Virus record (IMG/VR): IMGVR_UViG_3300029288_000057
Span: 160,001 to 224,000 of that record
Strand: one strand, 5' to 3'
Length of the DNA stretch: 64,000 nucleotides
Source: a virus
Lineage: Duplodnaviria; Caudoviricetes
Shown here piece by piece: positions 1 to 64,000 of this stretch; within the stretch, counting starts at the first letter, position 1; every line of letters begins with the position of its first letter. The notes under the pieces are model-generated. The model had not been told where the DNA came from and did not search any database. It saw only the letters and a list, made by a program, of their open reading frames with translations. The translations under genes were made by a program, and so were the position numbers.

Positions 1-1
1 T

Positions 2-961
2 AATAAAATACAAACTGGAGATACCACTGGTGGGACAAGAAGTATTGTAAACACAAAAGAAATAGACCTTGCCTTTTCTCCAGCACAAGCAATAGAAACA
101 GATGTTTGGGAATTCTATCAACAAAGCGGTGCGTGTTGCCAAGGACAAGTTGGATGTACTCCAGCTCTTTCTTTAAGTTGTTTAACGGTGCCATCTGAAT
201 ATCTTTCCTTTACTTGTGATGATGCATGCCCAGTAAACATAACTGCTATGACTTTAAATCAGTATATAGATTATGTTTATACTAATTCTATTGACCCAAC
301 AAATAGGAAAACCAACGCACAATGTCATACAACATGGAGTTATCCAGAATTAAAAAATATATATTTAACCTATTATTATGCAACATGTCCTCCAGACAAT
401 CACCATTTGACTATGTGCAGACTGGAGTCATATCTTCAATTGCTTGAAATGCAAATGGGAGATTATATATTACAATTAATACCTGCTACTACAATCTTTG
501 ACGATTCCGTCGCTTCTCTATATAAGAATACAGTTTTTCACAGGCAAAGATTTGTTTATAAAGAAGGAGTCGATAAGGGGTCTATGTTTAGAAGAAATTT
601 TCCTGATGAAATTCAACCAGGGGTTGGATATTCTTTTGTGAATACAGCTACAATATGTGTTTTTGCTGGGCACAGCAACCTGTCTAGCGGAGCTTTAGAT
701 ATAACGGGCAATTCCTGGAGGGTCGAAAAGAATATTCCAGCGGGAAATATTTGTCCTTCTGCAAAAAACATTGCCAACAAAACTTCTGGTAGAAAAATTG
801 ACACTATCACAACAAAGAGTGGTGCATTGAGCCCAATTAAAGTGACCTGCAGCATAAATAAAAACAAGTTATCGACAGGAATTGATGCTGTAAATATATC
901 TAATGTTGAGGTAAACGAAATGTCGCAAAATTTAATAAGTGAAGAAATATTTGATTTTTAA
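2..961 (+). CDS. Virion structural protein, 5'-truncated by window edge
   Basis: Frame of the 188..961 ORF is open back to position 2 (NKIQTGDTTGGTRSIVNTKEIDLAF...); lies in the tail/baseplate cluster. Confidence 0.6.
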   Translation, partial: NKIQTGDTTGGTRSIVNTKEIDLAFSPAQAIETDVWEFYQQSGACCQGQVGCTPALSLSCLTVPSEYLSFTCDDACPVNITAMTLNQYIDYVYTNSIDPTNRKTNAQCHTTWSYPELKNIYLTYYYATCPPDNHHLTMCRLESYLQLLEMQMGDYILQLIPATTIFDDSVASLYKNTVFHRQRFVYKEGVDKGSMFRRNFPDEIQPGVGYSFVNTATICVFAGHSNLSSGALDITGNSWRVEKNIPAGNICPSAKNIANKTSGRKIDTITTKSGALSPIKVTCSINKNKLSTGIDAVNISNVEVNEMSQNLISEEIFDF

Positions 962-971
962 AATTTAGAAG

Positions 972-2672
972 ATGCCATTAATATATGACTCAAATAGTAG
1001 AATTTTTATAAAACAGGACTATCAAAAGCATTCTGGGAAAGCATCATGTAGTTCGGAAAGTGCAGTAGAAGCATTTCACACAAATCATTTTGTTAGTGCT
1101 GAACAATTTAATGCAACGCTTTTTGCATTCGATACTCCTTCATACTATACAAAGGGAGGTACCTTAAATTATTATAGCCAAGATTATTGGTCTGTTTACA
1201 CAAACATATCTCGTCCATATATTAAATTTGTATTTACAGCCAATACAAAAAGTTTTGGAACTGGAACAACAATAAAGCATGATGTTTATAAAATCCCTTA
1301 TAAAGATTACAAAAAATATACAGATGAATTAAATAAAAAAGCTGAACAAAACAGTGAGGATTGTAAAATTCAATCTATTGAAGAGGCTAGTGTTGTCGGT
1401 GATGCTGCTACTGCAACTACAAAAAGGATAACATTAACCAGCAATAGAGATAGTGTGGCATCCAAAGTTTTTCCACAAACAGTTTCTTGCGCTGATTCAC
1501 AAGTTTCAAAACAATATAGTGGAATAGAAAGTTTATTAATCAATCCCATTTTAACAGTTACAGCAACTACTTCTGGAATTTCAACTAGTGTTTATGATTT
1601 GTTTTTAGAAGAATATCAAAAAAAGTTTGGAGGATACCAATATCAATTATTTGAGGATTATGCTCAATATTTTATAACAACACAGTTTGAATTTAGCAGA
1701 GAACAGGCGGTGGGATTAGATGAGTTTTATCAATTGGATGATGATAAAAATCTGGTTTCAATTGAATACCAACAATACTATGAGGAGATTACTCCAACCA
1801 ATAGTCACACAATAACTGGTGGAACATTTTCTGGTATCACTGTCCATGGAAATTTCTTTACATATTTTTTAATTCCAAACAAGCCAAAATGGGAAAGTCC
1901 ATATGTAACAGGTTCTCTTAATACTTTTGCCCCAACATTCTTTTGGTCTAACACTGATGATGGAGATAGTTATTTGCTTCAGGTTGTTTATGAATCTGGA
2001 GATTGCCAATCATTTAGTGGCACCGTATATTCTTATCCAATAGAAAAGGACAAAACGAATTTAAGCACTAATGAAATATTAAACTCACCTTCTGGGGATT
2101 GGTCAATAACACAAGAAACAACAGATGTGGTAAGACAATATTCTGTGCCCTTAAAAGTTGGTAAAGACTTTTGGTATAGAATTGCAAACGTTAAAGAATT
2201 GGTAAATATATTTGGTGTAAAACAAAAGGTATACACATTTTCAGATATAAGTGCTGCCACGATTACCTCAACTTCATATAGGTCTAAAGTTTATGTTCAA
2301 GCAGATAGCTCACACATGGAGGATATTTCGGAAATGATTTATCCAGAATACCTAGATGATATTGTTCAGAGTCAATACACTTTAAGTGGAAGTGTTTCTG
2401 GAAGTGTCGTAACAGGAGCTACAATGCAATTGGTTTATCCAAATGGAAATTACGAAACCAAACTGACAGATTCTGTGGGTAATTTCTACTATACAGAATT
2501 GGAAGGAGGGATACATACATTAAACACATTCTATAGGGGCTATTTGCAAGACACTAGAACTATAAATATAACTGCGAATACTGTATGTGATGTAATTTAT
2601 CTTAAATTAATTTGGGGAAATAGATGGGATACATGGGGAGCAATGGGAGATAAAGTTTTTGGTATAGATTAA
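972..2672 (+). CDS. Virion protein with FN3-like and C-terminal carboxypeptidase-regulatory-like (Ig-fold) domains
   Basis: PNKPKWESP..PTFFWS..DSYLLQV..FWYRIAN resembles FN3; YTLSGSV..TDSVGNFYYTELEGGIHTL resembles CarboxypepD_reg. Confidence 0.55.
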   Translation: MPLIYDSNSRIFIKQDYQKHSGKASCSSESAVEAFHTNHFVSAEQFNATLFAFDTPSYYTKGGTLNYYSQDYWSVYTNISRPYIKFVFTANTKSFGTGTTIKHDVYKIPYKDYKKYTDELNKKAEQNSEDCKIQSIEEASVVGDAATATTKRITLTSNRDSVASKVFPQTVSCADSQVSKQYSGIESLLINPILTVTATTSGISTSVYDLFLEEYQKKFGGYQYQLFEDYAQYFITTQFEFSREQAVGLDEFYQLDDDKNLVSIEYQQYYEEITPTNSHTITGGTFSGITVHGNFFTYFLIPNKPKWESPYVTGSLNTFAPTFFWSNTDDGDSYLLQVVYESGDCQSFSGTVYSYPIEKDKTNLSTNEILNSPSGDWSITQETTDVVRQYSVPLKVGKDFWYRIANVKELVNIFGVKQKVYTFSDISAATITSTSYRSKVYVQADSSHMEDISEMIYPEYLDDIVQSQYTLSGSVSGSVVTGATMQLVYPNGNYETKLTDSVGNFYYTELEGGIHTLNTFYRGYLQDTRTINITANTVCDVIYLKLIWGNRWDTWGAMGDKVFGID

Positions 2673-2683
2673 TTTTGTTTAAC

Positions 2684-2691
2684 TATTTATA
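2684..2691 (+). promoter_or_regulatory. Putative phage late promoter TATTTATA
   Basis: 14 nt before ATG 2706; one of about 16 sense-strand copies upstream of genes. Confidence 0.65.
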
Positions 2692-2705
2692 AAAAAAAAT
2701 AAAAA

Positions 2706-3599
2706 ATGAATGGAGAATTAATATTAAGTGCAAGTTCCTTAAATGTGGGAAGGGCAGCCATAAATTATGCATTTAGTGGTGAAGCATCTTTTAATACATT
2801 AAGTGCGCAAACAATGGTGTCTGGTTCCACAAATCTATATGATATATTTGATGTAAAGGGTAGTGAAGATGTAACAAGAGTTCAACCAGGAACAAATATA
2901 TATACTGCGGGAACAGACAACAATCCATCTGTGAATATGTCTGCGGCCACATTGGATTCACTAACAGTAAGTGGAGCAACGTCACTTGGAACATTAAGCG
3001 CTACTACTACCATTTATTCTGCCAACACAGACCTATCTAGCATCTTTGTTGGAGGAAGTGGTACAACAGATTATGTTGCAATATGGAAAGATTCAAAAAA
3101 CTTAAAAGGAGCTTCTGGTTTTACCGCAACAGTTCTTTCTGTACCTCCAGCAATGGCTGGGAAGACACTAGTTTATATAAATGGAGAGATAAGCGCTGGA
3201 ACAATTTATTCTGCAACTACAAATTTGTATGACATATTTGAGCCCAAATCAACCACAGCTCCAGAAACATTTCAAACTCTTACAGACGCTGCAACTATTG
3301 TTTGGGGATATGATTTAGGGCGTAATGCAAAAGTTACACTTGGCGGAGATAGAGATTTAAAAATAACAGGACTTACGGACGGGGCTTGTGGAACACTAAT
3401 AGTAGTTCAAAGCGTTACTGGAAACAATAAATTATTTTTAACTGGGACAACAGGTGTTACAAATAAATTTATAAGTGGCGGAGGTGGAGTTGTTATTTTG
3501 ACTTCTACTGGTTCAGCGGAAGATATACTTTCCTTTGTTTATCACAATTCGACAAATATTTTATATTGGAATATTGGTTACAATTATACTGGACCATAA
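2706..3599 (+). CDS. Tail-fibre/appendage-like Ser/Thr/Gly-rich protein with three internal repeats
   Basis: Repeats TMVSGSTNLYDIF, TIYSANTDLSSIF, TIYSATTNLYDIF; C-terminal LTDAATIVW..TLIVVQ..DILSFVY fibre-tip-like domain. Confidence 0.6.
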   Translation: MNGELILSASSLNVGRAAINYAFSGEASFNTLSAQTMVSGSTNLYDIFDVKGSEDVTRVQPGTNIYTAGTDNNPSVNMSAATLDSLTVSGATSLGTLSATTTIYSANTDLSSIFVGGSGTTDYVAIWKDSKNLKGASGFTATVLSVPPAMAGKTLVYINGEISAGTIYSATTNLYDIFEPKSTTAPETFQTLTDAATIVWGYDLGRNAKVTLGGDRDLKITGLTDGACGTLIVVQSVTGNNKLFLTGTTGVTNKFISGGGGVVILTSTGSAEDILSFVYHNSTNILYWNIGYNYTGP

Positions 3600-3634
3600 C
3601 TTATTAATTATTGATGTGTCTCTTTTACTATTAG

Positions 3635-3663
3635 AAAAAAGCCCCAAACTCTGGGGCTTTTTT
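3635..3663. terminator. Bidirectional intrinsic terminator
   Basis: AAAAAAGCCCC-AAACTCT-GGGGCTTTTTT between convergent genes. Confidence 0.85.
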
Positions 3664-4534
3664 ATTGTGATAAATCGTTGAAGTTTTGATTGTAGTTGAT
3701 AATTGCCCTTTCTTCTTTATAATCAACATTTCCATATTCAAATTGTTTCTTCCTTGTTAATAAATTATATTGTTTATAAAGATTATTATTTTCATCGAAT
3801 ATGGAAAATAGTCCAGTTTCCATATCTCTCGTAGAGTTTCCAAATACACCATAACTTAAAGTCTTAACTGTTTGGTCGACCATTTCTATTTCTAACATAA
3901 CTGGGTCAAAGAATGTGTTAGAAATAAGTATTTTTTGGCCAGCCTTTCCAAGGTCTGCCCTTGCAGTATTCGATATTAAACTAACTTCATCTGGAGTTAA
4001 AGTAAGAAATAATGAGGCGCCATTGTCATTTAAAGTATAACTTGTCGTTGAACCCTGAATTGATTGTGTTGTGTTTTGTGCTGGGCTCACAGGGTCACTA
4101 CCAGTAATGATTTTATGAAAGTTCTTTATTTTTATTCCATTGTCATCGAAATATTCCACTTGATATCCGATTAAGCTTCCAGTTCCCTGAAATTGTAATT
4201 TCGGGATAACGATTCCCTTTCTTGAAATTTGAATTTCTTCGCTTGTTTCTGTTACAATAAAAGAACAGTCTATAATATTTGTCTCAAATGTCTTTGGTTT
4301 TATCAAAACAACATAAAATCCAAGGTCGCTAAAAATTGATGCTGGTAGTTTTAATTTATATGCTCCATCCGCACCAAACATTTTTGTAAAATCACTGTTA
4401 GATATATTAGAAAACAATGGTCTTAATTGATTGTCGGTGACGGTTTCTCTGTTTGGGGAATATGCATAAAGCACATCAACATCATTGTAGTCACAATCGC
4501 AAAGCTTTTTTGTCCCGTATATTCCTATTGCCAT
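3662..4534 (-). CDS. Putative virion structural protein
   Basis: 290 aa ORF in tail cluster with TATTTATA at 4566-4573 (minus strand). Confidence 0.55.
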   Translation of the reverse strand: MAIGIYGTKKLCDCDYNDVDVLYAYSPNRETVTDNQLRPLFSNISNSDFTKMFGADGAYKLKLPASIFSDLGFYVVLIKPKTFETNIIDCSFIVTETSEEIQISRKGIVIPKLQFQGTGSLIGYQVEYFDDNGIKIKNFHKIITGSDPVSPAQNTTQSIQGSTTSYTLNDNGASLFLTLTPDEVSLISNTARADLGKAGQKILISNTFFDPVMLEIEMVDQTVKTLSYGVFGNSTRDMETGLFSIFDENNNLYKQYNLLTRKKQFEYGNVDYKEERAIINYNQNFNDLSQ

Positions 4535-4589
4535 AATTGAAATTTTTTTAAATATATAACTTTTTTATAAATAATTTGAAATTTTAATA

Positions 4590-5630
4590 TCACATTTCTC
4601 CTATTATTACATCAGGTAACGCCACATCAATTGTGTCTCCAGTTAATAAATGAGACACATTGAAGTTTATTGCTATAGCATTAAAATGAGTATCTGACCA
4701 ATATGTATTTTCATTTGTTACAAAATTGGGGTCAATAAAGCACTGAATTAATGAAGGTGTTGCTGCCGATAAAGTAGTTGACGTGGGGGTTGAAGGTGTT
4801 GTGTCGCTTCCTATAACTTTTACAAAAGAGCTGTCAACACTTTTTATATTTGTCTGAGTTGCCGTTTTCAAAAAGTCATAATTTGTTATTAAATCTGCTG
4901 GGTTTTGAGAAAATATTACCCCACTATTAATGGTTTTATAAATAACATTTTCACATGCGTCAAAAGCCATTCTGGCTGTTTGTGTAAATCTTTTCATCAA
5001 AAGAACGTTTATAAAATAATATTCACCTTTTGTTGGAACGTCTACATATCTTTCTTCTGTGTTGTTATTTCTTTCTCCTCTATATATATCTAAAGTTGCA
5101 GCAGTAAAGGGAGCTTTTGCTGGAGAATATGCTGCAATACTCGGAGTCATGCTTGACCAAAAGTAATAATTATGAAAAATGTTTTGTGTGATATATTCAT
5201 ACCCACTTCCATCCATTAATTGATTTCTAACAGCATTGTTAAAAACATCTGGGTTGACTGAATATTCAGAGTTAATTCCTCTTAAGATTGAGGTATTATA
5301 AAAATTATTAAAAGAGTCTGCTAGTTTTTCATCGTCATAATAAATCGCCTTAAATTGTGCTGTGGGAATAAAGTCGTTTGATAATGGGTTGAGCATTAAT
5401 GCATAATTCATTATTGAGGAAGATGATAAAAACGAATAATAAGCTTTGACAACCTTTTGGTTGTTTTCGTTTGAGAGGAAAGACCTTATATTCGAAAAAT
5501 CGACTATTTTATCCTGCTGGCCAGACTCATTTAAATAATAATTGTTCACATATTGCAAATCACTCTGAACTGAAGATGTTGTGCTTCCAGTAAAGAATCT
5601 GTTTTTTAATATGTCGTGAGTTTGTTCCAT
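4590..5630 (-). CDS. Hypothetical (putative structural) protein
   Basis: 346 aa ORF in a tightly packed minus-strand operon. Confidence 0.55.
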   Translation of the reverse strand: MEQTHDILKNRFFTGSTTSSVQSDLQYVNNYYLNESGQQDKIVDFSNIRSFLSNENNQKVVKAYYSFLSSSSIMNYALMLNPLSNDFIPTAQFKAIYYDDEKLADSFNNFYNTSILRGINSEYSVNPDVFNNAVRNQLMDGSGYEYITQNIFHNYYFWSSMTPSIAAYSPAKAPFTAATLDIYRGERNNNTEERYVDVPTKGEYYFINVLLMKRFTQTARMAFDACENVIYKTINSGVIFSQNPADLITNYDFLKTATQTNIKSVDSSFVKVIGSDTTPSTPTSTTLSAATPSLIQCFIDPNFVTNENTYWSDTHFNAIAINFNVSHLLTGDTIDVALPDVIIGEM

Positions 5631-5632
5631 TG

Positions 5633-6139
5633 TTATTTATTTATAGATATTGGGAAAAAATAAGCTTTTGAAACTGCGCTCTCTTTTTTGGGTTGTAATT
5701 TTTCCAATTTTTCCAGTCCATTTTCTTGTTTTTTTTCTCCTGTGATTTCATTTACAGTGGTAGTTACGTCATTTATAAGCACATTGTATCCTAATTCATT
5801 AAACCATGATTTTACGTCCGCAGTTGACGCTGTTGATAAATAACTGTATTGATTTTTTAAATAATTTATCATGACAGGAGTTAAGTCATTTTCATTATTA
5901 ACTTTAATTCTTTTAACCGTGTCAAAAAACCCGAAGTCAATATAATATGGATTAATTGTCTGATTTTTGATTTTGAATATTTTTTCATCCCTTTTTACAT
6001 CAACGTATTCAAAAATTTCACATGTTTTTGTTAAAAAAACATTTATATAATACGCTTCTTCAAGGTGAAGTATATCAACATCTTCAAATTCACGCTTGAG
6101 GAATATTTGTTTTTTTATGTAGTTTTGATTTAAGTTCAT
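5633..6139 (-). CDS. Hypothetical protein
   Basis: 168 aa; shares YYINVFLTK / YFINVLLMK motif with the downstream gene. Confidence 0.55.
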   Translation of the reverse strand: MNLNQNYIKKQIFLKREFEDVDILHLEEAYYINVFLTKTCEIFEYVDVKRDEKIFKIKNQTINPYYIDFGFFDTVKRIKVNNENDLTPVMINYLKNQYSYLSTASTADVKSWFNELGYNVLINDVTTTVNEITGEKKQENGLEKLEKLQPKKESAVSKAYFFPISINK

Positions 6140-6143
6140 GATT

Positions 6144-7631
6144 TTATATATAAACTATTCCTGAATAATATGCGTATATTGTCATATCTGATGTTATGTT
6201 AAAATTGGCTGTTGATGGGTCGTATATTGGTGTCGCTCCTGGGTCTACAGATGTTCCAACATTAACAGTTAAGTGACTGAAATAATAATCGCCCATAAAT
6301 CCATTGTTATTTCCATTAAAGGCAGGCGGCAATGCATCAAAGCTTATTAAAGAGTTTTTATCAACCAATAAATCTATAGAAGAACTCTGTACTGCTCCGT
6401 TGTTTATTTGTACTCCATAAGAAGATGGTGGAGAAAAGACGACACTGTTAAAAGACGAATAGATTTGTGATGAGCTTTGTCCTTGACTATTTTCTGCGAA
6501 CGCTTCAATTTCAAACACTATTTTTAATTTCATTTTCCTCTCAAATCCCGCAATTATAGTTTTTGGAATATCCATCAGTACATCTATGCTTGTATCTGGG
6601 TTTCCATTAACTATTGCTCCATTATATGTAAATCCTGTAAAATTATAATCAGGTATTGGTGTTGCTTTAATGTTAACAATTTGTGTTTGGAAATACATAT
6701 TTCCTACAGATTGTGGATTTAGATTTACTACCCCACAACTGTCTGGAACAATTTCTATGGTGAGCTTATTTACTGGTGTTGGTAATGGACATGAAAATAT
6801 ATCATAAATATCAGGAACTTCATTTGTTCCTGAGTTTGATTGAATATTTCCAGTTGGGGCTCCATTTTGTTCATATACTTCTATTATTGTATTATAATGT
6901 AAAACCCCAGTGTTCTCAATGGCACCAGTGTTTCCATTAAATCCCTGTATACAAGTTGTATCACTTGGATTACCAATCCATTTGGTGTTTAAATTTATAA
7001 AATACAAATTCTTTTTAACCCAATGTTTGTTATAAAAGAAATCAAAATCATTATTAATTTGAGCAACATTTCCATCACAATCTGTTACTGCTTCATTTAA
7101 TCCATATTTTAACTGCTCTACTATCTTCTCCCCAGTTTGACTTATAGTTAAAGTTGTAAAAATTAATTGTTGACTGTCCGTGTATTCGTAACCACTATTG
7201 GAATCTCTCATTTTTAAATATACTGAGCATCCAGTAAATGTGGTGGGGATATTGTCGATGGTATATTTTCCTCTAATTTTATTATATATATTTCTGAATT
7301 GCATATTATTATTAACTATATGTTGAGAATATGCAGTACACAGATAGTCTTCAGAAGATAAAGTTTGTGCGCTTGATATCTGAGATTGATAAACGTCTAT
7401 TCTTATATTGTCACAGTCAAACATATATGAATCTATTATTCCATATATAACAAAGCTTCTACTTTCATTTCTTTGTTTATCATAAAATTTAGTTAAATCA
7501 AAAATGTTATCGTATTTATACGGAATAATCTCCTTGTTGTCTTTTGATAGATTTATGTCAATATAAAAATCTTCGACAGTCCTTGATAAGATGTCCTCGC
7601 TACCTAATAATATTTTTTTTCTTTCGTCCAT
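6144..7631 (-). CDS. Virion protein with InlB B-repeat-like domain
   Basis: CGVVNLNP..YFQTQIVNIKATPIPDYNFTGF..IDVLMDIPKTIIAGF matches the divergent InlB B-repeat pattern. Confidence 0.55.
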   Translation of the reverse strand: MDERKKILLGSEDILSRTVEDFYIDINLSKDNKEIIPYKYDNIFDLTKFYDKQRNESRSFVIYGIIDSYMFDCDNIRIDVYQSQISSAQTLSSEDYLCTAYSQHIVNNNMQFRNIYNKIRGKYTIDNIPTTFTGCSVYLKMRDSNSGYEYTDSQQLIFTTLTISQTGEKIVEQLKYGLNEAVTDCDGNVAQINNDFDFFYNKHWVKKNLYFINLNTKWIGNPSDTTCIQGFNGNTGAIENTGVLHYNTIIEVYEQNGAPTGNIQSNSGTNEVPDIYDIFSCPLPTPVNKLTIEIVPDSCGVVNLNPQSVGNMYFQTQIVNIKATPIPDYNFTGFTYNGAIVNGNPDTSIDVLMDIPKTIIAGFERKMKLKIVFEIEAFAENSQGQSSSQIYSSFNSVVFSPPSSYGVQINNGAVQSSSIDLLVDKNSLISFDALPPAFNGNNNGFMGDYYFSHLTVNVGTSVDPGATPIYDPSTANFNITSDMTIYAYYSGIVYI

Positions 7632-7643
7632 GTCTAAATATTA

Positions 7644-10600
7644 TTAATATCCACAACTTGCCATCTGACACGCTCTAGTACTCCAGAATGGGTCCCAATT
7701 TGTTGCTGCCGCAACTGTTGCTAGTGGCGTATAAGCATATCCGTTATTTGGGTTAAGTCGAGGAGTCTTTGACCAATAAAACTCCATCGCTCCACCAGAA
7801 TTTAATCTATTCGTTGCACCAACAGTTCCCCAAGAAAATGTACTTCCATCTGGATTTTGTCTCATTTCAAGCCTATCTCCAGGATTAAAATACATACCAT
7901 TAATGCTTGGACAATCTCCGTCGTAATGTTCAATATCGTTACTTATTGGGTATCCATTATTTCCATCCCTTTCATAGTATTTAATATTGGCTGCTTTCCA
8001 TATTGTATTAGCATAAAATGTATTTCCATATTGGTAGTCGGAAGCATCAAACAAACAATTTGTATTGCATTTGTCGTTAATGGTTAAATTAACAACCTTT
8101 TGTCCGCTAGAGAATCCATGCCAGGATGCACTTGTGGTAAACTTCAAAGATGTTTTTAAATATTTGTTTGTATTTTGGTCCCACGTATGGTTTCCTTGTG
8201 CTATGAACTCAAATGATGCAAAATTAGTTCGTATTGCACCAGCAGTGTTTATTACACCATATTCAAATTGTATACTTTCACCAACATCTAAGCTACTTGA
8301 TATTAAATTACTGTGAGAATAATCTCTGGCCTGAAATTTCATAACCTCGACACCAGTGTTTTCAACAGTTAATGTTACATGAGAGTCTCCAAAAGAAGGA
8401 AATTGGTCTGGTATCCAAAAGTTTAGTAATTTAACTGGACTTCCAGAGCTGTTTCCAGAATCGTCACTTGTAAAATACATTTCCTCTATGACAAATTTTG
8501 TGTATGTAGGTATAATTGGCTGAGGTATATCATAAGGAACTCTTCCTGAACCTTCTATTATTCTATATATATTTAATTTGTCATTAATTAAAAAGTTTGT
8601 GGTAAGCTTTCCCCCCAAGTCCATTGAAATACTCTTACTATTATTTAAAACGGAGTATGAGTTATATTGTGGAACTTTTGCTTTTAAATGCCACCAAGGT
8701 AACTCTGTTTGTTCTGCAATTGTTGAGAGACCATTTTGCCCAACGTTTGGGTGTGCATTTATATCAACCTGCTTCGGAGAAAACCCAATTAAGCCAGATG
8801 GAATTGGAACTATTCTTGGCATACTTGAGGGAAATAGATAATATCCATATCCAGCCTCTATGCGTTGAAACTCTTCCGCATTTGGTACAGTTGACGTGGC
8901 GCCCACCCCTGTTCCATTGTCTAAATTGTTACAATATCCATTTGTATAACATCCAAAATATTGGTTTTGTCCACCTAAAGTTCCTGCCCCAATTGGTTCG
9001 TATCTATACATGTCAGAATTTTGTACTCCACCAATAACATCCGTTGCAAAATCTGTATATTGTTCTACTGAATACCATGATAATCCCCAACCATTCCATC
9101 CATAATAACCATTGTTTAACCATGAACTTCCAGGCACCAAATCTCCATCTGCAAATCTTGGGGTTTCTATATATTCTCTATTTGGGTCATTATAATAATC
9201 AACGAAATTTTCAATCTTGGGTGGTTTTGGAATAGAATATGATTTTGGATAGTCTTTCGTCCAAGCCTTTTCGTAAGGAAATATGCCCAGTCCAGTGCCT
9301 TTTGCATTATATGAACTAATTGCTGGCTCGTTTATGCTTAAATCAGAAATTTTATCATATAATGAACAATGAAAATGGTCTCTATCATACCACTTCACCC
9401 CTCCTTGATTTTCTAGGGCAAGCCCAGTAGTTCTATAAAAAGACCGTTCTTTTGTCAAAAAAATCTTAAGTTGATATCCACACAACCAAGTTCCTTTTAA
9501 AAAAGTGTTTCCACTTTGTGGCTCTGCAAATTTATCTGTTTTGTAACCGTTGTTATCATATATGTTTGCAGGTAATTTAATTGCATGAAATGCATATGTA
9601 TGGAACAATGCTTTATCTTTAATTTGAGAAAATTCATTTGCCCACTCCCATTGTTGTCCAGAATTTTTATCAACTATATCCTGTATCTCCACCATTTGAA
9701 TTCCTTTTGATGGGTAAACCTCCAATTGTTCTTCAACAGTTAATGCAGACAACTTTTTTTTGTTGTATTTACTCATATCCCTCACTTGAACAGTTAACGG
9801 TGCTCTAGAGATTTTTCTATATGCTGCATCGTCTATGGCATATCCTTGATATGTAATTGGAGGGAATATATAGGTTGCCCATTTTCTTAAATCCAAATTA
9901 ATAGATATATCAACTTCTGTATATCCTGTTTGATATGATTCTCCCCAACTTGGAACTACATCTATTGGAATTGCTCTATAAAAATAATGTGGAATAGTAT
10001 CAATTGATGCGTTCTCAAAATTCGGCGGATAAGGAAAAAAGTTTAATGCAACCTCGTCCTTTGTCAATCCTTGTTTTAACAAGTCAACTTCAAAGAATAA
10101 AATCTGTGGACCGACTTCTATGTTGTGCAATATAAATTCACCGTTTTCATTAGTGTATACGACATTTGTAAATGTTGGATGAAGATTTAATCCGTCTAAT
10201 GGAACTTGTGTTAAAAACTCATTGTCAAATGATGCAGATTCTGAGTTAAAATAATATGTTGCACAATCTGATGGATAAGACTCTTCAGTTGACGTAAGGG
10301 GCCTGTAGTTTAACTTCAATCTATTTCCATCTTTATCTACATCATTAGGGGTTTCAAAATCTGGAGAAGAAACAAAAATTCCAACTGGAACATTCCTTAA
10401 AGGAATTCTCAACCTGTTACCATTTTCGTCTGATATTTTTTGTATAGCTTCTAATTTTCCGAAAACAACTCCAGTTGTAGATTCTCTAATTGTATATTCA
10501 CCAGATACTTTATTATATATGTTTAAAGTATCCAGAATGTCAAATGTTCTTTCGAGCTTAACGCTTGCATACAAATCGTCCAACTCAGTATCTTCAAAGA

Positions 10601-11009
10601 AAACATAAGATGTGGTTCCAGCTGTAAACTGAGCATCCATGGCTTCAACGAAATTACTTGTTATAGTGTCAATTGATGCTTGTGTTAGTTGTGAATCGGA
10701 AACCTGGGAGAATGTCCTTCCTGAAATATAATCAGAATCTGGGAAAAAAGACCCAAACACATAATTCATTTTTATTTCTGAATTATACCAATTCGATTGG
10801 GTGTTTCTTTTCCATAAAATAGTAGAAGGGTCACCAGTCAAAGTCACCCCATCAAAAGTGTTAAGCTCTAGGGGAACTTTTTCTGTGGAACTAATTCTCA
10901 TAACAGCAGGAACTGTCGAAACAGAATAATTGTTTTCGTTAATGTCTGTATTAAAAAAATAAATAGTAGTTCCAGTTCTACTTGCTTTTATTAGAATTTC
11001 CTCTTGCAT
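7644..11009 (-). CDS. Large baseplate/tail-associated protein
   Basis: 1121 aa; GVVFGKL..IPLRNVPVGIF..TNENGEFILHNIEVGPQIL Ig-like module; downstream of the baseplate wedge gene. Confidence 0.6.
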   Translation of the reverse strand: MQEEILIKASRTGTTIYFFNTDINENNYSVSTVPAVMRISSTEKVPLELNTFDGVTLTGDPSTILWKRNTQSNWYNSEIKMNYVFGSFFPDSDYISGRTFSQVSDSQLTQASIDTITSNFVEAMDAQFTAGTTSYVFFEDTELDDLYASVKLERTFDILDTLNIYNKVSGEYTIRESTTGVVFGKLEAIQKISDENGNRLRIPLRNVPVGIFVSSPDFETPNDVDKDGNRLKLNYRPLTSTEESYPSDCATYYFNSESASFDNEFLTQVPLDGLNLHPTFTNVVYTNENGEFILHNIEVGPQILFFEVDLLKQGLTKDEVALNFFPYPPNFENASIDTIPHYFYRAIPIDVVPSWGESYQTGYTEVDISINLDLRKWATYIFPPITYQGYAIDDAAYRKISRAPLTVQVRDMSKYNKKKLSALTVEEQLEVYPSKGIQMVEIQDIVDKNSGQQWEWANEFSQIKDKALFHTYAFHAIKLPANIYDNNGYKTDKFAEPQSGNTFLKGTWLCGYQLKIFLTKERSFYRTTGLALENQGGVKWYDRDHFHCSLYDKISDLSINEPAISSYNAKGTGLGIFPYEKAWTKDYPKSYSIPKPPKIENFVDYYNDPNREYIETPRFADGDLVPGSSWLNNGYYGWNGWGLSWYSVEQYTDFATDVIGGVQNSDMYRYEPIGAGTLGGQNQYFGCYTNGYCNNLDNGTGVGATSTVPNAEEFQRIEAGYGYYLFPSSMPRIVPIPSGLIGFSPKQVDINAHPNVGQNGLSTIAEQTELPWWHLKAKVPQYNSYSVLNNSKSISMDLGGKLTTNFLINDKLNIYRIIEGSGRVPYDIPQPIIPTYTKFVIEEMYFTSDDSGNSSGSPVKLLNFWIPDQFPSFGDSHVTLTVENTGVEVMKFQARDYSHSNLISSSLDVGESIQFEYGVINTAGAIRTNFASFEFIAQGNHTWDQNTNKYLKTSLKFTTSASWHGFSSGQKVVNLTINDKCNTNCLFDASDYQYGNTFYANTIWKAANIKYYERDGNNGYPISNDIEHYDGDCPSINGMYFNPGDRLEMRQNPDGSTFSWGTVGATNRLNSGGAMEFYWSKTPRLNPNNGYAYTPLATVAAATNWDPFWSTRACQMASCGY

Positions 11010-11010
11010 G

Positions 11011-11916
11011 TTATTTGCTGTTATATTCTTTTAATAAATTTTCTAATGAAATAGAACAATTTAAACTTTTAGTTAAATTTTCTTTCCAAGGTATCATTTC
11101 TAAATTACATATATTTCCAATTATTTTTGGGCAAACATTGTTTCTAAAACCAGAAGTTATAGAATATTTGTGGTCTAAATGATATGCGTTTTTATTTTTT
11201 GCGCCGCCTCTTTTTTCGTAGTTTTTTAACTCTGACAATGGTTGTTTATTAGTTTCACATCTTACTTTTTTACAATATTTTTTAAATTCTGGCAATGTTT
11301 TTTGAAACTCCTCATATGTATATCCTGTTTTTTTTAAATATATGTGGTCATATAATCCGTTTTCTTTTCTTTTTTTTCTTGTTGTCCTTACTTTTTCTTT
11401 TGTTTCTTTAGATTGTTGTATGCCAATCATTCCCTTATTTTTATTTTCAGTCCTTACAATACTAAGATTTCTTAAAATTCTTCCAATACCACTATAGGAC
11501 ATATTTGTTAATTTTCTCACTTGGTTTATTGATTTTCCTTCTTTATATAATTTAACAATTTCTTCTTGTAGTGGATTAATATAATTGAAGTGTCCTGCTG
11601 GTCTGATATTAATTTTGTTAGAGTGTAGAATGTTTAAAACACTTCTATGTGTACATTGTGTTATATCAGCAATTTTACGTGATGTAAGTCCTTCTTTATA
11701 TAATTTTATAATTTCATCAATAGGCAATAAGGTGCCCCTTAATTTACCTTTCTTTGATTCGCTTAAATTTCTTCTTTTAAATCCGTTTCTTTTAAGAATA
11801 TTTGAAATAGCAGTAGAGCTTAAATTAAATTTTAACCCAACATCTGTTGTGCTTAATTTTTGATTTAAATATAAATCTAAAATTTTGTTTTCTATATCTT
11901 TTGATGTTTTTACCAT
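11011..11916 (-). mobile_element. Free-standing HNH homing endonuclease with three N-terminal HTH repeats
   Basis: YHLDHKYS..NLEMIPWKENLTKS HNH motif; three I..LY..G.S...A...repeats; start reassigned to ATG 11916 to remove the overlap. Confidence 0.75.
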
Positions 11917-11932
11917 GTTAACAACTTGAATA

Positions 11933-13840
11933 TTAAGCAATTCTACAGCGTATGTCCTTCTCAGGGTAACGCACCTCAAACATTGACACTGGCGTACTAA
12001 ATATAGTATTGTCTATAAATTCTATTTGTGTTTTATAAACACCTTGTACCAAATCTTCTGTTCCTTGTCCAGTGGCTTGTGAGCACAAAATTGAAGAATA
12101 TAATCCTCCTTCCATATTGTAAAACCTAATATCTACAACATTAATAACCCCAGGCACCTCTCTTAAAATATCTGTTAATTGTGAAACATATATATGTTGA
12201 TTCATTTGCCAGTTATCAATATTAAAAAAATCTTTAATTTTTAAAATTGCATTCAACTTTATTTCACTTCCATTATATGTCTTATCTGTAAGTAAATCTG
12301 CTTGTATTTCCAGATTCACAAATTTTCCATCATTAATTTCTACAAAATCATTAATCATTCTATATGGAAGAAGATACTCGGCCAAATTTCTTTTTACCTC
12401 TCCAGTGGAGACCGTGTTAAGCTTGTCGTTTGCATCTTTCGTTAAAAAATATAAAATAACCTTATTGTCATTTACCTCTCCGTGGATTCTGAATGGAGCC
12501 CCAAACTTTCCAGGGATTTGATATGCTCTCGAAATATAATCCTCAAGTGTTACACATCTATCTTGAGACGCAAAATTTGATGCTATAAAATTCTTTATTT
12601 CACTAACCGTTGGCAATCCCCTGCCTCCTATTGCTGGTATTGGGTTAGTTGCTCTAATAGATGATAATACTGTTTGGTTTATGTTTGCATCTGAACCTAA
12701 GATTACTCCAGTTACATTTCCAACAGATTGTAACACATTTGAACCGACATTACTTAAAGAGCCGCCACCAATTCTATATTTTATATATATTGTTGAATTC
12801 CCTGGAACCATTACTCCCAATGCTGGGTTTAACAGTAGTGAAGACACATTTAGGCTTGTGTTTAGATTGCAACAACTAACGTTTGTAAGTCCTTGTAAAT
12901 ATTCTTCATATGAATCGTAATTTTCAGACCCCCCACCAAAAGTTAGTTTACAAGTTCCATCAGACATAAACTCTTTAATAAATCTTTTAGAAACTTGCAA
13001 ATATTTTCCTATTTTTACTCCATTAACACTTGGTTCATTATCGTCTTCCACAAAAATTCTATCCGTTGCCAAATAATCAACTTCCCAATATCTTTTGTCG
13101 TTATCGTGATAATCTTCATAAGTTGGGGTTTTGCTTAATCCAACTCCAGTTTCTACTATTACATCAACTATTTCCAACACATTGTTTTCTGGTAACGTAA
13201 CCTGCATAAATGGTTTTTCATTTCCAGATACAACTTCTACTTTTAAAACTCTAGTAATTCCTGCTTTTACTAATTCTCTTTTAAGAATTCTATATTTTAT
13301 AAGGTCTTGATTTCCGTTTAATACTGGCTGAACGGTTCTGTTTGCTTTCCCGTCCTCACTGAAATCACTTGAAAAGTCCACTTCATTGACGGTCTCAAAA
13401 GTTTGACCACCCCCTCCAATTTGAAGTCCTGGCCTTAAAACTGGTGTATAATTATAATCTGGACCATCTGTGGTTGTTGGAACTTCTACAATTATATCTA
13501 CAATGGTGAGTGCTGGTCTAACTCCAGGGACTTTAAAACCCATGGTTTTCGCCATTCTATATACAGCACTTCTTTGCTGCACCCCGTCTAAGAAAAGTTC
13601 GTTATATTTCTTGTCAATGGAGTATGAAAGTAAATCTCCAACATAAGCATTTAAATCTAAGAGAGCCATACCTGGTGATGCAACGTTAAAATCTTGCCAT
13701 TGCTCTGGGTAAAAAGCTTTTAGATAATTAATTAAATCTGTTCTTATAGTTTGGAAATCACTACTTAAATAGTTAACCTGTTGGGTACCTACTGCTGATT
13801 GAGTAAATTGTGAGTCTAAATTTAAACTGGTATTTGGCAT
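11933..13840 (-). CDS. gp6: Baseplate wedge subunit (T4 gp6-like)
   Basis: DFQTIRTDLINYLK..DFNVASPGMALLDLNAYVGDLLSY..QDRCVTLEDY typical of gp6/baseplate J. Confidence 0.9.
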   Translation of the reverse strand: MPNTSLNLDSQFTQSAVGTQQVNYLSSDFQTIRTDLINYLKAFYPEQWQDFNVASPGMALLDLNAYVGDLLSYSIDKKYNELFLDGVQQRSAVYRMAKTMGFKVPGVRPALTIVDIIVEVPTTTDGPDYNYTPVLRPGLQIGGGGQTFETVNEVDFSSDFSEDGKANRTVQPVLNGNQDLIKYRILKRELVKAGITRVLKVEVVSGNEKPFMQVTLPENNVLEIVDVIVETGVGLSKTPTYEDYHDNDKRYWEVDYLATDRIFVEDDNEPSVNGVKIGKYLQVSKRFIKEFMSDGTCKLTFGGGSENYDSYEEYLQGLTNVSCCNLNTSLNVSSLLLNPALGVMVPGNSTIYIKYRIGGGSLSNVGSNVLQSVGNVTGVILGSDANINQTVLSSIRATNPIPAIGGRGLPTVSEIKNFIASNFASQDRCVTLEDYISRAYQIPGKFGAPFRIHGEVNDNKVILYFLTKDANDKLNTVSTGEVKRNLAEYLLPYRMINDFVEINDGKFVNLEIQADLLTDKTYNGSEIKLNAILKIKDFFNIDNWQMNQHIYVSQLTDILREVPGVINVVDIRFYNMEGGLYSSILCSQATGQGTEDLVQGVYKTQIEFIDNTIFSTPVSMFEVRYPEKDIRCRIA

Positions 13841-13851
13841 TTTTTATTTTT

Positions 13852-14232
13852 TTAAGGTTGTATAACAAAACTTACTGAAACATTATCTTCTACTTTTAAA
13901 TCAATTATATAATAATAAAGAGTTAAATGTAAAAGGTGCGTCTCTTCTTCAAAAACAAATTTTATTTTTCTCACATCTATTTCTGGAAAAAAATCAGCGA
14001 GCTTTTGTTTTAACTCATCTGTTAATGACGCTTCACTCAACTCATCCCACACTTCCATAATATAATCATATAACGGGGAATATAGTGCATTATTCATGAC
14101 TCTTTGACCTCGTTTCATGGTTAGGAAAGAAGTTAAATTAGATTTTATAGCTTCGGTGTCTAATTGTGTATATCCAATTACACCGCCGTTATACGTTTCT
14201 TCAAATGGAAATTTTATACCTAATGATTGCAT
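13852..14232 (-). CDS. gp25: Baseplate wedge gp25-like protein
   Basis: GIKFPF..AIKSNLTSFLTMKRGQRVMN GPW/gp25 pattern, adjacent to gp6. Confidence 0.85.
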   Translation of the reverse strand: MQSLGIKFPFEETYNGGVIGYTQLDTEAIKSNLTSFLTMKRGQRVMNNALYSPLYDYIMEVWDELSEASLTDELKQKLADFFPEIDVRKIKFVFEEETHLLHLTLYYYIIDLKVEDNVSVSFVIQP

Positions 14233-14249
14233 AATTTACTTTGTTTAAA

Positions 14250-14330
14250 TATAAATATTCCTTAAAAAAAAATAAACGTTTATATTTATGAGTAAGCATT
14301 TTGAAAAAACAATAAAATAGGATATTTATA
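14250..14330. promoter_or_regulatory. Divergent late promoters
   Basis: TATTTATA on minus strand at 14250-14257 (gp25) and on plus strand at 14323-14330 (ORF 14342). Confidence 0.65.
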
Positions 14331-14341
14331 ATAAAAATAAA

Positions 14342-15757
14342 ATGTCAGTTTTTAGAATATACCCATCAAAAAGCAATACAATTGCTGGAGGTTCATATGT
14401 CGCTTTAAATTCTGGGCAAAACGCCGTAACAGACTTGTGGTACGGCGGCGGCGGAACGGACACCGCCCCAGAAAAAAGAAACTCATACAGCAGATTTTTA
14501 TGTAAATTTGATTTATCTGATTTACAAAGTAAATTTAATTGTAAAGAAATTAACGAATCTTTAGTTTCATCATATAATTTAAGGCTAACTAATTCAAAAC
14601 CATCAGATTTAGCGCTTGAGGATGAATATGAATATGATGTCTTACACAAAAAGGTCGCATCCTCATTTGATTTAATTTGTTTCCCAATAAATAAAGATTG
14701 GGACGAAGGAAGAGGATATGATTTAATAAGAGAAATTTATATAGTAAAACAAAAGGGGGATTATTTAATTTCAGCAGTGTCAAATTGGAATTATGCAACA
14801 ACCACAACTGCATGGGATGAATCAGGTGTATATACAAACCCAACAGCATCTACATCTTTCTATTCTACACAACATTTTGACATAGGCAATGAAGATATAA
14901 ATATGGATATAACCAACATTGTAAAAAATTGGTTAAGTGGTGGGTCAGAAAACTATGGTCTCGGAATAGCTTATAGGAGAGATTATGAGCTATTAAGTAC
15001 CGACACAAGATATATCTCTTCATTTTTTACAGAAAAGACGAACACGGCCTTTAAACCATGTTTAGAGGTGATTTATAACCAGGTAATACAAGACGATAGG
15101 AAACAGGTCTCAAACAATAGACCATGTAATCTGTTTTTATATACTTTTAGTGGACATAATTTCGCCAACATAACCCTTTCCGCCGTAACGGTTGATATTA
15201 AAAGGGGAAATACCAATATATATACTGGTTTGACGCCAACACAATTGTGCACTGGAACATATTATGTTAACGTTTGGATGTCTGGGGCAACAGCTGGAGA
15301 AAAGTACACAGACGTTTGGAACAATGTAAGTTTTAGCAATTATGATAATCAGAACATAGAACAAACTTTCCAAGTACAAAAGAACTATTATACAACAACC
15401 AAACCAAGTATTAATGAATATGTTCTTGAAGTGTATGGTGTTGAGCAAGGTATGATTGTGAATCAAAATGAAAAAATAAGAGTTTATTGTGATTTAAGGG
15501 TTAATTATAGCACATCACAGCCTTCCACTTCTTATTCTTTGCAGTACAGGCTGATTATGAATAGCCAATCCGAAATAATTCCGTGGACTGAAGTTAATCA
15601 GGCTGTAATTGATGATTGCAAGACAAATTATTTTGATATAGATGCCTCATGGTTGTTAAGCAATCAAACATATCAAATAAATTTTAAAATAAACGAAATG
15701 GGCACCAGCAGAGTTATGCCAGAAAGATTAGACTTAAAAATTATAAAACCATTTTAA
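14342..15757 (+). CDS. Virion protein with DNRLRE/CBM96-like domain
   Basis: FDLSDL..FPINKDWDEG..MDITNIVKNWLSGGSENYGL..KPCLEVIY pattern. Confidence 0.55.
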   Translation: MSVFRIYPSKSNTIAGGSYVALNSGQNAVTDLWYGGGGTDTAPEKRNSYSRFLCKFDLSDLQSKFNCKEINESLVSSYNLRLTNSKPSDLALEDEYEYDVLHKKVASSFDLICFPINKDWDEGRGYDLIREIYIVKQKGDYLISAVSNWNYATTTTAWDESGVYTNPTASTSFYSTQHFDIGNEDINMDITNIVKNWLSGGSENYGLGIAYRRDYELLSTDTRYISSFFTEKTNTAFKPCLEVIYNQVIQDDRKQVSNNRPCNLFLYTFSGHNFANITLSAVTVDIKRGNTNIYTGLTPTQLCTGTYYVNVWMSGATAGEKYTDVWNNVSFSNYDNQNIEQTFQVQKNYYTTTKPSINEYVLEVYGVEQGMIVNQNEKIRVYCDLRVNYSTSQPSTSYSLQYRLIMNSQSEIIPWTEVNQAVIDDCKTNYFDIDASWLLSNQTYQINFKINEMGTSRVMPERLDLKIIKPF

Positions 15758-17067
15758 TTAATTCTGACATGATTTGATAGGATATTCTGTAGAAATCCGT
15801 CTACGGTATATTTCTTTAACTCATCCGATATTGCTGTTGACAACAAAGGTGTTGCAGGGTTATGAATATGTTCTAATAATAATCTAATTATTAAATCAAG
15901 AACCCTAACTGCCTCATCTCCAAAAACAGCTGGGTGAAGTGAATCTGAAAATGCACCAAAAGATTTTAAATCTTTGTTTATTTCAAAAGTTTTTAAATCG
16001 TCTCCCCTAAACTTTCCCCTGGGAGAGTAAATGTTAATATTTGTTGATGTCAGTGTTGCTTGTGAATATCTTTGCAACAATTGTTCATTATTGGTTGGCG
16101 GCGTTGTTGCCGATGGAGTTTTTTTTGTGTCAAAAGTTGCTGGTAAATTTTTAAACTCATCTTCGGTAGATGTAAAAACCCAAAGCTTATATTTTTGCTT
16201 TGCTTCTTTAATTTTTTCATTTAACCAATCAACAGTTTGTTTTCTTTCCACGAAAGTATTCAACTCATTTTTTAACTCAAAATTGTTTTTTAATTCTGTA
16301 ACAATTATTTTACCGACAAATCGATTATTAACATCTAAACTTATGCTAACATTAATGTTGTGGGTTGGGTCTGGAGAAATTGTAGATTCCTGTGTTTGTT
16401 GGCTTGCTCTTATTTGTTTTAAATTTAAATAGGAAGGCGTCTCTTCATTTATTGTAAAATTATTTTCGTTAAGTTTCCCAGAAATTAACAAAGCCTCTCT
16501 GTTTTTTAATATCAAATCTGCATCATTTCTCCCTTGTACTGCCACGTCTGATTCTGCTGGGAAAACACTGGCGAGGTCTAAAGAGCTATTAATCTTTTTG
16601 CTTGACAAAAAATCTGTTTTGTTAAAAATTTTAGCAGAATCTTCATAGGATTGAAACTTTAACTTTAACTTTGACGAAATGATAGGTCCAATCCAATATC
16701 TAACACTAGCACTGTTTTTTGCGTTTTCCATAATCACAAAAACCATTTCCCCCACCTGTGGTCTTACGTGAAAGAACTCTGGTAAAAGCGGAATGCATAA
16801 AACCAAACTATCGTCTGATATACCCCTATCCTTCCCAGCATAATTATTAAAGTTTTCCTGATTGTTTGATGTAGATTTTCCTTGTATTTTTCCGTCATCA
16901 TCAAGAGTTACAATTCTTGCCCTTATTCTGTTTTGCTCTGAATTATCATTGGTGCCATATGGAACAACAATCGCTGGATATATTGCTCTATCATTTTCTA
17001 TGCTAGCGCTATAATCTCCTTGCCCAGAATTTTGAAGTGCTCTTTGTGCTAAAACATCATCTTTCAT
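15754..17067 (-). CDS. Baseplate hub/central spike protein (gp5/VgrG OB-fold)
   Basis: AIVV..NRIRARI..PLLP..VRPQVGEMVFV..RYWIG OB-fold; C-terminal EHIH (HxH) spike motif. Confidence 0.7.
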   Translation of the reverse strand: MKDDVLAQRALQNSGQGDYSASIENDRAIYPAIVVPYGTNDNSEQNRIRARIVTLDDDGKIQGKSTSNNQENFNNYAGKDRGISDDSLVLCIPLLPEFFHVRPQVGEMVFVIMENAKNSASVRYWIGPIISSKLKLKFQSYEDSAKIFNKTDFLSSKKINSSLDLASVFPAESDVAVQGRNDADLILKNREALLISGKLNENNFTINEETPSYLNLKQIRASQQTQESTISPDPTHNINVSISLDVNNRFVGKIIVTELKNNFELKNELNTFVERKQTVDWLNEKIKEAKQKYKLWVFTSTEDEFKNLPATFDTKKTPSATTPPTNNEQLLQRYSQATLTSTNINIYSPRGKFRGDDLKTFEINKDLKSFGAFSDSLHPAVFGDEAVRVLDLIIRLLLEHIHNPATPLLSTAISDELKKYTVDGFLQNILSNHVRIN

Positions 17068-17069
17068 AA

Positions 17070-17228
17070 TTAACTCTTTTTTATTTCTTCGAGAACTTTA
17101 ATATATTCCATTTCAATTGCATCCATTTCCTTCAACATATCTTCAATCACTAGCTTTAGCTCAGCATGTTTATCTGCCAACTTTTGTGCACATTCTAACA
17201 ATTCTTGTTTGCTTTTTTTGTTTTCCAT
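17070..17228 (-). CDS. Small coiled-coil protein (52 aa), missing from ORF track
   Basis: MENKKSKQELLECAQKLADKHAELKLVIEDMLKEMDAIEMEYIKVLEEIKKS fills the gap between neighbours almost exactly. Confidence 0.7.
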   Translation of the reverse strand: MENKKSKQELLECAQKLADKHAELKLVIEDMLKEMDAIEMEYIKVLEEIKKS

Positions 17229-17229
17229 A

Positions 17230-17646
17230 TTAATTAGCAATCCCCACTCCTTCTTGGGCGTTTACAGTTGTTCCAATAGACACAACAGGCCCACCAGCAT
17301 TTGCCCCATTTGCATTAACGGTACCTCCTGGAAATATACCTATATCAACCCTCATGTCATTTTGTATAGCATCAACAATTTCTTCACATAAAACAATAAC
17401 AAATGCTTCCATTACATTTTGTGCCCCGTTTACAAGAGGACCACTTGGTAGGCCAATTTCTTTAAATCTTGATAAAATGGAATTTGCCAACACTTCTGGA
17501 CTTAACCCTGGCCTTGTCTTTTGTGCTAAAATCTCATAAACAGTTAAGCTTCTGTTTATCTCAGACGTATCATTAATAAAAGTTAACAACAAATCTGCCG
17601 TTTCATCTGCCACGTTTAAATTGGGGTCTATATCTATAAATGCCAT
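17230..17646 (-). CDS. Hypothetical baseplate-region protein
   Basis: 138 aa, Gly-rich C-terminus (ANGANAGGPVVSIGTT). Confidence 0.55.
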   Translation of the reverse strand: MAFIDIDPNLNVADETADLLLTFINDTSEINRSLTVYEILAQKTRPGLSPEVLANSILSRFKEIGLPSGPLVNGAQNVMEAFVIVLCEEIVDAIQNDMRVDIGIFPGGTVNANGANAGGPVVSIGTTVNAQEGVGIAN

Positions 17647-17655
17647 ACTAAGAAA

Positions 17656-19131
17656 TTAAATCATTGGAATACCAGATGTGTTGTTTTTAAACTGAAGCGC
17701 TTTCGTAACCTTAGACATTAGTGCAACTTGTTGTGCCGCTTTATCAATCTTCTTTTGTGCTTTTCCAGTAGGACTTGTGTTGTATTTGTCTTTCATTTTT
17801 TCAATTTTTCGTTTGGCTCTTTCTTGTGCTCTGGAAGTTATATATTTTATAATCATCTTTTTCACTTTTTCAAGAACATATGCTAAAAGAAATCCTATTA
17901 CCATGTTTAAAATTAGGTTACATAGTATTGTCATTAATGTCACTTTCTTTTTTTGTGCAGTTGTTAAGCTGTCTTTTTTATATCCGCTTTGCATAATTTC
18001 GCAACTTGTGGCTGGTACATAATCCCCAACTCTTTTCCCACTAAACGGGTCAGTAGTAACCGAACCTGGGAAAACTGCATTTAACAACCCATCTGTCATC
18101 ATTTGCATTGCAGCTGGAGCCATCCCTTGTGCTTCTCCAGGAACAGCGCCAATTATGCCAACAAAAAACGGACTTAATAAACAAGTTATAGAAGAAATTA
18201 AAGTTTCTAAAAGTTTTTGAGCAAAGCTTTTTGAACCAGTTTTTGAATTTGATTGACTGCTTCCTCCAGAAGTTTGTTTTTGTATTTGATTGGCGACAAG
18301 ACTAAATACATTTACCATGGCCTCTTGTGGTGTTGTGGTAGTAGAGCTTGGGAATCCTGGTGGAGCATCTCTAAATAAATACATAGGGTCATCTGGTAGG
18401 CTAATTTCAACCCCTTGGCAGGTAACTTTAAATGATAAATTTCCATTTTTTATTTGCTCCATCTTTTGAAGCTTGTTATATGACAATTCTCCGTAAGTGT
18501 TGTTTGCTGGACTTGACACGCTAAAAATTTCGTCTCCTCCGCAGGAAGCTTCATCAATCAGCTCTGCCAATCTTGCATCATCATTTACTAATCCGTCTGG
18601 TCCAGAAGCTGCCTCTGGTTTTTTTGGCTTTCCAAAAAGCAGAATCATAAGCTCTTGTAGTATTCTTGTTCTTAATGCCTCTACAACCGTAGAGAGTGGT
18701 TGTCTGATATATGCATTGGAATTTAACCATGCATAGTTTGCATCTGTCAATGTCTGCTTATCTTCATCAGTTAACTCATAGTTTGGGTCAATTGTATGTG
18801 GGTCGAGCATTGGAACTGAAAGTGATGCAGATGAATCAAGTTTAGATTTTTGAGCGGTTGCCAACCGTGCGGTTGCGTTTAATATTAAGTCTACCAGCTT
18901 TTCTGTTCTAAAAAGGTCATTAAGAAATGCTGTTATTAATATTTGTGGGTCTATACCCATTGACCTTAAGACTTTAATTAAATAATCAAACATGGACATT
19001 CCATCTTCTTTTTTAAATTTAAATTTCTTTAAAAAAGAAAAATCTGCCAAATTTTTCATTGACCCCATTTGGGCAATTAACTTAGCTTGAGACTCGCTTA
19101 GAGGTTGGTCTAAAGGTATTACGTATGCCAT
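17656..19131 (-). CDS. Hypothetical protein with C-terminal hydrophobic helix
   Basis: 491 aa; LMTILCNLILNMVIGFLLAYVL followed by a basic tail. Confidence 0.55.
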   Translation of the reverse strand: MAYVIPLDQPLSESQAKLIAQMGSMKNLADFSFLKKFKFKKEDGMSMFDYLIKVLRSMGIDPQILITAFLNDLFRTEKLVDLILNATARLATAQKSKLDSSASLSVPMLDPHTIDPNYELTDEDKQTLTDANYAWLNSNAYIRQPLSTVVEALRTRILQELMILLFGKPKKPEAASGPDGLVNDDARLAELIDEASCGGDEIFSVSSPANNTYGELSYNKLQKMEQIKNGNLSFKVTCQGVEISLPDDPMYLFRDAPPGFPSSTTTTPQEAMVNVFSLVANQIQKQTSGGSSQSNSKTGSKSFAQKLLETLISSITCLLSPFFVGIIGAVPGEAQGMAPAAMQMMTDGLLNAVFPGSVTTDPFSGKRVGDYVPATSCEIMQSGYKKDSLTTAQKKKVTLMTILCNLILNMVIGFLLAYVLEKVKKMIIKYITSRAQERAKRKIEKMKDKYNTSPTGKAQKKIDKAAQQVALMSKVTKALQFKNNTSGIPMI

Positions 19132-19505
19132 TATTTATCTTCGTTATCAGGCTCTTCAAAAACTCTTGAGCTCCTGGTTTTTTCTACTTCATCTATTCTT
19201 TCTGCAATAGCATCTTTCCAAGAATCAGAAAGATTTAAATTGATGTCTCCGCTGACTTCATCTTTGTAAACAATACTTTTTATTTCTTTTGCTAAAGCAG
19301 CAAGGTCATTTGTTGAAACCGATGCTAAATTTAAGAATGCCACAGCATTTCTACCCATTAACGTGAATTGTTCTGGGTTTTCCATTTGTTCATCAGCTTT
19401 TCTATATCTATCTAGTGCAAGTTCTCTTTCTTCAAGTTTGTTCTCGAAAACTTTTTTTATTAGATTTAGATAGCCGTCTTTTGAGATTTCTACATTTTCA
19501 GCCAT
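19131..19505 (-). CDS. Hypothetical protein
   Basis: 124 aa, TATTTATA at 19521-19528 (minus), 1-nt overlap with next gene. Confidence 0.6.
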   Translation of the reverse strand: MAENVEISKDGYLNLIKKVFENKLEERELALDRYRKADEQMENPEQFTLMGRNAVAFLNLASVSTNDLAALAKEIKSIVYKDEVSGDINLNLSDSWKDAIAERIDEVEKTRSSRVFEEPDNEDK

Positions 19506-19544
19506 AATTATTAATTTTATTATAAATATATGACTAAAAAAAAA

Positions 19545-20561
19545 TTAATCTTCTCTTTTTTTTACAAATTCTTGCTTTAAAACTTTATAAGTACCTCTAA
19601 ACCTATGTAAGGAATAGGTTATGTCCTTTGTTTCAAGACCAGTGTTTTCTTTAATCAATTGATATACTTGATTTTTATTATAAACTCCTAAAATTTCATG
19701 ACTCCTAAATATTTGAATTATTGCGTCTCCAACCTTTTGGTCGTTTTTTGACAGGGTGCTTTTGTTTAATTCTTTTTCAATGGAGTTTATGATGAAATTG
19801 AAGAGTTCGAAAGATGTTTCTTCTTTCATATAAGGTTTGGGGTCCTCTATCTTTTTATTGTCTGCTTCTTCTTTATTGGCATCATAATCATAAAGAATTT
19901 TTGTGCTTTTTGAATATTCTTTTTTATTTCCTAGAAAATAATGTTTTGCTATAGTTCCAAAATAAGAGAAGGATTTTGTTTTTCTCCATGGATTAAAGTT
20001 GCAGAACTTAAGATATAAAAATGTAAAACAATCTTTTTGTTGTGTTTTCGAGTCCGTATCTGGTAAAAACAATTTATAATTAAACAAAATATTTTCTACC
20101 AATTTTTTGAGCGGTACTTCTATTTTCTCCCTAAAAATCTTTTCCCTTTGTTCGACACGGTTTGCTATTAATAAAACCTCCTCCATCCTTCTTTGCATTT
20201 CATTGCAATAGAATTTATTCACAACTCTTTTTTCTTTTTCTGCCTCTTCTTTTTCTTCTTTTATTCTGTTTTCATAAAAGAATTCGTTTAAATATAAAAA
20301 GTCAATAATTCCAGCTTCTGTATCATCAGTCCAGTATGTTTTAACACACTTTTCATCAAGGATTAATTCCTCAGACTCAATACTTAATTCAGATTTCTTT
20401 AAAATTTCCTCTTCTAGCTCATCTTGTAGCGCAACATCATTGCTTGACAAATCGTCTTGAAGTTTGACAATATCTGAGCACTCTTCGTAAAGAAAGCTTA
20501 TTACATCATCTTCGTTTTGCTCATCAAGAATTATTTTCTTTTTATTGTTTTGCTTTTTCAT
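19545..20561 (-). CDS. gp55: Late-transcription sigma factor, T4 gp55-like
   Basis: FCNFNPWRKTKSFSYFGTIAKHYF resembles sigma region 2 of gp55 (NFDPEK..FAYFT.I...F); start reassigned to ATG 20561. Confidence 0.65.
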   Translation of the reverse strand: MKKQNNKKKIILDEQNEDDVISFLYEECSDIVKLQDDLSSNDVALQDELEEEILKKSELSIESEELILDEKCVKTYWTDDTEAGIIDFLYLNEFFYENRIKEEKEEAEKEKRVVNKFYCNEMQRRMEEVLLIANRVEQREKIFREKIEVPLKKLVENILFNYKLFLPDTDSKTQQKDCFTFLYLKFCNFNPWRKTKSFSYFGTIAKHYFLGNKKEYSKSTKILYDYDANKEEADNKKIEDPKPYMKEETSFELFNFIINSIEKELNKSTLSKNDQKVGDAIIQIFRSHEILGVYNKNQVYQLIKENTGLETKDITYSLHRFRGTYKVLKQEFVKKRED

Positions 20562-21492
20562 AAACCTTATTTCTGTCAACATCAAAGAAATATTCTTTTT
20601 TGGCTAAATCCATCCAAAACTTACCTTCTTCTGGAATAACACCACCTTGTTCAACAGGAATTTGTGTAATATTCTGTGGAATTTTACAATATGTGTGTTT
20701 AAATGAACTATTGCTCTTTACCCTAAATTCATATCCTATTCTTGGAATGCACATCCCTTTCACATCATTATAAATCATTCTCATTAAAAATTCATAATAG
20801 TGACTTATTTTTATACTTTCTTTAAGTGGATAATATTTATCATCTTTTTGTTCACTGTATTCTTTGAGAGCATTTGTTCTAAACATGGCGCCTATTGGGA
20901 CGACACAATTAAATCTAGACAAAAGGTTTAAGTCTATTTTGCCAGCCTCTTCAGAAAGTCCTTCAGCCCATGGAGCTTCATTTACCAAACCGCTAAAAAC
21001 TCCATTTACTGTGTTTCTGACAATTGGGAAAAAGATTGAAATGTTTTCATTTTCAATTGCGTAAGAATTTGCACAATTATACCAGTTTAATCCAGCTACA
21101 TCATTTGGCTCTATTATTGAAATAAACTCATATTCATTTTTGAGTGCAATATTAAATGCCTCATTAAAGATTTTTGGGAAATTATCAATTGAACATGGTT
21201 TGATAAAATAATTGATTTTTTCCTCTGCTTTTATTTCTTCTTCTTCTAATATTCCCGTTTTATCATTTTTCTTTCTGATTGTTATTACGGGGCTCTTTAT
21301 TGCAGTCTCTAATAAGTGATAATTTTCGCTTGTTACGTCAGAAAAACTTTCTGGACATAACACCAATAAGTCCACTTTGTGTGATTGCTGAGCAACACTA
21401 TAAAACGTTTCGTTTAATGTCACCAAATTACTTAAATCGTCTACATATATAGCGACAAGTATATTACTGTTTTTTGAGTCCTTCAAGTTCAT
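20542..21492 (-). CDS. Divergent GT-A (GT2-like) glycosyltransferase
   Basis: SVAQQSHKVDLLV..FNEAFNIAL..FISIIEPND..GAMFR..YEFLMRM. Confidence 0.6.
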   Translation of the reverse strand: MNLKDSKNSNILVAIYVDDLSNLVTLNETFYSVAQQSHKVDLLVLCPESFSDVTSENYHLLETAIKSPVITIRKKNDKTGILEEEEIKAEEKINYFIKPCSIDNFPKIFNEAFNIALKNEYEFISIIEPNDVAGLNWYNCANSYAIENENISIFFPIVRNTVNGVFSGLVNEAPWAEGLSEEAGKIDLNLLSRFNCVVPIGAMFRTNALKEYSEQKDDKYYPLKESIKISHYYEFLMRMIYNDVKGMCIPRIGYEFRVKSNSSFKHTYCKIPQNITQIPVEQGGVIPEEGKFWMDLAKKEYFFDVDRNKVYEKAKQ

Positions 21493-22717
21493 TGATTCTT
21501 TCTTGTTTATATTCGTTAATAATATTTAAAAAATTTTCCTTTTCTCCTTCTTCGGTGTATTTTTCAAGCACCTTTTCATAAGTTTGCTGAATTTCTGGCA
21601 CATCCATCTCTCCATTCAGCCACTTGTCAATAGCAACACCTAAAATTTCTGCTGTTTGGAAAATATCTCCATTAACAGTCCAAAATCCATTTTCTGCGGT
21701 TACATATTCTTTTCCTCCGTATGCATTCCAACCGACTACATGGGTGCCAGATGCCATAGCCTCAAGAGGCAATGTTCCAAATCCCGCAATGTCATCAGTA
21801 TATAAAACAAATGCACAACTTGACAGTCTTTCTGCAAATTCTTTTTTTGATAGTCCACCTAGTTGAATAAATCTTACCCATCTTAAATGCGGATAAAATG
21901 CTTGAAATGTTTTTATGATATTAAATGTTTTCATTTGGTTTTCTTGTCCCCTATTTCCCATAAAACCAACCATTGGATATTTGTTTGATTGTTTTCCAGG
22001 AACCTTAAATAAGTTTCGATTTATACCTTGTGAAAAGCTTTTTACATTTAAACCAGGCATAACAATGTTAAGATATTCAGTTATTGCATCTGAAACAGAA
22101 ATGACATCAGACACACCAAGCCCCTGCCACGTTTCTCCAGTGTTTAAAGAGTTGAGAATGTAAAACCAGCTTTGTGCCAAAATAATCTTTTTACAGGCCA
22201 CTTGCATGGTTTTTTTCATTACATTTGGAAATCCTTCTGGAATTATAAAAAAATCTTCTGGATTAACATTTAGCGCAGTACTATCTTGTTTAGTTCCATC
22301 ATTATAAAAAATAGTTTTCTTATCTGATAAAGGAAGAAATTCAATATCAGAAAAATCAAAATCTAACCACGTTGGATTAAATTTCTCAAAAATTACAGCC
22401 TCTTTCCCCTGCTTTCTTGATTCTTCATAAGACGCTCTCTGGTCTTGTCTTGGTTCAAAAACTATTTTGGACTTATATCCTGCATCTTTTAAAATCCTTG
22501 CAAGTTTGATTAAAACTCCAATTCCACCACTTGCACTATTTAGGGGAGGACAATAGAAATAATAGTTTGATTCGTTGTTTTTAACCTTTTCTTTTACCGA
22601 CTCAACCAGAGCGTTGTGGTCAACCTGTGCGGTATCTGGCATTTCGTTTTTTTCGACTACTGGCTCAACCACAACATTAGGATTGGCTTGTATATTATCA
22701 GTCATTTCTTTTTCCAT
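21464..22717 (-). CDS. GT-B (GT4-like) glycosyltransferase
   Basis: SGGIGVL..AGFGTLPLEAMASGTHVVG. Confidence 0.8.
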   Translation of the reverse strand: MEKEMTDNIQANPNVVVEPVVEKNEMPDTAQVDHNALVESVKEKVKNNESNYYFYCPPLNSASGGIGVLIKLARILKDAGYKSKIVFEPRQDQRASYEESRKQGKEAVIFEKFNPTWLDFDFSDIEFLPLSDKKTIFYNDGTKQDSTALNVNPEDFFIIPEGFPNVMKKTMQVACKKIILAQSWFYILNSLNTGETWQGLGVSDVISVSDAITEYLNIVMPGLNVKSFSQGINRNLFKVPGKQSNKYPMVGFMGNRGQENQMKTFNIIKTFQAFYPHLRWVRFIQLGGLSKKEFAERLSSCAFVLYTDDIAGFGTLPLEAMASGTHVVGWNAYGGKEYVTAENGFWTVNGDIFQTAEILGVAIDKWLNGEMDVPEIQQTYEKVLEKYTEEGEKENFLNIINEYKQERINELEGLKKQ

Positions 22718-22743
22718 ATGAATTATTACATTTATTTAATTAA

Positions 22744-22772
22744 ATTATACTTATTTATTAACGCAAAGTAAA
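22744..22772 (-). promoter_or_regulatory. Host-RNAP-type promoter TTTACT-N17-TATAAT
   Basis: Read directly on the minus strand upstream of ATG 22717. Confidence 0.6.
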
Positions 22773-22780
22773 TAGTTGTT

Positions 22781-23803
22781 TTATTTTTTATGTCTTTTCG
22801 TAGCGACAACCTTCTTTTTTGCAACAACTTTTTTCTTTGCAACATTGTGTTTTCTTTTTTTAATTTCTAGCACTGTTTGAGACAAGGGTTTAATTGTTGT
22901 TTCAGAATAAACTTCCACCACTAAACTCAACAATCTTTCAACGTTTTGTGCACTAATAACACCTTCTGAAATGACTTTGCCATCCATTGTTACATTTCTT
23001 AAAGAAAGAAATTTTTGTTTCGTAACTTCGCTTGTTTTAACCTCTAATTCAAAAGAAAAATGCTTTGGGTTTATTTGTGTAAAAAAATTATTCCTTGGCA
23101 TACAATCATCTTGAAAATCTCTCTCTTCTTTATTACTTACATAGTAAGTTTCTATGGACTTGTTTTCAATATGTATTTGTTCATGTGTGGCCTGTAATTC
23201 AGATTTGTGCTCTTCAATATAGTTGAATAATTTTTCTAATACATCTTCTGTATATTGAATGTGGTGTTTATAGCCGCTGGTGGCTTGTTCTGCAAGTATA
23301 TCTCTTAGCATTGCGGCATTTTTTGCATTTGGCCGTGTGAAAATTAACTTGTTAGAATATTGCTCTCTGTTTGGGTTATTCTTGTCTAGAATTTTATAAT
23401 CGCATTCTTTTTCCCCAAATAATTTTTCCATTTGAGCCTCTGTCAACTCAACCTTTGTTCTGGGTGGCTGCGGGTTGTTAAGTTGAGTTCCTAACGAAAA
23501 TGGGAAATCATCAGATTCTTTTTTTCCATATTCTACAATTTTAGAAAAGTCATCCTTATACCTACCATTCATGATGTTGTTAATCACACCAAGTTTGTTT
23601 TTTTCCATTCCCCTAACCCTTTCTGCCCAAGATGTGTCCGTTTTAGTATCATTTGTAATGGGGGTTTCGTCTTCGTAAAAATCGCTTATTACATCTTGTA
23701 CCATTTCCTTAAAGAAATCTTCGTTAGAAATTTGTTTTGCCATGATTCTTGCTAGTTCTTTTTGAACCATGTTTTTCATTTCTGTTTTTACAGAATTTTT
23801 CAT
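22781..23803 (-). CDS. Hypothetical protein with Lys-rich C-terminal tail
   Basis: Ends KKKVVAKKKVVATKRHKK. Confidence 0.6.
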   Translation of the reverse strand: MKNSVKTEMKNMVQKELARIMAKQISNEDFFKEMVQDVISDFYEDETPITNDTKTDTSWAERVRGMEKNKLGVINNIMNGRYKDDFSKIVEYGKKESDDFPFSLGTQLNNPQPPRTKVELTEAQMEKLFGEKECDYKILDKNNPNREQYSNKLIFTRPNAKNAAMLRDILAEQATSGYKHHIQYTEDVLEKLFNYIEEHKSELQATHEQIHIENKSIETYYVSNKEERDFQDDCMPRNNFFTQINPKHFSFELEVKTSEVTKQKFLSLRNVTMDGKVISEGVISAQNVERLLSLVVEVYSETTIKPLSQTVLEIKKRKHNVAKKKVVAKKKVVATKRHKK

Positions 23804-23807
23804 ATTT

Positions 23808-24584
23808 TTATTTATTTTCAAAAAGTTTTTTTAACAGCATATCGTTATTCAAATCCTTCAATCCCTTAAGTGTATAATCAGCTTCATCATATTGATTGTA
23901 TAACCTATCAATTTTAATAGAAACTTTGTCTTCTGGTTTATTTTGAAACGCTAGTGGAGATGCATCAACAAGAACATCGCAATAATTCCACTTATCTGCA
24001 TCATCTTTTACAACCTGAACATTTCTTGCTCTACTTCCAGTCTTGTGAAGAAAGAAGTAGTTTGCAGAGATTGCTGTGGCTTTTAAGCCTGTAATGAGTA
24101 CGGTTTCGAACAAATTGTTTTGTAACCCATAAGCTTGAATTCTGTTAAAATGGCTCATTGCCCCTTGAAATTCTTCGGAGTCCCCAAATATCCTAAAAGG
24201 ATGCTGCTCATACATGAATTTATTCAATGCCTCCTGGGGTGTTAAGATTTTATTTTCAAAACTATCAAAATTTTGAAATATTATATTTTTTTCTTCTTCT
24301 TCTAATTTAAACGCATTATCATTTTCAAATTCTTTGATTTCTTTAAATTGATAGTGATTTAGCAAATCGGGAGAATCTACTGGGAGAGAAATTAATTCTT
24401 TTATTTTTTCTTCCAGCTTTTTCGTCTTTTCTTCATAATCTTGTTCGGTGGGCTCTTTGAGTTGAAACTCATCGTTCATTTCTACAATACTTTCATTAAT
24501 AATGAAAGTTTTTCTGTACTGTTTATCAAATGCGTCAAGATAATTTCTTATAACGCCATCAATTGAAATTCCTAGTTTTTTCAT
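23808..24584 (-). CDS. HAD 5'(3')-deoxyribonucleotidase-like protein, catalytic motifs degenerate
   Basis: KLGISIDGVIRNY (SxD instead of DxD), DVLVDASP (DA instead of DD), YNQ near the end. Confidence 0.6.
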   Translation of the reverse strand: MKKLGISIDGVIRNYLDAFDKQYRKTFIINESIVEMNDEFQLKEPTEQDYEEKTKKLEEKIKELISLPVDSPDLLNHYQFKEIKEFENDNAFKLEEEEKNIIFQNFDSFENKILTPQEALNKFMYEQHPFRIFGDSEEFQGAMSHFNRIQAYGLQNNLFETVLITGLKATAISANYFFLHKTGSRARNVQVVKDDADKWNYCDVLVDASPLAFQNKPEDKVSIKIDRLYNQYDEADYTLKGLKDLNNDMLLKKLFENK

Positions 24585-24585
24585 A

Positions 24586-24975
24586 TTATATAGCTCTTTT
24601 ATTAAGTAAAACAAATTGTTCCAAACTATGGTTTACACACATTCTGAATAAGAAGTTTTTTTCCATCTTAGCTTCTCTGCATAAAATATTTCCATCCAAG
24701 TGGACTCCTCCTCCTGGAATTGGTATTTCTGAGAGCTTTCCTCTAATTCTTCCTAACATTTCTTTGCAAATTGCCAAAGTATATCTCTTTATCCAAGTGT
24801 TTTGTATTTTAAGGTTTAATTTGCGGTCATCCTCAGAAAGAATAGATGAAAAAAACTCAAAATCTTCTTTGGCAACTACAATTGCTTCATTAATTTGTTC
24901 ATCTGACAGTTCAATATCAATTACAGGACCACCAAGCATCATTTTAATTTGTCTAATAATTTCACTGTTTTCCAT
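24586..24975 (-). CDS. Miniature neck protein, T4 gp13-like
   Basis: LGGPVIDIELSDEQINEAI (gp13 N-terminus) joined closely to WIKRYTLAICKEMLGRIRGKL..IPGGGVHLDG (gp13 C-terminus). Confidence 0.7.
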   Translation of the reverse strand: MENSEIIRQIKMMLGGPVIDIELSDEQINEAIVVAKEDFEFFSSILSEDDRKLNLKIQNTWIKRYTLAICKEMLGRIRGKLSEIPIPGGGVHLDGNILCREAKMEKNFLFRMCVNHSLEQFVLLNKRAI

Positions 24976-25004
24976 AAGTTTTTTATTTGTTATGGTAGAA
25001 AAAT

Positions 25005-25037
25005 AAAAAAAGCCCTTACTAATGTAAAGGCTTTTTT
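25005..25037 (-). terminator. Intrinsic terminator
   Basis: Minus strand GCCTTTAC-ATTA-GTAAGGGC followed by a T-run, after the 25057 stop. Confidence 0.75.
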
Positions 25038-25056
25038 AAAAATATTTAAACTTTAT

Positions 25057-26613
25057 TTATTCGAACGTTGTGAATTCAGCATCGGGTCCAATATACAATA
25101 TAGTCTGACACTTTCCATCATTATGGATTATTACGTCTGAGTGCACCCAATCAGATGCTGCATGATTGTATCCTTGTCTTAATTTGCAGTTACAACCAAC
25201 TTGGACGGCTCCGTCAAATCTTGCCACTCCGTGTGCATGCCCAGTTATTATTTTAGTGTTTAGTCTCTTAAATTGTTGAATATTACCTCTTGAACCGCAT
25301 GTTCCATCCATTCCGTGTTTGCTTAATTCCCATCCTTTTACCTTATATGAACCATCCCTTGGGAGAACTTTAATGCCAGGAAATCTTTGGTTTATTATAT
25401 ATCCCAGAAGTCCATTTGGCGCCTTATCTTCTAATAGCACCTTTGAATATTCGACAAATTCGAGTGCGTTTTTTATGTTTTTCTTTGGGTCTGAGTTGAT
25501 GATAAATCTGTCTAAAAAGTTATCGTGGTTTGAAAACACTACAACTAAATTATATTGTTTAATTGTATCCAAAAACTTCAATATTTTATCGATTTCTTTT
25601 TTTAAAGAACTCACATCTTCAACTTCATTTCTGTATTGTTGAATCCAGCTCTTTTCTTCGTGTGGATTAACACTTTTGAAATCTGCTAAATCGTGTAAAA
25701 AGATTTCATTTGGTTTTAATTTTGGTATTAATTCATTAAATGACCTTTTTATTACATTTTCATCATGAGCTCCATAGTGAATGTCTCCCTTAATCAATGC
25801 CGTTATCTCTTTGTTTCTTGTTACCTGTCCGTTGCTAACATTCCAGTATAAATCATTAAAATCACCGCTCGATTCTGCTGTAATTTGTCTTGCAAAAAAG
25901 ACATCATCATTCTTTATTTCAACAATTACTGCGCCATATGTTAAGTGGAATTCTGAAATCTTTCCTATTTTACTGTCTGTGAAATTTGGTGCTGTTAAAT
26001 TACCAGTAGTAAACATAATTCTTGGGTTATCGTCTAAAACTGGCAAAGATTTCATTTGTATTCTTGGATGTCCTACTACACAGGACTCTTTACAAAGTGA
26101 CTCTAGGCTGGTTAGTGGAAGTATTGCCGTGGGCTGAATTTTAACATCACTTAAAATCGTTATTTTATTGTTTAAATCATGTCTGTTTAATGTAAGATAT
26201 GGTATGATTTTTTCATCCCACCACTCTTGTTTTTTGTCAGTTTCCAGAATAATACTTGTTGGATTGTGATATCTATAAGGAATTACAAGAATCTCCGCAT
26301 CAATAAATTCAGAATAGGCAAGTAAGTTGTTCCAAAACCCAGTGTTTATTTTTGTGGCGTTTTGCGCAGCGGTTATTAGGAATCTTTTCTTTTTTGTGTC
26401 ATGCTGCTTTTGTTTTGCAATTTCCAATTGTTCTGGAATTATTTCAGATTTTTCTTTAATCCCCATTCTTACCAACCAATATCTAACGGTTCTTTCTGAT
26501 TTATTAAAATATTTCATCAGAATTGCCATTCTGTCATCCCATGACAATGATTTGTCTGAATAAATTTTCTTAGTATAAGCAATGTCGGATTCAGTTAATT
26601 TTTTAAATTTCAT
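25057..26613 (-). CDS. HTH + calcineurin-like metallophosphoesterase
   Basis: GDIHYG, HDLAD, SNHD, HG, TGHAH motifs; N-terminal HTH (KSERTVRYWL). Confidence 0.75.
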   Translation of the reverse strand: MKFKKLTESDIAYTKKIYSDKSLSWDDRMAILMKYFNKSERTVRYWLVRMGIKEKSEIIPEQLEIAKQKQHDTKKKRFLITAAQNATKINTGFWNNLLAYSEFIDAEILVIPYRYHNPTSIILETDKKQEWWDEKIIPYLTLNRHDLNNKITILSDVKIQPTAILPLTSLESLCKESCVVGHPRIQMKSLPVLDDNPRIMFTTGNLTAPNFTDSKIGKISEFHLTYGAVIVEIKNDDVFFARQITAESSGDFNDLYWNVSNGQVTRNKEITALIKGDIHYGAHDENVIKRSFNELIPKLKPNEIFLHDLADFKSVNPHEEKSWIQQYRNEVEDVSSLKKEIDKILKFLDTIKQYNLVVVFSNHDNFLDRFIINSDPKKNIKNALEFVEYSKVLLEDKAPNGLLGYIINQRFPGIKVLPRDGSYKVKGWELSKHGMDGTCGSRGNIQQFKRLNTKIITGHAHGVARFDGAVQVGCNCKLRQGYNHAASDWVHSDVIIHNDGKCQTILYIGPDAEFTTFE

Positions 26614-26633
26614 GTCTTTTGTCTTTTGTTGTG

Positions 26634-26665
26634 CAAATATATATAAAAAAAATTAGAAATACAAA
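26634..26665 (-). promoter_or_regulatory. Bacteroidota-type promoter TTTG-N20-TATATTTG
   Basis: Exact -33 TTTG / -7 TAnnTTTG with a 20-nt spacer upstream of ATG 26613. Confidence 0.65.
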
Positions 26666-26670
26666 AAAAA

Positions 26671-27699
26671 TTATTCTATTTTTCCTGTTTTTTGATATTG
26701 GTCAATATCGCCCTTTAATATATCTATAACTAGTTCATTAAAGTTAATCTTTGGTTCCCAACCCAATTTTTCTTTTGCTTTTGTTGCATCTCCCAATAGG
26801 AAATCAACCTCTGTTGGTCTAAAATATTTTGGGTCAATCTCAATTAATAGCTGCCCAGTTTTTTTATCATACCCCTTTTCTTCAACACCAACTCCTTCCC
26901 ACCCAATCTCAAAACCAAGGTAATCAGCTGCAAATTCTACAAATTGTCTTACAGAATAGGCTTTGCCAGTGGCTAAAATAAAATCATCAGGCTCATCAGT
27001 TTGAAGCATTCTCCACATTCCCTCAACATATTCTTTTGCGTGACCCCAATCTCTTTTTGCGTCCATATTCCCCAGGCGAACTGTTTTGTTTTCTCCATAT
27101 TTTATTCTCACCAATTCAGATGTAATTTTTCTAGTTACGAAAGTTAGCCCCCTACGTGGAGATTCGTGGTTAAACAAAATTCCGTTACAGGCAAACAGGT
27201 TATATGCCTCTCTATAGTTTTTTACAATCCAGAATCCATATATTTTAGCCACTCCATATGGGCTTCTTGGGTAGAAAGGCGTTGTTTCTTTTTGTGGAAT
27301 CTCCTGAACTTTTCCAAAAAGCTCGGATGTTGACGCCTGGTAAAACTTTGCTTTGGGACAATGATTTTTTACTGCCTCTAATATATTTAATGTTCCTATG
27401 GCATCTACCTGTCCTGTATAATAAGGAATTTCGAAAGATACTTGAACGTGGCTTTGAGCGGCAAGGTTGTAAATTTCATCTGGTTGTATCTTAGAAACCA
27501 AGTTTGATATGGCTGAGGAGTCTGTTACATCTCCAAAGTGTAATTTTAACTTATCATAGATGTGGTCTATTTTTCCTGTATTAAAAGAGCTACTTCTTCT
27601 AATTGTTCCATGTACTTCATATCCCTTGTCAAGCAGTAGCTCAGCTAGGTAGCTCCCATCTTGTCCGTTTATCCCTGTGCAAAATGCGACTTTTTTCAT
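26671..27699 (-). CDS. gmd: GDP-mannose 4,6-dehydratase
   Basis: [51 protein letters not shown]. Confidence 0.97.
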
Positions 27700-28589
27700 A
27701 ACTCTATTTTATATTTTTTATTTTTATTTTGTTTATTATAATTTTCCAATTTATAAACATATTGTCTTGGCATTTTGTTTTGTTCTAGAATCCAAAGTAA
27801 AAACATGTGCGAACTTTTTTTATCAAAAAACAATCTGCCTCTAGAATTTATTTTTGCTTTAAACCCTTGTGTTTTTAATTTTTTGATAAGAATTTGTTTG
27901 TCTTCAAAAGAAAAGCACTCTGTGCATAATATAACATTTGCATAATTACAATATCCGTCTCCAATAAACCACCAAAAACAAGATGTGGGTGTTATTCGCA
28001 CGTCGTGTGGAATTATTTTCTTATTTTTATACCACCTCGCTCTTTGTTTTAATAAATCAAAGTAAGAATTTGACTTAAGGAAAAACCCAGTATATTGTTT
28101 TTTGGTTATTTTATGTGGCTTTGATGTATACTCAAAAACATTCCCAAATTTTATAGATTTAAAAGAAGCAACAACTTCTTCTAATGTTTCCTTAAATTTG
28201 CAGCCATATGTTATTCTAGATGATACTTTCGATTTTCCATCTAATGAGGCATCTGCTAACAAAATGCCGTCTAACACTTCAATTTCTAAATTTGAAATGT
28301 TGCATGTTTTTGCTCTTTTTAAGCTAATTTTATATCTAGAGTCAACCATTTTATCTATTGATTCTTTAGAGTGTGTTTTTGCAAAAAAAGAATTTCCAAC
28401 TCCCATAGAACGAATAGATTGCCTTTTCTTTTGTTCTTCCGTCATTTTTCTCCCAAGATTCAATTTACCATTAAAAGACCTTGCACAATTTATACAACAA
28501 AATCTCTTTTTTAATCCTTTTTTTGTAGAATTAGTTAAAAAAATATTATTGCACTTTTCACATTTTTTTTCTATAACTTCTTTTTTCAT
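27696..28589 (-). mobile_element. Free-standing LAGLIDADG homing endonuclease with Zn-finger and NUMOD3
   Basis: LDGILLADASL and WWFIGDG LAGLIDADG helices; GNSFFAKTHSKES NUMOD3; own TATTTATA at 28603-28610. Confidence 0.8.
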
Positions 28590-28654
28590 TTTTGTTTTTT
28601 ATTATAAATAGTATGAAATTTTCAAACCAGCTATTCCAAAAACTAAAGTCTTAT

Positions 28655-29818
28655 TCAAAATTCATTAACAATGGTTGCTATATAATTAATATCTCGCAAT
28701 GATAAATCCTGATGATTTGGCAAATAAAGACCAAACTCATCTATTTTATTTGCGTTTGGAAAATTCGTTTTGCCATATCTTTTTATCCAAAATGGTTTAT
28801 TCGCTATTGACCCTGCGATTAAAGGACGAACCTCTATGTTGTTCTTTCGAAGTGCTTCTGCTATTTCATTTCTTTTTTTGTGAACTATTGGATATCCAAG
28901 ATTGGAAATAAAAGATTCTTTCCTTTTTTCTATTTTTAATTCATTGTTTTTTATTAAAGATTCATAATAATAATAATTTTTATTACGAAGTGCACTGTAA
29001 TAATCAAGTTTTTCAATAGCTCTTAATCCAATAAACGCCTGAAAGTCGGTGGAACGAAGATTTAACCCTGGATAATAAAAGCAATATAGCTCATCGAAAT
29101 CCGAGGTGTTCCACTCTTTTTTTAACTTTTGCTTTGCCTCATCAGACAAATCTCTGTTCCAACCGTGACTTCTCATTGATAATAAAATGGTGTTTAACTC
29201 ATCATCACTAGTGCTTATAAAACCACCTTCTATTGTTGAAATATGGTGTCCAAAATACATGCTATATACAGATGCTAGCCCGAACGACCCAAGCATTTTA
29301 CCTTCATATCTGGAGCCCATACTCTCACAATTGTCTTCCAGCAGTTCCACATTATATTTCTTACACAACTTAAGAACTTCCTTCATTTTAGGAACTATTC
29401 CCAATGGTGAAACTGAAATAAACAACATGGGTTTTTCTTCTTGGTTGTCTTTAAATATTTGTTCCAAATTGTTTAAATCGCATGACAAATCTTCCATATT
29501 ACAGTCACACAATATCGGCTCAAATCCAAGAAGCATGGGAGAACTAACGTCGGTTATCCAACTAAGCGTGGGGCATACAATTTTATTGCTATACCTGCCT
29601 GTTGTTTTTAATGCTGCCAAAAGTAATAAAATAGCAGATGAGCCAGAATTAACGAACACTGAATGTTTGGTGCCAACTTTTTTTGCCCATCTTTCCTCCA
29701 ATAAAACAGTAAGGTCTCCTTTCGTAAGCCTTGGGATGGGGTCTTGTTGTAACCATTTTATAAGCGCATCAATATCATCTCTATTGATTGTGTCGCTTAC
29801 TAAAGAAATTTTGTCCAT
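28655..29818 (-). CDS. colD: GDP-4-keto-6-deoxymannose 3-dehydratase (ColD-type, DegT/DnrJ fold)
   Basis: VNSGSSA, EDNCES, SMYFGHHISTIEGG (His where aminotransferases have Lys), RSHGWNR without the E1 Fe-S cysteines. Confidence 0.8.
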   Translation of the reverse strand: MDKISLVSDTINRDDIDALIKWLQQDPIPRLTKGDLTVLLEERWAKKVGTKHSVFVNSGSSAILLLLAALKTTGRYSNKIVCPTLSWITDVSSPMLLGFEPILCDCNMEDLSCDLNNLEQIFKDNQEEKPMLFISVSPLGIVPKMKEVLKLCKKYNVELLEDNCESMGSRYEGKMLGSFGLASVYSMYFGHHISTIEGGFISTSDDELNTILLSMRSHGWNRDLSDEAKQKLKKEWNTSDFDELYCFYYPGLNLRSTDFQAFIGLRAIEKLDYYSALRNKNYYYYESLIKNNELKIEKRKESFISNLGYPIVHKKRNEIAEALRKNNIEVRPLIAGSIANKPFWIKRYGKTNFPNANKIDEFGLYLPNHQDLSLRDINYIATIVNEF

Positions 29819-29846
29819 ATTTTGTCTTTGTTTCTAATTTTATGAT

Positions 29847-30767
29847 TTATTTTCTAATAATATCTTTATTTTCTAAATACCAATCTATTGTCTTATTAAT
29901 ACCTTCTTCAAGTGTTGTAAATTGAAAATCTTTCGGCACATCAGATTTTGCTGGCTTTCTAAATTGTCCTTTTGGTTTTGTTATATCATATTTAATTCGT
30001 TCCTGGTTTATTTTAAAGCGATTTGCGATGATATCTACAACTTCTTTAATAGAATACTCAGTTTCATTGATTGTCATCATTGGAACGTCTGATTTCCAAT
30101 TGTCGATAGCCCATAGTATAATCTTGGCCAAGTCGTCAGCATAGATAAACTGTCTTAGTGAAGTTCCATCCCCCCATACAACAAAATCCTTTTCATACAC
30201 AGAGGCTTCGTATCCCTTCCTTATTAACGCTGGAACTAAGTGTCCATTTTCTAAATTAAAATTGTCATTTTCTCCATATACATTGTTTGGGATGATAGAA
30301 ATCCAATTGTTTCCAGTTACCTCCCTTGAATATTTCGTTGAGTAATACAAAAGTCTCTTTGCATAAGAATATCCATGATTCGATGGGTGGGGAGCTCCGT
30401 TGTCAATTTGGTCTGCGGTCAGTGGATAAATCGCTTTATCTGGGAAAACGCAGGTCGACAATATCGTTACAACATTTTTTAAATTGTGTATAATAGCACA
30501 TCTGGCTACGTTACTGTCCATTGTGATGTTCTTAAGAAAAAATCCGCTGTTATCATTCATATTGGCTTGGACTCCACCAACTTTGGCTGCACAATGTATA
30601 AGTGTATCTGGATTCCGAATTGCATTTAAAGATGAGAAATACCAATTTACCTCTTGTGTGTCTAATAAATCGCAATGGCTCCTTTGATGATATATGTGTC
30701 CTTTTCCAAGATTGTTTCTTAATGCTGACCCCAAAAGTCCATTCGAGCCTGTTATTAATGCTTTCAT
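29847..30767 (-). CDS. fcl: GDP-L-fucose/GDP-L-colitose synthase (Fcl/ColC)
   Basis: ITGSNGLLG, HCAAKVGG, STCVFP, GYSYAKR, NVYGENDNF, WGDGTSLRQFIY. Confidence 0.9.
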   Translation of the reverse strand: MKALITGSNGLLGSALRNNLGKGHIYHQRSHCDLLDTQEVNWYFSSLNAIRNPDTLIHCAAKVGGVQANMNDNSGFFLKNITMDSNVARCAIIHNLKNVVTILSTCVFPDKAIYPLTADQIDNGAPHPSNHGYSYAKRLLYYSTKYSREVTGNNWISIIPNNVYGENDNFNLENGHLVPALIRKGYEASVYEKDFVVWGDGTSLRQFIYADDLAKIILWAIDNWKSDVPMMTINETEYSIKEVVDIIANRFKINQERIKYDITKPKGQFRKPAKSDVPKDFQFTTLEEGINKTIDWYLENKDIIRK

Positions 30768-30770
30768 ATT

Positions 30771-31562
30771 TTATATTTTTATCCAATTGTTACAATATAA
30801 ATCATTAGTGTTATAATTTGTATATTGAAAATTAAACCACTTTTTTGGTGCTACAACAATTTTGTTGTTGTTTTCATTTAACCAGGCACCCCACCAGGAA
30901 AAAGAAGAGTTTGCAATAATGTTGTTTTTACACAAAGACATAAGAAGTAGGTCCTCATAGTCTAGTTGTTTTTCAACAAAAATAAATTTTTCTGGCATAT
31001 CTGGAAAATTTTCTTTACACCACTGTATGTCATCTGAAAAAACAAGAAAAACACTATCTTCAGGCATTTGTTTTGATGCTTTTAAATAATAATCTATTCC
31101 TGGTATTATGTAAGCGTCTTGATATTTAAGATAATCACATCGTCTCACATGCATGGAGCAAGTTTCTTTATTAAGCAAATGTTTCCATTTTTCCACAATT
31201 TTATTTTTCACATCTTCTGGATATGAAAAAAGTTCTCTTATTTCTTTTTCGTGTTCGGAAAAGTGTTTTTCACTTTGAAAGTCTCCATCTAAATGAACAT
31301 CTGTGTCAATCGTTGGAATTTGACTAAAATGAAAATGTGGTTCATTGTATTTAAAGAAAGAGCTAAAATCATAGCTTTCTAAAAAAACCACCTTGTTAAA
31401 AACATTATCTTTATAATTGTCTACATGTCTATGTCTAACAACAGAATCTGTTGTTGTAAAAAAACATTCTTTATTGTTTTTTAGCGCATAAGAATATGCA
31501 CAGGCCACTTGAAACATGTAGTTGCACAATCCCCCTTTTAACTTTGCTGATACCTTGCTCAT
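30771..31562 (-). CDS. GT11 alpha-1,2-fucosyl/colitosyltransferase
   Basis: GGLCNYMFQ, HVRRCDY, VFSDDIQWC, IIANSSFSWWGAWL. Confidence 0.9.
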   Translation of the reverse strand: MSKVSAKLKGGLCNYMFQVACAYSYALKNNKECFFTTTDSVVRHRHVDNYKDNVFNKVVFLESYDFSSFFKYNEPHFHFSQIPTIDTDVHLDGDFQSEKHFSEHEKEIRELFSYPEDVKNKIVEKWKHLLNKETCSMHVRRCDYLKYQDAYIIPGIDYYLKASKQMPEDSVFLVFSDDIQWCKENFPDMPEKFIFVEKQLDYEDLLLMSLCKNNIIANSSFSWWGAWLNENNNKIVVAPKKWFNFQYTNYNTNDLYCNNWIKI

Positions 31563-32356
31563 ATTAAAACTTCTTCTAAAAGTATTTTCCTAACGTTTTC
31601 AACAGAATCTACATAATTTTTTGATAAAAGTAAATTGTTTTCTATTCCTGGGAGTAATTTTTCATAACTTTCTGGGGTTAAGCTGTTACAAACACCTAAA
31701 ATTTCCTTTAAATCATTGACAACAATGATTGAACTAATGTCAAAAAAATCCTCAATGTTTGGGCATCCCCAATAAATAGGAACCGTTTTAGTGACAAAGC
31801 AATCCATTATTTTTTCTGTAAAGCAATTCTTCTGTCTTGAGTTTTCAATGCAAATATGAAATTGTGAATCAAAAACTGGGTCTTTTTTTTCACCAAGTAT
31901 TTTGTTGTTGTTAAAATTTTCCACCCCAAGAAACTTGCTAATATAAAAGTCTATTGGATTGTTTATTTTTTCTTGTTTGTAATGTACCTTCTTTCTTAAC
32001 ATGTGACCATCAGTCCACTCTTTGTGTCCAGTTATGTTAGAGATTTGAAATTTCTTTTCTGGAAAACTATAATCTTGTATCCAAGTCGTGCCGAATGGCA
32101 TAAAATATGCATGTTTACAACTTTTTAATATTTCCTCATCATAGGTTAGTATTGCATCAAACCTATCTTTATTTCTTATTACCTCATCTCGTAGCTTACA
32201 AATTGCCTCAAGTTCTTTTACGTGCAAAATTTTAAAACTATCTTCATCTGGATTATATCCTTGAAAGCCGTCAAGAAAATATCTTATCCGCCTTTTATAA
32301 TCTACCTCTATGTTTGGATAGTCAGGATATGTAAAGGAATTAATTATCTGTTTCAT
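31559..32356 (-). CDS. GT10-like fucosyltransferase
   Basis: QFHICIENS..FTEKIMDCF..TVPIYWG. Confidence 0.8.
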   Translation of the reverse strand: MKQIINSFTYPDYPNIEVDYKRRIRYFLDGFQGYNPDEDSFKILHVKELEAICKLRDEVIRNKDRFDAILTYDEEILKSCKHAYFMPFGTTWIQDYSFPEKKFQISNITGHKEWTDGHMLRKKVHYKQEKINNPIDFYISKFLGVENFNNNKILGEKKDPVFDSQFHICIENSRQKNCFTEKIMDCFVTKTVPIYWGCPNIEDFFDISSIIVVNDLKEILGVCNSLTPESYEKLLPGIENNLLLSKNYVDSVENVRKILLEEVLI

Positions 32357-34327
32357 TTATATTGTTTTAATTTTTACTTCTTCTTTGATTTGGTGAAAAA
32401 ACTTGCCCCCCTTTCTTCCATACCAAACAACTTCTCGTGAAAATTCCTTTTTATTGGGAAAAGTCGCATTAGGAATGGTCTCAATAGTTGTTGCCCCCCT
32501 TTCAAGTTCACCAATAATTCCAGCTTTACAGTTTTCAAAAAAATTATGGATATCATAGGATAAAAAAACTGTTTTAGAACTTTGGTTGTCGAACCTTACG
32601 CTTCTTGCTTTTTGATATTTTATTGTGTCGTTTAAAATTTCTCTTTCTTTAAAAATGTTTGAAAATTTTTCTAACAAAAAGTTTTCTATTTCTAAATAAA
32701 AATCATCAATTTTCTCTGATACTCTTAAATACGAAGCCTCTTCGGGAGGCCAAGATATGTTTTCAAATCCTACAACTCTTTGTCCAAAACCATTTCCCAA
32801 CAACACCCCATTTAATAAAATGTCTATTTTTTTTAATTCTTTTCCAATAATGGTTTTTGGATTAGATTCCCCAAATTCTATAACTCCTTTGTAAAAATCC
32901 GAGTATTTAATTTTAAAATGATACTTTAAGACTATTGCTATGACTTGTAAAAGCCCCAACGTATGCATGCTTTGAATTATCCAACTATATTTAAAAGAGC
33001 GGATATAGTCGGACTGTTTCATTGTTTTAGTTCCAACAACAATAGTCTCCTTTTCGACAACATCAGAAGAGGATTTAAAACTAGAGTGGGCTTGAAATAT
33101 GGGAATTTCAACACTTTTTATTTCGAATTCCTTCTGATATTCTTTATCTCCCATTTTTGCATTTGGCATTATTACACAATTATACACTACAATCCCATTG
33201 TGCTGAGAGTTATCTAATAATAAATCTATTCCTCCAACAAATGATTCATATGTTTCTCCTGGAAGAGGCAATATTAACTCTGTGTATGTAATAAGCCCAC
33301 TAGCATTATATTTTTTTTGTAATTCATTGAAAAATTCCATTTTAATATTTATTCTCTGAATGTTTTCGAGAGTCTCATTGTTCAACGACTGCATGCTTAT
33401 TGAAGCGCCCTTGTTCATTCCTGCATTAGCAAAAATTTGAGATAACTCAAAAACCTTATCAGTAGAATTTTTTGTGAAGCAAACCCTAAATTGTTTTGGA
33501 TATCCAAAATTAATTTTGTTCTCTGTCATTTTTATTGCATAATCCCTATCTCTCTTGAATATTCCGAAGTTTGCGTCGGCACCAAAGATAAAATCGACTT
33601 TCTTTTCTGTAAAATAATCTAATTCATCTAACAATCTGTTATTGTCAAATTTTCTAACTTTAGACTCAGTAGCAGAGCCCCAATCACAAAACGTACATTT
33701 AAATGGACACCCACGGTTTGTTTCCCAAGTTATCATCCATGAATATTTTTTATTACACAATAAACTATCAAATGTTCCGCTTAAATATGGAGAAGGAATG
33801 GTGTTTAAATCTGAAATTACATTTCTGTGTGAAGATTTTACAACTACATCGTTCTTTCTGTCATAAAACGTGGTGCCAGGAATTTTTTTAAGATTATCAA
33901 AATCAAGTGGGGAATACTTTTTTAATATTTCACAGAACGTTTCTTCACCTTCTCCGTGAACAATAATGTCAACAAATGGATATAGTTTAAAAAAGTCAAG
34001 GATTTCGCCTGGAACATGAGGTCCTCCCAAAATTATAAGACATTTGGGGTTGTTTTTTTTTACCTCTTCGGCCAACTTGAGGCTCAATAGCCAATTCCAA
34101 TTATAACAGGAGATGCCTAGCACATCGACCTCTCCTATTTGTTTTATTAATTTAGGCAAAGAATCTCTAATAAAAACAAATTCTTTAAAATTGAATTTTT
34201 TCGTTATTCTTTCATCAGTCGAAGCGTATGCTAACAACACACCAATGCTATATGGCAAATAAACTTGAGTGCCGTATTTGTTGTTAAACTGGACTAGTTG
34301 TATGGAATATTTTTTATTTTCATTCAT
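32357..34327 (-). CDS. Cobalamin-binding radical SAM enzyme
   Basis: B12-binding N-terminus (GISCYNWN, LGGPH, GEGE) plus RGCPFKCTFC. Confidence 0.9.
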   Translation of the reverse strand: MNENKKYSIQLVQFNNKYGTQVYLPYSIGVLLAYASTDERITKKFNFKEFVFIRDSLPKLIKQIGEVDVLGISCYNWNWLLSLKLAEEVKKNNPKCLIILGGPHVPGEILDFFKLYPFVDIIVHGEGEETFCEILKKYSPLDFDNLKKIPGTTFYDRKNDVVVKSSHRNVISDLNTIPSPYLSGTFDSLLCNKKYSWMITWETNRGCPFKCTFCDWGSATESKVRKFDNNRLLDELDYFTEKKVDFIFGADANFGIFKRDRDYAIKMTENKINFGYPKQFRVCFTKNSTDKVFELSQIFANAGMNKGASISMQSLNNETLENIQRINIKMEFFNELQKKYNASGLITYTELILPLPGETYESFVGGIDLLLDNSQHNGIVVYNCVIMPNAKMGDKEYQKEFEIKSVEIPIFQAHSSFKSSSDVVEKETIVVGTKTMKQSDYIRSFKYSWIIQSMHTLGLLQVIAIVLKYHFKIKYSDFYKGVIEFGESNPKTIIGKELKKIDILLNGVLLGNGFGQRVVGFENISWPPEEASYLRVSEKIDDFYLEIENFLLEKFSNIFKEREILNDTIKYQKARSVRFDNQSSKTVFLSYDIHNFFENCKAGIIGELERGATTIETIPNATFPNKKEFSREVVWYGRKGGKFFHQIKEEVKIKTI

Positions 34328-35255
34328 TATAATAATTGCATATAAACCAGTCTGTGAAATATTTTAATCCTTCTGAAAAGTTAACCTCTGGAGTCCAACC
34401 TAGCTCGTTTTTTATTTTGTCAACATTTCCACAAGCATAAATAACATCTCCAGCTCTATGATAATTGGTTTTTTTAATAATTGATTTCGAATAAAGCATT
34501 TCTTTTAGCATGACCACAGAATCATATATTTTCATTTCAATACCAGAGCCAACATTATATGTTTTATTATTTGATTTTTCAGAGTTTAATGATAAAATGA
34601 TGGCATCCACCACATTGTTAATATAAATAAAATCTCTTGTGGGAAGACCATCGTCATAAATTTCAATTGTTTCGTTGGATAATAATTTCTTTACAAATAT
34701 ATTAAAAATTCCAGTATATGGATTGTTTATACTTTGCCCATCTCCAAACACATTTTGTAATCTTAATATTGTGTATGGAGACTGATATGACAGCTCAATT
34801 AACTTTTCTTGTACCATTTTGCTTAGTCCATAAACGGATTTTGGATTTAGCGGAGATTCTTCTGACAAATTCTTTCCTTCTCCATAAACTGCTCTGGATG
34901 ATGTTAAAATTAATTTTTTAATTTTAAACTTATTTAACTTTTCAATTAACAATGATGTTCCTATAATGTTGGTGGATGTATGTTTGGTAATTTCAGTCAT
35001 TGATTGGTTGGTTCCAGTTTCTGCAGCTAGATGTACCACATAATCTATGTCATCAGATATTACAAAGTCTAAATCGCTAGGATTTCTAACATCTCCTTTA
35101 AAAACCTCTACTTTTTCACTTAAAGTAGATTTGTTTTTTTCGTGTACTTGTGGCAAAAAGTTATCTATAATTTTAACATCTGAACCCAATTCAATTAATT
35201 TATTTGCCAGTTTAGTTCCAATAAATCCAGCACCACCAGTTATTAAAACTTTCAT
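34320..35255 (-). CDS. NAD-dependent sugar epimerase/dehydratase
   Basis: ITGGAGFIG, HLAAETG, SSRAVYG, YGLSK. Confidence 0.9.
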   Translation of the reverse strand: MKVLITGGAGFIGTKLANKLIELGSDVKIIDNFLPQVHEKNKSTLSEKVEVFKGDVRNPSDLDFVISDDIDYVVHLAAETGTNQSMTEITKHTSTNIIGTSLLIEKLNKFKIKKLILTSSRAVYGEGKNLSEESPLNPKSVYGLSKMVQEKLIELSYQSPYTILRLQNVFGDGQSINNPYTGIFNIFVKKLLSNETIEIYDDGLPTRDFIYINNVVDAIILSLNSEKSNNKTYNVGSGIEMKIYDSVVMLKEMLYSKSIIKKTNYHRAGDVIYACGNVDKIKNELGWTPEVNFSEGLKYFTDWFICNYYNE

Positions 35256-35256
35256 G

Positions 35257-35952
35257 CTATTTTTTTTTAAAAAAAGCTAATTTGTTAGGTCCATATATTG
35301 TTGTTGGTAAGTCAAATAATTCACATGATTCTATAGTGTTTGTCAAATATTCATTTTCTTCTTTGTTTAAAAATTGACTTGTGAATTCTTTTGTTTTGAT
35401 ATAGCTTTCTATGGTGTTTACTGTTGTATTGCTTCTGTCGTCGCTAATGTCTAATGGAAATCCATACAAATCTTTAAATTGACCATATGGCCAAAAGGAT
35501 GTGTGAAGGTCTTCGATAAAATACATTCCACCGCTTTTTAAATGTTTAAACAAAAACCCTAAACTTACTTGTTGTTGCCCCATCATATGACCACCATCAT
35601 CAACTATGATGTCTAACTCACCAGTTTGCTCAACAACCCTTTGTAAATCCGCTCTCTTTTGTTGATTGGCGATATAAGTAGTTACCCTATCATTTTCGTG
35701 ATGCTTGGAATTGGCGATGTCAATTGCGTGTATTTTAGCTTTTGAGAAGTATTCATACCACATTTTTAAAGAAGGTCCAGAACCAATTCCTATTTCAAGA
35801 AAATTTAATTCTTCATTTCTTTTTTCTTCCATATATCTATTATATATTGTGGTAAAAAACAGCCTGGGACCATGATTGCCTTCGCTTGGCATAACAGTTC
35901 CTTTGTCAGATGCATATTTATTAGCCAAATCGCTTAAAACGTCTTCTTTCAT
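35257..35952 (-). CDS. Class I SAM sugar O-methyltransferase (MycE-like)
   Basis: SDKG, LEIGIG, DIIVDDGGH, GGMYFIEDL. Confidence 0.8.
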   Translation of the reverse strand: MKEDVLSDLANKYASDKGTVMPSEGNHGPRLFFTTIYNRYMEEKRNEELNFLEIGIGSGPSLKMWYEYFSKAKIHAIDIANSKHHENDRVTTYIANQQKRADLQRVVEQTGELDIIVDDGGHMMGQQQVSLGFLFKHLKSGGMYFIEDLHTSFWPYGQFKDLYGFPLDISDDRSNTTVNTIESYIKTKEFTSQFLNKEENEYLTNTIESCELFDLPTTIYGPNKLAFFKKK

Positions 35953-36653
35953 AATGTTGTAATTTTTGTTTTAAAATATTCAATTTCTTTTGATTCTTTT
36001 TGTGGATAATTATCTAAAATTTTTGTCACTTGGTTGTTATGCATTCTAATGGTAACAGACACATCATTGAAGAAATGCGGCGTGCCATATTTCTTTTCTA
36101 GCCTATAGTGCATATCTACATCATTAATTATTATTAAGTTCTCATCGAAGAGGTTTTCTTCGTTCACAAAAAAAGAGACGCTAGGACATCCCAAAAGAGC
36201 GGAACAACCAATGAGGGGATTGAAGAAAATGGTGGGCATCATAATTTGTCGAATTGAGTTTTCATATTCATAGTTGTGTTGAAACCCAAAGGCGCCCCAT
36301 TTGATTGTCTTATCATTTGTTATTGCATTGTCTATTTCTTTTAATGCTTCTTCATTACAAAACACATCATCCATGTGCATTATTTTTATCACATCTCCAC
36401 TTGCTCTTTTTATTCCCGCATTCATATTTACAGAACTATTTCCTCGTCCATTTTCGTTAAAAAAATGAACAATAGTTAACTCTTTCTGCCAACAAGAAAC
36501 TACATCTTTTATAATGTCACTAGTAGAATGGTCTGGAATAACCACCTCAATGTCTTTATGGGTTTGTGAAGATATTGATTGTAGCAATTCTGTTATTAAC
36601 TTATCTCCCACCCCACGTGCTTCATACGCTGGTATTACAACTGAGATTTTCAT
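35949..36653 (-). CDS. GT2 glycosyltransferase
   Basis: ISVVIPAY, DHS, NAGIKRASGD, MDD. Confidence 0.85.
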   Translation of the reverse strand: MKISVVIPAYEARGVGDKLITELLQSISSQTHKDIEVVIPDHSTSDIIKDVVSCWQKELTIVHFFNENGRGNSSVNMNAGIKRASGDVIKIMHMDDVFCNEEALKEIDNAITNDKTIKWGAFGFQHNYEYENSIRQIMMPTIFFNPLIGCSALLGCPSVSFFVNEENLFDENLIIINDVDMHYRLEKKYGTPHFFNDVSVTIRMHNNQVTKILDNYPQKESKEIEYFKTKITTL

Positions 36654-37474
36654 TTTTTTCTTAACTTTTGTAATATAGGAATTTCTGAATCATAAACTTT
36701 AATCTCGCCATCTCCAATTAACTTTTCCATAGTTCTTATTCCTTCTATTAGTTCATCAGAGCTTTCAATTGATGCTGCCTGGTCTGACCCATACATACTT
36801 CTATCTGCTGTAATATGAAACTCCACGCACTCAGCTCCAAGTGCAACTGCACCATAACAAGCTATAAGACCATTGTAATGGTTTGAGAATCCTATTTTTT
36901 TGTTGGGGAACATTTTTTTAAGGGTTGTGATGGATTCTAAATTTACCTCTTCATTTTTTGTAGGATATGTGCTTGTACATGCCAAAACATATTCAACGCT
37001 TTCTAAACATTCTATTGCGCCTCTAATTTCTTCTTCTGTACTCATTCCAACTGAAAGAATCACTGGTTTTTTTGTTGCATTAATTTTTGACAGGAAGCTT
37101 TTGTCGGTTAGCATTGCTGAAGCAATTTTGTGATACTTCACGTTTAAATTTTGCTCTATCAGGTCTAAACTGTTTTCATCCCAACATGAAACTATAAAAT
37201 CTAAGGAATAGTTCTTAGCATATTTTTCAAGTTCAGCATATTGTTCGATAGAAAACTCCAATCCTTCTTTTTGTTGTCTTGTGGTGGTTCCCCATGGAGA
37301 CTCCCTAGGTTTATCTAATTCTTCTTTTGAGTAAACTATGTCAATAGTTCTTTTTTGAAACTTCACGGCATTTGCACCGTCCATTTTTGCTTTGTCTATT
37401 AATTCTTTTGCCAAATTAATATCCCCATTGTGATTAATACCAATTTCTGCGATGATGTAGACTTCTTTTTCCAT
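36650..37474 (-). CDS. neuB: Nonulosonic acid synthase (NeuB family, no SAF domain)
   Basis: IAEIGINHNGD, AVKFQKR, KIASA, STYP, GFSNH, EFHIT, GSDQAAS. Confidence 0.92.
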   Translation of the reverse strand: MEKEVYIIAEIGINHNGDINLAKELIDKAKMDGANAVKFQKRTIDIVYSKEELDKPRESPWGTTTRQQKEGLEFSIEQYAELEKYAKNYSLDFIVSCWDENSLDLIEQNLNVKYHKIASAMLTDKSFLSKINATKKPVILSVGMSTEEEIRGAIECLESVEYVLACTSTYPTKNEEVNLESITTLKKMFPNKKIGFSNHYNGLIACYGAVALGAECVEFHITADRSMYGSDQAASIESSDELIEGIRTMEKLIGDGEIKVYDSEIPILQKLRKK

Positions 37475-37493
37475 TTTTATTAAGTTTTTAGCT

Positions 37494-37524
37494 TAAATAT
37501 AAAAAAAAAAAGACAGTTAATCAA
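37494..37524 (-). promoter_or_regulatory. Host-RNAP-type promoter TTG-N20-TATATTTA
   Basis: Upstream of neuB, same geometry as the 26634 promoter. Confidence 0.5.
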
Positions 37525-37541
37525 TTATTTTTTAATTTTTT

Positions 37542-38327
37542 TTAACTTCCAGTTGGTACACCCCAAAATTCACACATTGAACAGAGTGGTACGTTGTCAC
37601 GTAATCCTTCTACATGCAACTTTTTCCACGCTAATCTCTTTTCGCCATTCCATATTTCACTCAATGTTTGCTGTTTAATATTCCCGATAACACCTAATTT
37701 ATTTGGGTCAAATCTAACACAAATGGAAACGTCTCCGTTAACATCGATAGCAATATGATTAAGAAAATCTAAACATATACCAACCTCTGGGATTGTTGGG
37801 GTCTTTTTTTGGTAATCAAAACTGCCCATTGGGGCATGTAATATCCTAGTTATAATTTGAGTATTTAACGCTTTGTATTTTGTTCCATCAACTTCTCCGA
37901 TTAACCTCAATGTTACAAACGGCTTATGACTTCCTTTGAGTTTTAAAAAATTAGTTATAATGTCATATTGTTCGTCTGATTCAACATCATCCTGAAATAT
38001 TGAAATTGACATTGTATCTAATTTATCTATTATTTCATCTGTCTTTCCCAACAACAACTTACCATTTGTAACTATATTTGTTATTTGTTTGTTAAACAAT
38101 TTAACAGCATCACCAAAGCGGCTGTACATTAATGGTTCTCCGTTATTGTGCAACTGTACTACAATTCCTTCTGGAACCTGTTTTGCGATATTCTCAAGCA
38201 AAGAAAATTCTATTTCTTGATTGTAGTTCGTCCCATTGTCTTTTTCTGTTTTTCTTCGGCCACACATCCAACATTTTTTATTACATTTGTTGGTAAGCTC
38301 AACATTTAATGTTGTTAATCCGTTCAT
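37542..38327 (-). CDS. Radical SAM / SPASM-twitch enzyme
   Basis: CNKKCWMC, GEPL, TNG; C-terminal C..(NGDVSIC)..GNI..CSMC. Confidence 0.88.
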   Translation of the reverse strand: MNGLTTLNVELTNKCNKKCWMCGRRKTEKDNGTNYNQEIEFSLLENIAKQVPEGIVVQLHNNGEPLMYSRFGDAVKLFNKQITNIVTNGKLLLGKTDEIIDKLDTMSISIFQDDVESDEQYDIITNFLKLKGSHKPFVTLRLIGEVDGTKYKALNTQIITRILHAPMGSFDYQKKTPTIPEVGICLDFLNHIAIDVNGDVSICVRFDPNKLGVIGNIKQQTLSEIWNGEKRLAWKKLHVEGLRDNVPLCSMCEFWGVPTGS

Positions 38328-38335
38328 TGTAAAAT

Positions 38336-39313
38336 TTATTTTTTGAAAGAATATGGAGTTGAAGCTCCATCTTCTAATTTACACTCTTCGTTAAACATTT
38401 TAATTTGTTTAATTAAATCAACCCCAACTTTATCTCCCCAGATGGTTATTAATTTTTTTGTATAATGTCCCATTGGTTTTTTGCCAATTTTAATCCCATT
38501 TAAAGAGCTGACTGGTAAAATTGAAAAAGGGGTGCCAGTCATGAATGCCTCATCAGCAGTATAAACATCATAAGGAGTGATGTTTTTTTCAATACATGTA
38601 ATTTTATGTTCTTTACAAATAGAAAAAATATAATCACGACTTATTCCACGCAACACATTTCTTCCTTCTGGCGTTATTACTGTATCATTTTTAACAATAA
38701 AAAAATTATCTCCAGTTCCTTCGGCAATGAAGCCATTTGTGTCAAGCAATAGAGCCCAATTGTTATCTCCTTTAACCTCTGAAACCTCGATGTTCGCCAT
38801 TTGATAGTGAAGTCTGCTCCTGTTCTTAATCTTGGGGTCTAACAATTCTGATGGAATTGCCCTTTGTGATGGTATGACTGCGTTAATCCCCTTATCATAT
38901 AGTTCTCCCATGCCCACAACAGTCCATTTGAGCGGGAAATCAGCAATAACAATTGTTGTTCCTACATGACCGTCAAATACTCGATGATATATTCCCAATG
39001 GTCCCCTGCTGACATTTATCATCAACCTGTGCTCATCAGTATTGGTGAACAAATGCTCATTCTTTTCAATTGTTTTATAACAGGCCTGCTCCATCTCTTT
39101 TAATGTCATTGTCATTGGTATTCTGAGAATCTTAATTCCATTGTACAAACGTTCTAAATGCTCGCATAACATAAATTGCTTTTTATTAAATGAACGAGTC
39201 ATCTCAAACACCATATCTCCAAACATAAGAGCCGAGTCAAATATTGAAATCTTTGCCTCATCCTCTGGTACATAAACCCCATTTATGTACACCACCCTTT
39301 TGTTTTTATTCAT
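38336..39313 (-). CDS. PLP class IV aminotransferase (IlvE/D-amino acid aminotransferase fold)
   Basis: FGDMVFE, KIKNRSRL, EGTGDNFF, LRGISR, ADEAFMTGT. Confidence 0.9.
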   Translation of the reverse strand: MNKNKRVVYINGVYVPEDEAKISIFDSALMFGDMVFEMTRSFNKKQFMLCEHLERLYNGIKILRIPMTMTLKEMEQACYKTIEKNEHLFTNTDEHRLMINVSRGPLGIYHRVFDGHVGTTIVIADFPLKWTVVGMGELYDKGINAVIPSQRAIPSELLDPKIKNRSRLHYQMANIEVSEVKGDNNWALLLDTNGFIAEGTGDNFFIVKNDTVITPEGRNVLRGISRDYIFSICKEHKITCIEKNITPYDVYTADEAFMTGTPFSILPVSSLNGIKIGKKPMGHYTKKLITIWGDKVGVDLIKQIKMFNEECKLEDGASTPYSFKK

Positions 39314-39929
39314 TTTTAAATCCTTTTATTAAAACTGTTGGACTTGTAATTTTTTCTTTTTCTCTTAAAACAAGAAATGTGTCAATTTGAAAATATGAAG
39401 AAAATTTGTTATATAAACCATTTTCGTCACCTATAATGTCTTTTCCATAAAATTTTTGTGTAATATCGGGAAACGGTAAAGCCACCAAAAATTCGCCATT
39501 CGTTTTTAACAATTTTTTTATTTTTAAAAACACCGCATCAATATTATCAACAATGTACCATAAAGTGCCAGACAAAACAATTAAATCATATTTCACGGTA
39601 AGTGGAAATGATTCTGATAAAATATCATGGGAAAAAAAATTAATGTTTGGATATAGAAGCTTTGCCTTTTCAATGGCAGTTTGGCTAATATCACAAGCAT
39701 CTAGTAATTCACAATGGTGGTTAATTATATTTGAAATATTTCCCAATCCGCACCCCAAATCTAAAACTCTTTCATATTTTTTTTCTGACAGGACTTCATT
39801 CATAATCCTTATTTCTAATGTGTGGTGTCTCTTAGATTGTTTCCATGGGTCTTCGCAATCGATATACATGTTGTCAAAATCGCCAACCAATTTGCCATCT
39901 TTAAAAACGTAATCATGATAATCTTTCAT
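39306..39929 (-). CDS. Class I SAM methyltransferase (NodS-like)
   Basis: DPW, VLDLGCGLG, CDISQTAI, YDLIVLSGTLWY. Confidence 0.85.
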   Translation of the reverse strand: MKDYHDYVFKDGKLVGDFDNMYIDCEDPWKQSKRHHTLEIRIMNEVLSEKKYERVLDLGCGLGNISNIINHHCELLDACDISQTAIEKAKLLYPNINFFSHDILSESFPLTVKYDLIVLSGTLWYIVDNIDAVFLKIKKLLKTNGEFLVALPFPDITQKFYGKDIIGDENGLYNKFSSYFQIDTFLVLREKEKITSPTVLIKGFKNE

Positions 39930-39930
39930 A

Positions 39931-40596
39931 TTATAATTTTTTTAAATAAAATTCACATATTTCAATATCACCTTTTTTGTCTATTTCATAAGATTTCCAA
40001 AAATCCATTATGTATATCCCAATTTTCCCACCTAACCTATTGTTGTTTTCGGACAAAACAGATGGTTTAAAAACATAAATTGACCCATTTTCAAGGTATT
40101 GCGGCTTTTTTACTTGCCGCCTTTCTCTGTTTTTGTAATCAAAATTTACTGATATAAGCCCAAATCCATTTTCTTCCCAGATACAATAATCTTCCAACCT
40201 GGCCGCAGAAAATAATGAATCATAATTATTATTAACCAACATAGTTATTGCATGATTAATATCCTCAACACATCTAAGCGGAGACGTCGGTTGAAGGAAT
40301 ACTACTAAATCAACTTCTCCTATGATGTCTAGGGCGTGTTCTAATGCATCTTCTGAAGTAGAAGTGTCTAATGCCAACTCATCTGGCCTTTTAATTGGCT
40401 TTGCTCCATATTTGGTTGCAATATTGAGAATTTCATCAGAATCGGATGAAACATAAGTCTCGGAAACCAAATTAGAGCCAATAGATTGTTCAATTGACCA
40501 TACGATAAGCGGCTTGCCACCAACATCTATTATGTTTTTGTTTGGAATTCCTTTAGACCCACCTCTTGCCAATATGATTGATACTATTTTTTTCAT
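39931..40596 (-). CDS. neuA: CMP-nonulosonate synthetase (cytidylyltransferase)
   Basis: ILARGGSKGIPNKNI, RPDELA, LQPTSPLR, ENGSIY, EID. Confidence 0.93.
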   Translation of the reverse strand: MKKIVSIILARGGSKGIPNKNIIDVGGKPLIVWSIEQSIGSNLVSETYVSSDSDEILNIATKYGAKPIKRPDELALDTSTSEDALEHALDIIGEVDLVVFLQPTSPLRCVEDINHAITMLVNNNYDSLFSAARLEDYCIWEENGFGLISVNFDYKNRERRQVKKPQYLENGSIYVFKPSVLSENNNRLGGKIGIYIMDFWKSYEIDKKGDIEICEFYLKKL

Positions 40597-40612
40597 TATG
40601 TTTAAATAATCA

Positions 40613-40643
40613 TAAAGATAGTGAAATTTATTTAATTTTCAAA
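40613..40643 (-). promoter_or_regulatory. Host-RNAP-type promoter TTTG-N19-TATCTTTA
   Basis: Upstream of neuA. Confidence 0.5.
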
Positions 40644-41381
40644 TTATAAATCTTTATATTCAAAAATTTTCCAATGGGAATCTTTATTTAAATTATAAAT
40701 CTTTATGCCTTTTTTCTTTGCTGAATCGGCAATGATTTGCATGTCATTTAATATGCTTTCGCCATAAGTTTCGAAGTGAGTTAAATCGGGAACCTGTGTT
40801 CCACTTATGTTTTTTGCATATCCAAGTCGATAATTAAAGTCTAATCCAACAATGTATATTTCAGAAAATCCCATTAAAACCGAAAACGCCACCATGTGCA
40901 ATGCAACGGTGCTGGCTGGACTATAATGTTTATCAAACCCAGTGTAATTCTGCAGTTGTTCTTGTATTGTTAATCGTTTAGGGTTAAAATATCTTTCACA
41001 ACCAGCGGAACCGTAACAATTAACGCAATTTTTCCCACCAAAATGTCTCTGGTCATATGGCAAAAAATCGGCCTCTATTTTTCCTTCCAGCCAATCTTGG
41101 CTTGTTAAATCAACTGTATCTGCATAAATTAAAGTTATTTTGTGTTGATTTACAACATCTATTTTGCTTGTGCAATTTTCAATTGTATTGGCAAGAACCC
41201 AATAGTCTGGAGGACAATCTGGATAATAGTCATTCCACGAGTTGCAAGAGATAATTGTGTAATTATCGTTTTTAAAGCCTTTTAATTTATCGATGTATGG
41301 ATTTAAACTGGGACCTTGTGCGGCCACAATACACTTTCCCCCTTTATGTTTGTCTATGATATCTTCTATTGTTAACTTCAT
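40644..41381 (-). CDS. Maf/DUF115 (GT42-like fold) candidate nonulosonate transferase
   Basis: KHKGGKCIVAAQGPSL, ISCN, PDYWV, TVA..LMGFSEIYIVGLDF, KIYNL. Confidence 0.7.
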   Translation of the reverse strand: MKLTIEDIIDKHKGGKCIVAAQGPSLNPYIDKLKGFKNDNYTIISCNSWNDYYPDCPPDYWVLANTIENCTSKIDVVNQHKITLIYADTVDLTSQDWLEGKIEADFLPYDQRHFGGKNCVNCYGSAGCERYFNPKRLTIQEQLQNYTGFDKHYSPASTVALHMVAFSVLMGFSEIYIVGLDFNYRLGYAKNISGTQVPDLTHFETYGESILNDMQIIADSAKKKGIKIYNLNKDSHWKIFEYKDL

Positions 41382-42844
41382 GCTTTTTTTATTTTTCTTG
41401 CTTTGTCATAATTAGTTGGATTTTTTCTTCTATTATATAAAACAAAAAATGGGTTTGTTATGTCTTTACGTAAAATTCTACTAAATAACTTATTTGGATG
41501 TTTTAAAAGATAAAAAATATAGTTTCTAAAAGTTTTATCAGTTGTTTCTTTTAATATTTCTGAAAGCCTTTCGTCGGTAAAGTCAGTAAAGTTAATCCTA
41601 AATCGATATGGTCCAGTTCCGTCTCCAATTGATTCTAAATATTCTTCTTCATTTTTTATTAATCCACTCTCTAAACAAAAATCATATAATTGACTTCCTG
41701 GGTAAGGGGTAATGTATCTGAACTTAAGTGCTGGATAACCAATTTTTTTAAACAAATCTATGGTTTCTTTAATTGTATTTTCATTTTCGCCTGGATATCC
41801 TAAAATTAAACCCATATCAAACGGAAATCCTATTTTAATTGTATATGATAAGATTTTTTCAATTTGTTTTGGAGTTATCTTTTTATTCATGTTTTTCAAT
41901 ATGGTTTCACTGCCACTTTCAACTCCATAGGCAATTTCTAAACACTTGTTATCTTTAGCTTTTTTAATTATTTCTTCACTTACCGTATTGATTCTTGCAT
42001 TTCCATACCATGTAATTTCTAAGTCTTTTATTTTTTCACAGAATTCAAATATATATTTTTTGTTCGAAAAAAGAAGCTCATCTTGAAATCCATATACGTC
42101 TATTCCATATTTTTCCAATAAAAATTTAATTTCTTTAACAAGATGGTCTACGCTTCTTTTTCTAACTTTGGTAAATATTTTTGAACAAAAATTACAATTA
42201 TATGGACATCCTCTCCCAGCCTCTATTTGAATTTTTTTGTGTACTACACCCTTTTTCATGTATTTCTTGGATATATAAACATCGTCAAGTTTTATGTATT
42301 GTTCCATATCAAATAATTCGTATGCTGGAAAGGGAATGGTATCTAAGTCTAAAATTGGGGGGCGTGGTGTGGTAATAAAAACTTGTGATTTATCTTTATA
42401 CGCTATCCCGTTTACTATACTTGGATTGTCAATGTTTTTTAACAAATCTACTATTGTTATTTCTCCTTCACCAATAACACAAATGTCAACATTGGTTTTT
42501 TCTAAAACCAGTTTATAACTGTGGTCGGATAGGTGACCTCCTAGAATTATTTTACAACTCAAAAATGTTTTAAGATATTCTGATATTTTTTTAACTTGAA
42601 CATATGAATAGCTGAGAGCGGTAAGTCCTATAATATCTGGTTTTAATTTTATAATTCTATCTTTTAGCTCGGTATAGTCAACGTCCTCAATTGTTAAATC
42701 TATAACAGAAACATTATAATTGTTTTGTTTTAAAACTGAAGCTATATAGCCAATGCCCAAAGGAAACGTTATATAAGTATCTTTTTTGTCTCCAGTGCTG
42801 TTTGGCCTAATAAGCAACACGTTTTTTATATTATTCTTAACCAT
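41378..42844 (-). CDS. Cobalamin-dependent radical SAM methyltransferase (class B)
   Basis: PLGIGYIAS, LGGH, GEGE, RGCPYNCNFC, GVESG, LGYPGE, TPYPGS. Confidence 0.9.
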   Translation of the reverse strand: MVKNNIKNVLLIRPNSTGDKKDTYITFPLGIGYIASVLKQNNYNVSVIDLTIEDVDYTELKDRIIKLKPDIIGLTALSYSYVQVKKISEYLKTFLSCKIILGGHLSDHSYKLVLEKTNVDICVIGEGEITIVDLLKNIDNPSIVNGIAYKDKSQVFITTPRPPILDLDTIPFPAYELFDMEQYIKLDDVYISKKYMKKGVVHKKIQIEAGRGCPYNCNFCSKIFTKVRKRSVDHLVKEIKFLLEKYGIDVYGFQDELLFSNKKYIFEFCEKIKDLEITWYGNARINTVSEEIIKKAKDNKCLEIAYGVESGSETILKNMNKKITPKQIEKILSYTIKIGFPFDMGLILGYPGENENTIKETIDLFKKIGYPALKFRYITPYPGSQLYDFCLESGLIKNEEEYLESIGDGTGPYRFRINFTDFTDERLSEILKETTDKTFRNYIFYLLKHPNKLFSRILRKDITNPFFVLYNRRKNPTNYDKARKIKKA

Positions 42845-43373
42845 CTTTTTTGTAATGTTTTTCAATAAATTCTTCTAATTCTGGAGAATTTAAGAGTTCT
42901 TGGTTTTCTATTATTTTATCTATAGGCCAATCCCACCATTTTATTTCTAAAAGCTTTTTGATTGAATTTTCGTCAAATCTTTTTGCTACAAGTTCTGCTG
43001 GATTTCCACGAACAACAGAATATGGGCGAACAGTTTTTGTGACATGTGAATTTGCTGCTATTATTGCTCCATCACCAACCTTAATTCCACTCATTATGGT
43101 TACCCCCTGTCCAATCCATACGTCATTTCCTATAATTACATTTCCTCTTGTTGTTCCTTTTTCTATTGTTTTCTTTTTAAAGGTGTGTTCACACACATGA
43201 CCAAATGGATAAGTAGAAATGTTATTTAAATCATGTAGCCCATTTCCAAAGAAAACAATTACATCTCGCCCTATACCACAAAACTTGCCTATATGCAATT
43301 CGACATCTTGATGGAAATCTGCAAAAACCTCTGTTATGTTTTGATGTCCGTATGTAAATTTTCCTACTTTCAT
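42837..43373 (-). CDS. Hexapeptide-repeat O-acetyltransferase (CatB/Vat-like)
   Basis: IGKFCGI, STYPF, IGNDVWIG, GNPA, EIKWWDW. Confidence 0.88.
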   Translation of the reverse strand: MKVGKFTYGHQNITEVFADFHQDVELHIGKFCGIGRDVIVFFGNGLHDLNNISTYPFGHVCEHTFKKKTIEKGTTRGNVIIGNDVWIGQGVTIMSGIKVGDGAIIAANSHVTKTVRPYSVVRGNPAELVAKRFDENSIKKLLEIKWWDWPIDKIIENQELLNSPELEEFIEKHYKKDG

Positions 43374-45040
43374 TTTACCAACTCTTGTATTTTATTTTTT
43401 AAGAATTCTTTGTAGTCCCAAAACCTTTTACTTTTTTCAAAATTTTCCTCAACAAAAGCCTTTTTTTCATTATAAGTGTTTTCTGTTAAACTATTACACA
43501 CATTTATTATTTCTTCCAAACTATTAACAATATACATTCCTTCTGTATTAAAATATTCTCCAATGCCAGTGCACCCATAGTATATTGGAATTGTTTTTGT
43601 TTTAAAACAATCAATAAGTTTTTCAGTGAAATAATATTTATTTCTCATGTTTTCTATTGCTATGTGAAATTGACTATCAAATAAAGCATTTTTTTCATCT
43701 CCCAATGTTTTCGTATCTTCTAAGTTTAATACATCTCCAGAATAGTTACCACTTACAAAAAAACTTTTGGGGATTTCTATTTGGCCTTGTTTTTCCCACA
43801 GTTCCTGTCTCATCACATGTGCGCTCGTTATCTTCTTACCGCCAACTATGGTAGAAACTTGAAATTTCTTTTCAGGATAAATGTATGGGGTTTTTATCCA
43901 CGTTGTTCCGTATTCAAAAAGGTGAGCATTGTTGCATTTTTCTAAAACAGTTTCATCAAAAGTAAGTATATAATCAAAAGATTGATGGTTTTCAATAGCT
44001 TTTTCAATAACATTTGGTATTATTGCAGATGATTCTATGATTAGCAGAATTTTTACAGCATCTTCACTTCTATTGTCAAACCCATTCATATCCACAAATA
44101 ACTCTATTTGTTTTTCGTGTGTAAATTGAAAGTCAAAGGCAAATGGACAAAAAACTCTAATGTCTTTCATTATTTGACTTTTTATTTTTTCATAATCGTT
44201 TTTGTCATATTCTATTTCAACATCCTTGTTATAGAACAACTTCATATATAACGCAAATCTACCTTTTGCCCAATCTACATATGTGGCAGGAACACTTCCT
44301 TGTCCGTTTTTATAAAAATTCATTCCAGACCCTACTCCAGCAAAATGTATTATGTTATCTCCAAAATCCATTATCTTGTTTAGTTCGCCGTACTTATTAA
44401 GAAAACTTGCATCTTCATTTGGAGAACCGAATTTTTCATAATCTAAATGATATATTTTCCCACCATTTTTTAAAATATCAAATGATATTGGGTCAAAAAA
44501 ATCAATACAGGGAAATCCAATCGGATTGTAATATCCAACAACCATTCTGTGAATAGTGTCAAAATCAAAAGGTGATACCTTTTGGTTGTTATATCCAAAA
44601 AAATATGTACCAACAACATCAGAAATGCTGTCATATTCTCCATTTTTATTAGCCACATTCTTTTTGTATAATCTTCGAGGACCTATTAAGTCAAACCCTT
44701 CGTCAAATTTGTTTAATATATAGCTTAAGCATTCTGAACGAAATATGGTATCGCTGTCAAAATGTATTATTTGATTATAATCTCCATATTCCCCCTTTAA
44801 AACTTTTGTGAAAATATATGCCGTCCCCAGGTGCCCTTGGTTTTTATACATATTTAAAAGCACATCATCACCAGAAAAATCTATATATTCTATGTTTTTA
44901 AATTTACCAAGCTCTTTAAAGTCTTTATGTGTTCCAGCCACGTGAACAATTGTGTCTGGATGATATTTAAAAAAGCTTTCGAGACACTTTTTTCCAATAA
45001 GACCACAATTGTATATTTCTGTATAAATGATAGTTTTCAT
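43370..45040 (-). CDS. Two-domain glycosyltransferase (GT-A with DSD motif fused to GT10-like)
   Basis: N-half HFDSDT..IHFAG; C-half QFHIAIEN..FTEKLIDCF..TIPIYYG. Confidence 0.75.
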   Translation of the reverse strand: MKTIIYTEIYNCGLIGKKCLESFFKYHPDTIVHVAGTHKDFKELGKFKNIEYIDFSGDDVLLNMYKNQGHLGTAYIFTKVLKGEYGDYNQIIHFDSDTIFRSECLSYILNKFDEGFDLIGPRRLYKKNVANKNGEYDSISDVVGTYFFGYNNQKVSPFDFDTIHRMVVGYYNPIGFPCIDFFDPISFDILKNGGKIYHLDYEKFGSPNEDASFLNKYGELNKIMDFGDNIIHFAGVGSGMNFYKNGQGSVPATYVDWAKGRFALYMKLFYNKDVEIEYDKNDYEKIKSQIMKDIRVFCPFAFDFQFTHEKQIELFVDMNGFDNRSEDAVKILLIIESSAIIPNVIEKAIENHQSFDYILTFDETVLEKCNNAHLFEYGTTWIKTPYIYPEKKFQVSTIVGGKKITSAHVMRQELWEKQGQIEIPKSFFVSGNYSGDVLNLEDTKTLGDEKNALFDSQFHIAIENMRNKYYFTEKLIDCFKTKTIPIYYGCTGIGEYFNTEGMYIVNSLEEIINVCNSLTENTYNEKKAFVEENFEKSKRFWDYKEFLKNKIQELVK

Positions 45041-45043
45041 TCG

Positions 45044-45721
45044 CTATTTTTTTAAATACTTCTTTATTGTTTCTGTTATATAATCTTCACCCTCATTTCT
45101 ACTGGCAATTGCTAAAAACTCGTTGTTATCTATCTTATAATCACATCCTCCAGGAACAATTGTTTTATCTACCTCAATGTTTAAAACAGATTCAATTTTT
45201 TTGACAAATTCCAATACACTCATTTTATTGTTAAAACACACATTCATTATTTTATTTGTCTGTGCATCATTTTCTATGATGTTGGGTAGAATATTTGTTA
45301 AATCATCTACATCCATGATATAGCGCACTGCACTTTTTTGAATTTGTATGATGCCTTTTTTTGTTATTTTATTCACAAAATAATTAAATGACGTGTTTTG
45401 ATTATCCGTTTCTCCAATTATATTTGGAAGTCTGAAAATTAAATAATTTTTAAAATTGTTTTTAATGTACTCTTCTGTTTTAATTTTATGCTTTACATAT
45501 TCTGAATTTACCAGAGTTTTGTCAAATATACTACATGTACTAAAATAAACCAATTTTTTATCAAATTCTTTTTCATAAAGCTGCAGCAATTTCAACTCTT
45601 TTCCAAATTGATTTTTGTCTGTTTCTTTTGAGTTTGACACTCCTGATGCAAAAAGTATTATATCTATATAATTCTTATATTTTCCGAATGCCTTCGCTAT
45701 CATCCCACTTCCTACTACCAT
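45044..45721 (-). CDS. Short NAD-dependent epimerase/reductase
   Basis: VVGSGMIA, FASGVSNS, YFSTCS, YVKHK, RLPNIIG. Confidence 0.8.
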   Translation of the reverse strand: MVVGSGMIAKAFGKYKNYIDIILFASGVSNSKETDKNQFGKELKLLQLYEKEFDKKLVYFSTCSIFDKTLVNSEYVKHKIKTEEYIKNNFKNYLIFRLPNIIGETDNQNTSFNYFVNKITKKGIIQIQKSAVRYIMDVDDLTNILPNIIENDAQTNKIMNVCFNNKMSVLEFVKKIESVLNIEVDKTIVPGGCDYKIDNNEFLAIASRNEGEDYITETIKKYLKK

Positions 45722-45723
45722 GA

Positions 45724-46467
45724 TTAATATAATTTTTCTATTCTTTGATACTTTTGTTTTGCTCTCACAACTACTTCGACTTCTCTTTGTCTTGGAGCAT
45801 TCGTGTTTCCATCACTATTTTGGTTGGCAACATTATAAACATATAATATTTCTGGAATATATCTTGACCTTTCTGCAGACATTTCAAGCATGGGAAATTG
45901 AAAACTTAGGTCTCCAGCAGTATCCAACCAACGCCCATCATCAAATTTAAAATCCTTTTCATTTATTAACAAAAAAAGCTCTCTTCGATATGTTCTTAGG
46001 TGAGAACCAAGCCATTGATGCTCTCTGAATGCATTTTTTGATATTACACTGTCTGGATATGCATGATAAATATGAGACACGCTTCTATATGGAAATTCAC
46101 AATATGTGCCATATGTCATATATACATCCCCAGAATTATATACATCATTAAGTTTGCTAAGAATCTTGCCGCCATTTAAATAATCATCCCCATCTAGGCT
46201 AACGCAAATTGTATTCGGCTTTGAAAGCTGTGTTAACCACAACATATTGGCTATTTGTGGCAAACGGACTTCATTTTGATAAACGCTTAAAATAGGATAT
46301 TCCTCAGAATATTTTTTAGCAATCTCAAATGTCTTATCCGTTGATTTTGCATCAACAAGAATTACTTCATAATTTTTATATTTTTGAGTTACTGCTGTGA
46401 TTAAACACTGTTCAATCCACTCTTCTTGATTGCATGCGTCTATAATTATAGTAAAATGATTTTCCAT
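45724..46467 (-). CDS. GT2 glycosyltransferase
   Basis: DAKSTD, LDGDDYL, SHLRTY, FPMLEM. Confidence 0.85.
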   Translation of the reverse strand: MENHFTIIIDACNQEEWIEQCLITAVTQKYKNYEVILVDAKSTDKTFEIAKKYSEEYPILSVYQNEVRLPQIANMLWLTQLSKPNTICVSLDGDDYLNGGKILSKLNDVYNSGDVYMTYGTYCEFPYRSVSHIYHAYPDSVISKNAFREHQWLGSHLRTYRRELFLLINEKDFKFDDGRWLDTAGDLSFQFPMLEMSAERSRYIPEILYVYNVANQNSDGNTNAPRQREVEVVVRAKQKYQRIEKLY

Positions 46468-46472
46468 GTTTA

Positions 46473-47339
46473 TTATAAAAAGGTTTTTATATGTGCGCTT
46501 TTTTGTTTTATTATTTCTTCTTTCTTTTCCTTTGAGAGTAGTTTAAAATCCTCATAAATTTTCTTCATTTCATTTATAAATGGATTACTAAAATAAGTTG
46601 GGGGATGGTACAAGTGGAAAACATCAATGGGAGGGTGTTCGCTTGTACACATTTTGTCTATTGTGTTTATTTTTTCCCAGAAATATGAATCTTCTGGAGA
46701 ATTTGCCAAAAACAAGTCTGCATCATATCCACCCACATCAAAAAGAAGCCCCCTTTCAACCAATATGGAGCCCCCTGGTGCCCCAAGCATTACTTTGCCT
46801 CCCAATCTTGGCAAATCTACTCCCTTAAGGTCTAAATTTAAGTCATCTATGTTTATCCTGCCTTGGACAATTTCTTTTGTTAGGTCAATATCGCAATATA
46901 AAGCACGCCTTTGTTGAAAACACTGTAGTGCTTTACATTTTTGATTGGTGATATTCAGTGCGATTTTTTGAAAAAAGTCCGATTGTATGACACAATCAAT
47001 ATCATGAAAAATAATGTATTTTGATATATTTGAATATAATGCCCCCATGTTATATGCCAAACATTTATTAAACAAATCACCTTCTTCACACTTAACCCAA
47101 ATATAATTAATCTTATTGTCCTTACAAAATTTAGAATGTTCAGTTATGTGCGAATGTTCTATTACTGTGTATATAATGTTGAGCGGGGAGTTTTCTTTAG
47201 CTTTTAAAAAACTATTATACATTGGCGCCGCAAACTCTTTCCTCCCACGAACTGGAATAAGAAAATTAATATCAACTAATTCTTCTGGCTGCTGTATAAT
47301 AATTATACTATCTTCTTTTATGTCTTTATAATTAATCAT
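46473..47339 (-). CDS. GT7/GT2-like glycosyltransferase
   Basis: IPVRGR, FNKCLAYNMGA, FHDID, VGGYD..ED, HLYHP. Confidence 0.8.
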   Translation of the reverse strand: MINYKDIKEDSIIIIQQPEELVDINFLIPVRGRKEFAAPMYNSFLKAKENSPLNIIYTVIEHSHITEHSKFCKDNKINYIWVKCEEGDLFNKCLAYNMGALYSNISKYIIFHDIDCVIQSDFFQKIALNITNQKCKALQCFQQRRALYCDIDLTKEIVQGRINIDDLNLDLKGVDLPRLGGKVMLGAPGGSILVERGLLFDVGGYDADLFLANSPEDSYFWEKINTIDKMCTSEHPPIDVFHLYHPPTYFSNPFINEMKKIYEDFKLLSKEKKEEIIKQKSAHIKTFL

Positions 47340-48123
47340 ATTTTTCTATCTTTTTAAAACTTGACTTTTTGCTTATCTCATTGTGTATGTCCCACTGTAG
47401 CTGTTGGTTTACCTTGTCGTCGCTGATTGGGTTGTCTCTGTTATATATATACAACACTTTATCAATAAATTTTATTCTTTTCAAACCAGCCATCTCCATT
47501 ATTGGAAATAATATGGCAACATCATAGGTCATTTTATAAAAATTTCCATCTTTGTCTTTTAAACAAGAAAATTCAGGGTCTTGCTCTTTTATTTTTTGAT
47601 AAAGGCCTGCTCTAAAGGTTCTTATGTGAGAAACTCTAAATGGCGCCTTTCTCAAATTGTCAAATTCTATTTGTGTATACTCTGAGGCAAACCCCATTCT
47701 CCCATCAGTCCAAGATGCTTGTCCATATGTTATCCAACAATCATTTCTGCAATAAACTTCGTTTATATAACTAATTACATTTTTGTTCGGCAACCAGTCA
47801 TCCCCATCCAAAAGCACGACTATTTCATGTGGTTCACAATGCTCCATTATTGCTTTGTGAATATTGGGTAATGCCGTTGTGTTTTCTTCATTTCTTATAC
47901 AAATTGCTTTTGGATTATCATGTGGCAATAAGTCCCAGGAATTATCAGTAGAGGCATCATCGATAAAAATGACCTTATAATTATCATATTTTTGCGTTAA
48001 TGCCGAATTTGCACATCTTTCTATAAAGGTAGATGCGTTATAAAACGGAACTATTATTTTAAAATAATGTTCATCGAGTTCCACGCTCGATGGCGCTGGT
48101 GATATAAAAAAAGGTGGTAACAT
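47332..48123 (-). CDS. GT2 glycosyltransferase (paralog of 45724..46467)
   Basis: IVPFYNA, DDASTD, LDGDDWL, SHIRTF, FPIMEM. Confidence 0.85.
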   Translation of the reverse strand: MLPPFFISPAPSSVELDEHYFKIIVPFYNASTFIERCANSALTQKYDNYKVIFIDDASTDNSWDLLPHDNPKAICIRNEENTTALPNIHKAIMEHCEPHEIVVLLDGDDWLPNKNVISYINEVYCRNDCWITYGQASWTDGRMGFASEYTQIEFDNLRKAPFRVSHIRTFRAGLYQKIKEQDPEFSCLKDKDGNFYKMTYDVAILFPIMEMAGLKRIKFIDKVLYIYNRDNPISDDKVNQQLQWDIHNEISKKSSFKKIEKYD

Positions 48124-48125
48124 AA

Positions 48126-48926
48126 TTATATTTTTTTAAATTTAAATTCTATTTCTTGGTGGCATCCTATAATGCTTGAGAAATCCATTCTCTCAAAATC
48201 TATAACTTCTCCATTAAGATATTTATCGTTTAATTCTTTTGTTGTAAAACCATATTTTTCTCCATTTCTGTTTGGATATGTTATATTTACCATGTTGTTT
48301 GGAGAGTTAATTAAAACACTAGTCTTATAAGCTACCATAATTTCTTTTGGGTAACTATCAAATACTTGCAGTGCAGCTTCCAGAACATTTGGATTGTTGA
48401 AACTCGTGGCTTTAATCAGTTTCTTAATTTCTTTTGTCCTAAAAATATGGCCGTCAACAGAAAGGGGATATCCAAAATCAGCATAGCTTTTCGACCAGTT
48501 CCACCAAATAAATTTTTCATCTCTCTTGTTTGTAATAAGAACATTGTCGCATTTCATAGTGTAACAATGAGTTATGTTTGTTCCAAGTCTAAGACTGAAG
48601 CAAAAAATGTCATCATCATTTAAACACTCATCAATGTCATCTTCATATACATTATTGTATATTATGTCATCATCGGTAAAAAAACAAGTTTTGTTCAACG
48701 TGGAATTTAACAATTCAACAGTTTGTTCTTTAAAATTTACTTCTTCAACATAATTGACACTTTTAAATCTTTCCTTTATTAAATCATATGCCTTCTTAAA
48801 TTCCTCATCAGAACATTTATATAAAACATTAATGTTGAATATTCCTTGTGCGTTTTTCTCAATTGATTCTAACAAAAGATGTAATTGTGCGGGGCGGTCA
48901 AAACTAAAAACTATTGCATTTATCAT
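48126..48926 (-). CDS. GT-A glycosyltransferase
   Basis: VFSFDRPAQL..LLES, FFTDDD, FSLRLG, YPLSVDG. Confidence 0.7.
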   Translation of the reverse strand: MINAIVFSFDRPAQLHLLLESIEKNAQGIFNINVLYKCSDEEFKKAYDLIKERFKSVNYVEEVNFKEQTVELLNSTLNKTCFFTDDDIIYNNVYEDDIDECLNDDDIFCFSLRLGTNITHCYTMKCDNVLITNKRDEKFIWWNWSKSYADFGYPLSVDGHIFRTKEIKKLIKATSFNNPNVLEAALQVFDSYPKEIMVAYKTSVLINSPNNMVNITYPNRNGEKYGFTTKELNDKYLNGEVIDFERMDFSSIIGCHQEIEFKFKKI

Positions 48927-48952
48927 TATTCTAATTTTTTTCTCTATTTATT

Positions 48953-48984
48953 GAAAGATAATAAAAAAAAAAGAAATTTTCAAA
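48953..48984 (-). promoter_or_regulatory. Host-RNAP-type promoter TTTG-N20-TATCTTTC heading the glycan island
   Basis: Upstream of ATG 48926; back-to-back with TATTTATT (48985-48992) on the plus strand. Confidence 0.55.
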
Positions 48985-49013
48985 TATTTATTAAAAAATA
49001 ACCCATAAGAATT

Positions 49014-49436
49014 ATGAAAAAAATTAGCCAAAAGGAAATTGTACAAGCTATCATAACTGAAGCTTTAACTATTAAAAGAAAAAAACAGCTATTTGAAGAA
49101 GCTAAAAAAATAAATAGCGAGCTTAAACAATTAAACGAATATGGTCATCCAGGCGTAATGGCTGGGTTTGGTTTTAAGGATTATCAAGGTCCTAGTCCAG
49201 TTTTGGGATTGGTGACACCTTCAAATTATGAAGAACAAAAACCAGAAGGAGAAGATTGTGGATGCAAGCTTGACCAATTTCCAAAATTAGAAAAAGATAT
49301 TGATAGCTTTGGCACAGAAGATGGCGTCGTTGGTGACGATACAGCAGCAGTAAATGATGTACAGGCAATAAAAGACGAAATTGAAGATATAAAGGCTAAA
49401 TTAACTCAACTGGGAGACTCACTCGGTTCGCTTTAA
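49014..49436 (+). CDS. Putative internal head protein
   Basis: Late motif upstream; (I/L)xE-rich amphipathic N-terminus. Confidence 0.55.
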   Translation: MKKISQKEIVQAIITEALTIKRKKQLFEEAKKINSELKQLNEYGHPGVMAGFGFKDYQGPSPVLGLVTPSNYEEQKPEGEDCGCKLDQFPKLEKDIDSFGTEDGVVGDDTAAVNDVQAIKDEIEDIKAKLTQLGDSLGSL

Positions 49437-49494
49437 TAAAAAATAATAATTTCATTTTTTTTTACTATTTATAAAAAACTTAAAACTTAAAGTT

Positions 49495-50250
49495 ATGGCA
49501 AAAATAAGAATTACCGAAGAAGAACTTATTCAAATGATAAATGAAGAATACTTCAAAAAGATTACTGAAATTAAGCTAAAGAATAGGCTTAAAAAAATTA
49601 ATGAAGAAATTCAGCAAATTACTGAAGAAAACATTGATGAAGTTGAGGCGGGTGGAAAGAGCGCAGTTCGTTCTACGGCTTGGACTGGTGAAAAAGGCGG
49701 TGATAAAAAATGGGCACCAAAATTTCAAAAAAAAGGTAGCCACTTAGTTGAGGATAGTGAAGTAGAAGATGAGGTTGTTATAGACGATAATATGCCAAGT
49801 GATGAATTGCCAGGTGAAGGATTACCAGGAGAAGAATTACCAGGAGAAGAGGCCTTAGAAGGTGATTTAGACATTGAAGCTATCCTTGCAAAGTTAGCAG
49901 ATGCTATTGAGGATAAGATTGAAACTGTTGTTGACGAAAAAATGGGTGGTGAAACATCTGAGGAAGTTCCTTCAGAAGAAGTTCCATCCGAAGAAATACC
50001 TTCAGAAGAAGTTCCATCCGAAGAAATGGATGAAAAGAAAACTCCATGTGCAGAAGGATGTCCAGAAGAAGAAGGCATTGTAAAAGAACAGGACGGAACA
50101 AGCGTTGCACAAGAACAAACTCCAAAAGAAGCGGTACCTTTTGATAATGGTAAAGCAGATATTCCAAAAACAGACCAACTTGTTAGTGAGGGTACAAAGA
50201 AAAGAATGCAAATTCTTTCTGGAATCAGAAAAAATGATTTTAATGACTAA
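49495..50250 (+). CDS. Acidic putative head/core protein with tandem repeats
   Basis: TATTTATA 49466-49473; ELPGE and SEEVP repeats; C-terminal KRMQILSGI. Confidence 0.6.
   Translation: MAKIRITEEELIQMINEEYFKKITEIKLKNRLKKINEEIQQITEENIDEVEAGGKSAVRSTAWTGEKGGDKKWAPKFQKKGSHLVEDSEVEDEVVIDDNMPSDELPGEGLPGEELPGEEALEGDLDIEAILAKLADAIEDKIETVVDEKMGGETSEEVPSEEVPSEEIPSEEVPSEEMDEKKTPCAEGCPEEEGIVKEQDGTSVAQEQTPKEAVPFDNGKADIPKTDQLVSEGTKKRMQILSGIRKNDFND
49801..49863 (+). repeat. 15-nt coding tandem repeat (xELPG)
   Basis: gatgaattgccaggt gaaggattaccagga gaagaattaccagga plus a degenerate copy. Confidence 0.85.
49957..50028 (+). repeat. 15-nt coding tandem repeat (SEEVP, about 5 copies)
   Basis: ccttcagaagaagttccatccgaagaaat occurs twice exactly. 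Confidence 0.9.
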
Positions 50251-50280
50251 TTAAAAACATAAGGAAATAAAGAGCCTGCC

Positions 50281-50310
50281 AAAAAACGCTATAGTAATAT
50301 AGCGTTTTTT
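50281..50310. terminator. Bidirectional terminator overlapping the HNH stop codon
   Basis: AAAAAACGCTATA-GTAA-TATAGCGTTTTTT perfect inverted repeat. Confidence 0.85.
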
Positions 50311-50699
50311 TGTTTTAATAATAACTCATTTAATTTTTCATCACCTAAAATTATTAATAACTCTTTAAAAGTATCATATGATTTATATTTAGGTTTAAAT
50401 TGTTGGTTTTCTTTGTTTGTCACCCATGTTAAATTTTCAGCCCTGTTATCAATTCGATTGTGGTTTATGTGGTGAACTTGCATTTCATTATCCATATTTT
50501 CAATAGGGTTGAAGGTTTTCAAAACTAATCTGTGTACAAAAAAAGCATATGTTTTACCATTATAATTAAACGTCTTTTTCCTATATCCTTTATAATTAAA
50601 AGTTTTTAAAATCCTACCAGTTTTATTATTTTTTAAATTACCCATGTTTGAAACCGAATAGTTATTGCCTAATAACTCTATATTTTTCCATATTTCCAT
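50289..50699 (-). mobile_element. NUMOD4-HNH homing endonuclease
   Basis: MEIWKNI..YSVSNMGN (NUMOD4), VHRLV, VHHINHNRIDNRAENLTWVT..EN. Confidence 0.88.
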
Positions 50700-50700
50700 A

Positions 50701-50871
50701 TTAATAATTTTCCTTTAAAAGCTCTCTTCCGTCTTCTGTTATAACTTTGCTTTCTTCTCTTTCCATTAAACCATCCTGTTTGGTAGAAATTTTCTTGGGT
50801 TTTTTAGCAGTTTCAATCACTTTTTGTGGGTCTATTAAACCACTTCCTCTTTTTGTTTCTTTGTTTTCCAT
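50701..50871 (-). CDS. Small protein (56 aa), missing from ORF track
   Basis: MENKETKRGSGLIDPQKVIETAKKPKKISTKQDGLMEREESKVITEDGRELLKENY; TATTTATA at 50895-50902 (minus). Confidence 0.7.
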   Translation of the reverse strand: MENKETKRGSGLIDPQKVIETAKKPKKISTKQDGLMEREESKVITEDGRELLKENY

Positions 50872-50905
50872 AAAATTTTAATTTTGATGTTTCTTATAAA
50901 TAGTC

Positions 50906-51667
50906 TTATTTTTCTTCTTTTTCTTTATATAACTCATATCTATTTACGATTTCAATCAAAAATTTATTTCTGACAATATCTTGTGACGTAAATTCAAACG
51001 AGTTAACTTCTTCAACCCCATTTACCATTTCAATAAAATCTAAAAATTTTGAATCTTTCTTTTTTATATCATATTGACTTATATCTCCCATCAGAACAGC
51101 CTTTGAGTCTTTCCCCAATCTTGTTATCCATAATACCAATTGTTTCATTGTGGCGTTTTGTGCTTCATCTAATAAAATTATAGAATTATCATAAGTAACT
51201 CCCCTCATATAAGCAAGTGGCTCAACACATATATATCCTGAAGCTTTTAAAAAGTCTGCACTTTGCCTGCCAATAATTTTTTCAAAATTAGACATATAAC
51301 TTCTCATAAAAGGAGCGGTTTTTTCATCTATGTCACCAGGCAAAAAGCCTAAATTTTCACCACTTTCCTGGATTGGTTTTGTAATTACGATTTTTTCAAT
51401 TTTTTTATCTGCCAATAAATAAAGTGCTGCATAACACGCTGTGAATGTTTTTGAAGTGCCTGCTGGACCTTGAACTAGTGTGAAAATGTTATTTCTAATT
51501 GCTTTATAGAAGTCTTGTTGTTTGGGGGTTAGTTGTATTCCTGATTTTTCGATTTCACTTCTACTTATAGAGTGTTTTGTTTTTGGCTTTCCGTTATAAC
51601 TGTTTACTTCACCTTTTAATTCGTCTTTTGTTTGGCTTCTATCGTTTTGTCCTCTTCTTTGTTTCAT
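50906..51667 (-). CDS. phoH: PhoH family ATPase
   Basis: GPAGTSKT, LGFLPGD, LAYMRGVT, LDEAQN, GDISQ, DIVRN. Confidence 0.95.
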   Translation of the reverse strand: MKQRRGQNDRSQTKDELKGEVNSYNGKPKTKHSISRSEIEKSGIQLTPKQQDFYKAIRNNIFTLVQGPAGTSKTFTACYAALYLLADKKIEKIVITKPIQESGENLGFLPGDIDEKTAPFMRSYMSNFEKIIGRQSADFLKASGYICVEPLAYMRGVTYDNSIILLDEAQNATMKQLVLWITRLGKDSKAVLMGDISQYDIKKKDSKFLDFIEMVNGVEEVNSFEFTSQDIVRNKFLIEIVNRYELYKEKEEK

Positions 51668-51742
51668 CCTTTTGTTTTACTTGGTTTACAACAATAAATA
51701 TATGAAGAAAAAGAATTAAAATCAAAAAAAGAAAAATTAAAA

Positions 51743-51758
51743 TATTTATATATAAATA
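51743..51758. promoter_or_regulatory. Palindromic pair of late motifs TATTTATATATAAATA
   Basis: Between divergent phoH and ORF 51764. Confidence 0.55.
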
Positions 51759-51763
51759 AAACC

Positions 51764-52819
51764 ATGGAAAAAACAATAAACCAAGATGAAGTAAATGCTT
51801 TACTCGCAGCTGAGATAAGAAAAGTGGGATTGAATGATGCTATAAAATTAGACAAGGTGAAAGAAAAAGTCATGCAAAAAATAAAAGAAATGAATCAAAG
51901 CATGAATGAAATGGAGAATCCAGCAGTCGCACAAGGGCCATCCACCTTTCCAAACCCAGAAGAAGATGAGGAAAGATTTAAAGTTGCTCCAGATATTAAT
52001 CAGCCGAATATTGAGGCTCCTAAGATTGGCATGGAAGCAGGTACACAACCATTGGGCGTTCCATCTGAACCAAAAATTGCAATAATTCCAGAGGTACCAG
52101 ACTTTTTAAAAGATGTAGAGCCTGGAAAGATTTTTGTATATGATTTTAACGAACTTAGTGTGGGGGGTGAAAATCTTTCAAACAAACCATTTAAAACAAT
52201 GGAAAATCCAGATGTTTGTAAATCAATGCAACAAATGTGGTCTGAGAACGGAGTAACAAAGGTGGAGGTATACCAAACAAAGTTCGAAAAAATAGGAGAT
52301 ATTATTTTTGATTACAAAAGCGGACAGTCTCAATTTATTCAAAGAGGTGCCGAACCTGATTTTGATGTGCAACAACAATATAAACAAAATCCATATGCAG
52401 CTGACCCCACAAAAGAAATAGAAAGCTATTTAAAAAACACCGTTGACGTTGACCAAAAGGTAAATGATGTCATAACAAACATTGTGAAAAACTATTTTCT
52501 TACGAATTCTGAAAGGGCGGTAAATGATAATCAGACGATAGGAATTGATGTAAATGACTTAAAAAATACAAATCCAGTTCCACCGCAACAAATGGGAATA
52601 AATAGAGCCATTCAAGAAGAAAAAGTTACAATGAAGGATTTAATTGAAGCGTTTCAAAAGATTGACACTCCAGCGGAATTGTTAGAAACAATCGAGGGAA
52701 AAAAAAACAGCGCCAAATTGGTCTACGAAGACAGAGAGATAAAAAAGTGGATTTTAAATGATAAGGAATATTATTTCCCATCCGACCCAATGTCTACAAG
52801 AAAATGTTATGTTAAATAA
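51764..52819 (+). CDS. Hypothetical (putative head-associated) protein
   Basis: 351 aa with late motif upstream. Confidence 0.6.
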   Translation: MEKTINQDEVNALLAAEIRKVGLNDAIKLDKVKEKVMQKIKEMNQSMNEMENPAVAQGPSTFPNPEEDEERFKVAPDINQPNIEAPKIGMEAGTQPLGVPSEPKIAIIPEVPDFLKDVEPGKIFVYDFNELSVGGENLSNKPFKTMENPDVCKSMQQMWSENGVTKVEVYQTKFEKIGDIIFDYKSGQSQFIQRGAEPDFDVQQQYKQNPYAADPTKEIESYLKNTVDVDQKVNDVITNIVKNYFLTNSERAVNDNQTIGIDVNDLKNTNPVPPQQMGINRAIQEEKVTMKDLIEAFQKIDTPAELLETIEGKKNSAKLVYEDREIKKWILNDKEYYFPSDPMSTRKCYVK

Positions 52820-52871
52820 ATTTATCTATTTACTTTAGCATTACATATAATTAAATTTAAATAAAAAAATC

Positions 52872-53144
52872 ATGGAAAAACTTTGGAAAATAAAAAACCT
52901 GACAAAGGGACCAGTAAAACTTACTGTTTGCGTTAAATCTGATATGGCACCAGGCCTTATATTACAACCCAATCAATTTTGTTTGGGCAAGCAACAAATG
53001 ACAGCGCCTCTCGACAAACAATCAAAAACAAAAATGGTATCAATTGAAGATTTTGATAACACTTATTCTTTAGACTTAGCGAAAGCTTATGATGAATCTG
53101 TTTTGGACAGGGCAAAAGAAAAAACCGAAAATTACGCAAAATAA
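52872..53144 (+). CDS. Hypothetical protein
   Basis: 90 aa; TTTACT-N17-TAAATT at 52829-52857 upstream. Confidence 0.6.
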   Translation: MEKLWKIKNLTKGPVKLTVCVKSDMAPGLILQPNQFCLGKQQMTAPLDKQSKTKMVSIEDFDNTYSLDLAKAYDESVLDRAKEKTENYAK

Positions 53145-53172
53145 TTAAAAACTATTTATTTTACTTTTTTCG

Positions 53173-53211
53173 AATCCTATATTTAATTTATATTAAGTAT
53201 AGGATTTTTTT
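53173..53211 (+). terminator. Intrinsic terminator
   Basis: AATCCTATATTTAAT-TTAT-ATTAAGTATAGGATT followed by a T-run. Confidence 0.65.
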
Positions 53212-53284
53212 GTTGAGGAGAAGGATGACTTGGGGGTGGGGTAATGGAACAAAATTTTATCATATTTATAATAAAATATAATTT

Positions 53285-54058
53285 ATGAGAAGAACACAAA
53301 AACAACTTAAAGAAGAAGAAATTCTTTTCCAAATAATTCAAGAAAATAATCAATGGATAGGTTGTCGAATTTGCCCAGAATGTAATAATAAAATAAAGCA
53401 CTCTGCATTTAATAAAAATGTTTTAATGCGAACAATAAGGAATTCTTTAAAAATTCATTGTGCCTCTTGTAATAAAAAAGGTGAAAACAACCATTTTTTT
53501 GGAAAAAATCACTCTAAAGAAACAAAAAAAATACAATCAGAAAATAGAATTGGCAAGGGATGCGGCGAAAACAATGCAATGAGTAATATTAAAAACAGAG
53601 AAGCTCTTTCTAAAACAATAAAAGCAAAGTATGATAGCGGCGAATTTGATTTTTTGAGAAAAATACAAAGTGAAACTGCGAAGAAAAATCAAGCGTCAGG
53701 ATTGTTAAAATATGCACCGATTTCAGAACCAGAAAAGGAAATAAAAAAAAGCTTACAAGAAATAGGATTTTCCGTTGAATCTCAGTTTCCAATAAAAAGT
53801 TTACATTATGATTTGTTTATAAAGGAAAAAAATTTATTAATTGAATATAATGGCGATTTCTGGCATTGTAATCCAAAAAAATATCCCGCAGATTATTTAA
53901 ACAAAAAAAAGAACATGACAGCCGAAGAATTGTGGGAACAAGATGAAAAAAAGAAAAATATAGCAATAGAAAATAATTATAAATTTATTGTTATTTGGGA
54001 AAGCGATTATAAAAAAAATAAAGAAATAGAAATAAATAAAATTTTAAATATAAAATAA
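53285..54058 (+). mobile_element. NUMOD3 + Vsr/DUF559-like (PD-(D/E)XK) homing endonuclease
   Basis: CPEC, GENNHFFGKNHSKET, SEPE, YDLFI..LIEYNGDFWH..IVIWE; own TATTTATA 53263-53270. Confidence 0.8.
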
Positions 54059-55432
54059 ATGGAAAAAAACAAAATTAAATTATTATTACAACCCTCAGAC
54101 AATCAAGGAGTTGGACATTTTCGTTCTATTTGGCCAGCACAATCAATACAAGAAAACTTTGGGAATGAAATCGAAGTTGAAATTGGTATTGATATCGATT
54201 ACAATGATATAAATTATTTGTCGCAATTTGACATAATCCACTTTCATAGGCAAATGGGAGATTATGCTAAATTTGAAGCATTGTCAAAACAACTAAGAGA
54301 AAAGGGTACAGTTCTTATAATGGACTTAGATGACTATTGGGAGCCAGCCACAACACATCCTCTTTATGAAATAGTAAAAAAGGATAAACTTTCTGAAAAG
54401 ATACTAAACAATTTAAAAAATGTAGATTGTGTTACAACAACAACAGATGTTTTTAAAAAATATCTTTTAAAAATTAATCCATATGTTCATGTCATTCCAA
54501 ACGCTTTAGATATGAATCATAAAATGTGGACATCGGAAGTTCAAGAAAACAAATCGGGAAAATGCCGAATTGCTTGGATTGGTGGGTCTAGTCATCTTCA
54601 TGATTTACTTTTATTGCAAGACTCAATGTTAAAGCTTAACTCATCTCAAGAGCTGACAGATAAATATCAAATTATTATGTGCGGATTTGACATTAGAGGT
54701 ACTATAACTGAAATTAGACCAGATGGGTCAACAAATATGAGAGTCATTCAACCCAATGAAAGCGTATGGAATAAATTTGAACAAATTTTTACAAGTGATT
54801 ATTCTTTGATTAAAAACAAAAAATATGTTGAGTATCTTAAGGCGATAAAAAAAGATGATTTTCCAGGGTTTGAGTTGGAAAATTATGTAAGAAGATGGAC
54901 TTTGCCGCTAACTCAATATGGAAAACACTACGACTATTGTGATGTTTGTTTGTCACCGCTAGATGAAGTAGAAATGGTTAAAGACAGCAAGGGAACAATT
55001 TCAAGAAGAGTTCACATGTTTAATGAAGTCAAATCGGAATTAAAAATCATTGAGGCTGGTATGAAGAAAAAGGCGCTTATTGCTCAGGATTTTGGTATTT
55101 ATAAACACTTGCTAAAGGATGGAAAAACTGGAATCTTGGTTTCCGATAATAAAAAAGGTTGGTACAAGGCAATGAGAGAGTTGATTTTAAATCCAGATTT
55201 AAGAGAAACTTTGGCCAACAATCTTCACGAATTCGTAAAAGACAAATATGAGCTTAAAAACGTAACAGAAGAACGTGTGCAATTCTATAAAAAAATTATA
55301 CAAGAAAAACAAAGCGGCGAATTAAATGTATTTTCACAAAAAAGAGTTGAAATGCATGCGCCAAAATCAAACCCTTTTAATTTAGAAGGCATCATACAAA
55401 GGCCTCCAGTATTATTAAAAAATCGTCCATAA
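54059..55432 (+). CDS. GT-B glycosyltransferase
   Basis: GVGHFR..P, MDLDDYW, VIPNA, IAWIGGSSH..DL, FNEVKSELKIIEAG. Confidence 0.85.
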   Translation: MEKNKIKLLLQPSDNQGVGHFRSIWPAQSIQENFGNEIEVEIGIDIDYNDINYLSQFDIIHFHRQMGDYAKFEALSKQLREKGTVLIMDLDDYWEPATTHPLYEIVKKDKLSEKILNNLKNVDCVTTTTDVFKKYLLKINPYVHVIPNALDMNHKMWTSEVQENKSGKCRIAWIGGSSHLHDLLLLQDSMLKLNSSQELTDKYQIIMCGFDIRGTITEIRPDGSTNMRVIQPNESVWNKFEQIFTSDYSLIKNKKYVEYLKAIKKDDFPGFELENYVRRWTLPLTQYGKHYDYCDVCLSPLDEVEMVKDSKGTISRRVHMFNEVKSELKIIEAGMKKKALIAQDFGIYKHLLKDGKTGILVSDNKKGWYKAMRELILNPDLRETLANNLHEFVKDKYELKNVTEERVQFYKKIIQEKQSGELNVFSQKRVEMHAPKSNPFNLEGIIQRPPVLLKNRP

Positions 55433-55474
55433 TTAAACATTTTTTAATTTTTCTCGTATAACAAAGAAAAAATT

Positions 55475-56254
55475 ATGTTTGGAGCTATAGTTGGAGATGT
55501 AATAGGTTCATATTATGAATTCTATAATTGTAAGAGTGAAAAATTCGATTTGTTTTGTGAAAAAACAAGATTCACGGACGATACTGTTTTGACCATTGCG
55601 GTGGCCGATGCTTACATGAATAAAAAAGATTATGCTATTACCTATAAGGAATATGCCAGAAAACACAAATTAGCTGGCTTTGGAGGAAGTTTTGTTAATT
55701 GGGTGGATGGAGATAGTATGTTACCATATAATAGTTGGGGAAATGGCTCCGCAATGCGTGTAAGCTCAATCGGGTGGTTGTGTAATACTCTTGAAGATGT
55801 TTTAAAAGAAGCTGAAAAGACAGCTGCAGTCACCCACAATCATTCTGAAGGTATAAAAGGAGCCCAAGCAATCGCAGGCTCAGTTTTTTTGGCAAGGATG
55901 GGAAAAACAAAAGAAGAAATAAAAGAATTTGTCATAAGCACATTTGAATACAATCTAAATAGAACATTAAGTGAAATAAGGCCAACATACAAATTTGATG
56001 TATCTTGTCAAGGGTCTGTTCCAGAAGCCATCATAGCTTTTTTAGAATCAAATGACTTTGAAGATTGTATAAGAAAGGCTATTTCTATCGGAGGAGATAG
56101 TGATACAATTGCAGCCATGGCTGGAGGAATTGCAGAAGCATACTACAAAGGAGTGCCTGAAGAAATTGGAGTAAAAGTGTTTGAAATAATAACTAAAGAC
56201 ACAGAATTCGAGCCAATTCTCATACAATTCTACGAAGCAATTAATAAAATATAA
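55475..56254 (+). CDS. ADP-ribosylglycohydrolase (ARH/DraG family)
   Basis: GAIVGDVIGS.YE, FTDDT, SWGNGSAMR, THNH, GGDSDTIAAMAG. Confidence 0.93.
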   Translation: MFGAIVGDVIGSYYEFYNCKSEKFDLFCEKTRFTDDTVLTIAVADAYMNKKDYAITYKEYARKHKLAGFGGSFVNWVDGDSMLPYNSWGNGSAMRVSSIGWLCNTLEDVLKEAEKTAAVTHNHSEGIKGAQAIAGSVFLARMGKTKEEIKEFVISTFEYNLNRTLSEIRPTYKFDVSCQGSVPEAIIAFLESNDFEDCIRKAISIGGDSDTIAAMAGGIAEAYYKGVPEEIGVKVFEIITKDTEFEPILIQFYEAINKI

Positions 56255-56255
56255 C

Positions 56256-56288
56256 AAAAAAGCCCCAAATTCTGGGGCTTTTCTTTTT
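56256..56288. terminator. Bidirectional intrinsic terminator
   Basis: AAAAAAGCCCC-AAATTCT-GGGGCTTTTC between convergent genes. Confidence 0.85.
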
Positions 56289-58603
56289 TAGATAGTTATC
56301 TTTTCCATTTTATCATCAAGTTCAAATTTGATGTCCTGTCCGTCAATATTAAGAGTCATTTCTTTTTCATCCCTGCTGCTAAATTCTTTAAACCATGACT
56401 TGCCAACTACACATAAAAACTTGCTCTTCGAAATTTCATTCATTAGTTGATTCTTCCTTTTTCTGAAAAGCTTTGATTTTTTATCAATCCAAGACTCGAT
56501 GAGTTTGTCATCCTCGATATCTTTCATGGATTTCATAAAATTTTCAAATTCTTCAATTGCAGGAAGCAATAATGATTCTCTTGCAGATAAGCTTTCACCT
56601 TTTTTGTATTTTTCTAGAACTTTCTGGAAATCTTTTTCTGCGGTCATTAAAGTAAGTCCACCGATTTTAATTTTAAGTGAATTTACAAAAATTTCTTCTC
56701 CAGTTTTTTCCAAAGTACTGGGAGGGTTGAATCCATTGGCGGTAATTCCTAGTTCTTTTAACCAATTTGTTTCTTCTTCTCCATACAGGTTAATAAAATC
56801 AAAACTTACTTTTCCTAGTTTTGCTTTTTTGTAATGGTTGAATACTGAATTGTTTGCTTTTAATTTAAGAAGTTCATATTCGTTTTCAAACAATTCTTTC
56901 GCAGACATTGTATTAACCATTAATCGATTAATAACTGGAAGAGATGAAAAATCAAGAACATAAATCTTTTCAGACTCATATTTTTCCCCTTTTAAAAGTC
57001 CATTTTTTTGAAGTTTATCAAAGGTAGACTCTGTTAAACTAATTGGAAGTTGATAGGTGTGAATTACACCATCTTTAATTAATGTATAATTCCTAAACTT
57101 AGATGTTTTAAAGATTTTAGGAAGCTTAGAAAAACTATTCTCAGGCAATTCCACTTGTCCTGGATATCTTACCTGAACAGAAAGATTGGCTCTTTTTTCA
57201 TTCCAAACCAAATCGGTAATAGGGTAGCCCATATTTTCATCCTCGTATTCAAAAGTCAAGCCTTCTTTTTTAGAAACCTCTTCAGCTTTTTCTTTTAACT
57301 CATTTACCTTTCCTTCTTTTAATAGTTTTTCTAATTCTTCTTTGTCCTTATCTGTCATTGCTGATTTTAAAACAGCTTTTGCTCCAATTCTTTTATATTT
57401 AAATGCTTCGTGATTGGGGAACCATAGGTTGTTTTCTTCTTCCATTAAATCCTCAATCATATCAAGTACACAATACGCATCTTCTGCAGGTTCCAAATCA
57501 GGATTATATCCCTCAACAAATCTTGCGTTTTTATCTTTAACTGCTTGTAAAAACTCAGCTTCCAATTCGTTTATTTTTTGAGTGCCAAAAGTATTCGCTT
57601 TTTTTACAATAAATTTGGCGTCACCAATAAATTTTAAAACCTCAGAAACTTTATTGTAGTCGCTAATTCTACTAAAACTAAATAATGCAGCATAAAGGGC
57701 GGTAGAAAATTTATCCTTTTCTTCGTCTTTGCCATGCAACCTCTCTTTGACATTAGTTGCCTCGCTCAACATATTCATTTTAACTTCAGTTCCAACGGGA
57801 TATTTTGAAAAATAATAAAATCCCTCATCGTCTTCATTAACGAAAACTTCATTTTTGTCATTTGTTGAATAATTGATAACTTCCCCATCAGCAGTGATGT
57901 TAAACACACTCCCAAAACTTAAACCACCTTCCAGTTTAACATATTTTCTTTTCGAAGTCTTTTGACTATTGAATTCTTTTTGAATGTAAGGTTCGTAGTC
58001 CTGAAAGTGTTCACTGAAAATGTGAACTCCACCCATTTCACAAGCTATTTTGGCCAACAATTCCTTATTACAATACCAACCGTATTCAACCACTGTGGAA
58101 CTTGATAATTGTTCTTTAATTGCATTAACAGCACCTAAAATTTCTTTGGTGGAATATTGGTTGTCGTATCCGTCAGTAATAAAAAACAAAGAGTTAATAA
58201 TTCCTGGTTTTTCTTTTATAACCCTAGCAATAACTGCATTCGCCTCAACAAATGGGTCCTTAAAAGCGGTTAATCCAACCGTAGTTAGATATCTGTCAAT
58301 TAACTCCTTAACCTTAATTAAACTGATGTTGCTTTTTAAATGATAATCTTCTAAAATAACACCACACTGTCCTCTTCCAGAGAACCAGATAATTGTTAAT
58401 GAATCTTCAGGTTTTAAATCAGTTGAGATTTTATTATATAAATCCTTTCTGATTTTTGGTAATTCGTCATACATTGACCCAGAACAGTCGACTATAAAAA
58501 CATGGTGTGTGTTAACCACAACTGTTTTTACTTGTACTGTGTCTTTTTTGATTTTTTGGTTAATCAAAAAAAGTTCGTCTTTAATCTTGATAAATTTTAT
58601 CAT
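56288..58603 (-). CDS. vWA (MIDAS) domain protein
   Basis: FIVDCSGSM (DxSxS), GLTAF, FFITDG; start reassigned to ATG 58603, TATATTTG at 58638-58645 upstream. Confidence 0.85.
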   Translation of the reverse strand: MIKFIKIKDELFLINQKIKKDTVQVKTVVVNTHHVFIVDCSGSMYDELPKIRKDLYNKISTDLKPEDSLTIIWFSGRGQCGVILEDYHLKSNISLIKVKELIDRYLTTVGLTAFKDPFVEANAVIARVIKEKPGIINSLFFITDGYDNQYSTKEILGAVNAIKEQLSSSTVVEYGWYCNKELLAKIACEMGGVHIFSEHFQDYEPYIQKEFNSQKTSKRKYVKLEGGLSFGSVFNITADGEVINYSTNDKNEVFVNEDDEGFYYFSKYPVGTEVKMNMLSEATNVKERLHGKDEEKDKFSTALYAALFSFSRISDYNKVSEVLKFIGDAKFIVKKANTFGTQKINELEAEFLQAVKDKNARFVEGYNPDLEPAEDAYCVLDMIEDLMEEENNLWFPNHEAFKYKRIGAKAVLKSAMTDKDKEELEKLLKEGKVNELKEKAEEVSKKEGLTFEYEDENMGYPITDLVWNEKRANLSVQVRYPGQVELPENSFSKLPKIFKTSKFRNYTLIKDGVIHTYQLPISLTESTFDKLQKNGLLKGEKYESEKIYVLDFSSLPVINRLMVNTMSAKELFENEYELLKLKANNSVFNHYKKAKLGKVSFDFINLYGEEETNWLKELGITANGFNPPSTLEKTGEEIFVNSLKIKIGGLTLMTAEKDFQKVLEKYKKGESLSARESLLLPAIEEFENFMKSMKDIEDDKLIESWIDKKSKLFRKRKNQLMNEISKSKFLCVVGKSWFKEFSSRDEKEMTLNIDGQDIKFELDDKMEKITI

Positions 58604-58700
58604 TTTTATTAGTTTTAATGAAACATGTTTTAAAAGGCAAATATAGGAAGAATTTTTCAAAAGTCATAATTTTTGTATATTTATATTAAACTTTAATAAA

Positions 58701-59513
58701 ATGAAAGATATTACTTTAAATTTTGGTGCTATAAGAGACACTATCACAAGACTTTCTTCAATGGAAATATTAAAAGAAAGTACAGATAATACGCTAAAAG
58801 TCTTTACTGATATGGTAAAAAAGAGCCCAACCTTATTAAAACAACATTATGTTTTTAAGAATTTTGAGGATGCCAAGCCATTTGCGAAGGAAAGGTTGGC
58901 AGAAAGGTTTATAAACCAAAATTTAAGTATATTGAGGGGAATAAAATGGCAAGATATTATTAATGAAAATAAAAACATAAGAATTTCTTTGTTGGAAAAC
59001 AGCCATGTTGAGTCAAATACTGGAAAAAACGATAAATTATTCAACAACATCCATACACTAATAGAATCCGCTACAAACCCAAATTTTACAAAAACACAAG
59101 TAGAACAGGAGGCTTACGAGTTTCTTTTGGAATATCTAACCAGAGAAGTGCCTGCTGCGGAGGCATCAAAAGAAAAAATTGACAATCCTGAATTAAAAAA
59201 TTGGCAGTATATTACAAAGCTTGCAGTAAATAACTTTAACGAAAGATATTCTCATTTAAATGAAGAGGAAAAAAGAGTTTTGAGCATGCTCCTGGCCGAT
59301 GACAATAAAAAAATGAATCATATTCAAGACTTAAGAAAAGAAAATTTAGATTTGATTAAAGATTTATTAAAAGAAGCAAAGGAACAAGAAAGAATAAGTA
59401 TATTAGAGGCATTTAAGGCTAAGTTAAATAAAGAATATGTCTTTGATTCTTATAGCGCTGATGATTTTATTATCTCGTATTCTGAGCTTAATGATAATTT
59501 AAAAAACATGTAA
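58701..59513 (+). CDS. Hypothetical late protein
   Basis: 270 aa; TATTTATA 58678-58685. Confidence 0.6.
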   Translation: MKDITLNFGAIRDTITRLSSMEILKESTDNTLKVFTDMVKKSPTLLKQHYVFKNFEDAKPFAKERLAERFINQNLSILRGIKWQDIINENKNIRISLLENSHVESNTGKNDKLFNNIHTLIESATNPNFTKTQVEQEAYEFLLEYLTREVPAAEASKEKIDNPELKNWQYITKLAVNNFNERYSHLNEEEKRVLSMLLADDNKKMNHIQDLRKENLDLIKDLLKEAKEQERISILEAFKAKLNKEYVFDSYSADDFIISYSELNDNLKNM

Positions 59514-59517
59514 AAAT

Positions 59518-59542
59518 AAAAGCCGCTAAAAACGGCTTTTTT
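59518..59542. terminator. Bidirectional intrinsic terminator
   Basis: AAAAGCCG-CTAAAAA-CGGCTTTTTT. Confidence 0.75.
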
Positions 59543-59547
59543 ACATT

Positions 59548-59724
59548 TTAATCAACATTAATTTCTTCTATACGAACCATTCCGCAGTTCACAATTTCTT
59601 CTTTTGTTTCCCCGACTAATCCTTCCCAATCGGCACCATCAATGTCTTCTTGTGCCTTTTCTTTTGTGGAATATGCTTCTGCGAATCCCATATCCCATTC
59701 ACATTTAATCTTATATATTATCAT
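59548..59724 (-). CDS. Small protein (58 aa), missing from ORF track
   Basis: MIIYKIKCEWDMGFAEAYSTKEKAQEDIDGADWEGLVGETKEEIVNCGMVRIEEINVD. Confidence 0.65.
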   Translation of the reverse strand: MIIYKIKCEWDMGFAEAYSTKEKAQEDIDGADWEGLVGETKEEIVNCGMVRIEEINVD

Positions 59725-60115
59725 AATTTTATTATTTTTCCTAACAACAATACGTAATATTTTTTTCTGGTTCAGCGCCCCAATCTTCTCTACATTTTCC
59801 TTTATCTCTCAACTCTACTCCCTCACACTCCACAAATATTTGCCTTCTGTTTTTTGAATATCCATTACTAAAACAAATTATTACGTCTTTAGGGTTATAA
59901 ATCGTTCCTTTTATATCTATTCCAAACTTATAAGAAGGTGATTCTTTTATACCATGGCATCCAAGAAACCAATTAAAACTTGTAAATTTCTTTGTCCAAT
60001 ATAGTTTAAGTTCTCTATATTCTTCTGTCTTTTCACCACACGCAATCATGTCAAACCATTTTGATTTAACATTCAAGTGCAGAATTTGTTTTGGCTTTTG
60101 AATTTCTTCTGACAT
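59721..60115 (-). CDS. ASCH/PUA-like protein with a frameshift near the 3' end
   Basis: LHLNVKSKWFDMIACGEKTEEYRE, FSNGY, WGAEP; -1 frame at A7 run gives KYYVLLLGKIIKL-stop. Confidence 0.7.
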
Positions 60116-60587
60116 AAAAATTATCCTCTGTTTTTTTTAAATTGTCTCCGACAAAGTTAGAGATTTTTACACACTCTTCAAACAATTCTGTGTTTTTTTT
60201 TGCATTTAATGGATATTTTTTTTCTGATTTAATATTCAGCGTGTGTAAATATATTTCTAAAGAAATAAAATTTGATTTATTGTTGTAGTTAAAGTTTTCT
60301 GGTATATTGTAAATATATATGTTTTCTTCATCAAAAGGGAAAAAATAGTTTTCATGTAAAAACCCCTTTACTTTTCCGTGCAGGAGAGATTTTAAATTAT
60401 CTTCAAGAAGTTTCCTTTCGTTATTTAGTTGATTTATGGTGGTTTTCGGTTTAATCCAAAAACTAGCATTAATATAAATGGTTTGAGGGAAATCCCTATT
60501 TTCTACGGTTCCTATTTTTACGTTAATGTTTTTATTAGTTAAAACGTTATTGTTTACTGTTATTTCCCTTGCCGTCCTTTTATTCAT
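60066..60587 (-). CDS. Hypothetical protein
   Basis: 173 aa; TTTG-N20-TATATTTT at 60604-60635 upstream. Confidence 0.6.
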   Translation of the reverse strand: MNKRTAREITVNNNVLTNKNINVKIGTVENRDFPQTIYINASFWIKPKTTINQLNNERKLLEDNLKSLLHGKVKGFLHENYFFPFDEENIYIYNIPENFNYNNKSNFISLEIYLHTLNIKSEKKYPLNAKKNTELFEECVKISNFVGDNLKKTEDNFYVRRNSKAKTNSALEC

Positions 60588-60667
60588 TTCTTCTCATTTT
60601 GTCAAAATATAATAAAAAAAAACACAATTATCAAATTTTGCAATATTTATATAAAAATACATTCTTT

Positions 60668-60976
60668 ATGAACTCAGAACTTAAAAAATTCATCCAAGAA
60701 AAAGTAAAAAAACTTCATAGACTAACCATGTTAGAAGAGCAGAAAAAAGAAATTGAAGCTGATTTAAAACTTCTCGCAGAAAGTAAGACTACAGATAAGT
60801 GGATTCAAAAAGCAGTAGACCCAGAACATAAAGGATATTGTACTCCAATGACTAAGGCAACTTGTACACCAAAAAGAAAAGCTTTGGCAAAAAGATTTAA
60901 AAAGGGAATAGACGAAGAACTTGACTCAAAAGAAGAATCTACATTAGTTGATAAATCTAAAAAAGATAAAGAATAA
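60668..60976 (+). CDS. Small putative head protein
   Basis: ATG 60668 follows TATTTATA 60644-60651; KWIQKAVDPEHKGYCTPMTKATCTPKRKALAKRFKK basic module. Confidence 0.65.
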   Translation: MNSELKKFIQEKVKKLHRLTMLEEQKKEIEADLKLLAESKTTDKWIQKAVDPEHKGYCTPMTKATCTPKRKALAKRFKKGIDEELDSKEESTLVDKSKKDKE

Positions 60977-60980
60977 TCTT

Positions 60981-61712
60981 ATGATAAAAGACGGAAAATA
61001 TATAATTGCAGAATTCTATAGTTTTAAGCCAGATAATGCTAGAAAACTCATTAAAGAAGCTGAAGAAAGAGATGAACCAATTATTATGACTGGTATTTTG
61101 CAAAAAGCAAATACATTAAACAGAAATGGTAGGGTTTATCCATATGATATTTTAAGGAGAGAGGCCACCAATTACATGAAGTTAATCGAAGACGATTTGG
61201 CTGGCGGAGAATTAGACCACCCAGATTCAGCAGTGGTTTCTCTTACAAACACTTCTCACAAAGTTCTTGATATGTGGTGGCAGGGAGAAGAGTTATACGG
61301 GAAAATAATGATTGCATATACGAAATCTGGAGAGACATTAAAAGGATTGTTAAAAACAGGGTTTAGATTGGGAATTTCTTCAAGAGGGGTTGGTTCTGTA
61401 AAGACAATAAAAGGGGAAGATGTAGTACAAAATGATTTCGAATTAATAGCATTTGATTTTGTTTCATCACCATCAACTCCAGGGGCATATATGTACAGAG
61501 AAGGAAGAGAGTGGGGGCTAACTCCAATTACAGAAGAAAAATGGAGACAAATAAAGTGTGAAAACGGCATTTGTAGAGTGATTGAGTCCGTAGAATCTCC
61601 AAGAATTATTCTTCCAGAAGAAAAGGAAATTATACCAGCTACTGAATGTATGTGTGAAGGATACAAAAAGCTTTTTAATTTATCCAATAATGATTTTTGG
61701 AAAAAAATCTAA
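60981..61712 (+). CDS. gp21: Prohead core protease (T4 gp21-like)
   Basis: NRNGRVYP, GELDHP, SH, GISSRGVGS, FDFVSSPSTPGA. Confidence 0.95.
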   Translation: MIKDGKYIIAEFYSFKPDNARKLIKEAEERDEPIIMTGILQKANTLNRNGRVYPYDILRREATNYMKLIEDDLAGGELDHPDSAVVSLTNTSHKVLDMWWQGEELYGKIMIAYTKSGETLKGLLKTGFRLGISSRGVGSVKTIKGEDVVQNDFELIAFDFVSSPSTPGAYMYREGREWGLTPITEEKWRQIKCENGICRVIESVESPRIILPEEKEIIPATECMCEGYKKLFNLSNNDFWKKI

Positions 61713-61773
61713 TGAAAATTTAATTTTTACATTTTTTTTGATATTTATTAAAAAGTCTTAAATAATTACAACT

Positions 61774-63216
61774 ATGGACAAAACAAAAAAGACATCATTA
61801 GATGAAGCGAAAGCTAGTTTTGAAGAAATTAAAAAATTTGCAACCGAAGCGGCAAAAAAGGAATTTGAGAATGAGCTTAATGAAAAAGTTGACAAAATCT
61901 TAAAAGAATCTTTATCAGTTGACGTTGACGATGAAAATAACGTTACCATAGCCACAGATGAAAAAATTATTGATGTGACAAATAATGGAGAAGTTGAGGT
62001 TGAAGAAAAACCAGTAGATGATGAAATATCAATAAGTAATGATGATGATGAAGCAATTGAAATTGAAAAAAATATAGACGAAATGATAACATTTGAACAA
62101 GAACAAGCTCCAGAAGCAGCTCCAGTGGACGCTTCAATAGCACCATCTCCAGAAGCAATTCCAGGAGAAGCTCCAGTAGAAACTCCAGCGGAAGCTCCAG
62201 TTGAAGAACCTGTAGATGATGATGTTTTAAAACTCGCAAAACTTATTGACACAATAATTGATAAAAAGGTCAGTGGAGATGCTGGAACAGAACAAGGTGT
62301 TGATGTAGATTATATAGATGATGAAACATCAGCAGCGGCTCCTGCAGTAGACGTGCCACCAGCACCAGCCCCTGCGCCTGCAGCACCACCAATGGAGGAA
62401 GATGATGACCTTTTAGAATTTTCTTTAGAGGAAATCAAAGAGTGCGGTATGGGAGAAGGTGAAATGTTAGAATTTAACATTCCCGAAGAAAAAGAGAATA
62501 ATTATTTTGAAATAGATGTTGATGAAAATCCCGAAGCAATGTTACAAGCTGCTGGGGATATAGATAGAGAACCAGAATGGAAACAAGAGGTTCCTTCATT
62601 AGACATTCCATTAGTAAATGAAGAAGAGTTAGAAGAAGTAAAAATGAAAGGACAGTCATATGCAACACAAAGAGGTGCCGAAGTTAGTACTGGTCCAGAA
62701 AACGCTGTTCAAAACAGAGGAAGACAAAATGGTGTTGACAATGTTCCTCACACAAGATTAGAAGAATCAGAAAATAAAATAAAAGCTCAATACGAGTCTA
62801 AAATAGACGAGCTATCAAAGGAAAACAAACGTTTAAACGAATCTAACAAAGAGTTTGGTGAAGTTATTAAAAATTACCAAGAATCTTTTAAGGATTTAAG
62901 AAAACAATTCGATGAAATGCAAACCTTCAATGCAAAGTTAGCTTACGCCAATAAAATTTTTGCAAGCGGCGGCTTATCAACAACAGACAAAGCTAAAATA
63001 GCAGAAGAATTTGACAAAACTACAAACGTAGACGAAGCAAAGAAGCTTTATAATAAAATTTTAGAAGAAAACAAAATTGTCGTAAATAAAGACAATTCTT
63101 CAAAACTTAAAGCTCCTACCACAAACACAATTAAAGGAAAAGATGTGGTATTTGAAAGTGCTGAAATGAAACGTAGAAAAGTTTTAGCAGGAATCGATAA
63201 AAATGAAGATTGTTAA
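61774..63216 (+). CDS. Prohead scaffolding/core protein (gp22-like)
   Basis: Very acidic, Pro/Ala linkers, C-terminal coiled coil (FNAKLAYANKIF); between protease and capsid genes. Confidence 0.8.
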   Translation: MDKTKKTSLDEAKASFEEIKKFATEAAKKEFENELNEKVDKILKESLSVDVDDENNVTIATDEKIIDVTNNGEVEVEEKPVDDEISISNDDDEAIEIEKNIDEMITFEQEQAPEAAPVDASIAPSPEAIPGEAPVETPAEAPVEEPVDDDVLKLAKLIDTIIDKKVSGDAGTEQGVDVDYIDDETSAAAPAVDVPPAPAPAPAAPPMEEDDDLLEFSLEEIKECGMGEGEMLEFNIPEEKENNYFEIDVDENPEAMLQAAGDIDREPEWKQEVPSLDIPLVNEEELEEVKMKGQSYATQRGAEVSTGPENAVQNRGRQNGVDNVPHTRLEESENKIKAQYESKIDELSKENKRLNESNKEFGEVIKNYQESFKDLRKQFDEMQTFNAKLAYANKIFASGGLSTTDKAKIAEEFDKTTNVDEAKKLYNKILEENKIVVNKDNSSKLKAPTTNTIKGKDVVFESAEMKRRKVLAGIDKNEDC

Positions 63217-63235
63217 TAATTTAAAAATTTTAAAC

Positions 63236-63243
63236 TATTTATA
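63236..63243 (+). promoter_or_regulatory. Late promoter TATTTATA of the capsid gene
   Basis: 38 nt before ATG 63282. Confidence 0.7.
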
Positions 63244-63281
63244 ATTTTCAAACAAAAAATAAACTTAAAAAAATTAAAACA

Positions 63282-64000
63282 ATGAGTGAATTATTAAACA
63301 GCGGTAAAGTAGGTTTGACAGTGTTCAAAGACTTAGCCGAACAAAGAAAAGCAATCGTTAGAAACTGGAGTGAATCTGGTTTGCTTGAAAACCTTAATGG
63401 TATGAAGAAAACTAACATTGCACAACTTTTAGAAAACCAAGCGCATCACATGTTAAATGAAGTAACATTAGATGCATCAGCAGGTAGATTTGACACAGTA
63501 GCTTTCCCAATAGTACGTAGGGTTTTCTCTCGTCTTTTAGCTAATGAAATCGTATCTGTACAACCTTTAGCTCTTCCTTCAGGACTTTTGTTCTACATGG
63601 ATGCAAGAGTATCTTATGCAGGTTCTGACAATACACAGGCCAATCCAGTTTCTCACGAAACAGCATGGCAAACTGCAAACGGAAGAATGAGTAAAGTTGC
63701 TCCAGCTAATACAGCAAATGGACAAGCTGGTCCTACATTCTGTAACACAACTGCATACGAAAGATTCTATAACAATAGAGGTTTCGATTTGTCATTTGGT
63801 ACAGGTGAAACAGCTCAGGGAACCGCTTATCCATTAACAATTTCTGGAAGCAGTTTTTCAAACGGTCTCGCTGCAGTAAGCGACCTCGCTTTAGGAACAG
63901 GATTTGATGTAAGTAAACAACAATCAAGTGCAACTGTAAGATTTTCTGCTCACACTGCAGTTTATTACAGTGCAGGTTCACAAAACATCCTTATCGTAGC
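63282..64000 (+). CDS. gp23: Major capsid protein (T4 gp23-like), 3'-truncated, missing from ORF track
   Basis: Hand translation: MSELLNSG..WSESGLLE..IAQLLENQ..AFPIVRRVF..LANEIVSVQPLALPSGLLFYMD; open to the window end. Confidence 0.95.
   Translation, partial: MSELLNSGKVGLTVFKDLAEQRKAIVRNWSESGLLENLNGMKKTNIAQLLENQAHHMLNEVTLDASAGRFDTVAFPIVRRVFSRLLANEIVSVQPLALPSGLLFYMDARVSYAGSDNTQANPVSHETAWQTANGRMSKVAPANTANGQAGPTFCNTTAYERFYNNRGFDLSFGTGETAQGTAYPLTISGSSFSNGLAAVSDLALGTGFDVSKQQSSATVRFSAHTAVYYSAGSQNILIV

Follow-up and report, generated by a model that had tools for sequence, protein, structure and literature searches.

Glycosylation of mycobacteriophage virions (Freeman et al. 2023, as cited in PMC12619734) is a precedent for sugars on phage particles, and large "cell-wall gene" clusters have previously been reported in cyanomyophages, where they were read as modifying the host surface (PMC9602691, PMC12801897). 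In Tannerella, a nonulosonic acid (NulO) caps a fucose/deoxy-sugar O-glycan assembled on a carrier lipid (PMC5420450, PMC6120980, PMC8698959). Here, ∼28 kb of the 291-kb genome of an uncultured T4-like phage encodes soluble enzymes for activated deoxy-sugars, for a heavily tailored, sialic-acid-like sugar, and for linking these into a glycan, in a NulO/radical SAM variant that was not found in the literature searched.

Layout, ownership, and recurrence of the island

Between positions 20542 and 48926 of the window (the whole 64,000-nucleotide stretch analyzed), 30 ORFs lie on the minus strand, all intact and tightly packed with small gaps or overlaps. Searches of Pfam, NCBIfam, PDB, and Atlas identified ∼22 of them as glycan genes (Table 1), in agreement with the initial annotation, which had counted more than 20 in one orientation. 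Five genes proved not to be glycan genes, namely the T5 A1-like gene, the homing endonuclease, the adaptor-like ORF, and the two ORFs of no assigned function. The glycan genes, whose density is far above chance, form (i) a module leading from GDP-mannose to GDP-L-fucose/GDP-L-colitose; (ii) a NulO module comprising NeuB, a CMP-synthetase, a 245-aa MptE/GT42-like transferase, BtrN-like and AprD4-like radical SAM enzymes, a class IV aminotransferase, methyltransferases, and an acetyltransferase; and (iii) 10-11 glycosyltransferases. The compact core spans 26671-48926, and all PF00535 matches of the genome fall within the island. The T4-like morphogenesis flanks that had been described were found at a distance, with gp6- and gp25-like baseplate wedge genes at 11933-14232 and a gp23-like capsid gene starting at 63282, but the immediate right flank carries PhoH and other non-structural genes.

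Table 1. Features of the glycan island and its transcription signals (window coordinates)
Feature	Position	Strand	Basis or remark
Divergent intergenic region with promoter-like site TTTGAAAATT-N14-TATCTTT	48927..49013	-	motif search
First island gene, GT-A-fold glycosyltransferase, largely viral family	48126..48926	-	Atlas clusters
GT2/GT2-like glycosyltransferases (three)	47332-48123, 46473-47339, 45724-46467	-	PF00535 4e-18, 2e-15; PF10111 7e-8
Short SDR-like protein (225 aa)	45044..45721	-	Pfam Epimerase, C-terminal part only, 1.5e-5
Fused two-part glycosyltransferase, C-terminal half GT10 (alpha-1,3-fucosyltransferase)-like	43370..45040	-	PF00852 4e-5
Hexapeptide-repeat acetyltransferase	42837..43373	-	Pfam Hexapep 7e-10
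B12-binding radical SAM enzyme, AprD4-like	41378..42865	-	PF02310 + PF04055
Minimal MptE-like/GT42-like transferase (245 aa)	40644..41381	-	PF01973 1.7e-11
CMP-nonulosonate (cytidylyl) synthetase	39931..40596	-	PF02348 1.4e-24
SAM-dependent methyltransferase	39306..39929	-	class I methyltransferase Pfam models, 1e-12 to 1e-8
Class IV aminotransferase (branched-chain or D-amino-acid type)	38336..39313	-	PF01063 1e-46
Radical SAM/SPASM enzyme, BtrN size and type	37542..38327	-	PF13186 + PF04055
NeuB-family nonulosonate synthase, short form (274 aa)	36650..37474	-	PF03102 3e-62
GT2 glycosyltransferase	35949-36653	-	PF00535 2e-14
Weak methyltransferase-like protein	35257-35952	-	Methyltransf_24 0.004 only
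GalE-like NAD-dependent sugar-nucleotide 4-epimerase or dehydratase	34320..35255	-	PF01370 1e-49
B12-dependent radical SAM, KedN5-like C-methyltransferase (656 aa)	32357..34327	-	NCBIfam NF033712
GT11 (alpha-1,2-fucosyl/colitosyl-type) and GT10-like transferases	30771..32356	-	PF01531 4e-26; PF00852 1e-6
Fcl/ColC-like epimerase-reductase	29847-30767	-	GDP-fucose synthases, E 7e-60
ColD-type 3-dehydrase	28655-29818	-	ColD/WbdK, E 3e-52, full length
LAGLIDADG homing endonuclease	27696-28589	-	PF03161 5e-16; interrupts GDP-6-deoxyhexose module (26671..30767)
Gmd	26671-27699	-	TIGR01472, 537 bits, above cut-off (equivalog level)
T5 A1-like protein, not a glycan gene	25057..26613	-	phrog_1745 4e-133; last before terminator
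Intrinsic terminator, 14-bp stem and T run	25006..25037	-	ends core transcription unit
Small adaptor-like ORF	24586-24975	-	phrog_211 6e-11
Two ORFs, no assigned function	22781-24614	-	left part
GT4 glycosyltransferase	21464-22717	-	PF00534 8e-8
GT-A-like protein (glycosyltransferase lead)	20542-21492	-	left part of island

The island is intact, genuine, and owned by the phage. Its source is a metagenomic contig scored as linear (CheckV 91% complete), the kind of record in which an assembly chimera, or a decaying and functionless bacterial insert, might be suspected; this is exceedingly improbable here, given the flat GC content (0.30-0.34 against 0.33 for the genome), the 30/30 intact ORFs, and the phage-type mobile elements, including the homing endonuclease, that sit within the island. 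Synteny, the check proposed at the outset, points the same way: an independent contig of 277 kb, assembled from a different sample, carries the island at the matching PhoH flank and in the same order, with glycosyltransferase genes 72-87% identical, and position and order are also kept in shorter contigs.

Islands of this kind are found in dozens of uncultured phages. The key transferases occur at 63 IMG/VR loci versus 3 MAG contigs (185,579 species genomes), with 180 cluster representatives at E<=1e-30, most of which are free-standing and 225-300 aa long. In the viral loci, NeuB (46), CMP-synthetase (45), ColD/DegT (47), Gmd (37), Fcl-like (42), and GT10-like (40) proteins are encoded no more than 10 kb from the transferase. 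The tailoring genes are exchanged as one block between loci; in two of them (L009 and L011), SDR dehydrogenases, a TIM-barrel enzyme, and a class III aminotransferase replace the radical SAM pair. When 134 ORFs flanking 46 non-redundant related islands were compared with PHROG, glycosyltransferases, reductases, and exonucleases were returned, without enrichment of structural genes; annotatable neighbors were mostly more glycan genes and exonucleases, with DNA methyltransferases among them.

Hydropathy analysis of the island detected no multi-pass membrane protein; across the whole genome, it picked out just two, a CDF cation-efflux protein and an unannotated protein of 1105 aa. A search of the 291-kb record for the lipid-carrier initiating transferase PF02397 found none. 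The initial annotation, which had seen no exporter, initiating phosphoglycosyl transferase, or multi-pass protein, is thus upheld, the absence of a flippase, polymerase, and ligase being read from this crude scan alone. Likewise, no export or lipid-carrier genes lie beside 59 related viral islands (1.29 Mb covered), unlike the one bacterial MAG look-alike examined (L016), in which the cluster adjoins genes for an ABC exporter and for further multi-pass proteins.

Sugar synthesis, tailoring, and transfer

In the GDP-6-deoxyhexose module, the ColD-type protein carries the motif FGHHISTIEGG, in which His replaces the Schiff-base catalytic Lys, and its designation as a "DegT aminotransferase" was rejected; the aminotransferase claimed for the island is instead the class IV enzyme, which scores 218 bits with an NCBIfam BCAT subfamily (under cut-off) and is 73% identical to its homolog in L008. 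No NTP-transferase is encoded by the phage. In the NulO module, the NeuB-family synthase (NCBIfam NeuB, 228 bits; PseI, 167 bits) and the CMP-synthetase (PseF, 106 bits) each score under the cut-offs. The classical Leg/Pse/Neu precursor route is not encoded, there being no NeuC-type epimerase and no NTP-transferase, and the only other SDR is GalE-like (best PDB match, UDP-glucose 4-epimerase 4ZRM, E 2e-43). The 225-aa SDR-like protein is short in the related contig L005 as well (238 aa).

All three of the radical SAM enzymes that had been claimed were recovered, each with a CX3CX2C motif (at residue 15 in the BtrN-like, 220 in the AprD4-like, and 207 in the KedN5-like enzyme). The only good PDB matches of the first are BtrN 4M7S/4M7T (E 6e-11), which makes it a candidate sugar C-OH dehydrogenase; its gene adjoins NeuB also in L005, L008, and L016. 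The closest solved relative of the second is AprD4 (PDB 6FD2, E 5e-19; NCBIfam AprD4 family, 86 bits), and the third matches NF033712 over residues 23-395 with 283 bits, under cut-off. One clear and one weak candidate stand for the two SAM methyltransferases of the initial annotation, and its acetyltransferase is of the hexapeptide type (NCBIfam Vat/CatB-like, 155 bits, under cut-off).

The glycosyltransferases, previously put at about 10, number 10-11: three GT2, one GT2-like, a viral GT-A family member, a GT4, a GT11, two GT10-like (one fused), the GT42/MptE-like protein, and the GT-A-like lead at 20542, whose Atlas feature matches to all-viral GT2 clusters (score 0.98) make it a lead only. 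The product of the first island gene has no Pfam, PHROG, or PDB sequence match; its nearest Atlas clusters (93-1278 members, TM 0.90-0.94) are 78-89% viral, and one is named glycosyltransferase. Its L005 homolog is 72% identical and equally placed, and those of the adjoining GT2/GT2-like trio are 78-87% identical. Residues 451-545 of the fused protein match H. pylori alpha-1,3-FucT (PDB, 4e-5), and its halves are two adjacent genes in L005 and L008. The MptE/GT42-like protein is a candidate CMP-NulO transferase. In PDB profile searches, it matched Cst-II near full length (E 5e-6) and Maf 5MU5 in part only (1.5e-4); with its AF2 model (pLDDT 94), Foldseek returned Maf (E 1.5e-6, TMt 0.22) and Cst-II (4.8e-6, TMt 0.51). 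It amounts to a minimal Cst-II/Maf core that lacks the extra domains of Maf.

Together, these enzymes could operate as a glycan factory in the host cytoplasm. The first module would draw on host GDP-mannose, the phage having no nucleotidyltransferase of its own, and Gmd, the PMP-dependent ColD-type 3-dehydrase, and the Fcl/ColC-like epimerase-reductase would convert it into GDP-L-fucose and/or GDP-L-colitose. In the second, the short NeuB would make a nine-carbon ulosonic acid for activation by the CMP-synthetase. Tailoring most likely acts on the NulO itself and not on a nucleotide-hexose precursor: the BtrN-like dehydrogenase and the class IV aminotransferase may convert a hydroxyl via a keto group into an amine, the AprD4-like dehydratase may deoxygenate, and the methyltransferases (including the B12 radical SAM C-methyltransferase) and the acetyltransferase may complete the sugar. 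This step order, with tailoring after condensation, is modeled on the nearest solved relatives, to which the matches are partly incomplete. The 10-11 soluble glycosyltransferases would then assemble an oligosaccharide, to be capped with NulO by the virus-specific minimal GT42/Maf-core enzyme.

Transcription signals

The terminator, the only strong one on the minus strand within 17-56 kb, separates a 24-kb core unit (48926 to 25057) from a left part that holds two glycosyltransferase genes. The last gene of the core unit is 37-44% identical to A1-like genes of Maribacter, Flavobacterium, and Cellulophaga phages (tblastn); T5 A1 has a pre-early function. The sequence TTTGAAAATT-N13/14-TATCTTT has two intergenic occurrences in the 291-kb genome, both within the island, the second at 40597-40643 ahead of the CMP-nonulosonate synthetase gene, and a TTTGAAAATT-type site is kept upstream of the first island gene in L005. 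The layout of these promoter-like sites, TTTG-N19/20-TAnnTTT, presumably resembles Bacteroidota housekeeping promoters. They differ from TATTTATAA, the motif that precedes most genes of the 107-290 kb region as well as the capsid gene.

Candidate acceptors of the glycan

The initial annotation had read the locus as a phage-encoded glycan synthesis and tailoring island without export genes, which stands, and its soluble acceptor, most plausibly virion proteins, we retain as a tentative inference. Virion proteins (capsid, fiber, or decoration), glycosylated before or during assembly, are the best explanation, though one that falls somewhat short of probable. The families of the NulO transferase and the first glycosyltransferase are largely virus-specific, which favors an acceptor carried along by the virus. 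Several observations count against it: the island's promoter-like sites are unlike the capsid-gene motif, the core unit runs to the T5 A1-like nuclease gene before the sole clear terminator, the annotatable neighbors of related islands are mostly non-structural, and the NulO transferase is minimal, without the extra domains of Maf, and is at least as close to Cst-II, which acts on glycans, as it is to Maf. Moreover, no recognizable protein-initiating glycosyltransferase (full-length Maf, GT41, etc.) was identified, and a Ser/Thr-rich tail is absent from the C terminus of the capsid protein. The motif [ST][GA]x[ST] is enriched in the fiber proteins because the fiber modules are repeated.

A serious, if rather unlikely, alternative is host-surface remodeling, in which the soluble glycosyltransferases extend a host undecaprenyl-linked glycan on the cytoplasmic side of the membrane (a unit of O-antigen or capsule or, in the case of a Bacteroidota host, the lipid-linked glycan for general protein O-glycosylation), while the host's initiating transferase, flippase, and ligase or oligosaccharyltransferase perform the remaining steps. 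Such enzymes would look identical in sequence. GT2, GT4, GT10, GT11, and GT42-type enzymes with Gmd/ColD/ColC are O-antigen/lipooligosaccharide assembly families, and the NulO transferase has its nearest solved full-length relative in Cst-II, a lipooligosaccharide sialyltransferase. The distinct promoter-like layout, the Tannerella NulO-capped glycan, the published reading of the analogous cyanomyophage clusters, and neighboring genes whose best phage relatives infect Flavobacteriia agree with host-surface remodeling as well. However, none of the 59 related viral islands has a membrane component, unlike known seroconverting phages, and the near absence of the transferase and first-glycosyltransferase families from bacteria is unexpected for enzymes fitted to host-specific lipid-linked acceptors. 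The host flippase and ligase would also have to accept a foreign glycan, and the investment is large for an apparently lytic jumbo phage. The BtrN and AprD4 relationships recall aminoglycoside antibiotic pathways and so a glycoside, either soluble or lipid-anchored (for instance, a glycolipid or an aminoglycoside-like metabolite), in place of a protein or envelope-polymer glycoconjugate; this is improbable, since a CMP-activated NulO and ∼10 glycosyltransferases point to an oligosaccharide on a macromolecular acceptor, and no exporter, aglycone-forming, or inositol-cyclitol genes were seen in the island. Still less probable is hypermodification of DNA, with sugars on modified phage bases for restriction evasion. 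To our knowledge, a NulO-capped oligosaccharide from ∼10 glycosyltransferases far exceeds known DNA glycans. The only thymidylate-synthase homolog is a canonical ThyA with the dUMP-specifying Asn (PFNIAS) and ∼220-bit bacterial matches, and no hydroxymethyl-pyrimidine route was found in the genome; this outweighs the exonucleases and DNA methyltransferases near related islands and the report that phage glycosyltransferases add a variety of glycans to DNA as hypermodifications (Pyle et al. 2024, as cited in PMC12619734).

If host-surface remodeling is true, the infected cell would gain a colitose/fucose- and NulO-capped surface glycan, which may, for example, block superinfection or keep progeny from sticking to cell debris. 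Glycosylation of virion proteins, the reading that we prefer, would instead parallel the chloroviruses, mimiviruses, and mycobacteriophages.

Genomic setting and organization of the island

The source contig (290,886 bp, 33% GC; linear by its IMG/VR class and 91% complete by CheckV) derives from a phage that is, judging by its genes, a T4-like myophage. A megablast search with 19 kb of island sequence found no DNA-level similarity in 50,697 GenBank phage records. At the protein level, the nearest relatives of the neighboring genes belong to Microcystis, Flavobacterium, Maribacter, and Cellulophaga phages and to a 484-kb uncultured phage, which makes a host among the Bacteroidota plausible; the host is probably not a cyanobacterium.

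The initial annotation had delimited a glycan synthesis and tailoring island at 20542-48926. All 30 ORFs of this interval are indeed closely packed on the minus strand, but five of them are non-glycan genes, and the compact core comprises 26671-48926 (see the table). ORF-by-ORF annotation agreed in substance with the gene tally proposed there, namely three radical SAM enzymes, methyltransferases, an acetyltransferase, an aminotransferase, and ~10 glycosyltransferases (GTs). The first-gene GT had a 735-kb uncultured phage as its sole match in our database search. The halves of gene 6 are separate, adjoining genes in two related islands, L005 (on an independent 277-kb contig assembled from a different sample; 294 and 266 aa) and L008 (288 and 264 aa), and the nearest relatives of the A1-like gene belong to Maribacter, Flavobacterium, and Cellulophaga phages.

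Features of the window and of the surrounding genome (window positions unless marked genome; island genes numbered in transcription order from 48926 downward)
Feature	Position	Strand	Detail
gp6-like and gp25-like baseplate wedge genes	11933-14232		
gp23-family capsid gene	starts 63282		
Gene 1		minus	GT-A glycosyltransferase, mostly viral family
Genes 2-4		minus	three GT2 or GT2-like enzymes
Gene 5		minus	short SDR-like protein
Gene 6	43370-45040	minus	556-aa two-GT fusion, C-terminal half GT10-like
Gene 7		minus	hexapeptide acetyltransferase
Gene 8		minus	B12-binding radical SAM enzyme
Gene 9		minus	245-aa MptE-like protein
Gene 10		minus	CMP-NulO synthetase
Gene 11		minus	SAM methyltransferase
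Gene 12		minus	class IV aminotransferase
Gene 13		minus	radical SAM/SPASM enzyme
Genes 14-15		minus	NeuB, then GT2
Gene 16		minus	methyltransferase-like protein, weak match
Gene 17		minus	GalE-like SDR
Gene 18		minus	KedN5-like B12 radical SAM C-methyltransferase
Genes 19-20		minus	GT10-like and GT11 transferases
Genes 21-22		minus	Fcl-like reductase, then DegT-fold protein
Gene 23	27696-28589	minus	LAGLIDADG/NUMOD3 homing endonuclease, between Gmd and ColD-like gene
Gene 24		minus	Gmd
Gene 25	25057-26613	minus	T5 A1-like gene, phrog_1745 at E 4e-133; ends the glycan transcription unit
Strong terminator	25037-25006		directly after the T5 A1-like gene
Genes past the terminator	last at 20542	minus	small adaptor-like ORF, two ORFs of no assigned function, GT4 gene, probable GT-A gene (at 20542)
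TATTTATAA motif, examples	63236, 49466, 28602, 19520, 14323, 4565, 2684		
Adjoining genes outside the island	53285-56254	plus	HNH/homing-endonuclease-like; GT4-like glycosyltransferase (457 aa; phrog_7162, E 2e-36); ADP-ribosylglycohydrolase (phrog_6572, E 6e-56)
Fibre-like proteins	2706-3599; genome 225397-228198, 235317-235817, 237327-239972, 242488-243195		
CDF cation-efflux homolog	genome 92617-93528		
Thymidylate synthase	genome 121734-123053 (L013, a locus of the phage's own genome, 1261-2580)	minus	439 aa
1105-aa protein	genome 262198-265515 (window coordinate 102198 on; L002, a locus of the phage's own genome)		~9 hydrophobic segments, no Pfam match

GC content stays within 0.30-0.34 throughout the island and L005 preserves the same gene order, so the island is not a chimera. 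L005 presents a PhoH flank, two small genes, and the first six island genes (52-87% identity), and farther along the MptE-like gene (69%), the SPASM enzyme (67%), and NeuB (81%), with differing tailoring genes between them. Mobile elements target the Gmd region: the homing endonuclease gene here and an intein (PF14890) inside the Gmd of L008 (positions 16552-18687 of that locus). Taken together, the flat GC, the synteny with L005, the homing endonuclease, and the L008 intein are characteristic of DNA that has long resided in phages.

Two promoter-like sites in the island, of the form TTTGAAAATT-N13/14-TATCTTT, occur nowhere else in the intergenic DNA of the genome, and one of them is kept in L005. 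A different motif, TATTTATAA, with a T-run ahead of it and an A-run behind, lies before the capsid gene and most genes of genome 107-290 kb, 9-40 nt upstream of many starts; a perfect copy also precedes the homing endonuclease gene of the island. In genome 55-80 kb, a second class has the TATTTATAA core with CTCCCTCTTT upstream of it and, in addition, a CCAA leader, and the TATTTATAA and CTCCCTCTTT-type sites are probably two promoter classes. A scan for sigma-70-type promoters was discarded, as its counts were no higher than in shuffled sequence. On the plus strand outside the island, genes for an HNH/homing-endonuclease-like protein, a GT4-like enzyme, and an ADP-ribosylglycohydrolase adjoin one another.

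Sugar modules and the candidate nonulosonic acid transferase

The deoxyhexose module contains a Gmd of equivalog level, with 537 bits to TIGR01472 against a cut-off of 415. Its DegT-fold protein had been taken for an aminotransferase in the initial annotation, a reading that does not hold: the best solved relatives are the GDP-4-keto-6-deoxymannose 3-dehydrases ColD and WbdK (top PDB matches, E = 3e-52, full length), and the active-site segment FGHHISTIEGG has a His at the position of the Schiff-base Lys and no Lys at all, as does the L008 homolog. This substitution is the diagnostic ColD/E1 feature known from the Holden-lab structures. The Fcl-family reductase matches GDP-fucose synthases at E = 7e-60, with 182 bits against an Fcl equivalog cut-off of 500, ColC and Fcl specificities being inseparable by sequence. 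The Gmd, ColD-type, and Fcl-family set would thus lead to GDP-L-colitose and/or GDP-L-fucose, and the GT11 and two GT10-like enzymes would be the obvious transferases for these GDP-deoxyhexoses. The phage genome encodes no NTP-transferase, and GDP-mannose must therefore come from the host.

In the nonulosonic acid (NulO; sialic-acid-like, nine-carbon) module, NeuB (a 274-aa short form) and a PseF-like cytidylyltransferase are clear assignments, both under equivalog cut-offs. The phage does not encode a classical precursor route to Neu5Ac, Pse, or Leg; no NeuC/LegG-type epimerase was found, and from the complete adjacent CMP-Pse or CMP-Leg set (PseB/C/H/G/I/F or LegB/C/H/G/I/F) only the NeuB-like and PseF-like members are present. 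A classical Leg/Pse reading of the DegT and SDR genes was ruled out, the former being of the ColD type (deoxyhexose module) and the latter GalE-like.

Adjoining NeuB is a 261-aa radical SAM/SPASM enzyme, whose sole good solved relative is the radical sugar dehydrogenase BtrN (269 aa; E = 6e-11) in a partial match chiefly to the auxiliary-cluster region, and adjoining this enzyme in turn is a class IV aminotransferase. BtrN is a 2-deoxy-scyllo-inosamine dehydrogenase of aminoglycoside tailoring, where the logic is to oxidize, then aminate, and the pairing of SPASM enzyme and aminotransferase in the island mirrors that order. A nearby B12-binding radical SAM enzyme has AprD4 as its best solved relative (E = 5e-19, partial match) and was also flagged by the NCBIfam AprD4 family; AprD4, also of aminoglycoside tailoring, is a radical diol dehydratase serving sugar deoxygenation. 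The CX3CX2C motif is kept in all three radical SAM proteins. The substrate of the BtrN-like and AprD4-like enzymes is presumably a nonulosonic acid here, and the tailoring enzymes would oxidize, aminate, and deoxygenate the nine-carbon sugar after its synthesis. In two more distantly related islands, L009 and L011, the radical set is swapped for two SDR dehydrogenases, a TIM-barrel enzyme, a class III aminotransferase, and a glyoxalase-fold protein, while NeuB, the cytidylyltransferase, a methyltransferase, and the MptE-like gene are retained; we infer that the radical and conventional sets are two interchangeable toolkits for one job. Our literature search found no paper tying radical SAM enzymes to NulO synthesis, and none on phage-encoded NulO synthesis.

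The 245-aa MptE-like protein, whose gene adjoins that of the CMP-NulO synthetase, matches Pfam MptE-like (PF01973, DUF115) at 1.7e-11. Against the PDB, a profile of 23 homologs matched (i) Cst-II, of family GT42, at E = 5e-6 (positions 26-248 against residues 5-221) and (ii) Maf (5MU5) at 1.5e-4, over positions 26-110 only. Its AlphaFold model (pLDDT 94) retrieved the same two structures in Foldseek, covering only the core of Maf (E = 1.5e-6, TMt 0.22) and spanning all of Cst-II (E = 4.8e-6, TMq and TMt both 0.51). From this core-only cover of Maf and full cover of Cst-II, the modeled protein is best described as a bare catalytic core; it is the candidate CMP-NulO transferase of the island. 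It shares the nucleotide-binding fold of Cst-I/Cst-II, the Campylobacter sialyltransferases that act on lipooligosaccharide, and of Maf, whose family transfers NulO to flagellin, and it resembles a single-domain GT42 enzyme (~260-300 aa, with conserved nucleotide-binding motifs) in its near Cst-II length and in S25, G179, and D181 of its GPS and G-x-D motifs, which are invariant in the phage family. Unlike the Maf proteins (~600 aa or more), it has no flanking N- and C-terminal domains, and its identity to the Cst and Maf enzymes is 15-17%. The argument that a Maf-type enzyme implies a protein acceptor was rejected, since the bare core is equally close to Cst-II. A search of the 291-kb phage genome for flagellin (PF00669) gave no match.

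Distribution and comparison with known systems

Most of the transferase family is viral. In IMG/VR, 63 loci emerged from a pattern-plus-tblastn scan; single-protein scans with a flank gene or the transferase had no match there, and the alignment-based scan alone detected loci; among 185,579 prokaryotic species (one genome each), the transferase occurred on three contigs, all from MAGs, and tblastn against GenBank phages gave no match. An exhaustive profile search collected 180 cluster representatives at E ≤ 1e-30; most are stand-alone proteins, and lengths of 225-300 aa prevail among the best 150. Within 10 kb of the transferase gene, the viral loci carry NeuB (46), a CMP-synthetase (45), a ColD/DegT-fold gene (47), Gmd (37), an Fcl-like gene (42), a GT10-like gene (40), and GT11 (25), a co-occurrence that makes the combination of deoxyhexose module, NulO module, and many GTs a recurrent viral island type. 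NeuB is rare among GenBank phages (3 of 50,697 records), and AG-345-L05, a marine virus record classified in the Kyanoviridae, encodes a 57% identical NeuB alongside GT11/GT2 homologs. The sole clearly bacterial-looking relative of the NulO module is L016 (1499-15250), on a contig of an Elusimicrobia MAG. It contains the SPASM enzyme, NeuB, the cytidylyltransferase, a B12 radical SAM enzyme, and the MptE-like gene, and beside its cluster lie an ABC exporter, a 927-aa membrane protein that weakly resembles YfhO and has 11 segments, and a 515-aa protein with 8 segments.

Sugar-gene clusters of comparable content, labeled "cell-wall/LPS" clusters, are known from marine T4-like cyanomyophages of ~200 kb or more (P-SSM2, S-SCSM1, and S-SCSM2R). 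They comprise 13-24 genes of sugar metabolism, among them those for Gmd, GDP-fucose synthase, fucosyltransferases of GT10/GT11, and numerous GT2 enzymes (PMC9602691, PMC12801897). S-SCSM1 has 13 such genes with Gmd, Fcl, and fucosyltransferases (PMC9602691), and S-SCSM2R has 22, including 13 GTs and the ulosonic-acid pair KdsA/KdsB, with P-SSM2 also cited (PMC12801897). Four core GT families are documented for a recently described lineage of large aquatic phages of Bacteroidota (PMC12619734). The island shares with the cyanomyophage clusters its T4-like setting, its many GT and nucleotide-sugar genes, Gmd/Fcl, and GT10/GT11; unlike them, it has (i) a nine-carbon NulO module, (ii) a virus-specific minimal MptE/GT42-like transferase, (iii) three radical SAM enzymes, and (iv) a ColD-type dehydrase, that is, the colitose route. 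Further, its adjacent Gmd, ColD-type, Fcl-family, and GT11 genes resemble the colitose pathway of Escherichia coli O55 and Yersinia (Gmd, ColD/WbdK, ColC, and GT11), but they sit in a phage and not in a Wzx/Wzy O-antigen locus. In the literature searched, we did not find described a NulO module with a virus-specific minimal transferase, a radical SAM set beside NeuB, or a ColD-type colitose branch in a phage.

Acceptor of the glycan

A Kyte-Doolittle scan detected no multi-pass membrane protein in the island, and over the whole genome only the CDF homolog and one unannotated 1105-aa protein emerged. The phage genome has no PF02397 initiating transferase, the island has none of the initiating transferase, flippase or ABC exporter, polymerase, and ligase genes of a Wzx/Wzy or ABC O-antigen or capsule locus, and no Wzx/Wzy-like ORF occurs in 1.29 Mb from 59 related viral islands. 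Although the hydropathy method is crude, Wzx, Wzy, WaaL, and ABC permeases (8-12 helices) would be caught by it, and within that resolution the statement that the island encodes no exporter, initiating phosphoglycosyl transferase, or multi-pass protein is borne out. Two TATTTATAA motifs precede the gene of the 1105-aa protein, which is a possible tape-measure or ejection protein. Cytoplasmic assembly without export by the phage itself, as proposed in the initial annotation, is thus well supported, whereas the acceptor favored there, virion proteins, is plausible only.

Several observations speak for virion proteins. The enzyme set is all soluble in the phage and its relatives. Both the capping transferase and the first GT are virus-specific, suggesting that the acceptor is carried along by the virus and is not a host-specific lipid-linked glycan. 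Moreover, tailoring is mosaic between close relatives, as expected of an exposed, selected glycan. Chloroviruses, mimiviruses, and mycobacteriophages provide solid precedents: the chlorovirus PBCV-1 has its own Gmd and GDP-fucose synthase, a pair matched by the Gmd and Fcl of the island, and bears capsid glycans; mimivirus has fibril glycans; and Freeman et al. (2023) reportedly described O-glycans on the capsid and tail tube of mycobacteriophages. With these systems the island has in common virus-encoded nucleotide-sugar enzymes and soluble GTs and no lipid-carrier or export step. In the mycobacteriophage type, GT genes adjoin those for capsid or tail-tube proteins, and the Ser/Thr-rich C-terminal extensions of these proteins are glycosylated; the island lies 14 kb from the capsid gene with PhoH and other genes between, and the capsid protein has no such Ser/Thr-rich C-terminus.

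Other observations are neutral or count against a virion acceptor. The TTTGAAAATT-type sites of the island are unlike the motif of the capsid gene, and the unit reads on to an A1-like nuclease gene. Few structural genes were recognized beside the related islands: among 134 flank ORFs of 46 non-redundant islands, a PHROG survey identified glycosyltransferases, reductases, exonucleases, and aminotransferases and hardly any structural genes, at a sensitivity that is low for such phages (most structural ORFs of the window were also without a match). Virion-gene adjacency in the related islands was accordingly dropped as an argument, given no structural enrichment. PD-(D/E)XK-type exonucleases were recurrent neighbors in the same survey. 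In the main rival reading, GTs at the cytoplasmic face would remodel a lipid-linked glycan of the host, and the host flippase and ligase would finish the process; at the level of sequence, this reading and the virion one look alike. If the host belongs to the Bacteroidota, its general protein O-glycosylation could be the target; the glycan of this system in Tannerella forsythia likewise bears fucose, deoxy-sugars, and methyl groups and ends in a tailored NulO (PMC5420450, PMC6120980, PMC8698959). In that decasaccharide the terminal residue is a Pse or Leg derivative, the other constituents include methylated sugars, and the NulO transferase gene adjoins methyltransferase and CMP-NulO genes (PMC5420450, PMC6120980); the Tannerella transferases are ~445 aa long (PMC5420450), against 245 aa in the phage. 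Unlike the island, which encodes no lipid-carrier or export step, Tannerella O-glycosylation proceeds on a lipid carrier, with a flippase and with transfer in the periplasm. DNA is a third conceivable acceptor, and for the cyanomyophage clusters host-surface or DNA modification has been proposed (PMC9602691, PMC12801897). Glycosylation of DNA with the island sugars is unlikely: the only thymidylate-synthase homolog of the genome is a canonical ThyA, and a DNA-modification route through such a homolog was therefore rejected. This enzyme owes its length to several insertions among canonical ThyA blocks and retains the catalytic Cys and the PFNIAS Asn.

Among the virion proteins, the fibre-like ones contain 21-31% Ser+Thr, against a genome median of 11%, and share repeat modules, for example LSATTLSANTIISAGTNISSLFIKTGGDS and TLDSLSVSGATSLGTLSATT; a 933-aa member of the set is encoded two genes past the capsid gene. 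A candidate "sequon," [ST][GA]x[ST], is truly enriched on the fibre proteins (z 5-10), but repeated modules, for example LSATTLSANTIISAGTN, account for this enrichment, so that it is not evidence of glycosylation sites.

The island itself is a genuine observation, confirmed with corrections. Our fullest reading, in which a virus-specific system common to many uncultured phages coats the virion with a colitose/fucose oligosaccharide capped by a new sialic-acid-like sugar, is tentative and, taken as a whole, rather improbable; the sugar would arise by an undescribed route, deoxygenated and aminated after condensation by a BtrN-like dehydrogenase with the aminotransferase and by an AprD4-like dehydratase, and a minimal virus-specific transferase with a GT42/Maf core would attach it. 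If phages do cover themselves or their hosts with sialic-acid-like and dideoxy sugars, then adsorption, superinfection, grazing, and immune recognition would be affected, as would the reading of "auxiliary" sugar genes in viromes. The island supplies testable enzymes, among them a minimal NulO transferase family almost confined to viral contigs, and the radical SAM enzymes beside NeuB may constitute a novel pathway to deoxy-amino nonulosonic acids. Together with its 60-odd relatives, it offers a defined, comparable gene set for the function of the sugar-gene clusters of large marine phages.

Follow-up and report, generated by a model that had tools for sequence, protein, structure and literature searches.

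The operon described here shares parts with several known systems. In the Neu5Ac, legionaminic acid and pseudaminic acid pathways (NeuC/NeuB/NeuA; LegB/C/H/G/I/F; PseB/C/H/G/I/F), a NeuB-family synthase and a NeuA-family cytidylyltransferase are followed by a GT42/Maf-like transferase, and the amino group is introduced by a DegT enzyme on a nucleotide hexose. The Kdn route of Bacteroides thetaiotaomicron (Kdn-9-P synthase, Kdn-9-P phosphatase and CMP-Kdn synthetase) and the Kdo route (KdsD-KdsA-KdsC-KdsB) are built on a skeleton of isomerase, PEP-condensing synthase, HAD phosphatase and CMP-transferase. In Shewanella, the oxidase KdnB and the aminotransferase KdnA act on Kdo to give Kdo8N, which is a precedent for oxidising and then transaminating a finished ulosonic acid; these enzymes differ in family from those found here, KdnB being a metal-dependent alcohol oxidase and KdnA an aminotransferase outside class IV. 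In the butirosin pathway to 2-deoxystreptamine, BtrN, a small twitch radical SAM (rSAM) enzyme with one four-cysteine auxiliary cluster, is paired with the aminotransferase BtrS, and neomycin producers have the NAD-dependent NeoA as the counterpart of BtrN. BtrN and SpeY are dehydrogenases whose ketone product is prepared for a transaminase.

We analysed a window of 64,000 nucleotides (positions 160,001 to 224,000 of the IMG/VR virus record IMGVR_UViG_3300029288_000057), which belongs to a phage genome of 290,886 bp rated 91% complete in IMG/VR and carrying baseplate wedge, LAGLIDADG and HNH homing endonuclease and PhoH genes. Eight ORFs that overlap or abut, with intergenic gaps of -29 to +67 nt, occupy 36650-43373 on the minus strand. 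A sequence-only reading had placed a contiguous set of neuB, rSAM, class IV aminotransferase, methyltransferase, neuA, Maf/GT42-like, B12 rSAM and O-acetyltransferase genes between exactly these outer ends, and Pfam searches verified the gene order and the families, the last gene being a Hexapep acyltransferase. The features are as follows.

36650..37474, minus strand: NeuB-family ulosonic acid synthase without a SAF domain, 274 aa (Pfam NeuB, E 3e-62)
37542..38327, minus strand: BtrN-like twitch rSAM enzyme, 261 aa (Pfam Radical_SAM and SPASM)
38336..39313, minus strand: class IV (fold-type IV) PLP aminotransferase, AT4 (Pfam Aminotran_4, E 1e-46)
39306..39929, minus strand: NodS-like SAM-dependent methyltransferase (Pfam NodS, E 1e-12, and generic methyltransferase domains)
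39931..40596, minus strand: NeuA-type CMP-ulosonic acid synthetase (Pfam CTP_transf_3, E 1e-24)
40644..41381, minus strand: small GT42/Maf-like CMP-sugar transferase, 245 aa (Pfam MptE-like, weak CST-I match)
41378..42865, minus strand: class B (B12-binding) rSAM enzyme, 495 aa (Pfam B12-binding and Radical_SAM)
42837..43373, minus strand: hexapeptide-repeat (XAT-type) acyltransferase (Pfam Hexapep)
26671..48926, minus strand: surrounding phage glycan island with GMD, DegT, Fcl-like, GT10, GT11, five GT2, a second B12 rSAM and methyltransferases (Pfam, NCBIfam)
26671-27699, same strand block as the operon, downstream: true GDP-mannose 4,6-dehydratase (537 bits, cut-off 415)
28655-29818, same strand block, downstream: DegT aminotransferase (below the PseC, LegC and LegB cut-offs)
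29847-30767 and 34320-35255, same strand block, downstream: two extended SDRs (below the same three cut-offs)

All operon proteins miss the NCBIfam equivalog cut-offs. The window NeuB, the only NeuB copy in the genome, scores 228 bits against the NeuB_NnaB model (cut-off 400) and 167 bits against PseI (cut-off 340); unlike the synthases of the sialic acid-type, Kdn and Kdo routes it has no SAF domain, and its PDB matches are PseI 8h2c and NmNeuB 1xuu. The closest PDB match of the window NeuA is mouse CMP-Neu5Ac synthetase (1qwj, E 1.6e-31), followed by the Vibrio and Neisseria enzymes, which makes it like CMP-sialate synthetases, and it scores 106 bits against PseF (cut-off 206). The 245-aa transferase matches Pfam MptE-like at 44.7 bits (cut-off 34.6), and Foldseek searches with its AF2 model (pLDDT 82.4) place Cst-II and Cst-I first (E 4e-7 to 3e-5, TM ~0.5) and Maf 5mu5 at rank 15; homologues lie upstream of NeuA in eight viral loci. 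As the sequence-only reading had stated for the window, there is no neuC: the NeuC profile PF02350 has no match across the whole 290,886-bp genome, and the control search was positive in 11 of 14 genomes. Its statement that PseB/PseC and LegB/LegC pairs are lacking holds in that the curated PseC, LegC and LegB cut-offs are all missed, but has to be qualified by the DegT, dehydratase and extended SDR genes listed above. Unlike the Kdn and Kdo routes, the phage copy has neither an isomerase nor a phosphatase for the pathway, and the cassette goes beyond both routes in encoding an oxidoreductase, an aminotransferase and a methyltransferase.

AT4 has the fold of the branched-chain aminotransferases (BCATs; IlvE, archaeal 5mqz and 5cm0) and keeps their catalytic Lys, PLP-binding Glu and the equivalent of Arg59, but scores under every NCBIfam BCAT, DAAT and ADCL cut-off. 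Relative to E. coli IlvE, it carries Y31F, T33D, G38M, Y95E, I96H, Y164R, P218R, A258P and A259F, while the catalytic Lys163 and the PLP-binding Glu198 and Arg55 are retained. Y31F, G38M, Y95E, I96H, Y164R, A258P and A259F are invariant differences at contacts to the substrate and to PLP-O3'; the BCAT carboxylate contacts are invariantly replaced, and Arg165 and Arg167 are newly present. Across 101 sequences of the clade, conservation reaches 98% or more at 85 of the 325 positions. By sequence, AT4 is a distinct clade with a rebuilt, invariant active site.

Relatives that are 54-79% identical to AT4 come from 18 viral contigs and, among bacteria and archaea, from at least 302 species; Leptospira perolatii and Daejeonella are cultured carriers. 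Neither this spread nor the phage origin of the window had been recognised in the sequence-only reading. Unlike BCATs, the relatives lie in ulosonic acid cassettes: the neighbourhood search for NeuA/NeuB with a class IV aminotransferase and an rSAM enzyme was positive, and NeuB and NeuA accompany the clade nearly everywhere, with NeuB within 8 kb of AT4 in 61 of the 64 loci with flanks of 5 kb or more on both sides and NeuA directly upstream of AT4 in most loci. NeuA and AT4 are moreover fused in at least two independent lineages, once as a single 545-aa ORF (L006/L007) and once in the unrelated P0121, in which the NeuA part is 29% identical to the window NeuA and the AT4 part has the full signature; in P0122, an SDR is fused to an AT4-like domain. 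The NeuA-AT4 fusions suggest that amination is adjacent to CMP activation. In an Omnitrophota locus (L102), flanking housekeeping genes enclose the same six-gene core as in the window, methyltransferase-NeuB-NeuA-AT4-rSAM-B12 rSAM, with the B12 rSAM gene directly after that of the twitch rSAM.

The twitch rSAM enzyme matches Pfam SPASM and scores 29.1 bits against Radical_SAM, narrowly below the 29.5-bit cut-off. Its best PDB sequence match is BtrN (E 5.5e-11), and seven cysteines (CX3CX2C at 15/19/22, and 185/203/249/252) are invariant in 16 orthologues in a BtrN-like 3+4 pattern. Foldseek searches with its AF2 model (pLDDT 84.8) also put BtrN first (4m7t, E 1.3e-11), followed by BlsE, SpeY and DesII, all of which, like BtrN, act on sugars or cyclitols. 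The likeness to BtrN/BtrS covers a small twitch rSAM enzyme with one four-cysteine auxiliary cluster adjoining an aminotransferase; the differences are an identity to BtrN of only ~20%, a substrate presumed to be an ulosonic acid or its precursor rather than an aminocyclitol, and a partner of fold-type IV rather than fold-type I.

The neighbour of AT4 is either a BtrN-like twitch rSAM (21 loci and the window) or a TIM barrel with one or more SDRs (64 loci), and both occur together in only one locus. This parallels BtrN and NeoA, with an NAD(P)-type SDR in the place of the rSAM, except that here the TIM barrel, and in many cases another SDR, is part of the swap. The cassette form changes at least nine times on the NeuB tree, at least five of the changes being forced by starred branches, and at least nine times on the AT4 tree, with at least three forced; the window NeuB lies inside a starred (99) viral clade of eight members, of which the other seven are of the TIM/SDR type. 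With alternative oxidoreductases beside AT4 and such repeated changes, the swap looks, from the trees and gene contents, like non-orthologous displacement of one function. However, SIS and HAD genes occur in 38/64 and 18/64 loci of the TIM/SDR form and in 1/22 each of the rSAM form, so one form may not simply stand in for the other, and dehydrogenation may not be all that the rSAM does. In bacterial cassettes of the TIM type, the best NCBIfam match of the HAD protein is the KDN-9-P phosphatase model, a further likeness to the Kdn route, and a GmhA-like isomerase leads to manno-configured aldose phosphates; with this isomerase, the backbone could be heptose-derived rather than Kdn.

The remaining genes would tailor the product. 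The best NCBIfam match of the methyltransferase is NodS, under the cut-off, and its homologues end directly at the start of AT4, on the upstream side, in 16 loci drawn from the two cassette types; we propose that it N-methylates the new amine. The B12 rSAM (CX3CX2C at 220-227) reaches no NCBIfam equivalog, lies within 8 kb in 8/22 rSAM-type cassettes versus 2/64 TIM-type ones, and is an accessory, possibly a C-methylase. The hexapeptide acyltransferase is Vat/CatB-like (155 bits, below the NCBIfam cut-off) and a rare accessory, L013 and L039 being the only loci with a homologue close to the cassette.

Taken together, the operon is probably the rSAM version of an uncharacterised cassette that makes a CMP-activated, sialic-acid-like, amino-bearing ulosonic acid. 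We favour, with moderate confidence, oxidation, transamination and N-methylation of a Kdn-like ulosonic acid. The SAF-less NeuB would join PEP to a common manno-type sugar, either an aldose or an aldose phosphate, giving a Kdn-like 3-deoxy-2-ulosonic acid; the twitch rSAM, as an oxygen-independent enzyme, would use SAM to take a carbinol hydrogen and leave a keto group, a role based on its similarity to BtrN in sequence and structure and on the SDR dehydrogenases in its place elsewhere; AT4 would convert the ketone to an amine, in place of the DegT step on a nucleotide hexose; the NodS-like enzyme would methylate the amine; NeuA would form the CMP-sugar, and the GT42/Maf-like enzyme would transfer it to an acceptor. 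The order given here from oxidation to CMP activation is provisional, and the B12 rSAM and the acyltransferase would add optional decorations. Points against this reading are the missed equivalog cut-offs, the lack of a phage isomerase and phosphatase, the uneven SIS and HAD contents of the two forms, the closeness of BlsE and DesII in structure, the possible heptose-derived backbone, and the want of a precedent for a class IV enzyme aminating a sugar. The logic of oxidation, transamination and N-methylation, put forward by the sequence-only reading, is well supported by comparative genomics, namely the NeuB/NeuA linkage and fusions of AT4, its oxidoreductase neighbour, the BtrN match, the position of the methyltransferase next to AT4 and the L102 core. 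The parallel drawn there with gentamicin GenD2/GenS2/GenN/GenD1 stands as analogy, not homology.

Amination might instead precede condensation, the rSAM or the SDRs oxidising an aldose or aldose phosphate, AT4 aminating it as in kanosamine, NeuB then adding PEP and NeuA activating the product. The resemblance of the TIM barrel to ketose-phosphate 3-epimerases, the phosphosugar chemistry indicated by SIS and HAD, and the two invariant AT4 arginines beside the catalytic lysine, which could bind phosphate, are in keeping with this order. So is the loss of the SAF domain, which would suit an unusual aldose; in NmNeuB this domain touches the substrate (PMC8208679). Against this, AT4 adjoins or is fused to NeuA, which acts last in the cytoplasm, and not to NeuB or an isomerase, and the NeuB sequences of both cassette forms are intermixed on the tree; neither point is decisive, and we regard this order as unlikely. 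We give still less weight to the rSAM being an eliminating enzyme (AprD4-, DesII- or viperin-like) that turns a vicinal diol or terminal phosphate ester directly into a deoxy-keto intermediate and so does the work of phosphatase, SDR and TIM barrel at once, AT4 then giving an amino-dideoxy ulosonic acid. It would account for the joint lack of HAD (1/22) and of TIM and SDR (2/22) in the rSAM form, where the other form has the set; among the nearest folds are BlsE and DesII, both of which catalyse eliminations and not oxidations, and TIM barrels of the xylose-isomerase type count keto-sugar dehydratases and beta-eliminases among their members. Nevertheless, BtrN is clearly the best match in sequence and structure, the twitch dehydrogenase SpeY also ranks high, and the absence of SIS from the rSAM form is left unexplained by this model.

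We know of no class IV aminotransferase that acts on a sugar, and a literature search found no precedent for one aminating a sugar; the characterised class IV enzymes known to us all have amino acids, keto acids, amines or aminodeoxychorismate as substrates. AT4 might therefore supply an N-acyl substituent of the ulosonic acid by making an amino acid, D-configured or otherwise unusual, or a keto acid; or it might be a plain branched-chain aminotransferase that serves as an auxiliary metabolic gene. Archaeal BCATs are indeed its nearest solved structures (E 2e-51), and amino-acyl-decorated nonulosonic acids exist. However, the cassette has no conserved ligase, of the ATP-grasp or any other type, and the conserved partner of AT4 is an oxidoreductase; Tyr95 and the Ala258 amide, which contact the alpha-carboxylate in BCATs, have invariantly given way to Glu and Pro; the BCAT and DAAT equivalog cut-offs are all missed; and AT4 is linked to NeuB and occurs fused to NeuA and to an SDR. 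An AT4 with no sugar role is hence highly improbable, and an ordinary branched-chain enzyme very unlikely on comparative genomics.

Within the phage, none of 30 proteins taken from 19545-48926, every island gene included, has a strongly hydrophobic 19-aa segment, so that no Wzx- or Wzy-like protein is seen among them. With the proteins of this phage glycan island all soluble, the acceptor of the sugar is probably a protein, or else a host glycan that is assembled in the cytoplasm. A literature search found no paper describing the cassette. These results point to an uncharacterised cassette that is widespread, occurring in phage and in more than 300 bacterial and archaeal species.

The sequence-only reading had placed a nonulosonic acid cassette at 36650-43373, and these limits coincide exactly with ORF boundaries; the eight genes are tightly packed, abutting or overlapping at spacings from -29 to +67 nt. 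In order, they are:

36650-37474, minus strand: NeuB
37542-38327, minus strand: twitch radical SAM enzyme (rSAM)
38336-39313, minus strand: class IV (fold-type IV) PLP aminotransferase (AT4, a name also used for its clade)
39306-39929, minus strand: NodS-like methyltransferase
next, minus strand: NeuA, followed by a 245-aa GT42/Maf-like transferase
41378-42865, minus strand: B12 radical SAM enzyme (B12 rSAM)
last, minus strand: hexapeptide acyltransferase

None of these eight proteins reached an NCBIfam equivalog cut-off. The source is a single contig of 290,886 bp with about 32% GC, of which the window covers positions 160001-224000. It is an IMG/VR virus record with a completeness rating of 91%, and is marked as a large tailed phage by baseplate-wedge homologues, a phrog_1745 protein, LAGLIDADG/NUMOD3 and HNH/NUMOD4 homing endonucleases and PhoH. 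A DNA search of GenBank phages gave one weak match, to neuB only (65.6% identity).

NeuB has a clear TIM-barrel domain (PF03102, 210.6 bits in Pfam against a cut-off of 22.1, and 210.7 bits in the genome search). The synthases NmNeuB, PseI and LegI carry a C-terminal SAF (antifreeze-like) domain, which is absent here, as the protein ends at residue 274 and NeuB is its sole Pfam match. Such SAF-less NeuBs form an environmental clade without assigned function in a phylogenetic study (PMC8208679). The protein also lies below the curated cut-offs for the Neu5Ac/Leg synthase (TIGR03569, 228 vs 399.65 bits) and the Pse synthase (TIGR03586, 167 vs 340.25). NeuB is single-copy in the genome, and the reported lack of neuC in the window extends to the whole genome.

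AT4 is a protein of 325 aa that matches Aminotran_4 (PF01063, 159.9 bits in Pfam) only, with no match to PF01041, the fold-type I family of DegT/DnrJ/EryC1 sugar aminotransferases. Its closest solved structures are archaeal BCATs (E 2e-51), and it falls below every NCBIfam cut-off for BCAT, DAAT and ADCL (TIGR01122, 196 vs 245.55). In an alignment of 101 clade members with E. coli IlvE, 85 of the 325 positions were at least 98% conserved. The clade keeps the catalytic Lys163, Glu198, the equivalent of Arg59 (Arg55) and Arg97, and Lys163, Glu198 and Arg55 are invariant. The BCAT site is not kept: IlvE Tyr31, Thr33 and Gly38 become Phe, Asp and Met, Tyr95-Ile96 becomes Glu-His (Tyr95 being AT4 Glu94), Tyr164 becomes Arg (Arg167) and an additional Arg stands two residues before it, Pro218 becomes Arg, and Ala258-Ala259 becomes Pro-Phe. 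Glu94, the Gly-Thr-Pro-Phe motif and Arg167 are invariant or almost invariant, each present in no fewer than 100 of the 101 sequences. In BCAT the alpha-carboxylate is bound by Tyr95 and the amide of Ala258, with the IlvE Gly-Thr-Ala loop forming part of this site and Tyr164 sitting on PLP O3'. Glu and Pro at the positions of Tyr95 and Ala258 speak against an ordinary site for amino acids on this face, and by its sequence signature AT4 is a distinct subfamily, with a substrate of its own.

Relatives of AT4 are widespread. They were found in 18 viral contigs (54-68% identity), in metagenomes (up to 79%, the best 120 all at 69% or more) and in at least 302 species of the GTDB genome set (63-73% across the 80 loci fetched). 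Bacterial carriers include Omnitrophota, Elusimicrobia, Planctomycetes, Bacteroidota, Pseudomonadota, Chloroflexota and Pelagibacteraceae, with a Campylobacterales MAG as the best cellular match (73%); archaeal carriers include Nitrosopumilus, Nitrosotalea and Nanoarchaeota; and cultured carriers include Leptospira perolatii, Leptospira jelokensis and Daejeonella sp. H1SJ63. When reference proteins were mapped onto all 99 AT4 loci, NeuB lay within 8 kb of AT4 in 61 of the 64 loci with at least 5 kb on both sides, and NeuA was usually directly upstream of AT4. In two viral contigs, L006 (3796-5433) and L007, NeuA and AT4 are a single ORF of 545 aa with both Pfam domains. A second, independent fusion is the protein P0121 (578 aa), whose NeuA part is only 29% identical to that of the window and whose AT4 part has the full clade signature; the NeuA-AT4 fusion is present in two independent lineages. 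In another protein, P0122 (575 aa), an SDR is fused to a more distant AT4-like domain that shares the FEM and K-x-R-S-R motifs. The core of the window recurs in the Omnitrophota locus L102 as methyltransferase-NeuB-NeuA-AT4-rSAM-B12 rSAM, directly preceded by housekeeping genes and followed by flippase and teichoic-acid-type transferase genes. Since AT4 is tied to neu genes in other genomes, the original idea that it serves nonulosonate synthesis survives.

The 261-aa rSAM matches Pfam Radical_SAM at 29.1 bits (just under the cut-off of 29.5) and SPASM. Its top PDB sequence match is BtrN (phmmer, E 5.5e-11), over the core and the C-terminal cluster domain. Across 16 orthologues gathered through AT4-anchored loci, exactly seven Cys are invariant: the CX3CX2C motif (Cys15, Cys19 and Cys22) and residues 185, 203, 249 and 252, which align with the C-terminal Cys of BtrN. 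A full SPASM domain has seven to eight Cys. The motif with only four further invariant Cys points to one auxiliary cluster, and thus to a BtrN-like twitch and not a full SPASM domain. The AlphaFold model (pLDDT 84.8) also has BtrN at Foldseek rank 1 (E 1.3e-11, TM 0.64-0.72), and the top 16 matches continue with BlsE, SpeY (a twitch dehydrogenase) and DesII, with radical SAM enzymes that modify peptides scattered among them. The ketone made by BtrN, and by SpeY, is then used by a transaminase, while BlsE and DesII are eliminating enzymes. A pattern search found no viral relatives of the rSAM protein.

Elsewhere, the place of rSAM beside AT4 is often taken by a TIM barrel and SDR. The partner genes at the 99 loci were distributed as follows:

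TIM barrel and SDR(s) only: 64 loci (SDR in 63), with SIS in 38, HAD in 18 and B12 rSAM in 2
Twitch rSAM only: 21 loci, the window included
Any twitch rSAM (adding L025, a locus with both sets): 22 loci, with SIS in 1, HAD in 1 and B12 rSAM in 8
Neither partner set detected: 13 loci, mostly short contigs

Homologues of the cassette TIM, SDR, SIS and HAD proteins were absent from the window's own genome of 290,886 bp. The NeuB tree puts the window together with seven viral NeuBs in a starred clade (99), and each of the seven comes from a cassette of the TIM/SDR type. The label for cassette form has to change at least nine times on this tree (at least five forced by starred branches) and nine times on the AT4 tree (at least three forced). 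These changes on both trees indicate that, within one orthologous framework, each partner set has repeatedly been exchanged for the other, as would be expected of two solutions to the same step. Judged by record names, the rSAM form occurs chiefly in lineages that are anaerobic (Omnitrophota, Elusimicrobia, Scalindua, Clostridia and a sulfate-reducer symbiont), whereas the SDR/TIM form is mostly in aerobes (Flavobacteriia, Nitrosopumilus, Pelagibacteraceae and Leptospira). This split mirrors that between BtrN and NeoA, its NAD-dependent counterpart in aminoglycoside producers. The window has three radical SAM genes (37542-38327, 41378-42865 and 32357-34327), which, together with the mostly anaerobic distribution of the rSAM form, suggests that the phage host may live at low oxygen.

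The methyltransferase has its best match in NodS, an N-methylating enzyme that acts on a free sugar amine, and homologues of the methyltransferase stop exactly at the AT4 start in 16 loci of both forms. NeuA matches CTP_transf_3 (87.5 bits), is closest among solved structures to the CMP-sialate synthetases 1qwj (E 1.6e-31), 6ifd and 1eyr, and falls short of the PseF equivalog cut-off (106 vs 206). A prediction of the NeuA-AT4 complex from paired alignments scored 0.00, which gives no verdict either way. The 245-aa transferase is MptE-like (44.7 bits against a cut-off of 34.6), with Pfam CST-I at 16.5, under its cut-off of 25. Foldseek with its model (pLDDT 82.4) placed Cst-II and Cst-I first (Cst-II, E 3.7e-7) and the Maf structure 5mu5 at rank 15 (E 3.6e-5); at 245 aa it has the size of Cst-II and lacks the full Maf architecture of about 600 aa with flanking domains. 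Its homologues sit before NeuA in eight phage loci. The B12 rSAM (495 aa) has an N-terminal B12-binding domain (PF02310, 62.9 bits) and a radical SAM domain (PF04055, 73.9 bits) with its CX3CX2C motif at Cys220, Cys224 and Cys227; it reaches no NCBIfam equivalog, and the best models (ApyD, BchE, HpnJ and P-methylases) are all far under cut-off. The hexapeptide enzyme is XAT-like (Pfam Hexapep) and is seldom linked to the cassette elsewhere.

The gene content, linkage, fusions, partner swap and active-site signature are observed directly in these loci. The best-supported scheme has six steps, in which the short NeuB would condense PEP, rSAM would carry out a radical oxidation, AT4 would transaminate the product, the methyltransferase would N-methylate it, NeuA would activate it with CMP and the Cst-II/Maf-like enzyme would transfer it; the B12-dependent and acyl decorations would be optional. 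A two-electron oxidation of a secondary alcohol to a ketone is predicted for rSAM, and the B12 rSAM may methylate a sugar carbon, as GenK, GenD1 or Fom3 type enzymes do; which substrates are used, at which positions and in what order is inferred. Kdn is the favoured backbone, because the HAD of bacterial relatives is most like Kdn-9-P phosphatase and their isomerase is GmhA-like, the latter pointing to manno-configured products; the chain may instead be heptose-derived.

Other roles for AT4 and rSAM were weighed against this scheme. The reading of AT4 as an ordinary BCAT was rejected on the active-site substitutions, the context and the fusions. Amination at C2 of the keto acid was rejected because NeuA needs the C2 anomeric hydroxyl and the conserved oxidoreductase would be needless, and a PMP-dependent dehydratase like ColD is unlikely since AT4 keeps the catalytic lysine. 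The main unexplained point of the six-step scheme is that SIS and HAD accompany the SDR form (38/64 and 18/64) and not the rSAM form (1/22 each). This is the motive for an alternative in which rSAM is a radical eliminase, a role made possible by the closeness of BlsE and DesII to the modelled fold. In its complete form, which we consider improbable, the AT4 clade would be the first fold-type IV sugar aminotransferase, acting on a keto-ulosonate or its CMP form; the twitch rSAM would convert an ulosonate phosphate or diol to the deoxy-keto compound in one step, taking over from the phosphatase, the SDR and the TIM barrel that the aerobic version uses; and hundreds of microbial lineages, as well as phages, would display an amino-dideoxy ulosonic acid (N-methyl, possibly C-methyl) not known before.

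The cassette is part of a minus-strand glycan island of about 26.7 to 48.9 kb. The absence of PseB/PseC or LegB/LegC pairs noted from the sequence holds at the level of cut-offs, since no protein of the GDP-mannose 4,6-dehydratase, DegT and Fcl-like block (below) reaches them, but sugar-nucleotide genes do lie downstream of the cassette in the same strand block:

downstream, minus strand: true GDP-mannose 4,6-dehydratase (GMD; 537 bits against a cut-off of 415)
downstream, minus strand: Fcl-like reductase
28655-29818, minus strand: DegT aminotransferase, a gene separate from AT4
downstream, minus strand: further extended SDR
downstream, minus strand: GT10 and GT11 fucosyltransferase-like genes

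Related phage contigs also keep GMD, DegT and the Fcl-like gene as a block next to the cassette. The simplest role of this block is to supply GDP-fucose or GDP-perosamine, and it may contribute to the precursor of the ulosonic acid. Between GMD and DegT lies a free-standing LAGLIDADG/NUMOD3 homing endonuclease gene (27696-28589, minus strand), which looks like a recent insertion, since the two genes are directly adjacent in related phage contigs (e.g. L006 and L011). The radical SAM gene at 32357-34327 (minus strand) encodes a second, larger B12 enzyme of 656 aa, similar to KedN5-family C-methyltransferases (283 bits, below the cut-off of 700); its flanks, an extended SDR and a weak methyltransferase, suggest a separate C-methylated deoxy-sugar branch within the island. 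Two GT10-like proteins with the fucosyltransferase C-terminal motif are encoded at 43370-45040 and 31559-32356 (both minus strand), one with an N-terminal extension of about 400 aa that has no family match. A 225-aa ORF (45044-45721, minus strand) matches the profile for NAD-dependent epimerases/dehydratases over its C-terminal two thirds only (positions 85-240). The Rossmann region that binds the nucleotide at the N-terminus is apparently missing, and the ORF may be a truncated or degenerate SDR. Just past the island, an HNH/NUMOD4 homing endonuclease adjoins PhoH (50289-50699 and 50906-51667, both minus strand). The 30 proteins extracted from 19545-48926, all island genes included, contain no strongly hydrophobic (predicted membrane-spanning) segment and no flippase or polymerase. 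With no membrane segment among them, the target is probably soluble (a virion or host protein), or a host flippase and polymerase are used.

In the literature covered, mostly outside subscription journals and so weak evidence of absence, there was no paper that places a class IV aminotransferase, a BtrN-like enzyme or this cassette in the synthesis of ulosonic acids. Sialic-acid-like sugars shape the recognition of microbes by hosts, phages and immune systems, and to our knowledge their nitrogen is always installed by DegT-type enzymes on nucleotide hexoses. With the pathway, a Cst-II/Maf-like transferase and glycosyltransferases that are all soluble, the phage might either decorate its own virion or rewrite the surface of its host. 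The repeated exchange of the oxygen-tolerant (SDR and TIM barrel) and oxygen-independent (rSAM) versions is a natural experiment that defines the function of each part, and the sugar could be isolated directly from the cultured Leptospira and Daejeonella carriers. In at least 302 species of many bacterial and archaeal phyla, a different enzyme family, that of AT4, is coupled to the synthase and to the enzyme for CMP activation, a sign of an entire family of surface sugars whose chemistry has yet to be described.
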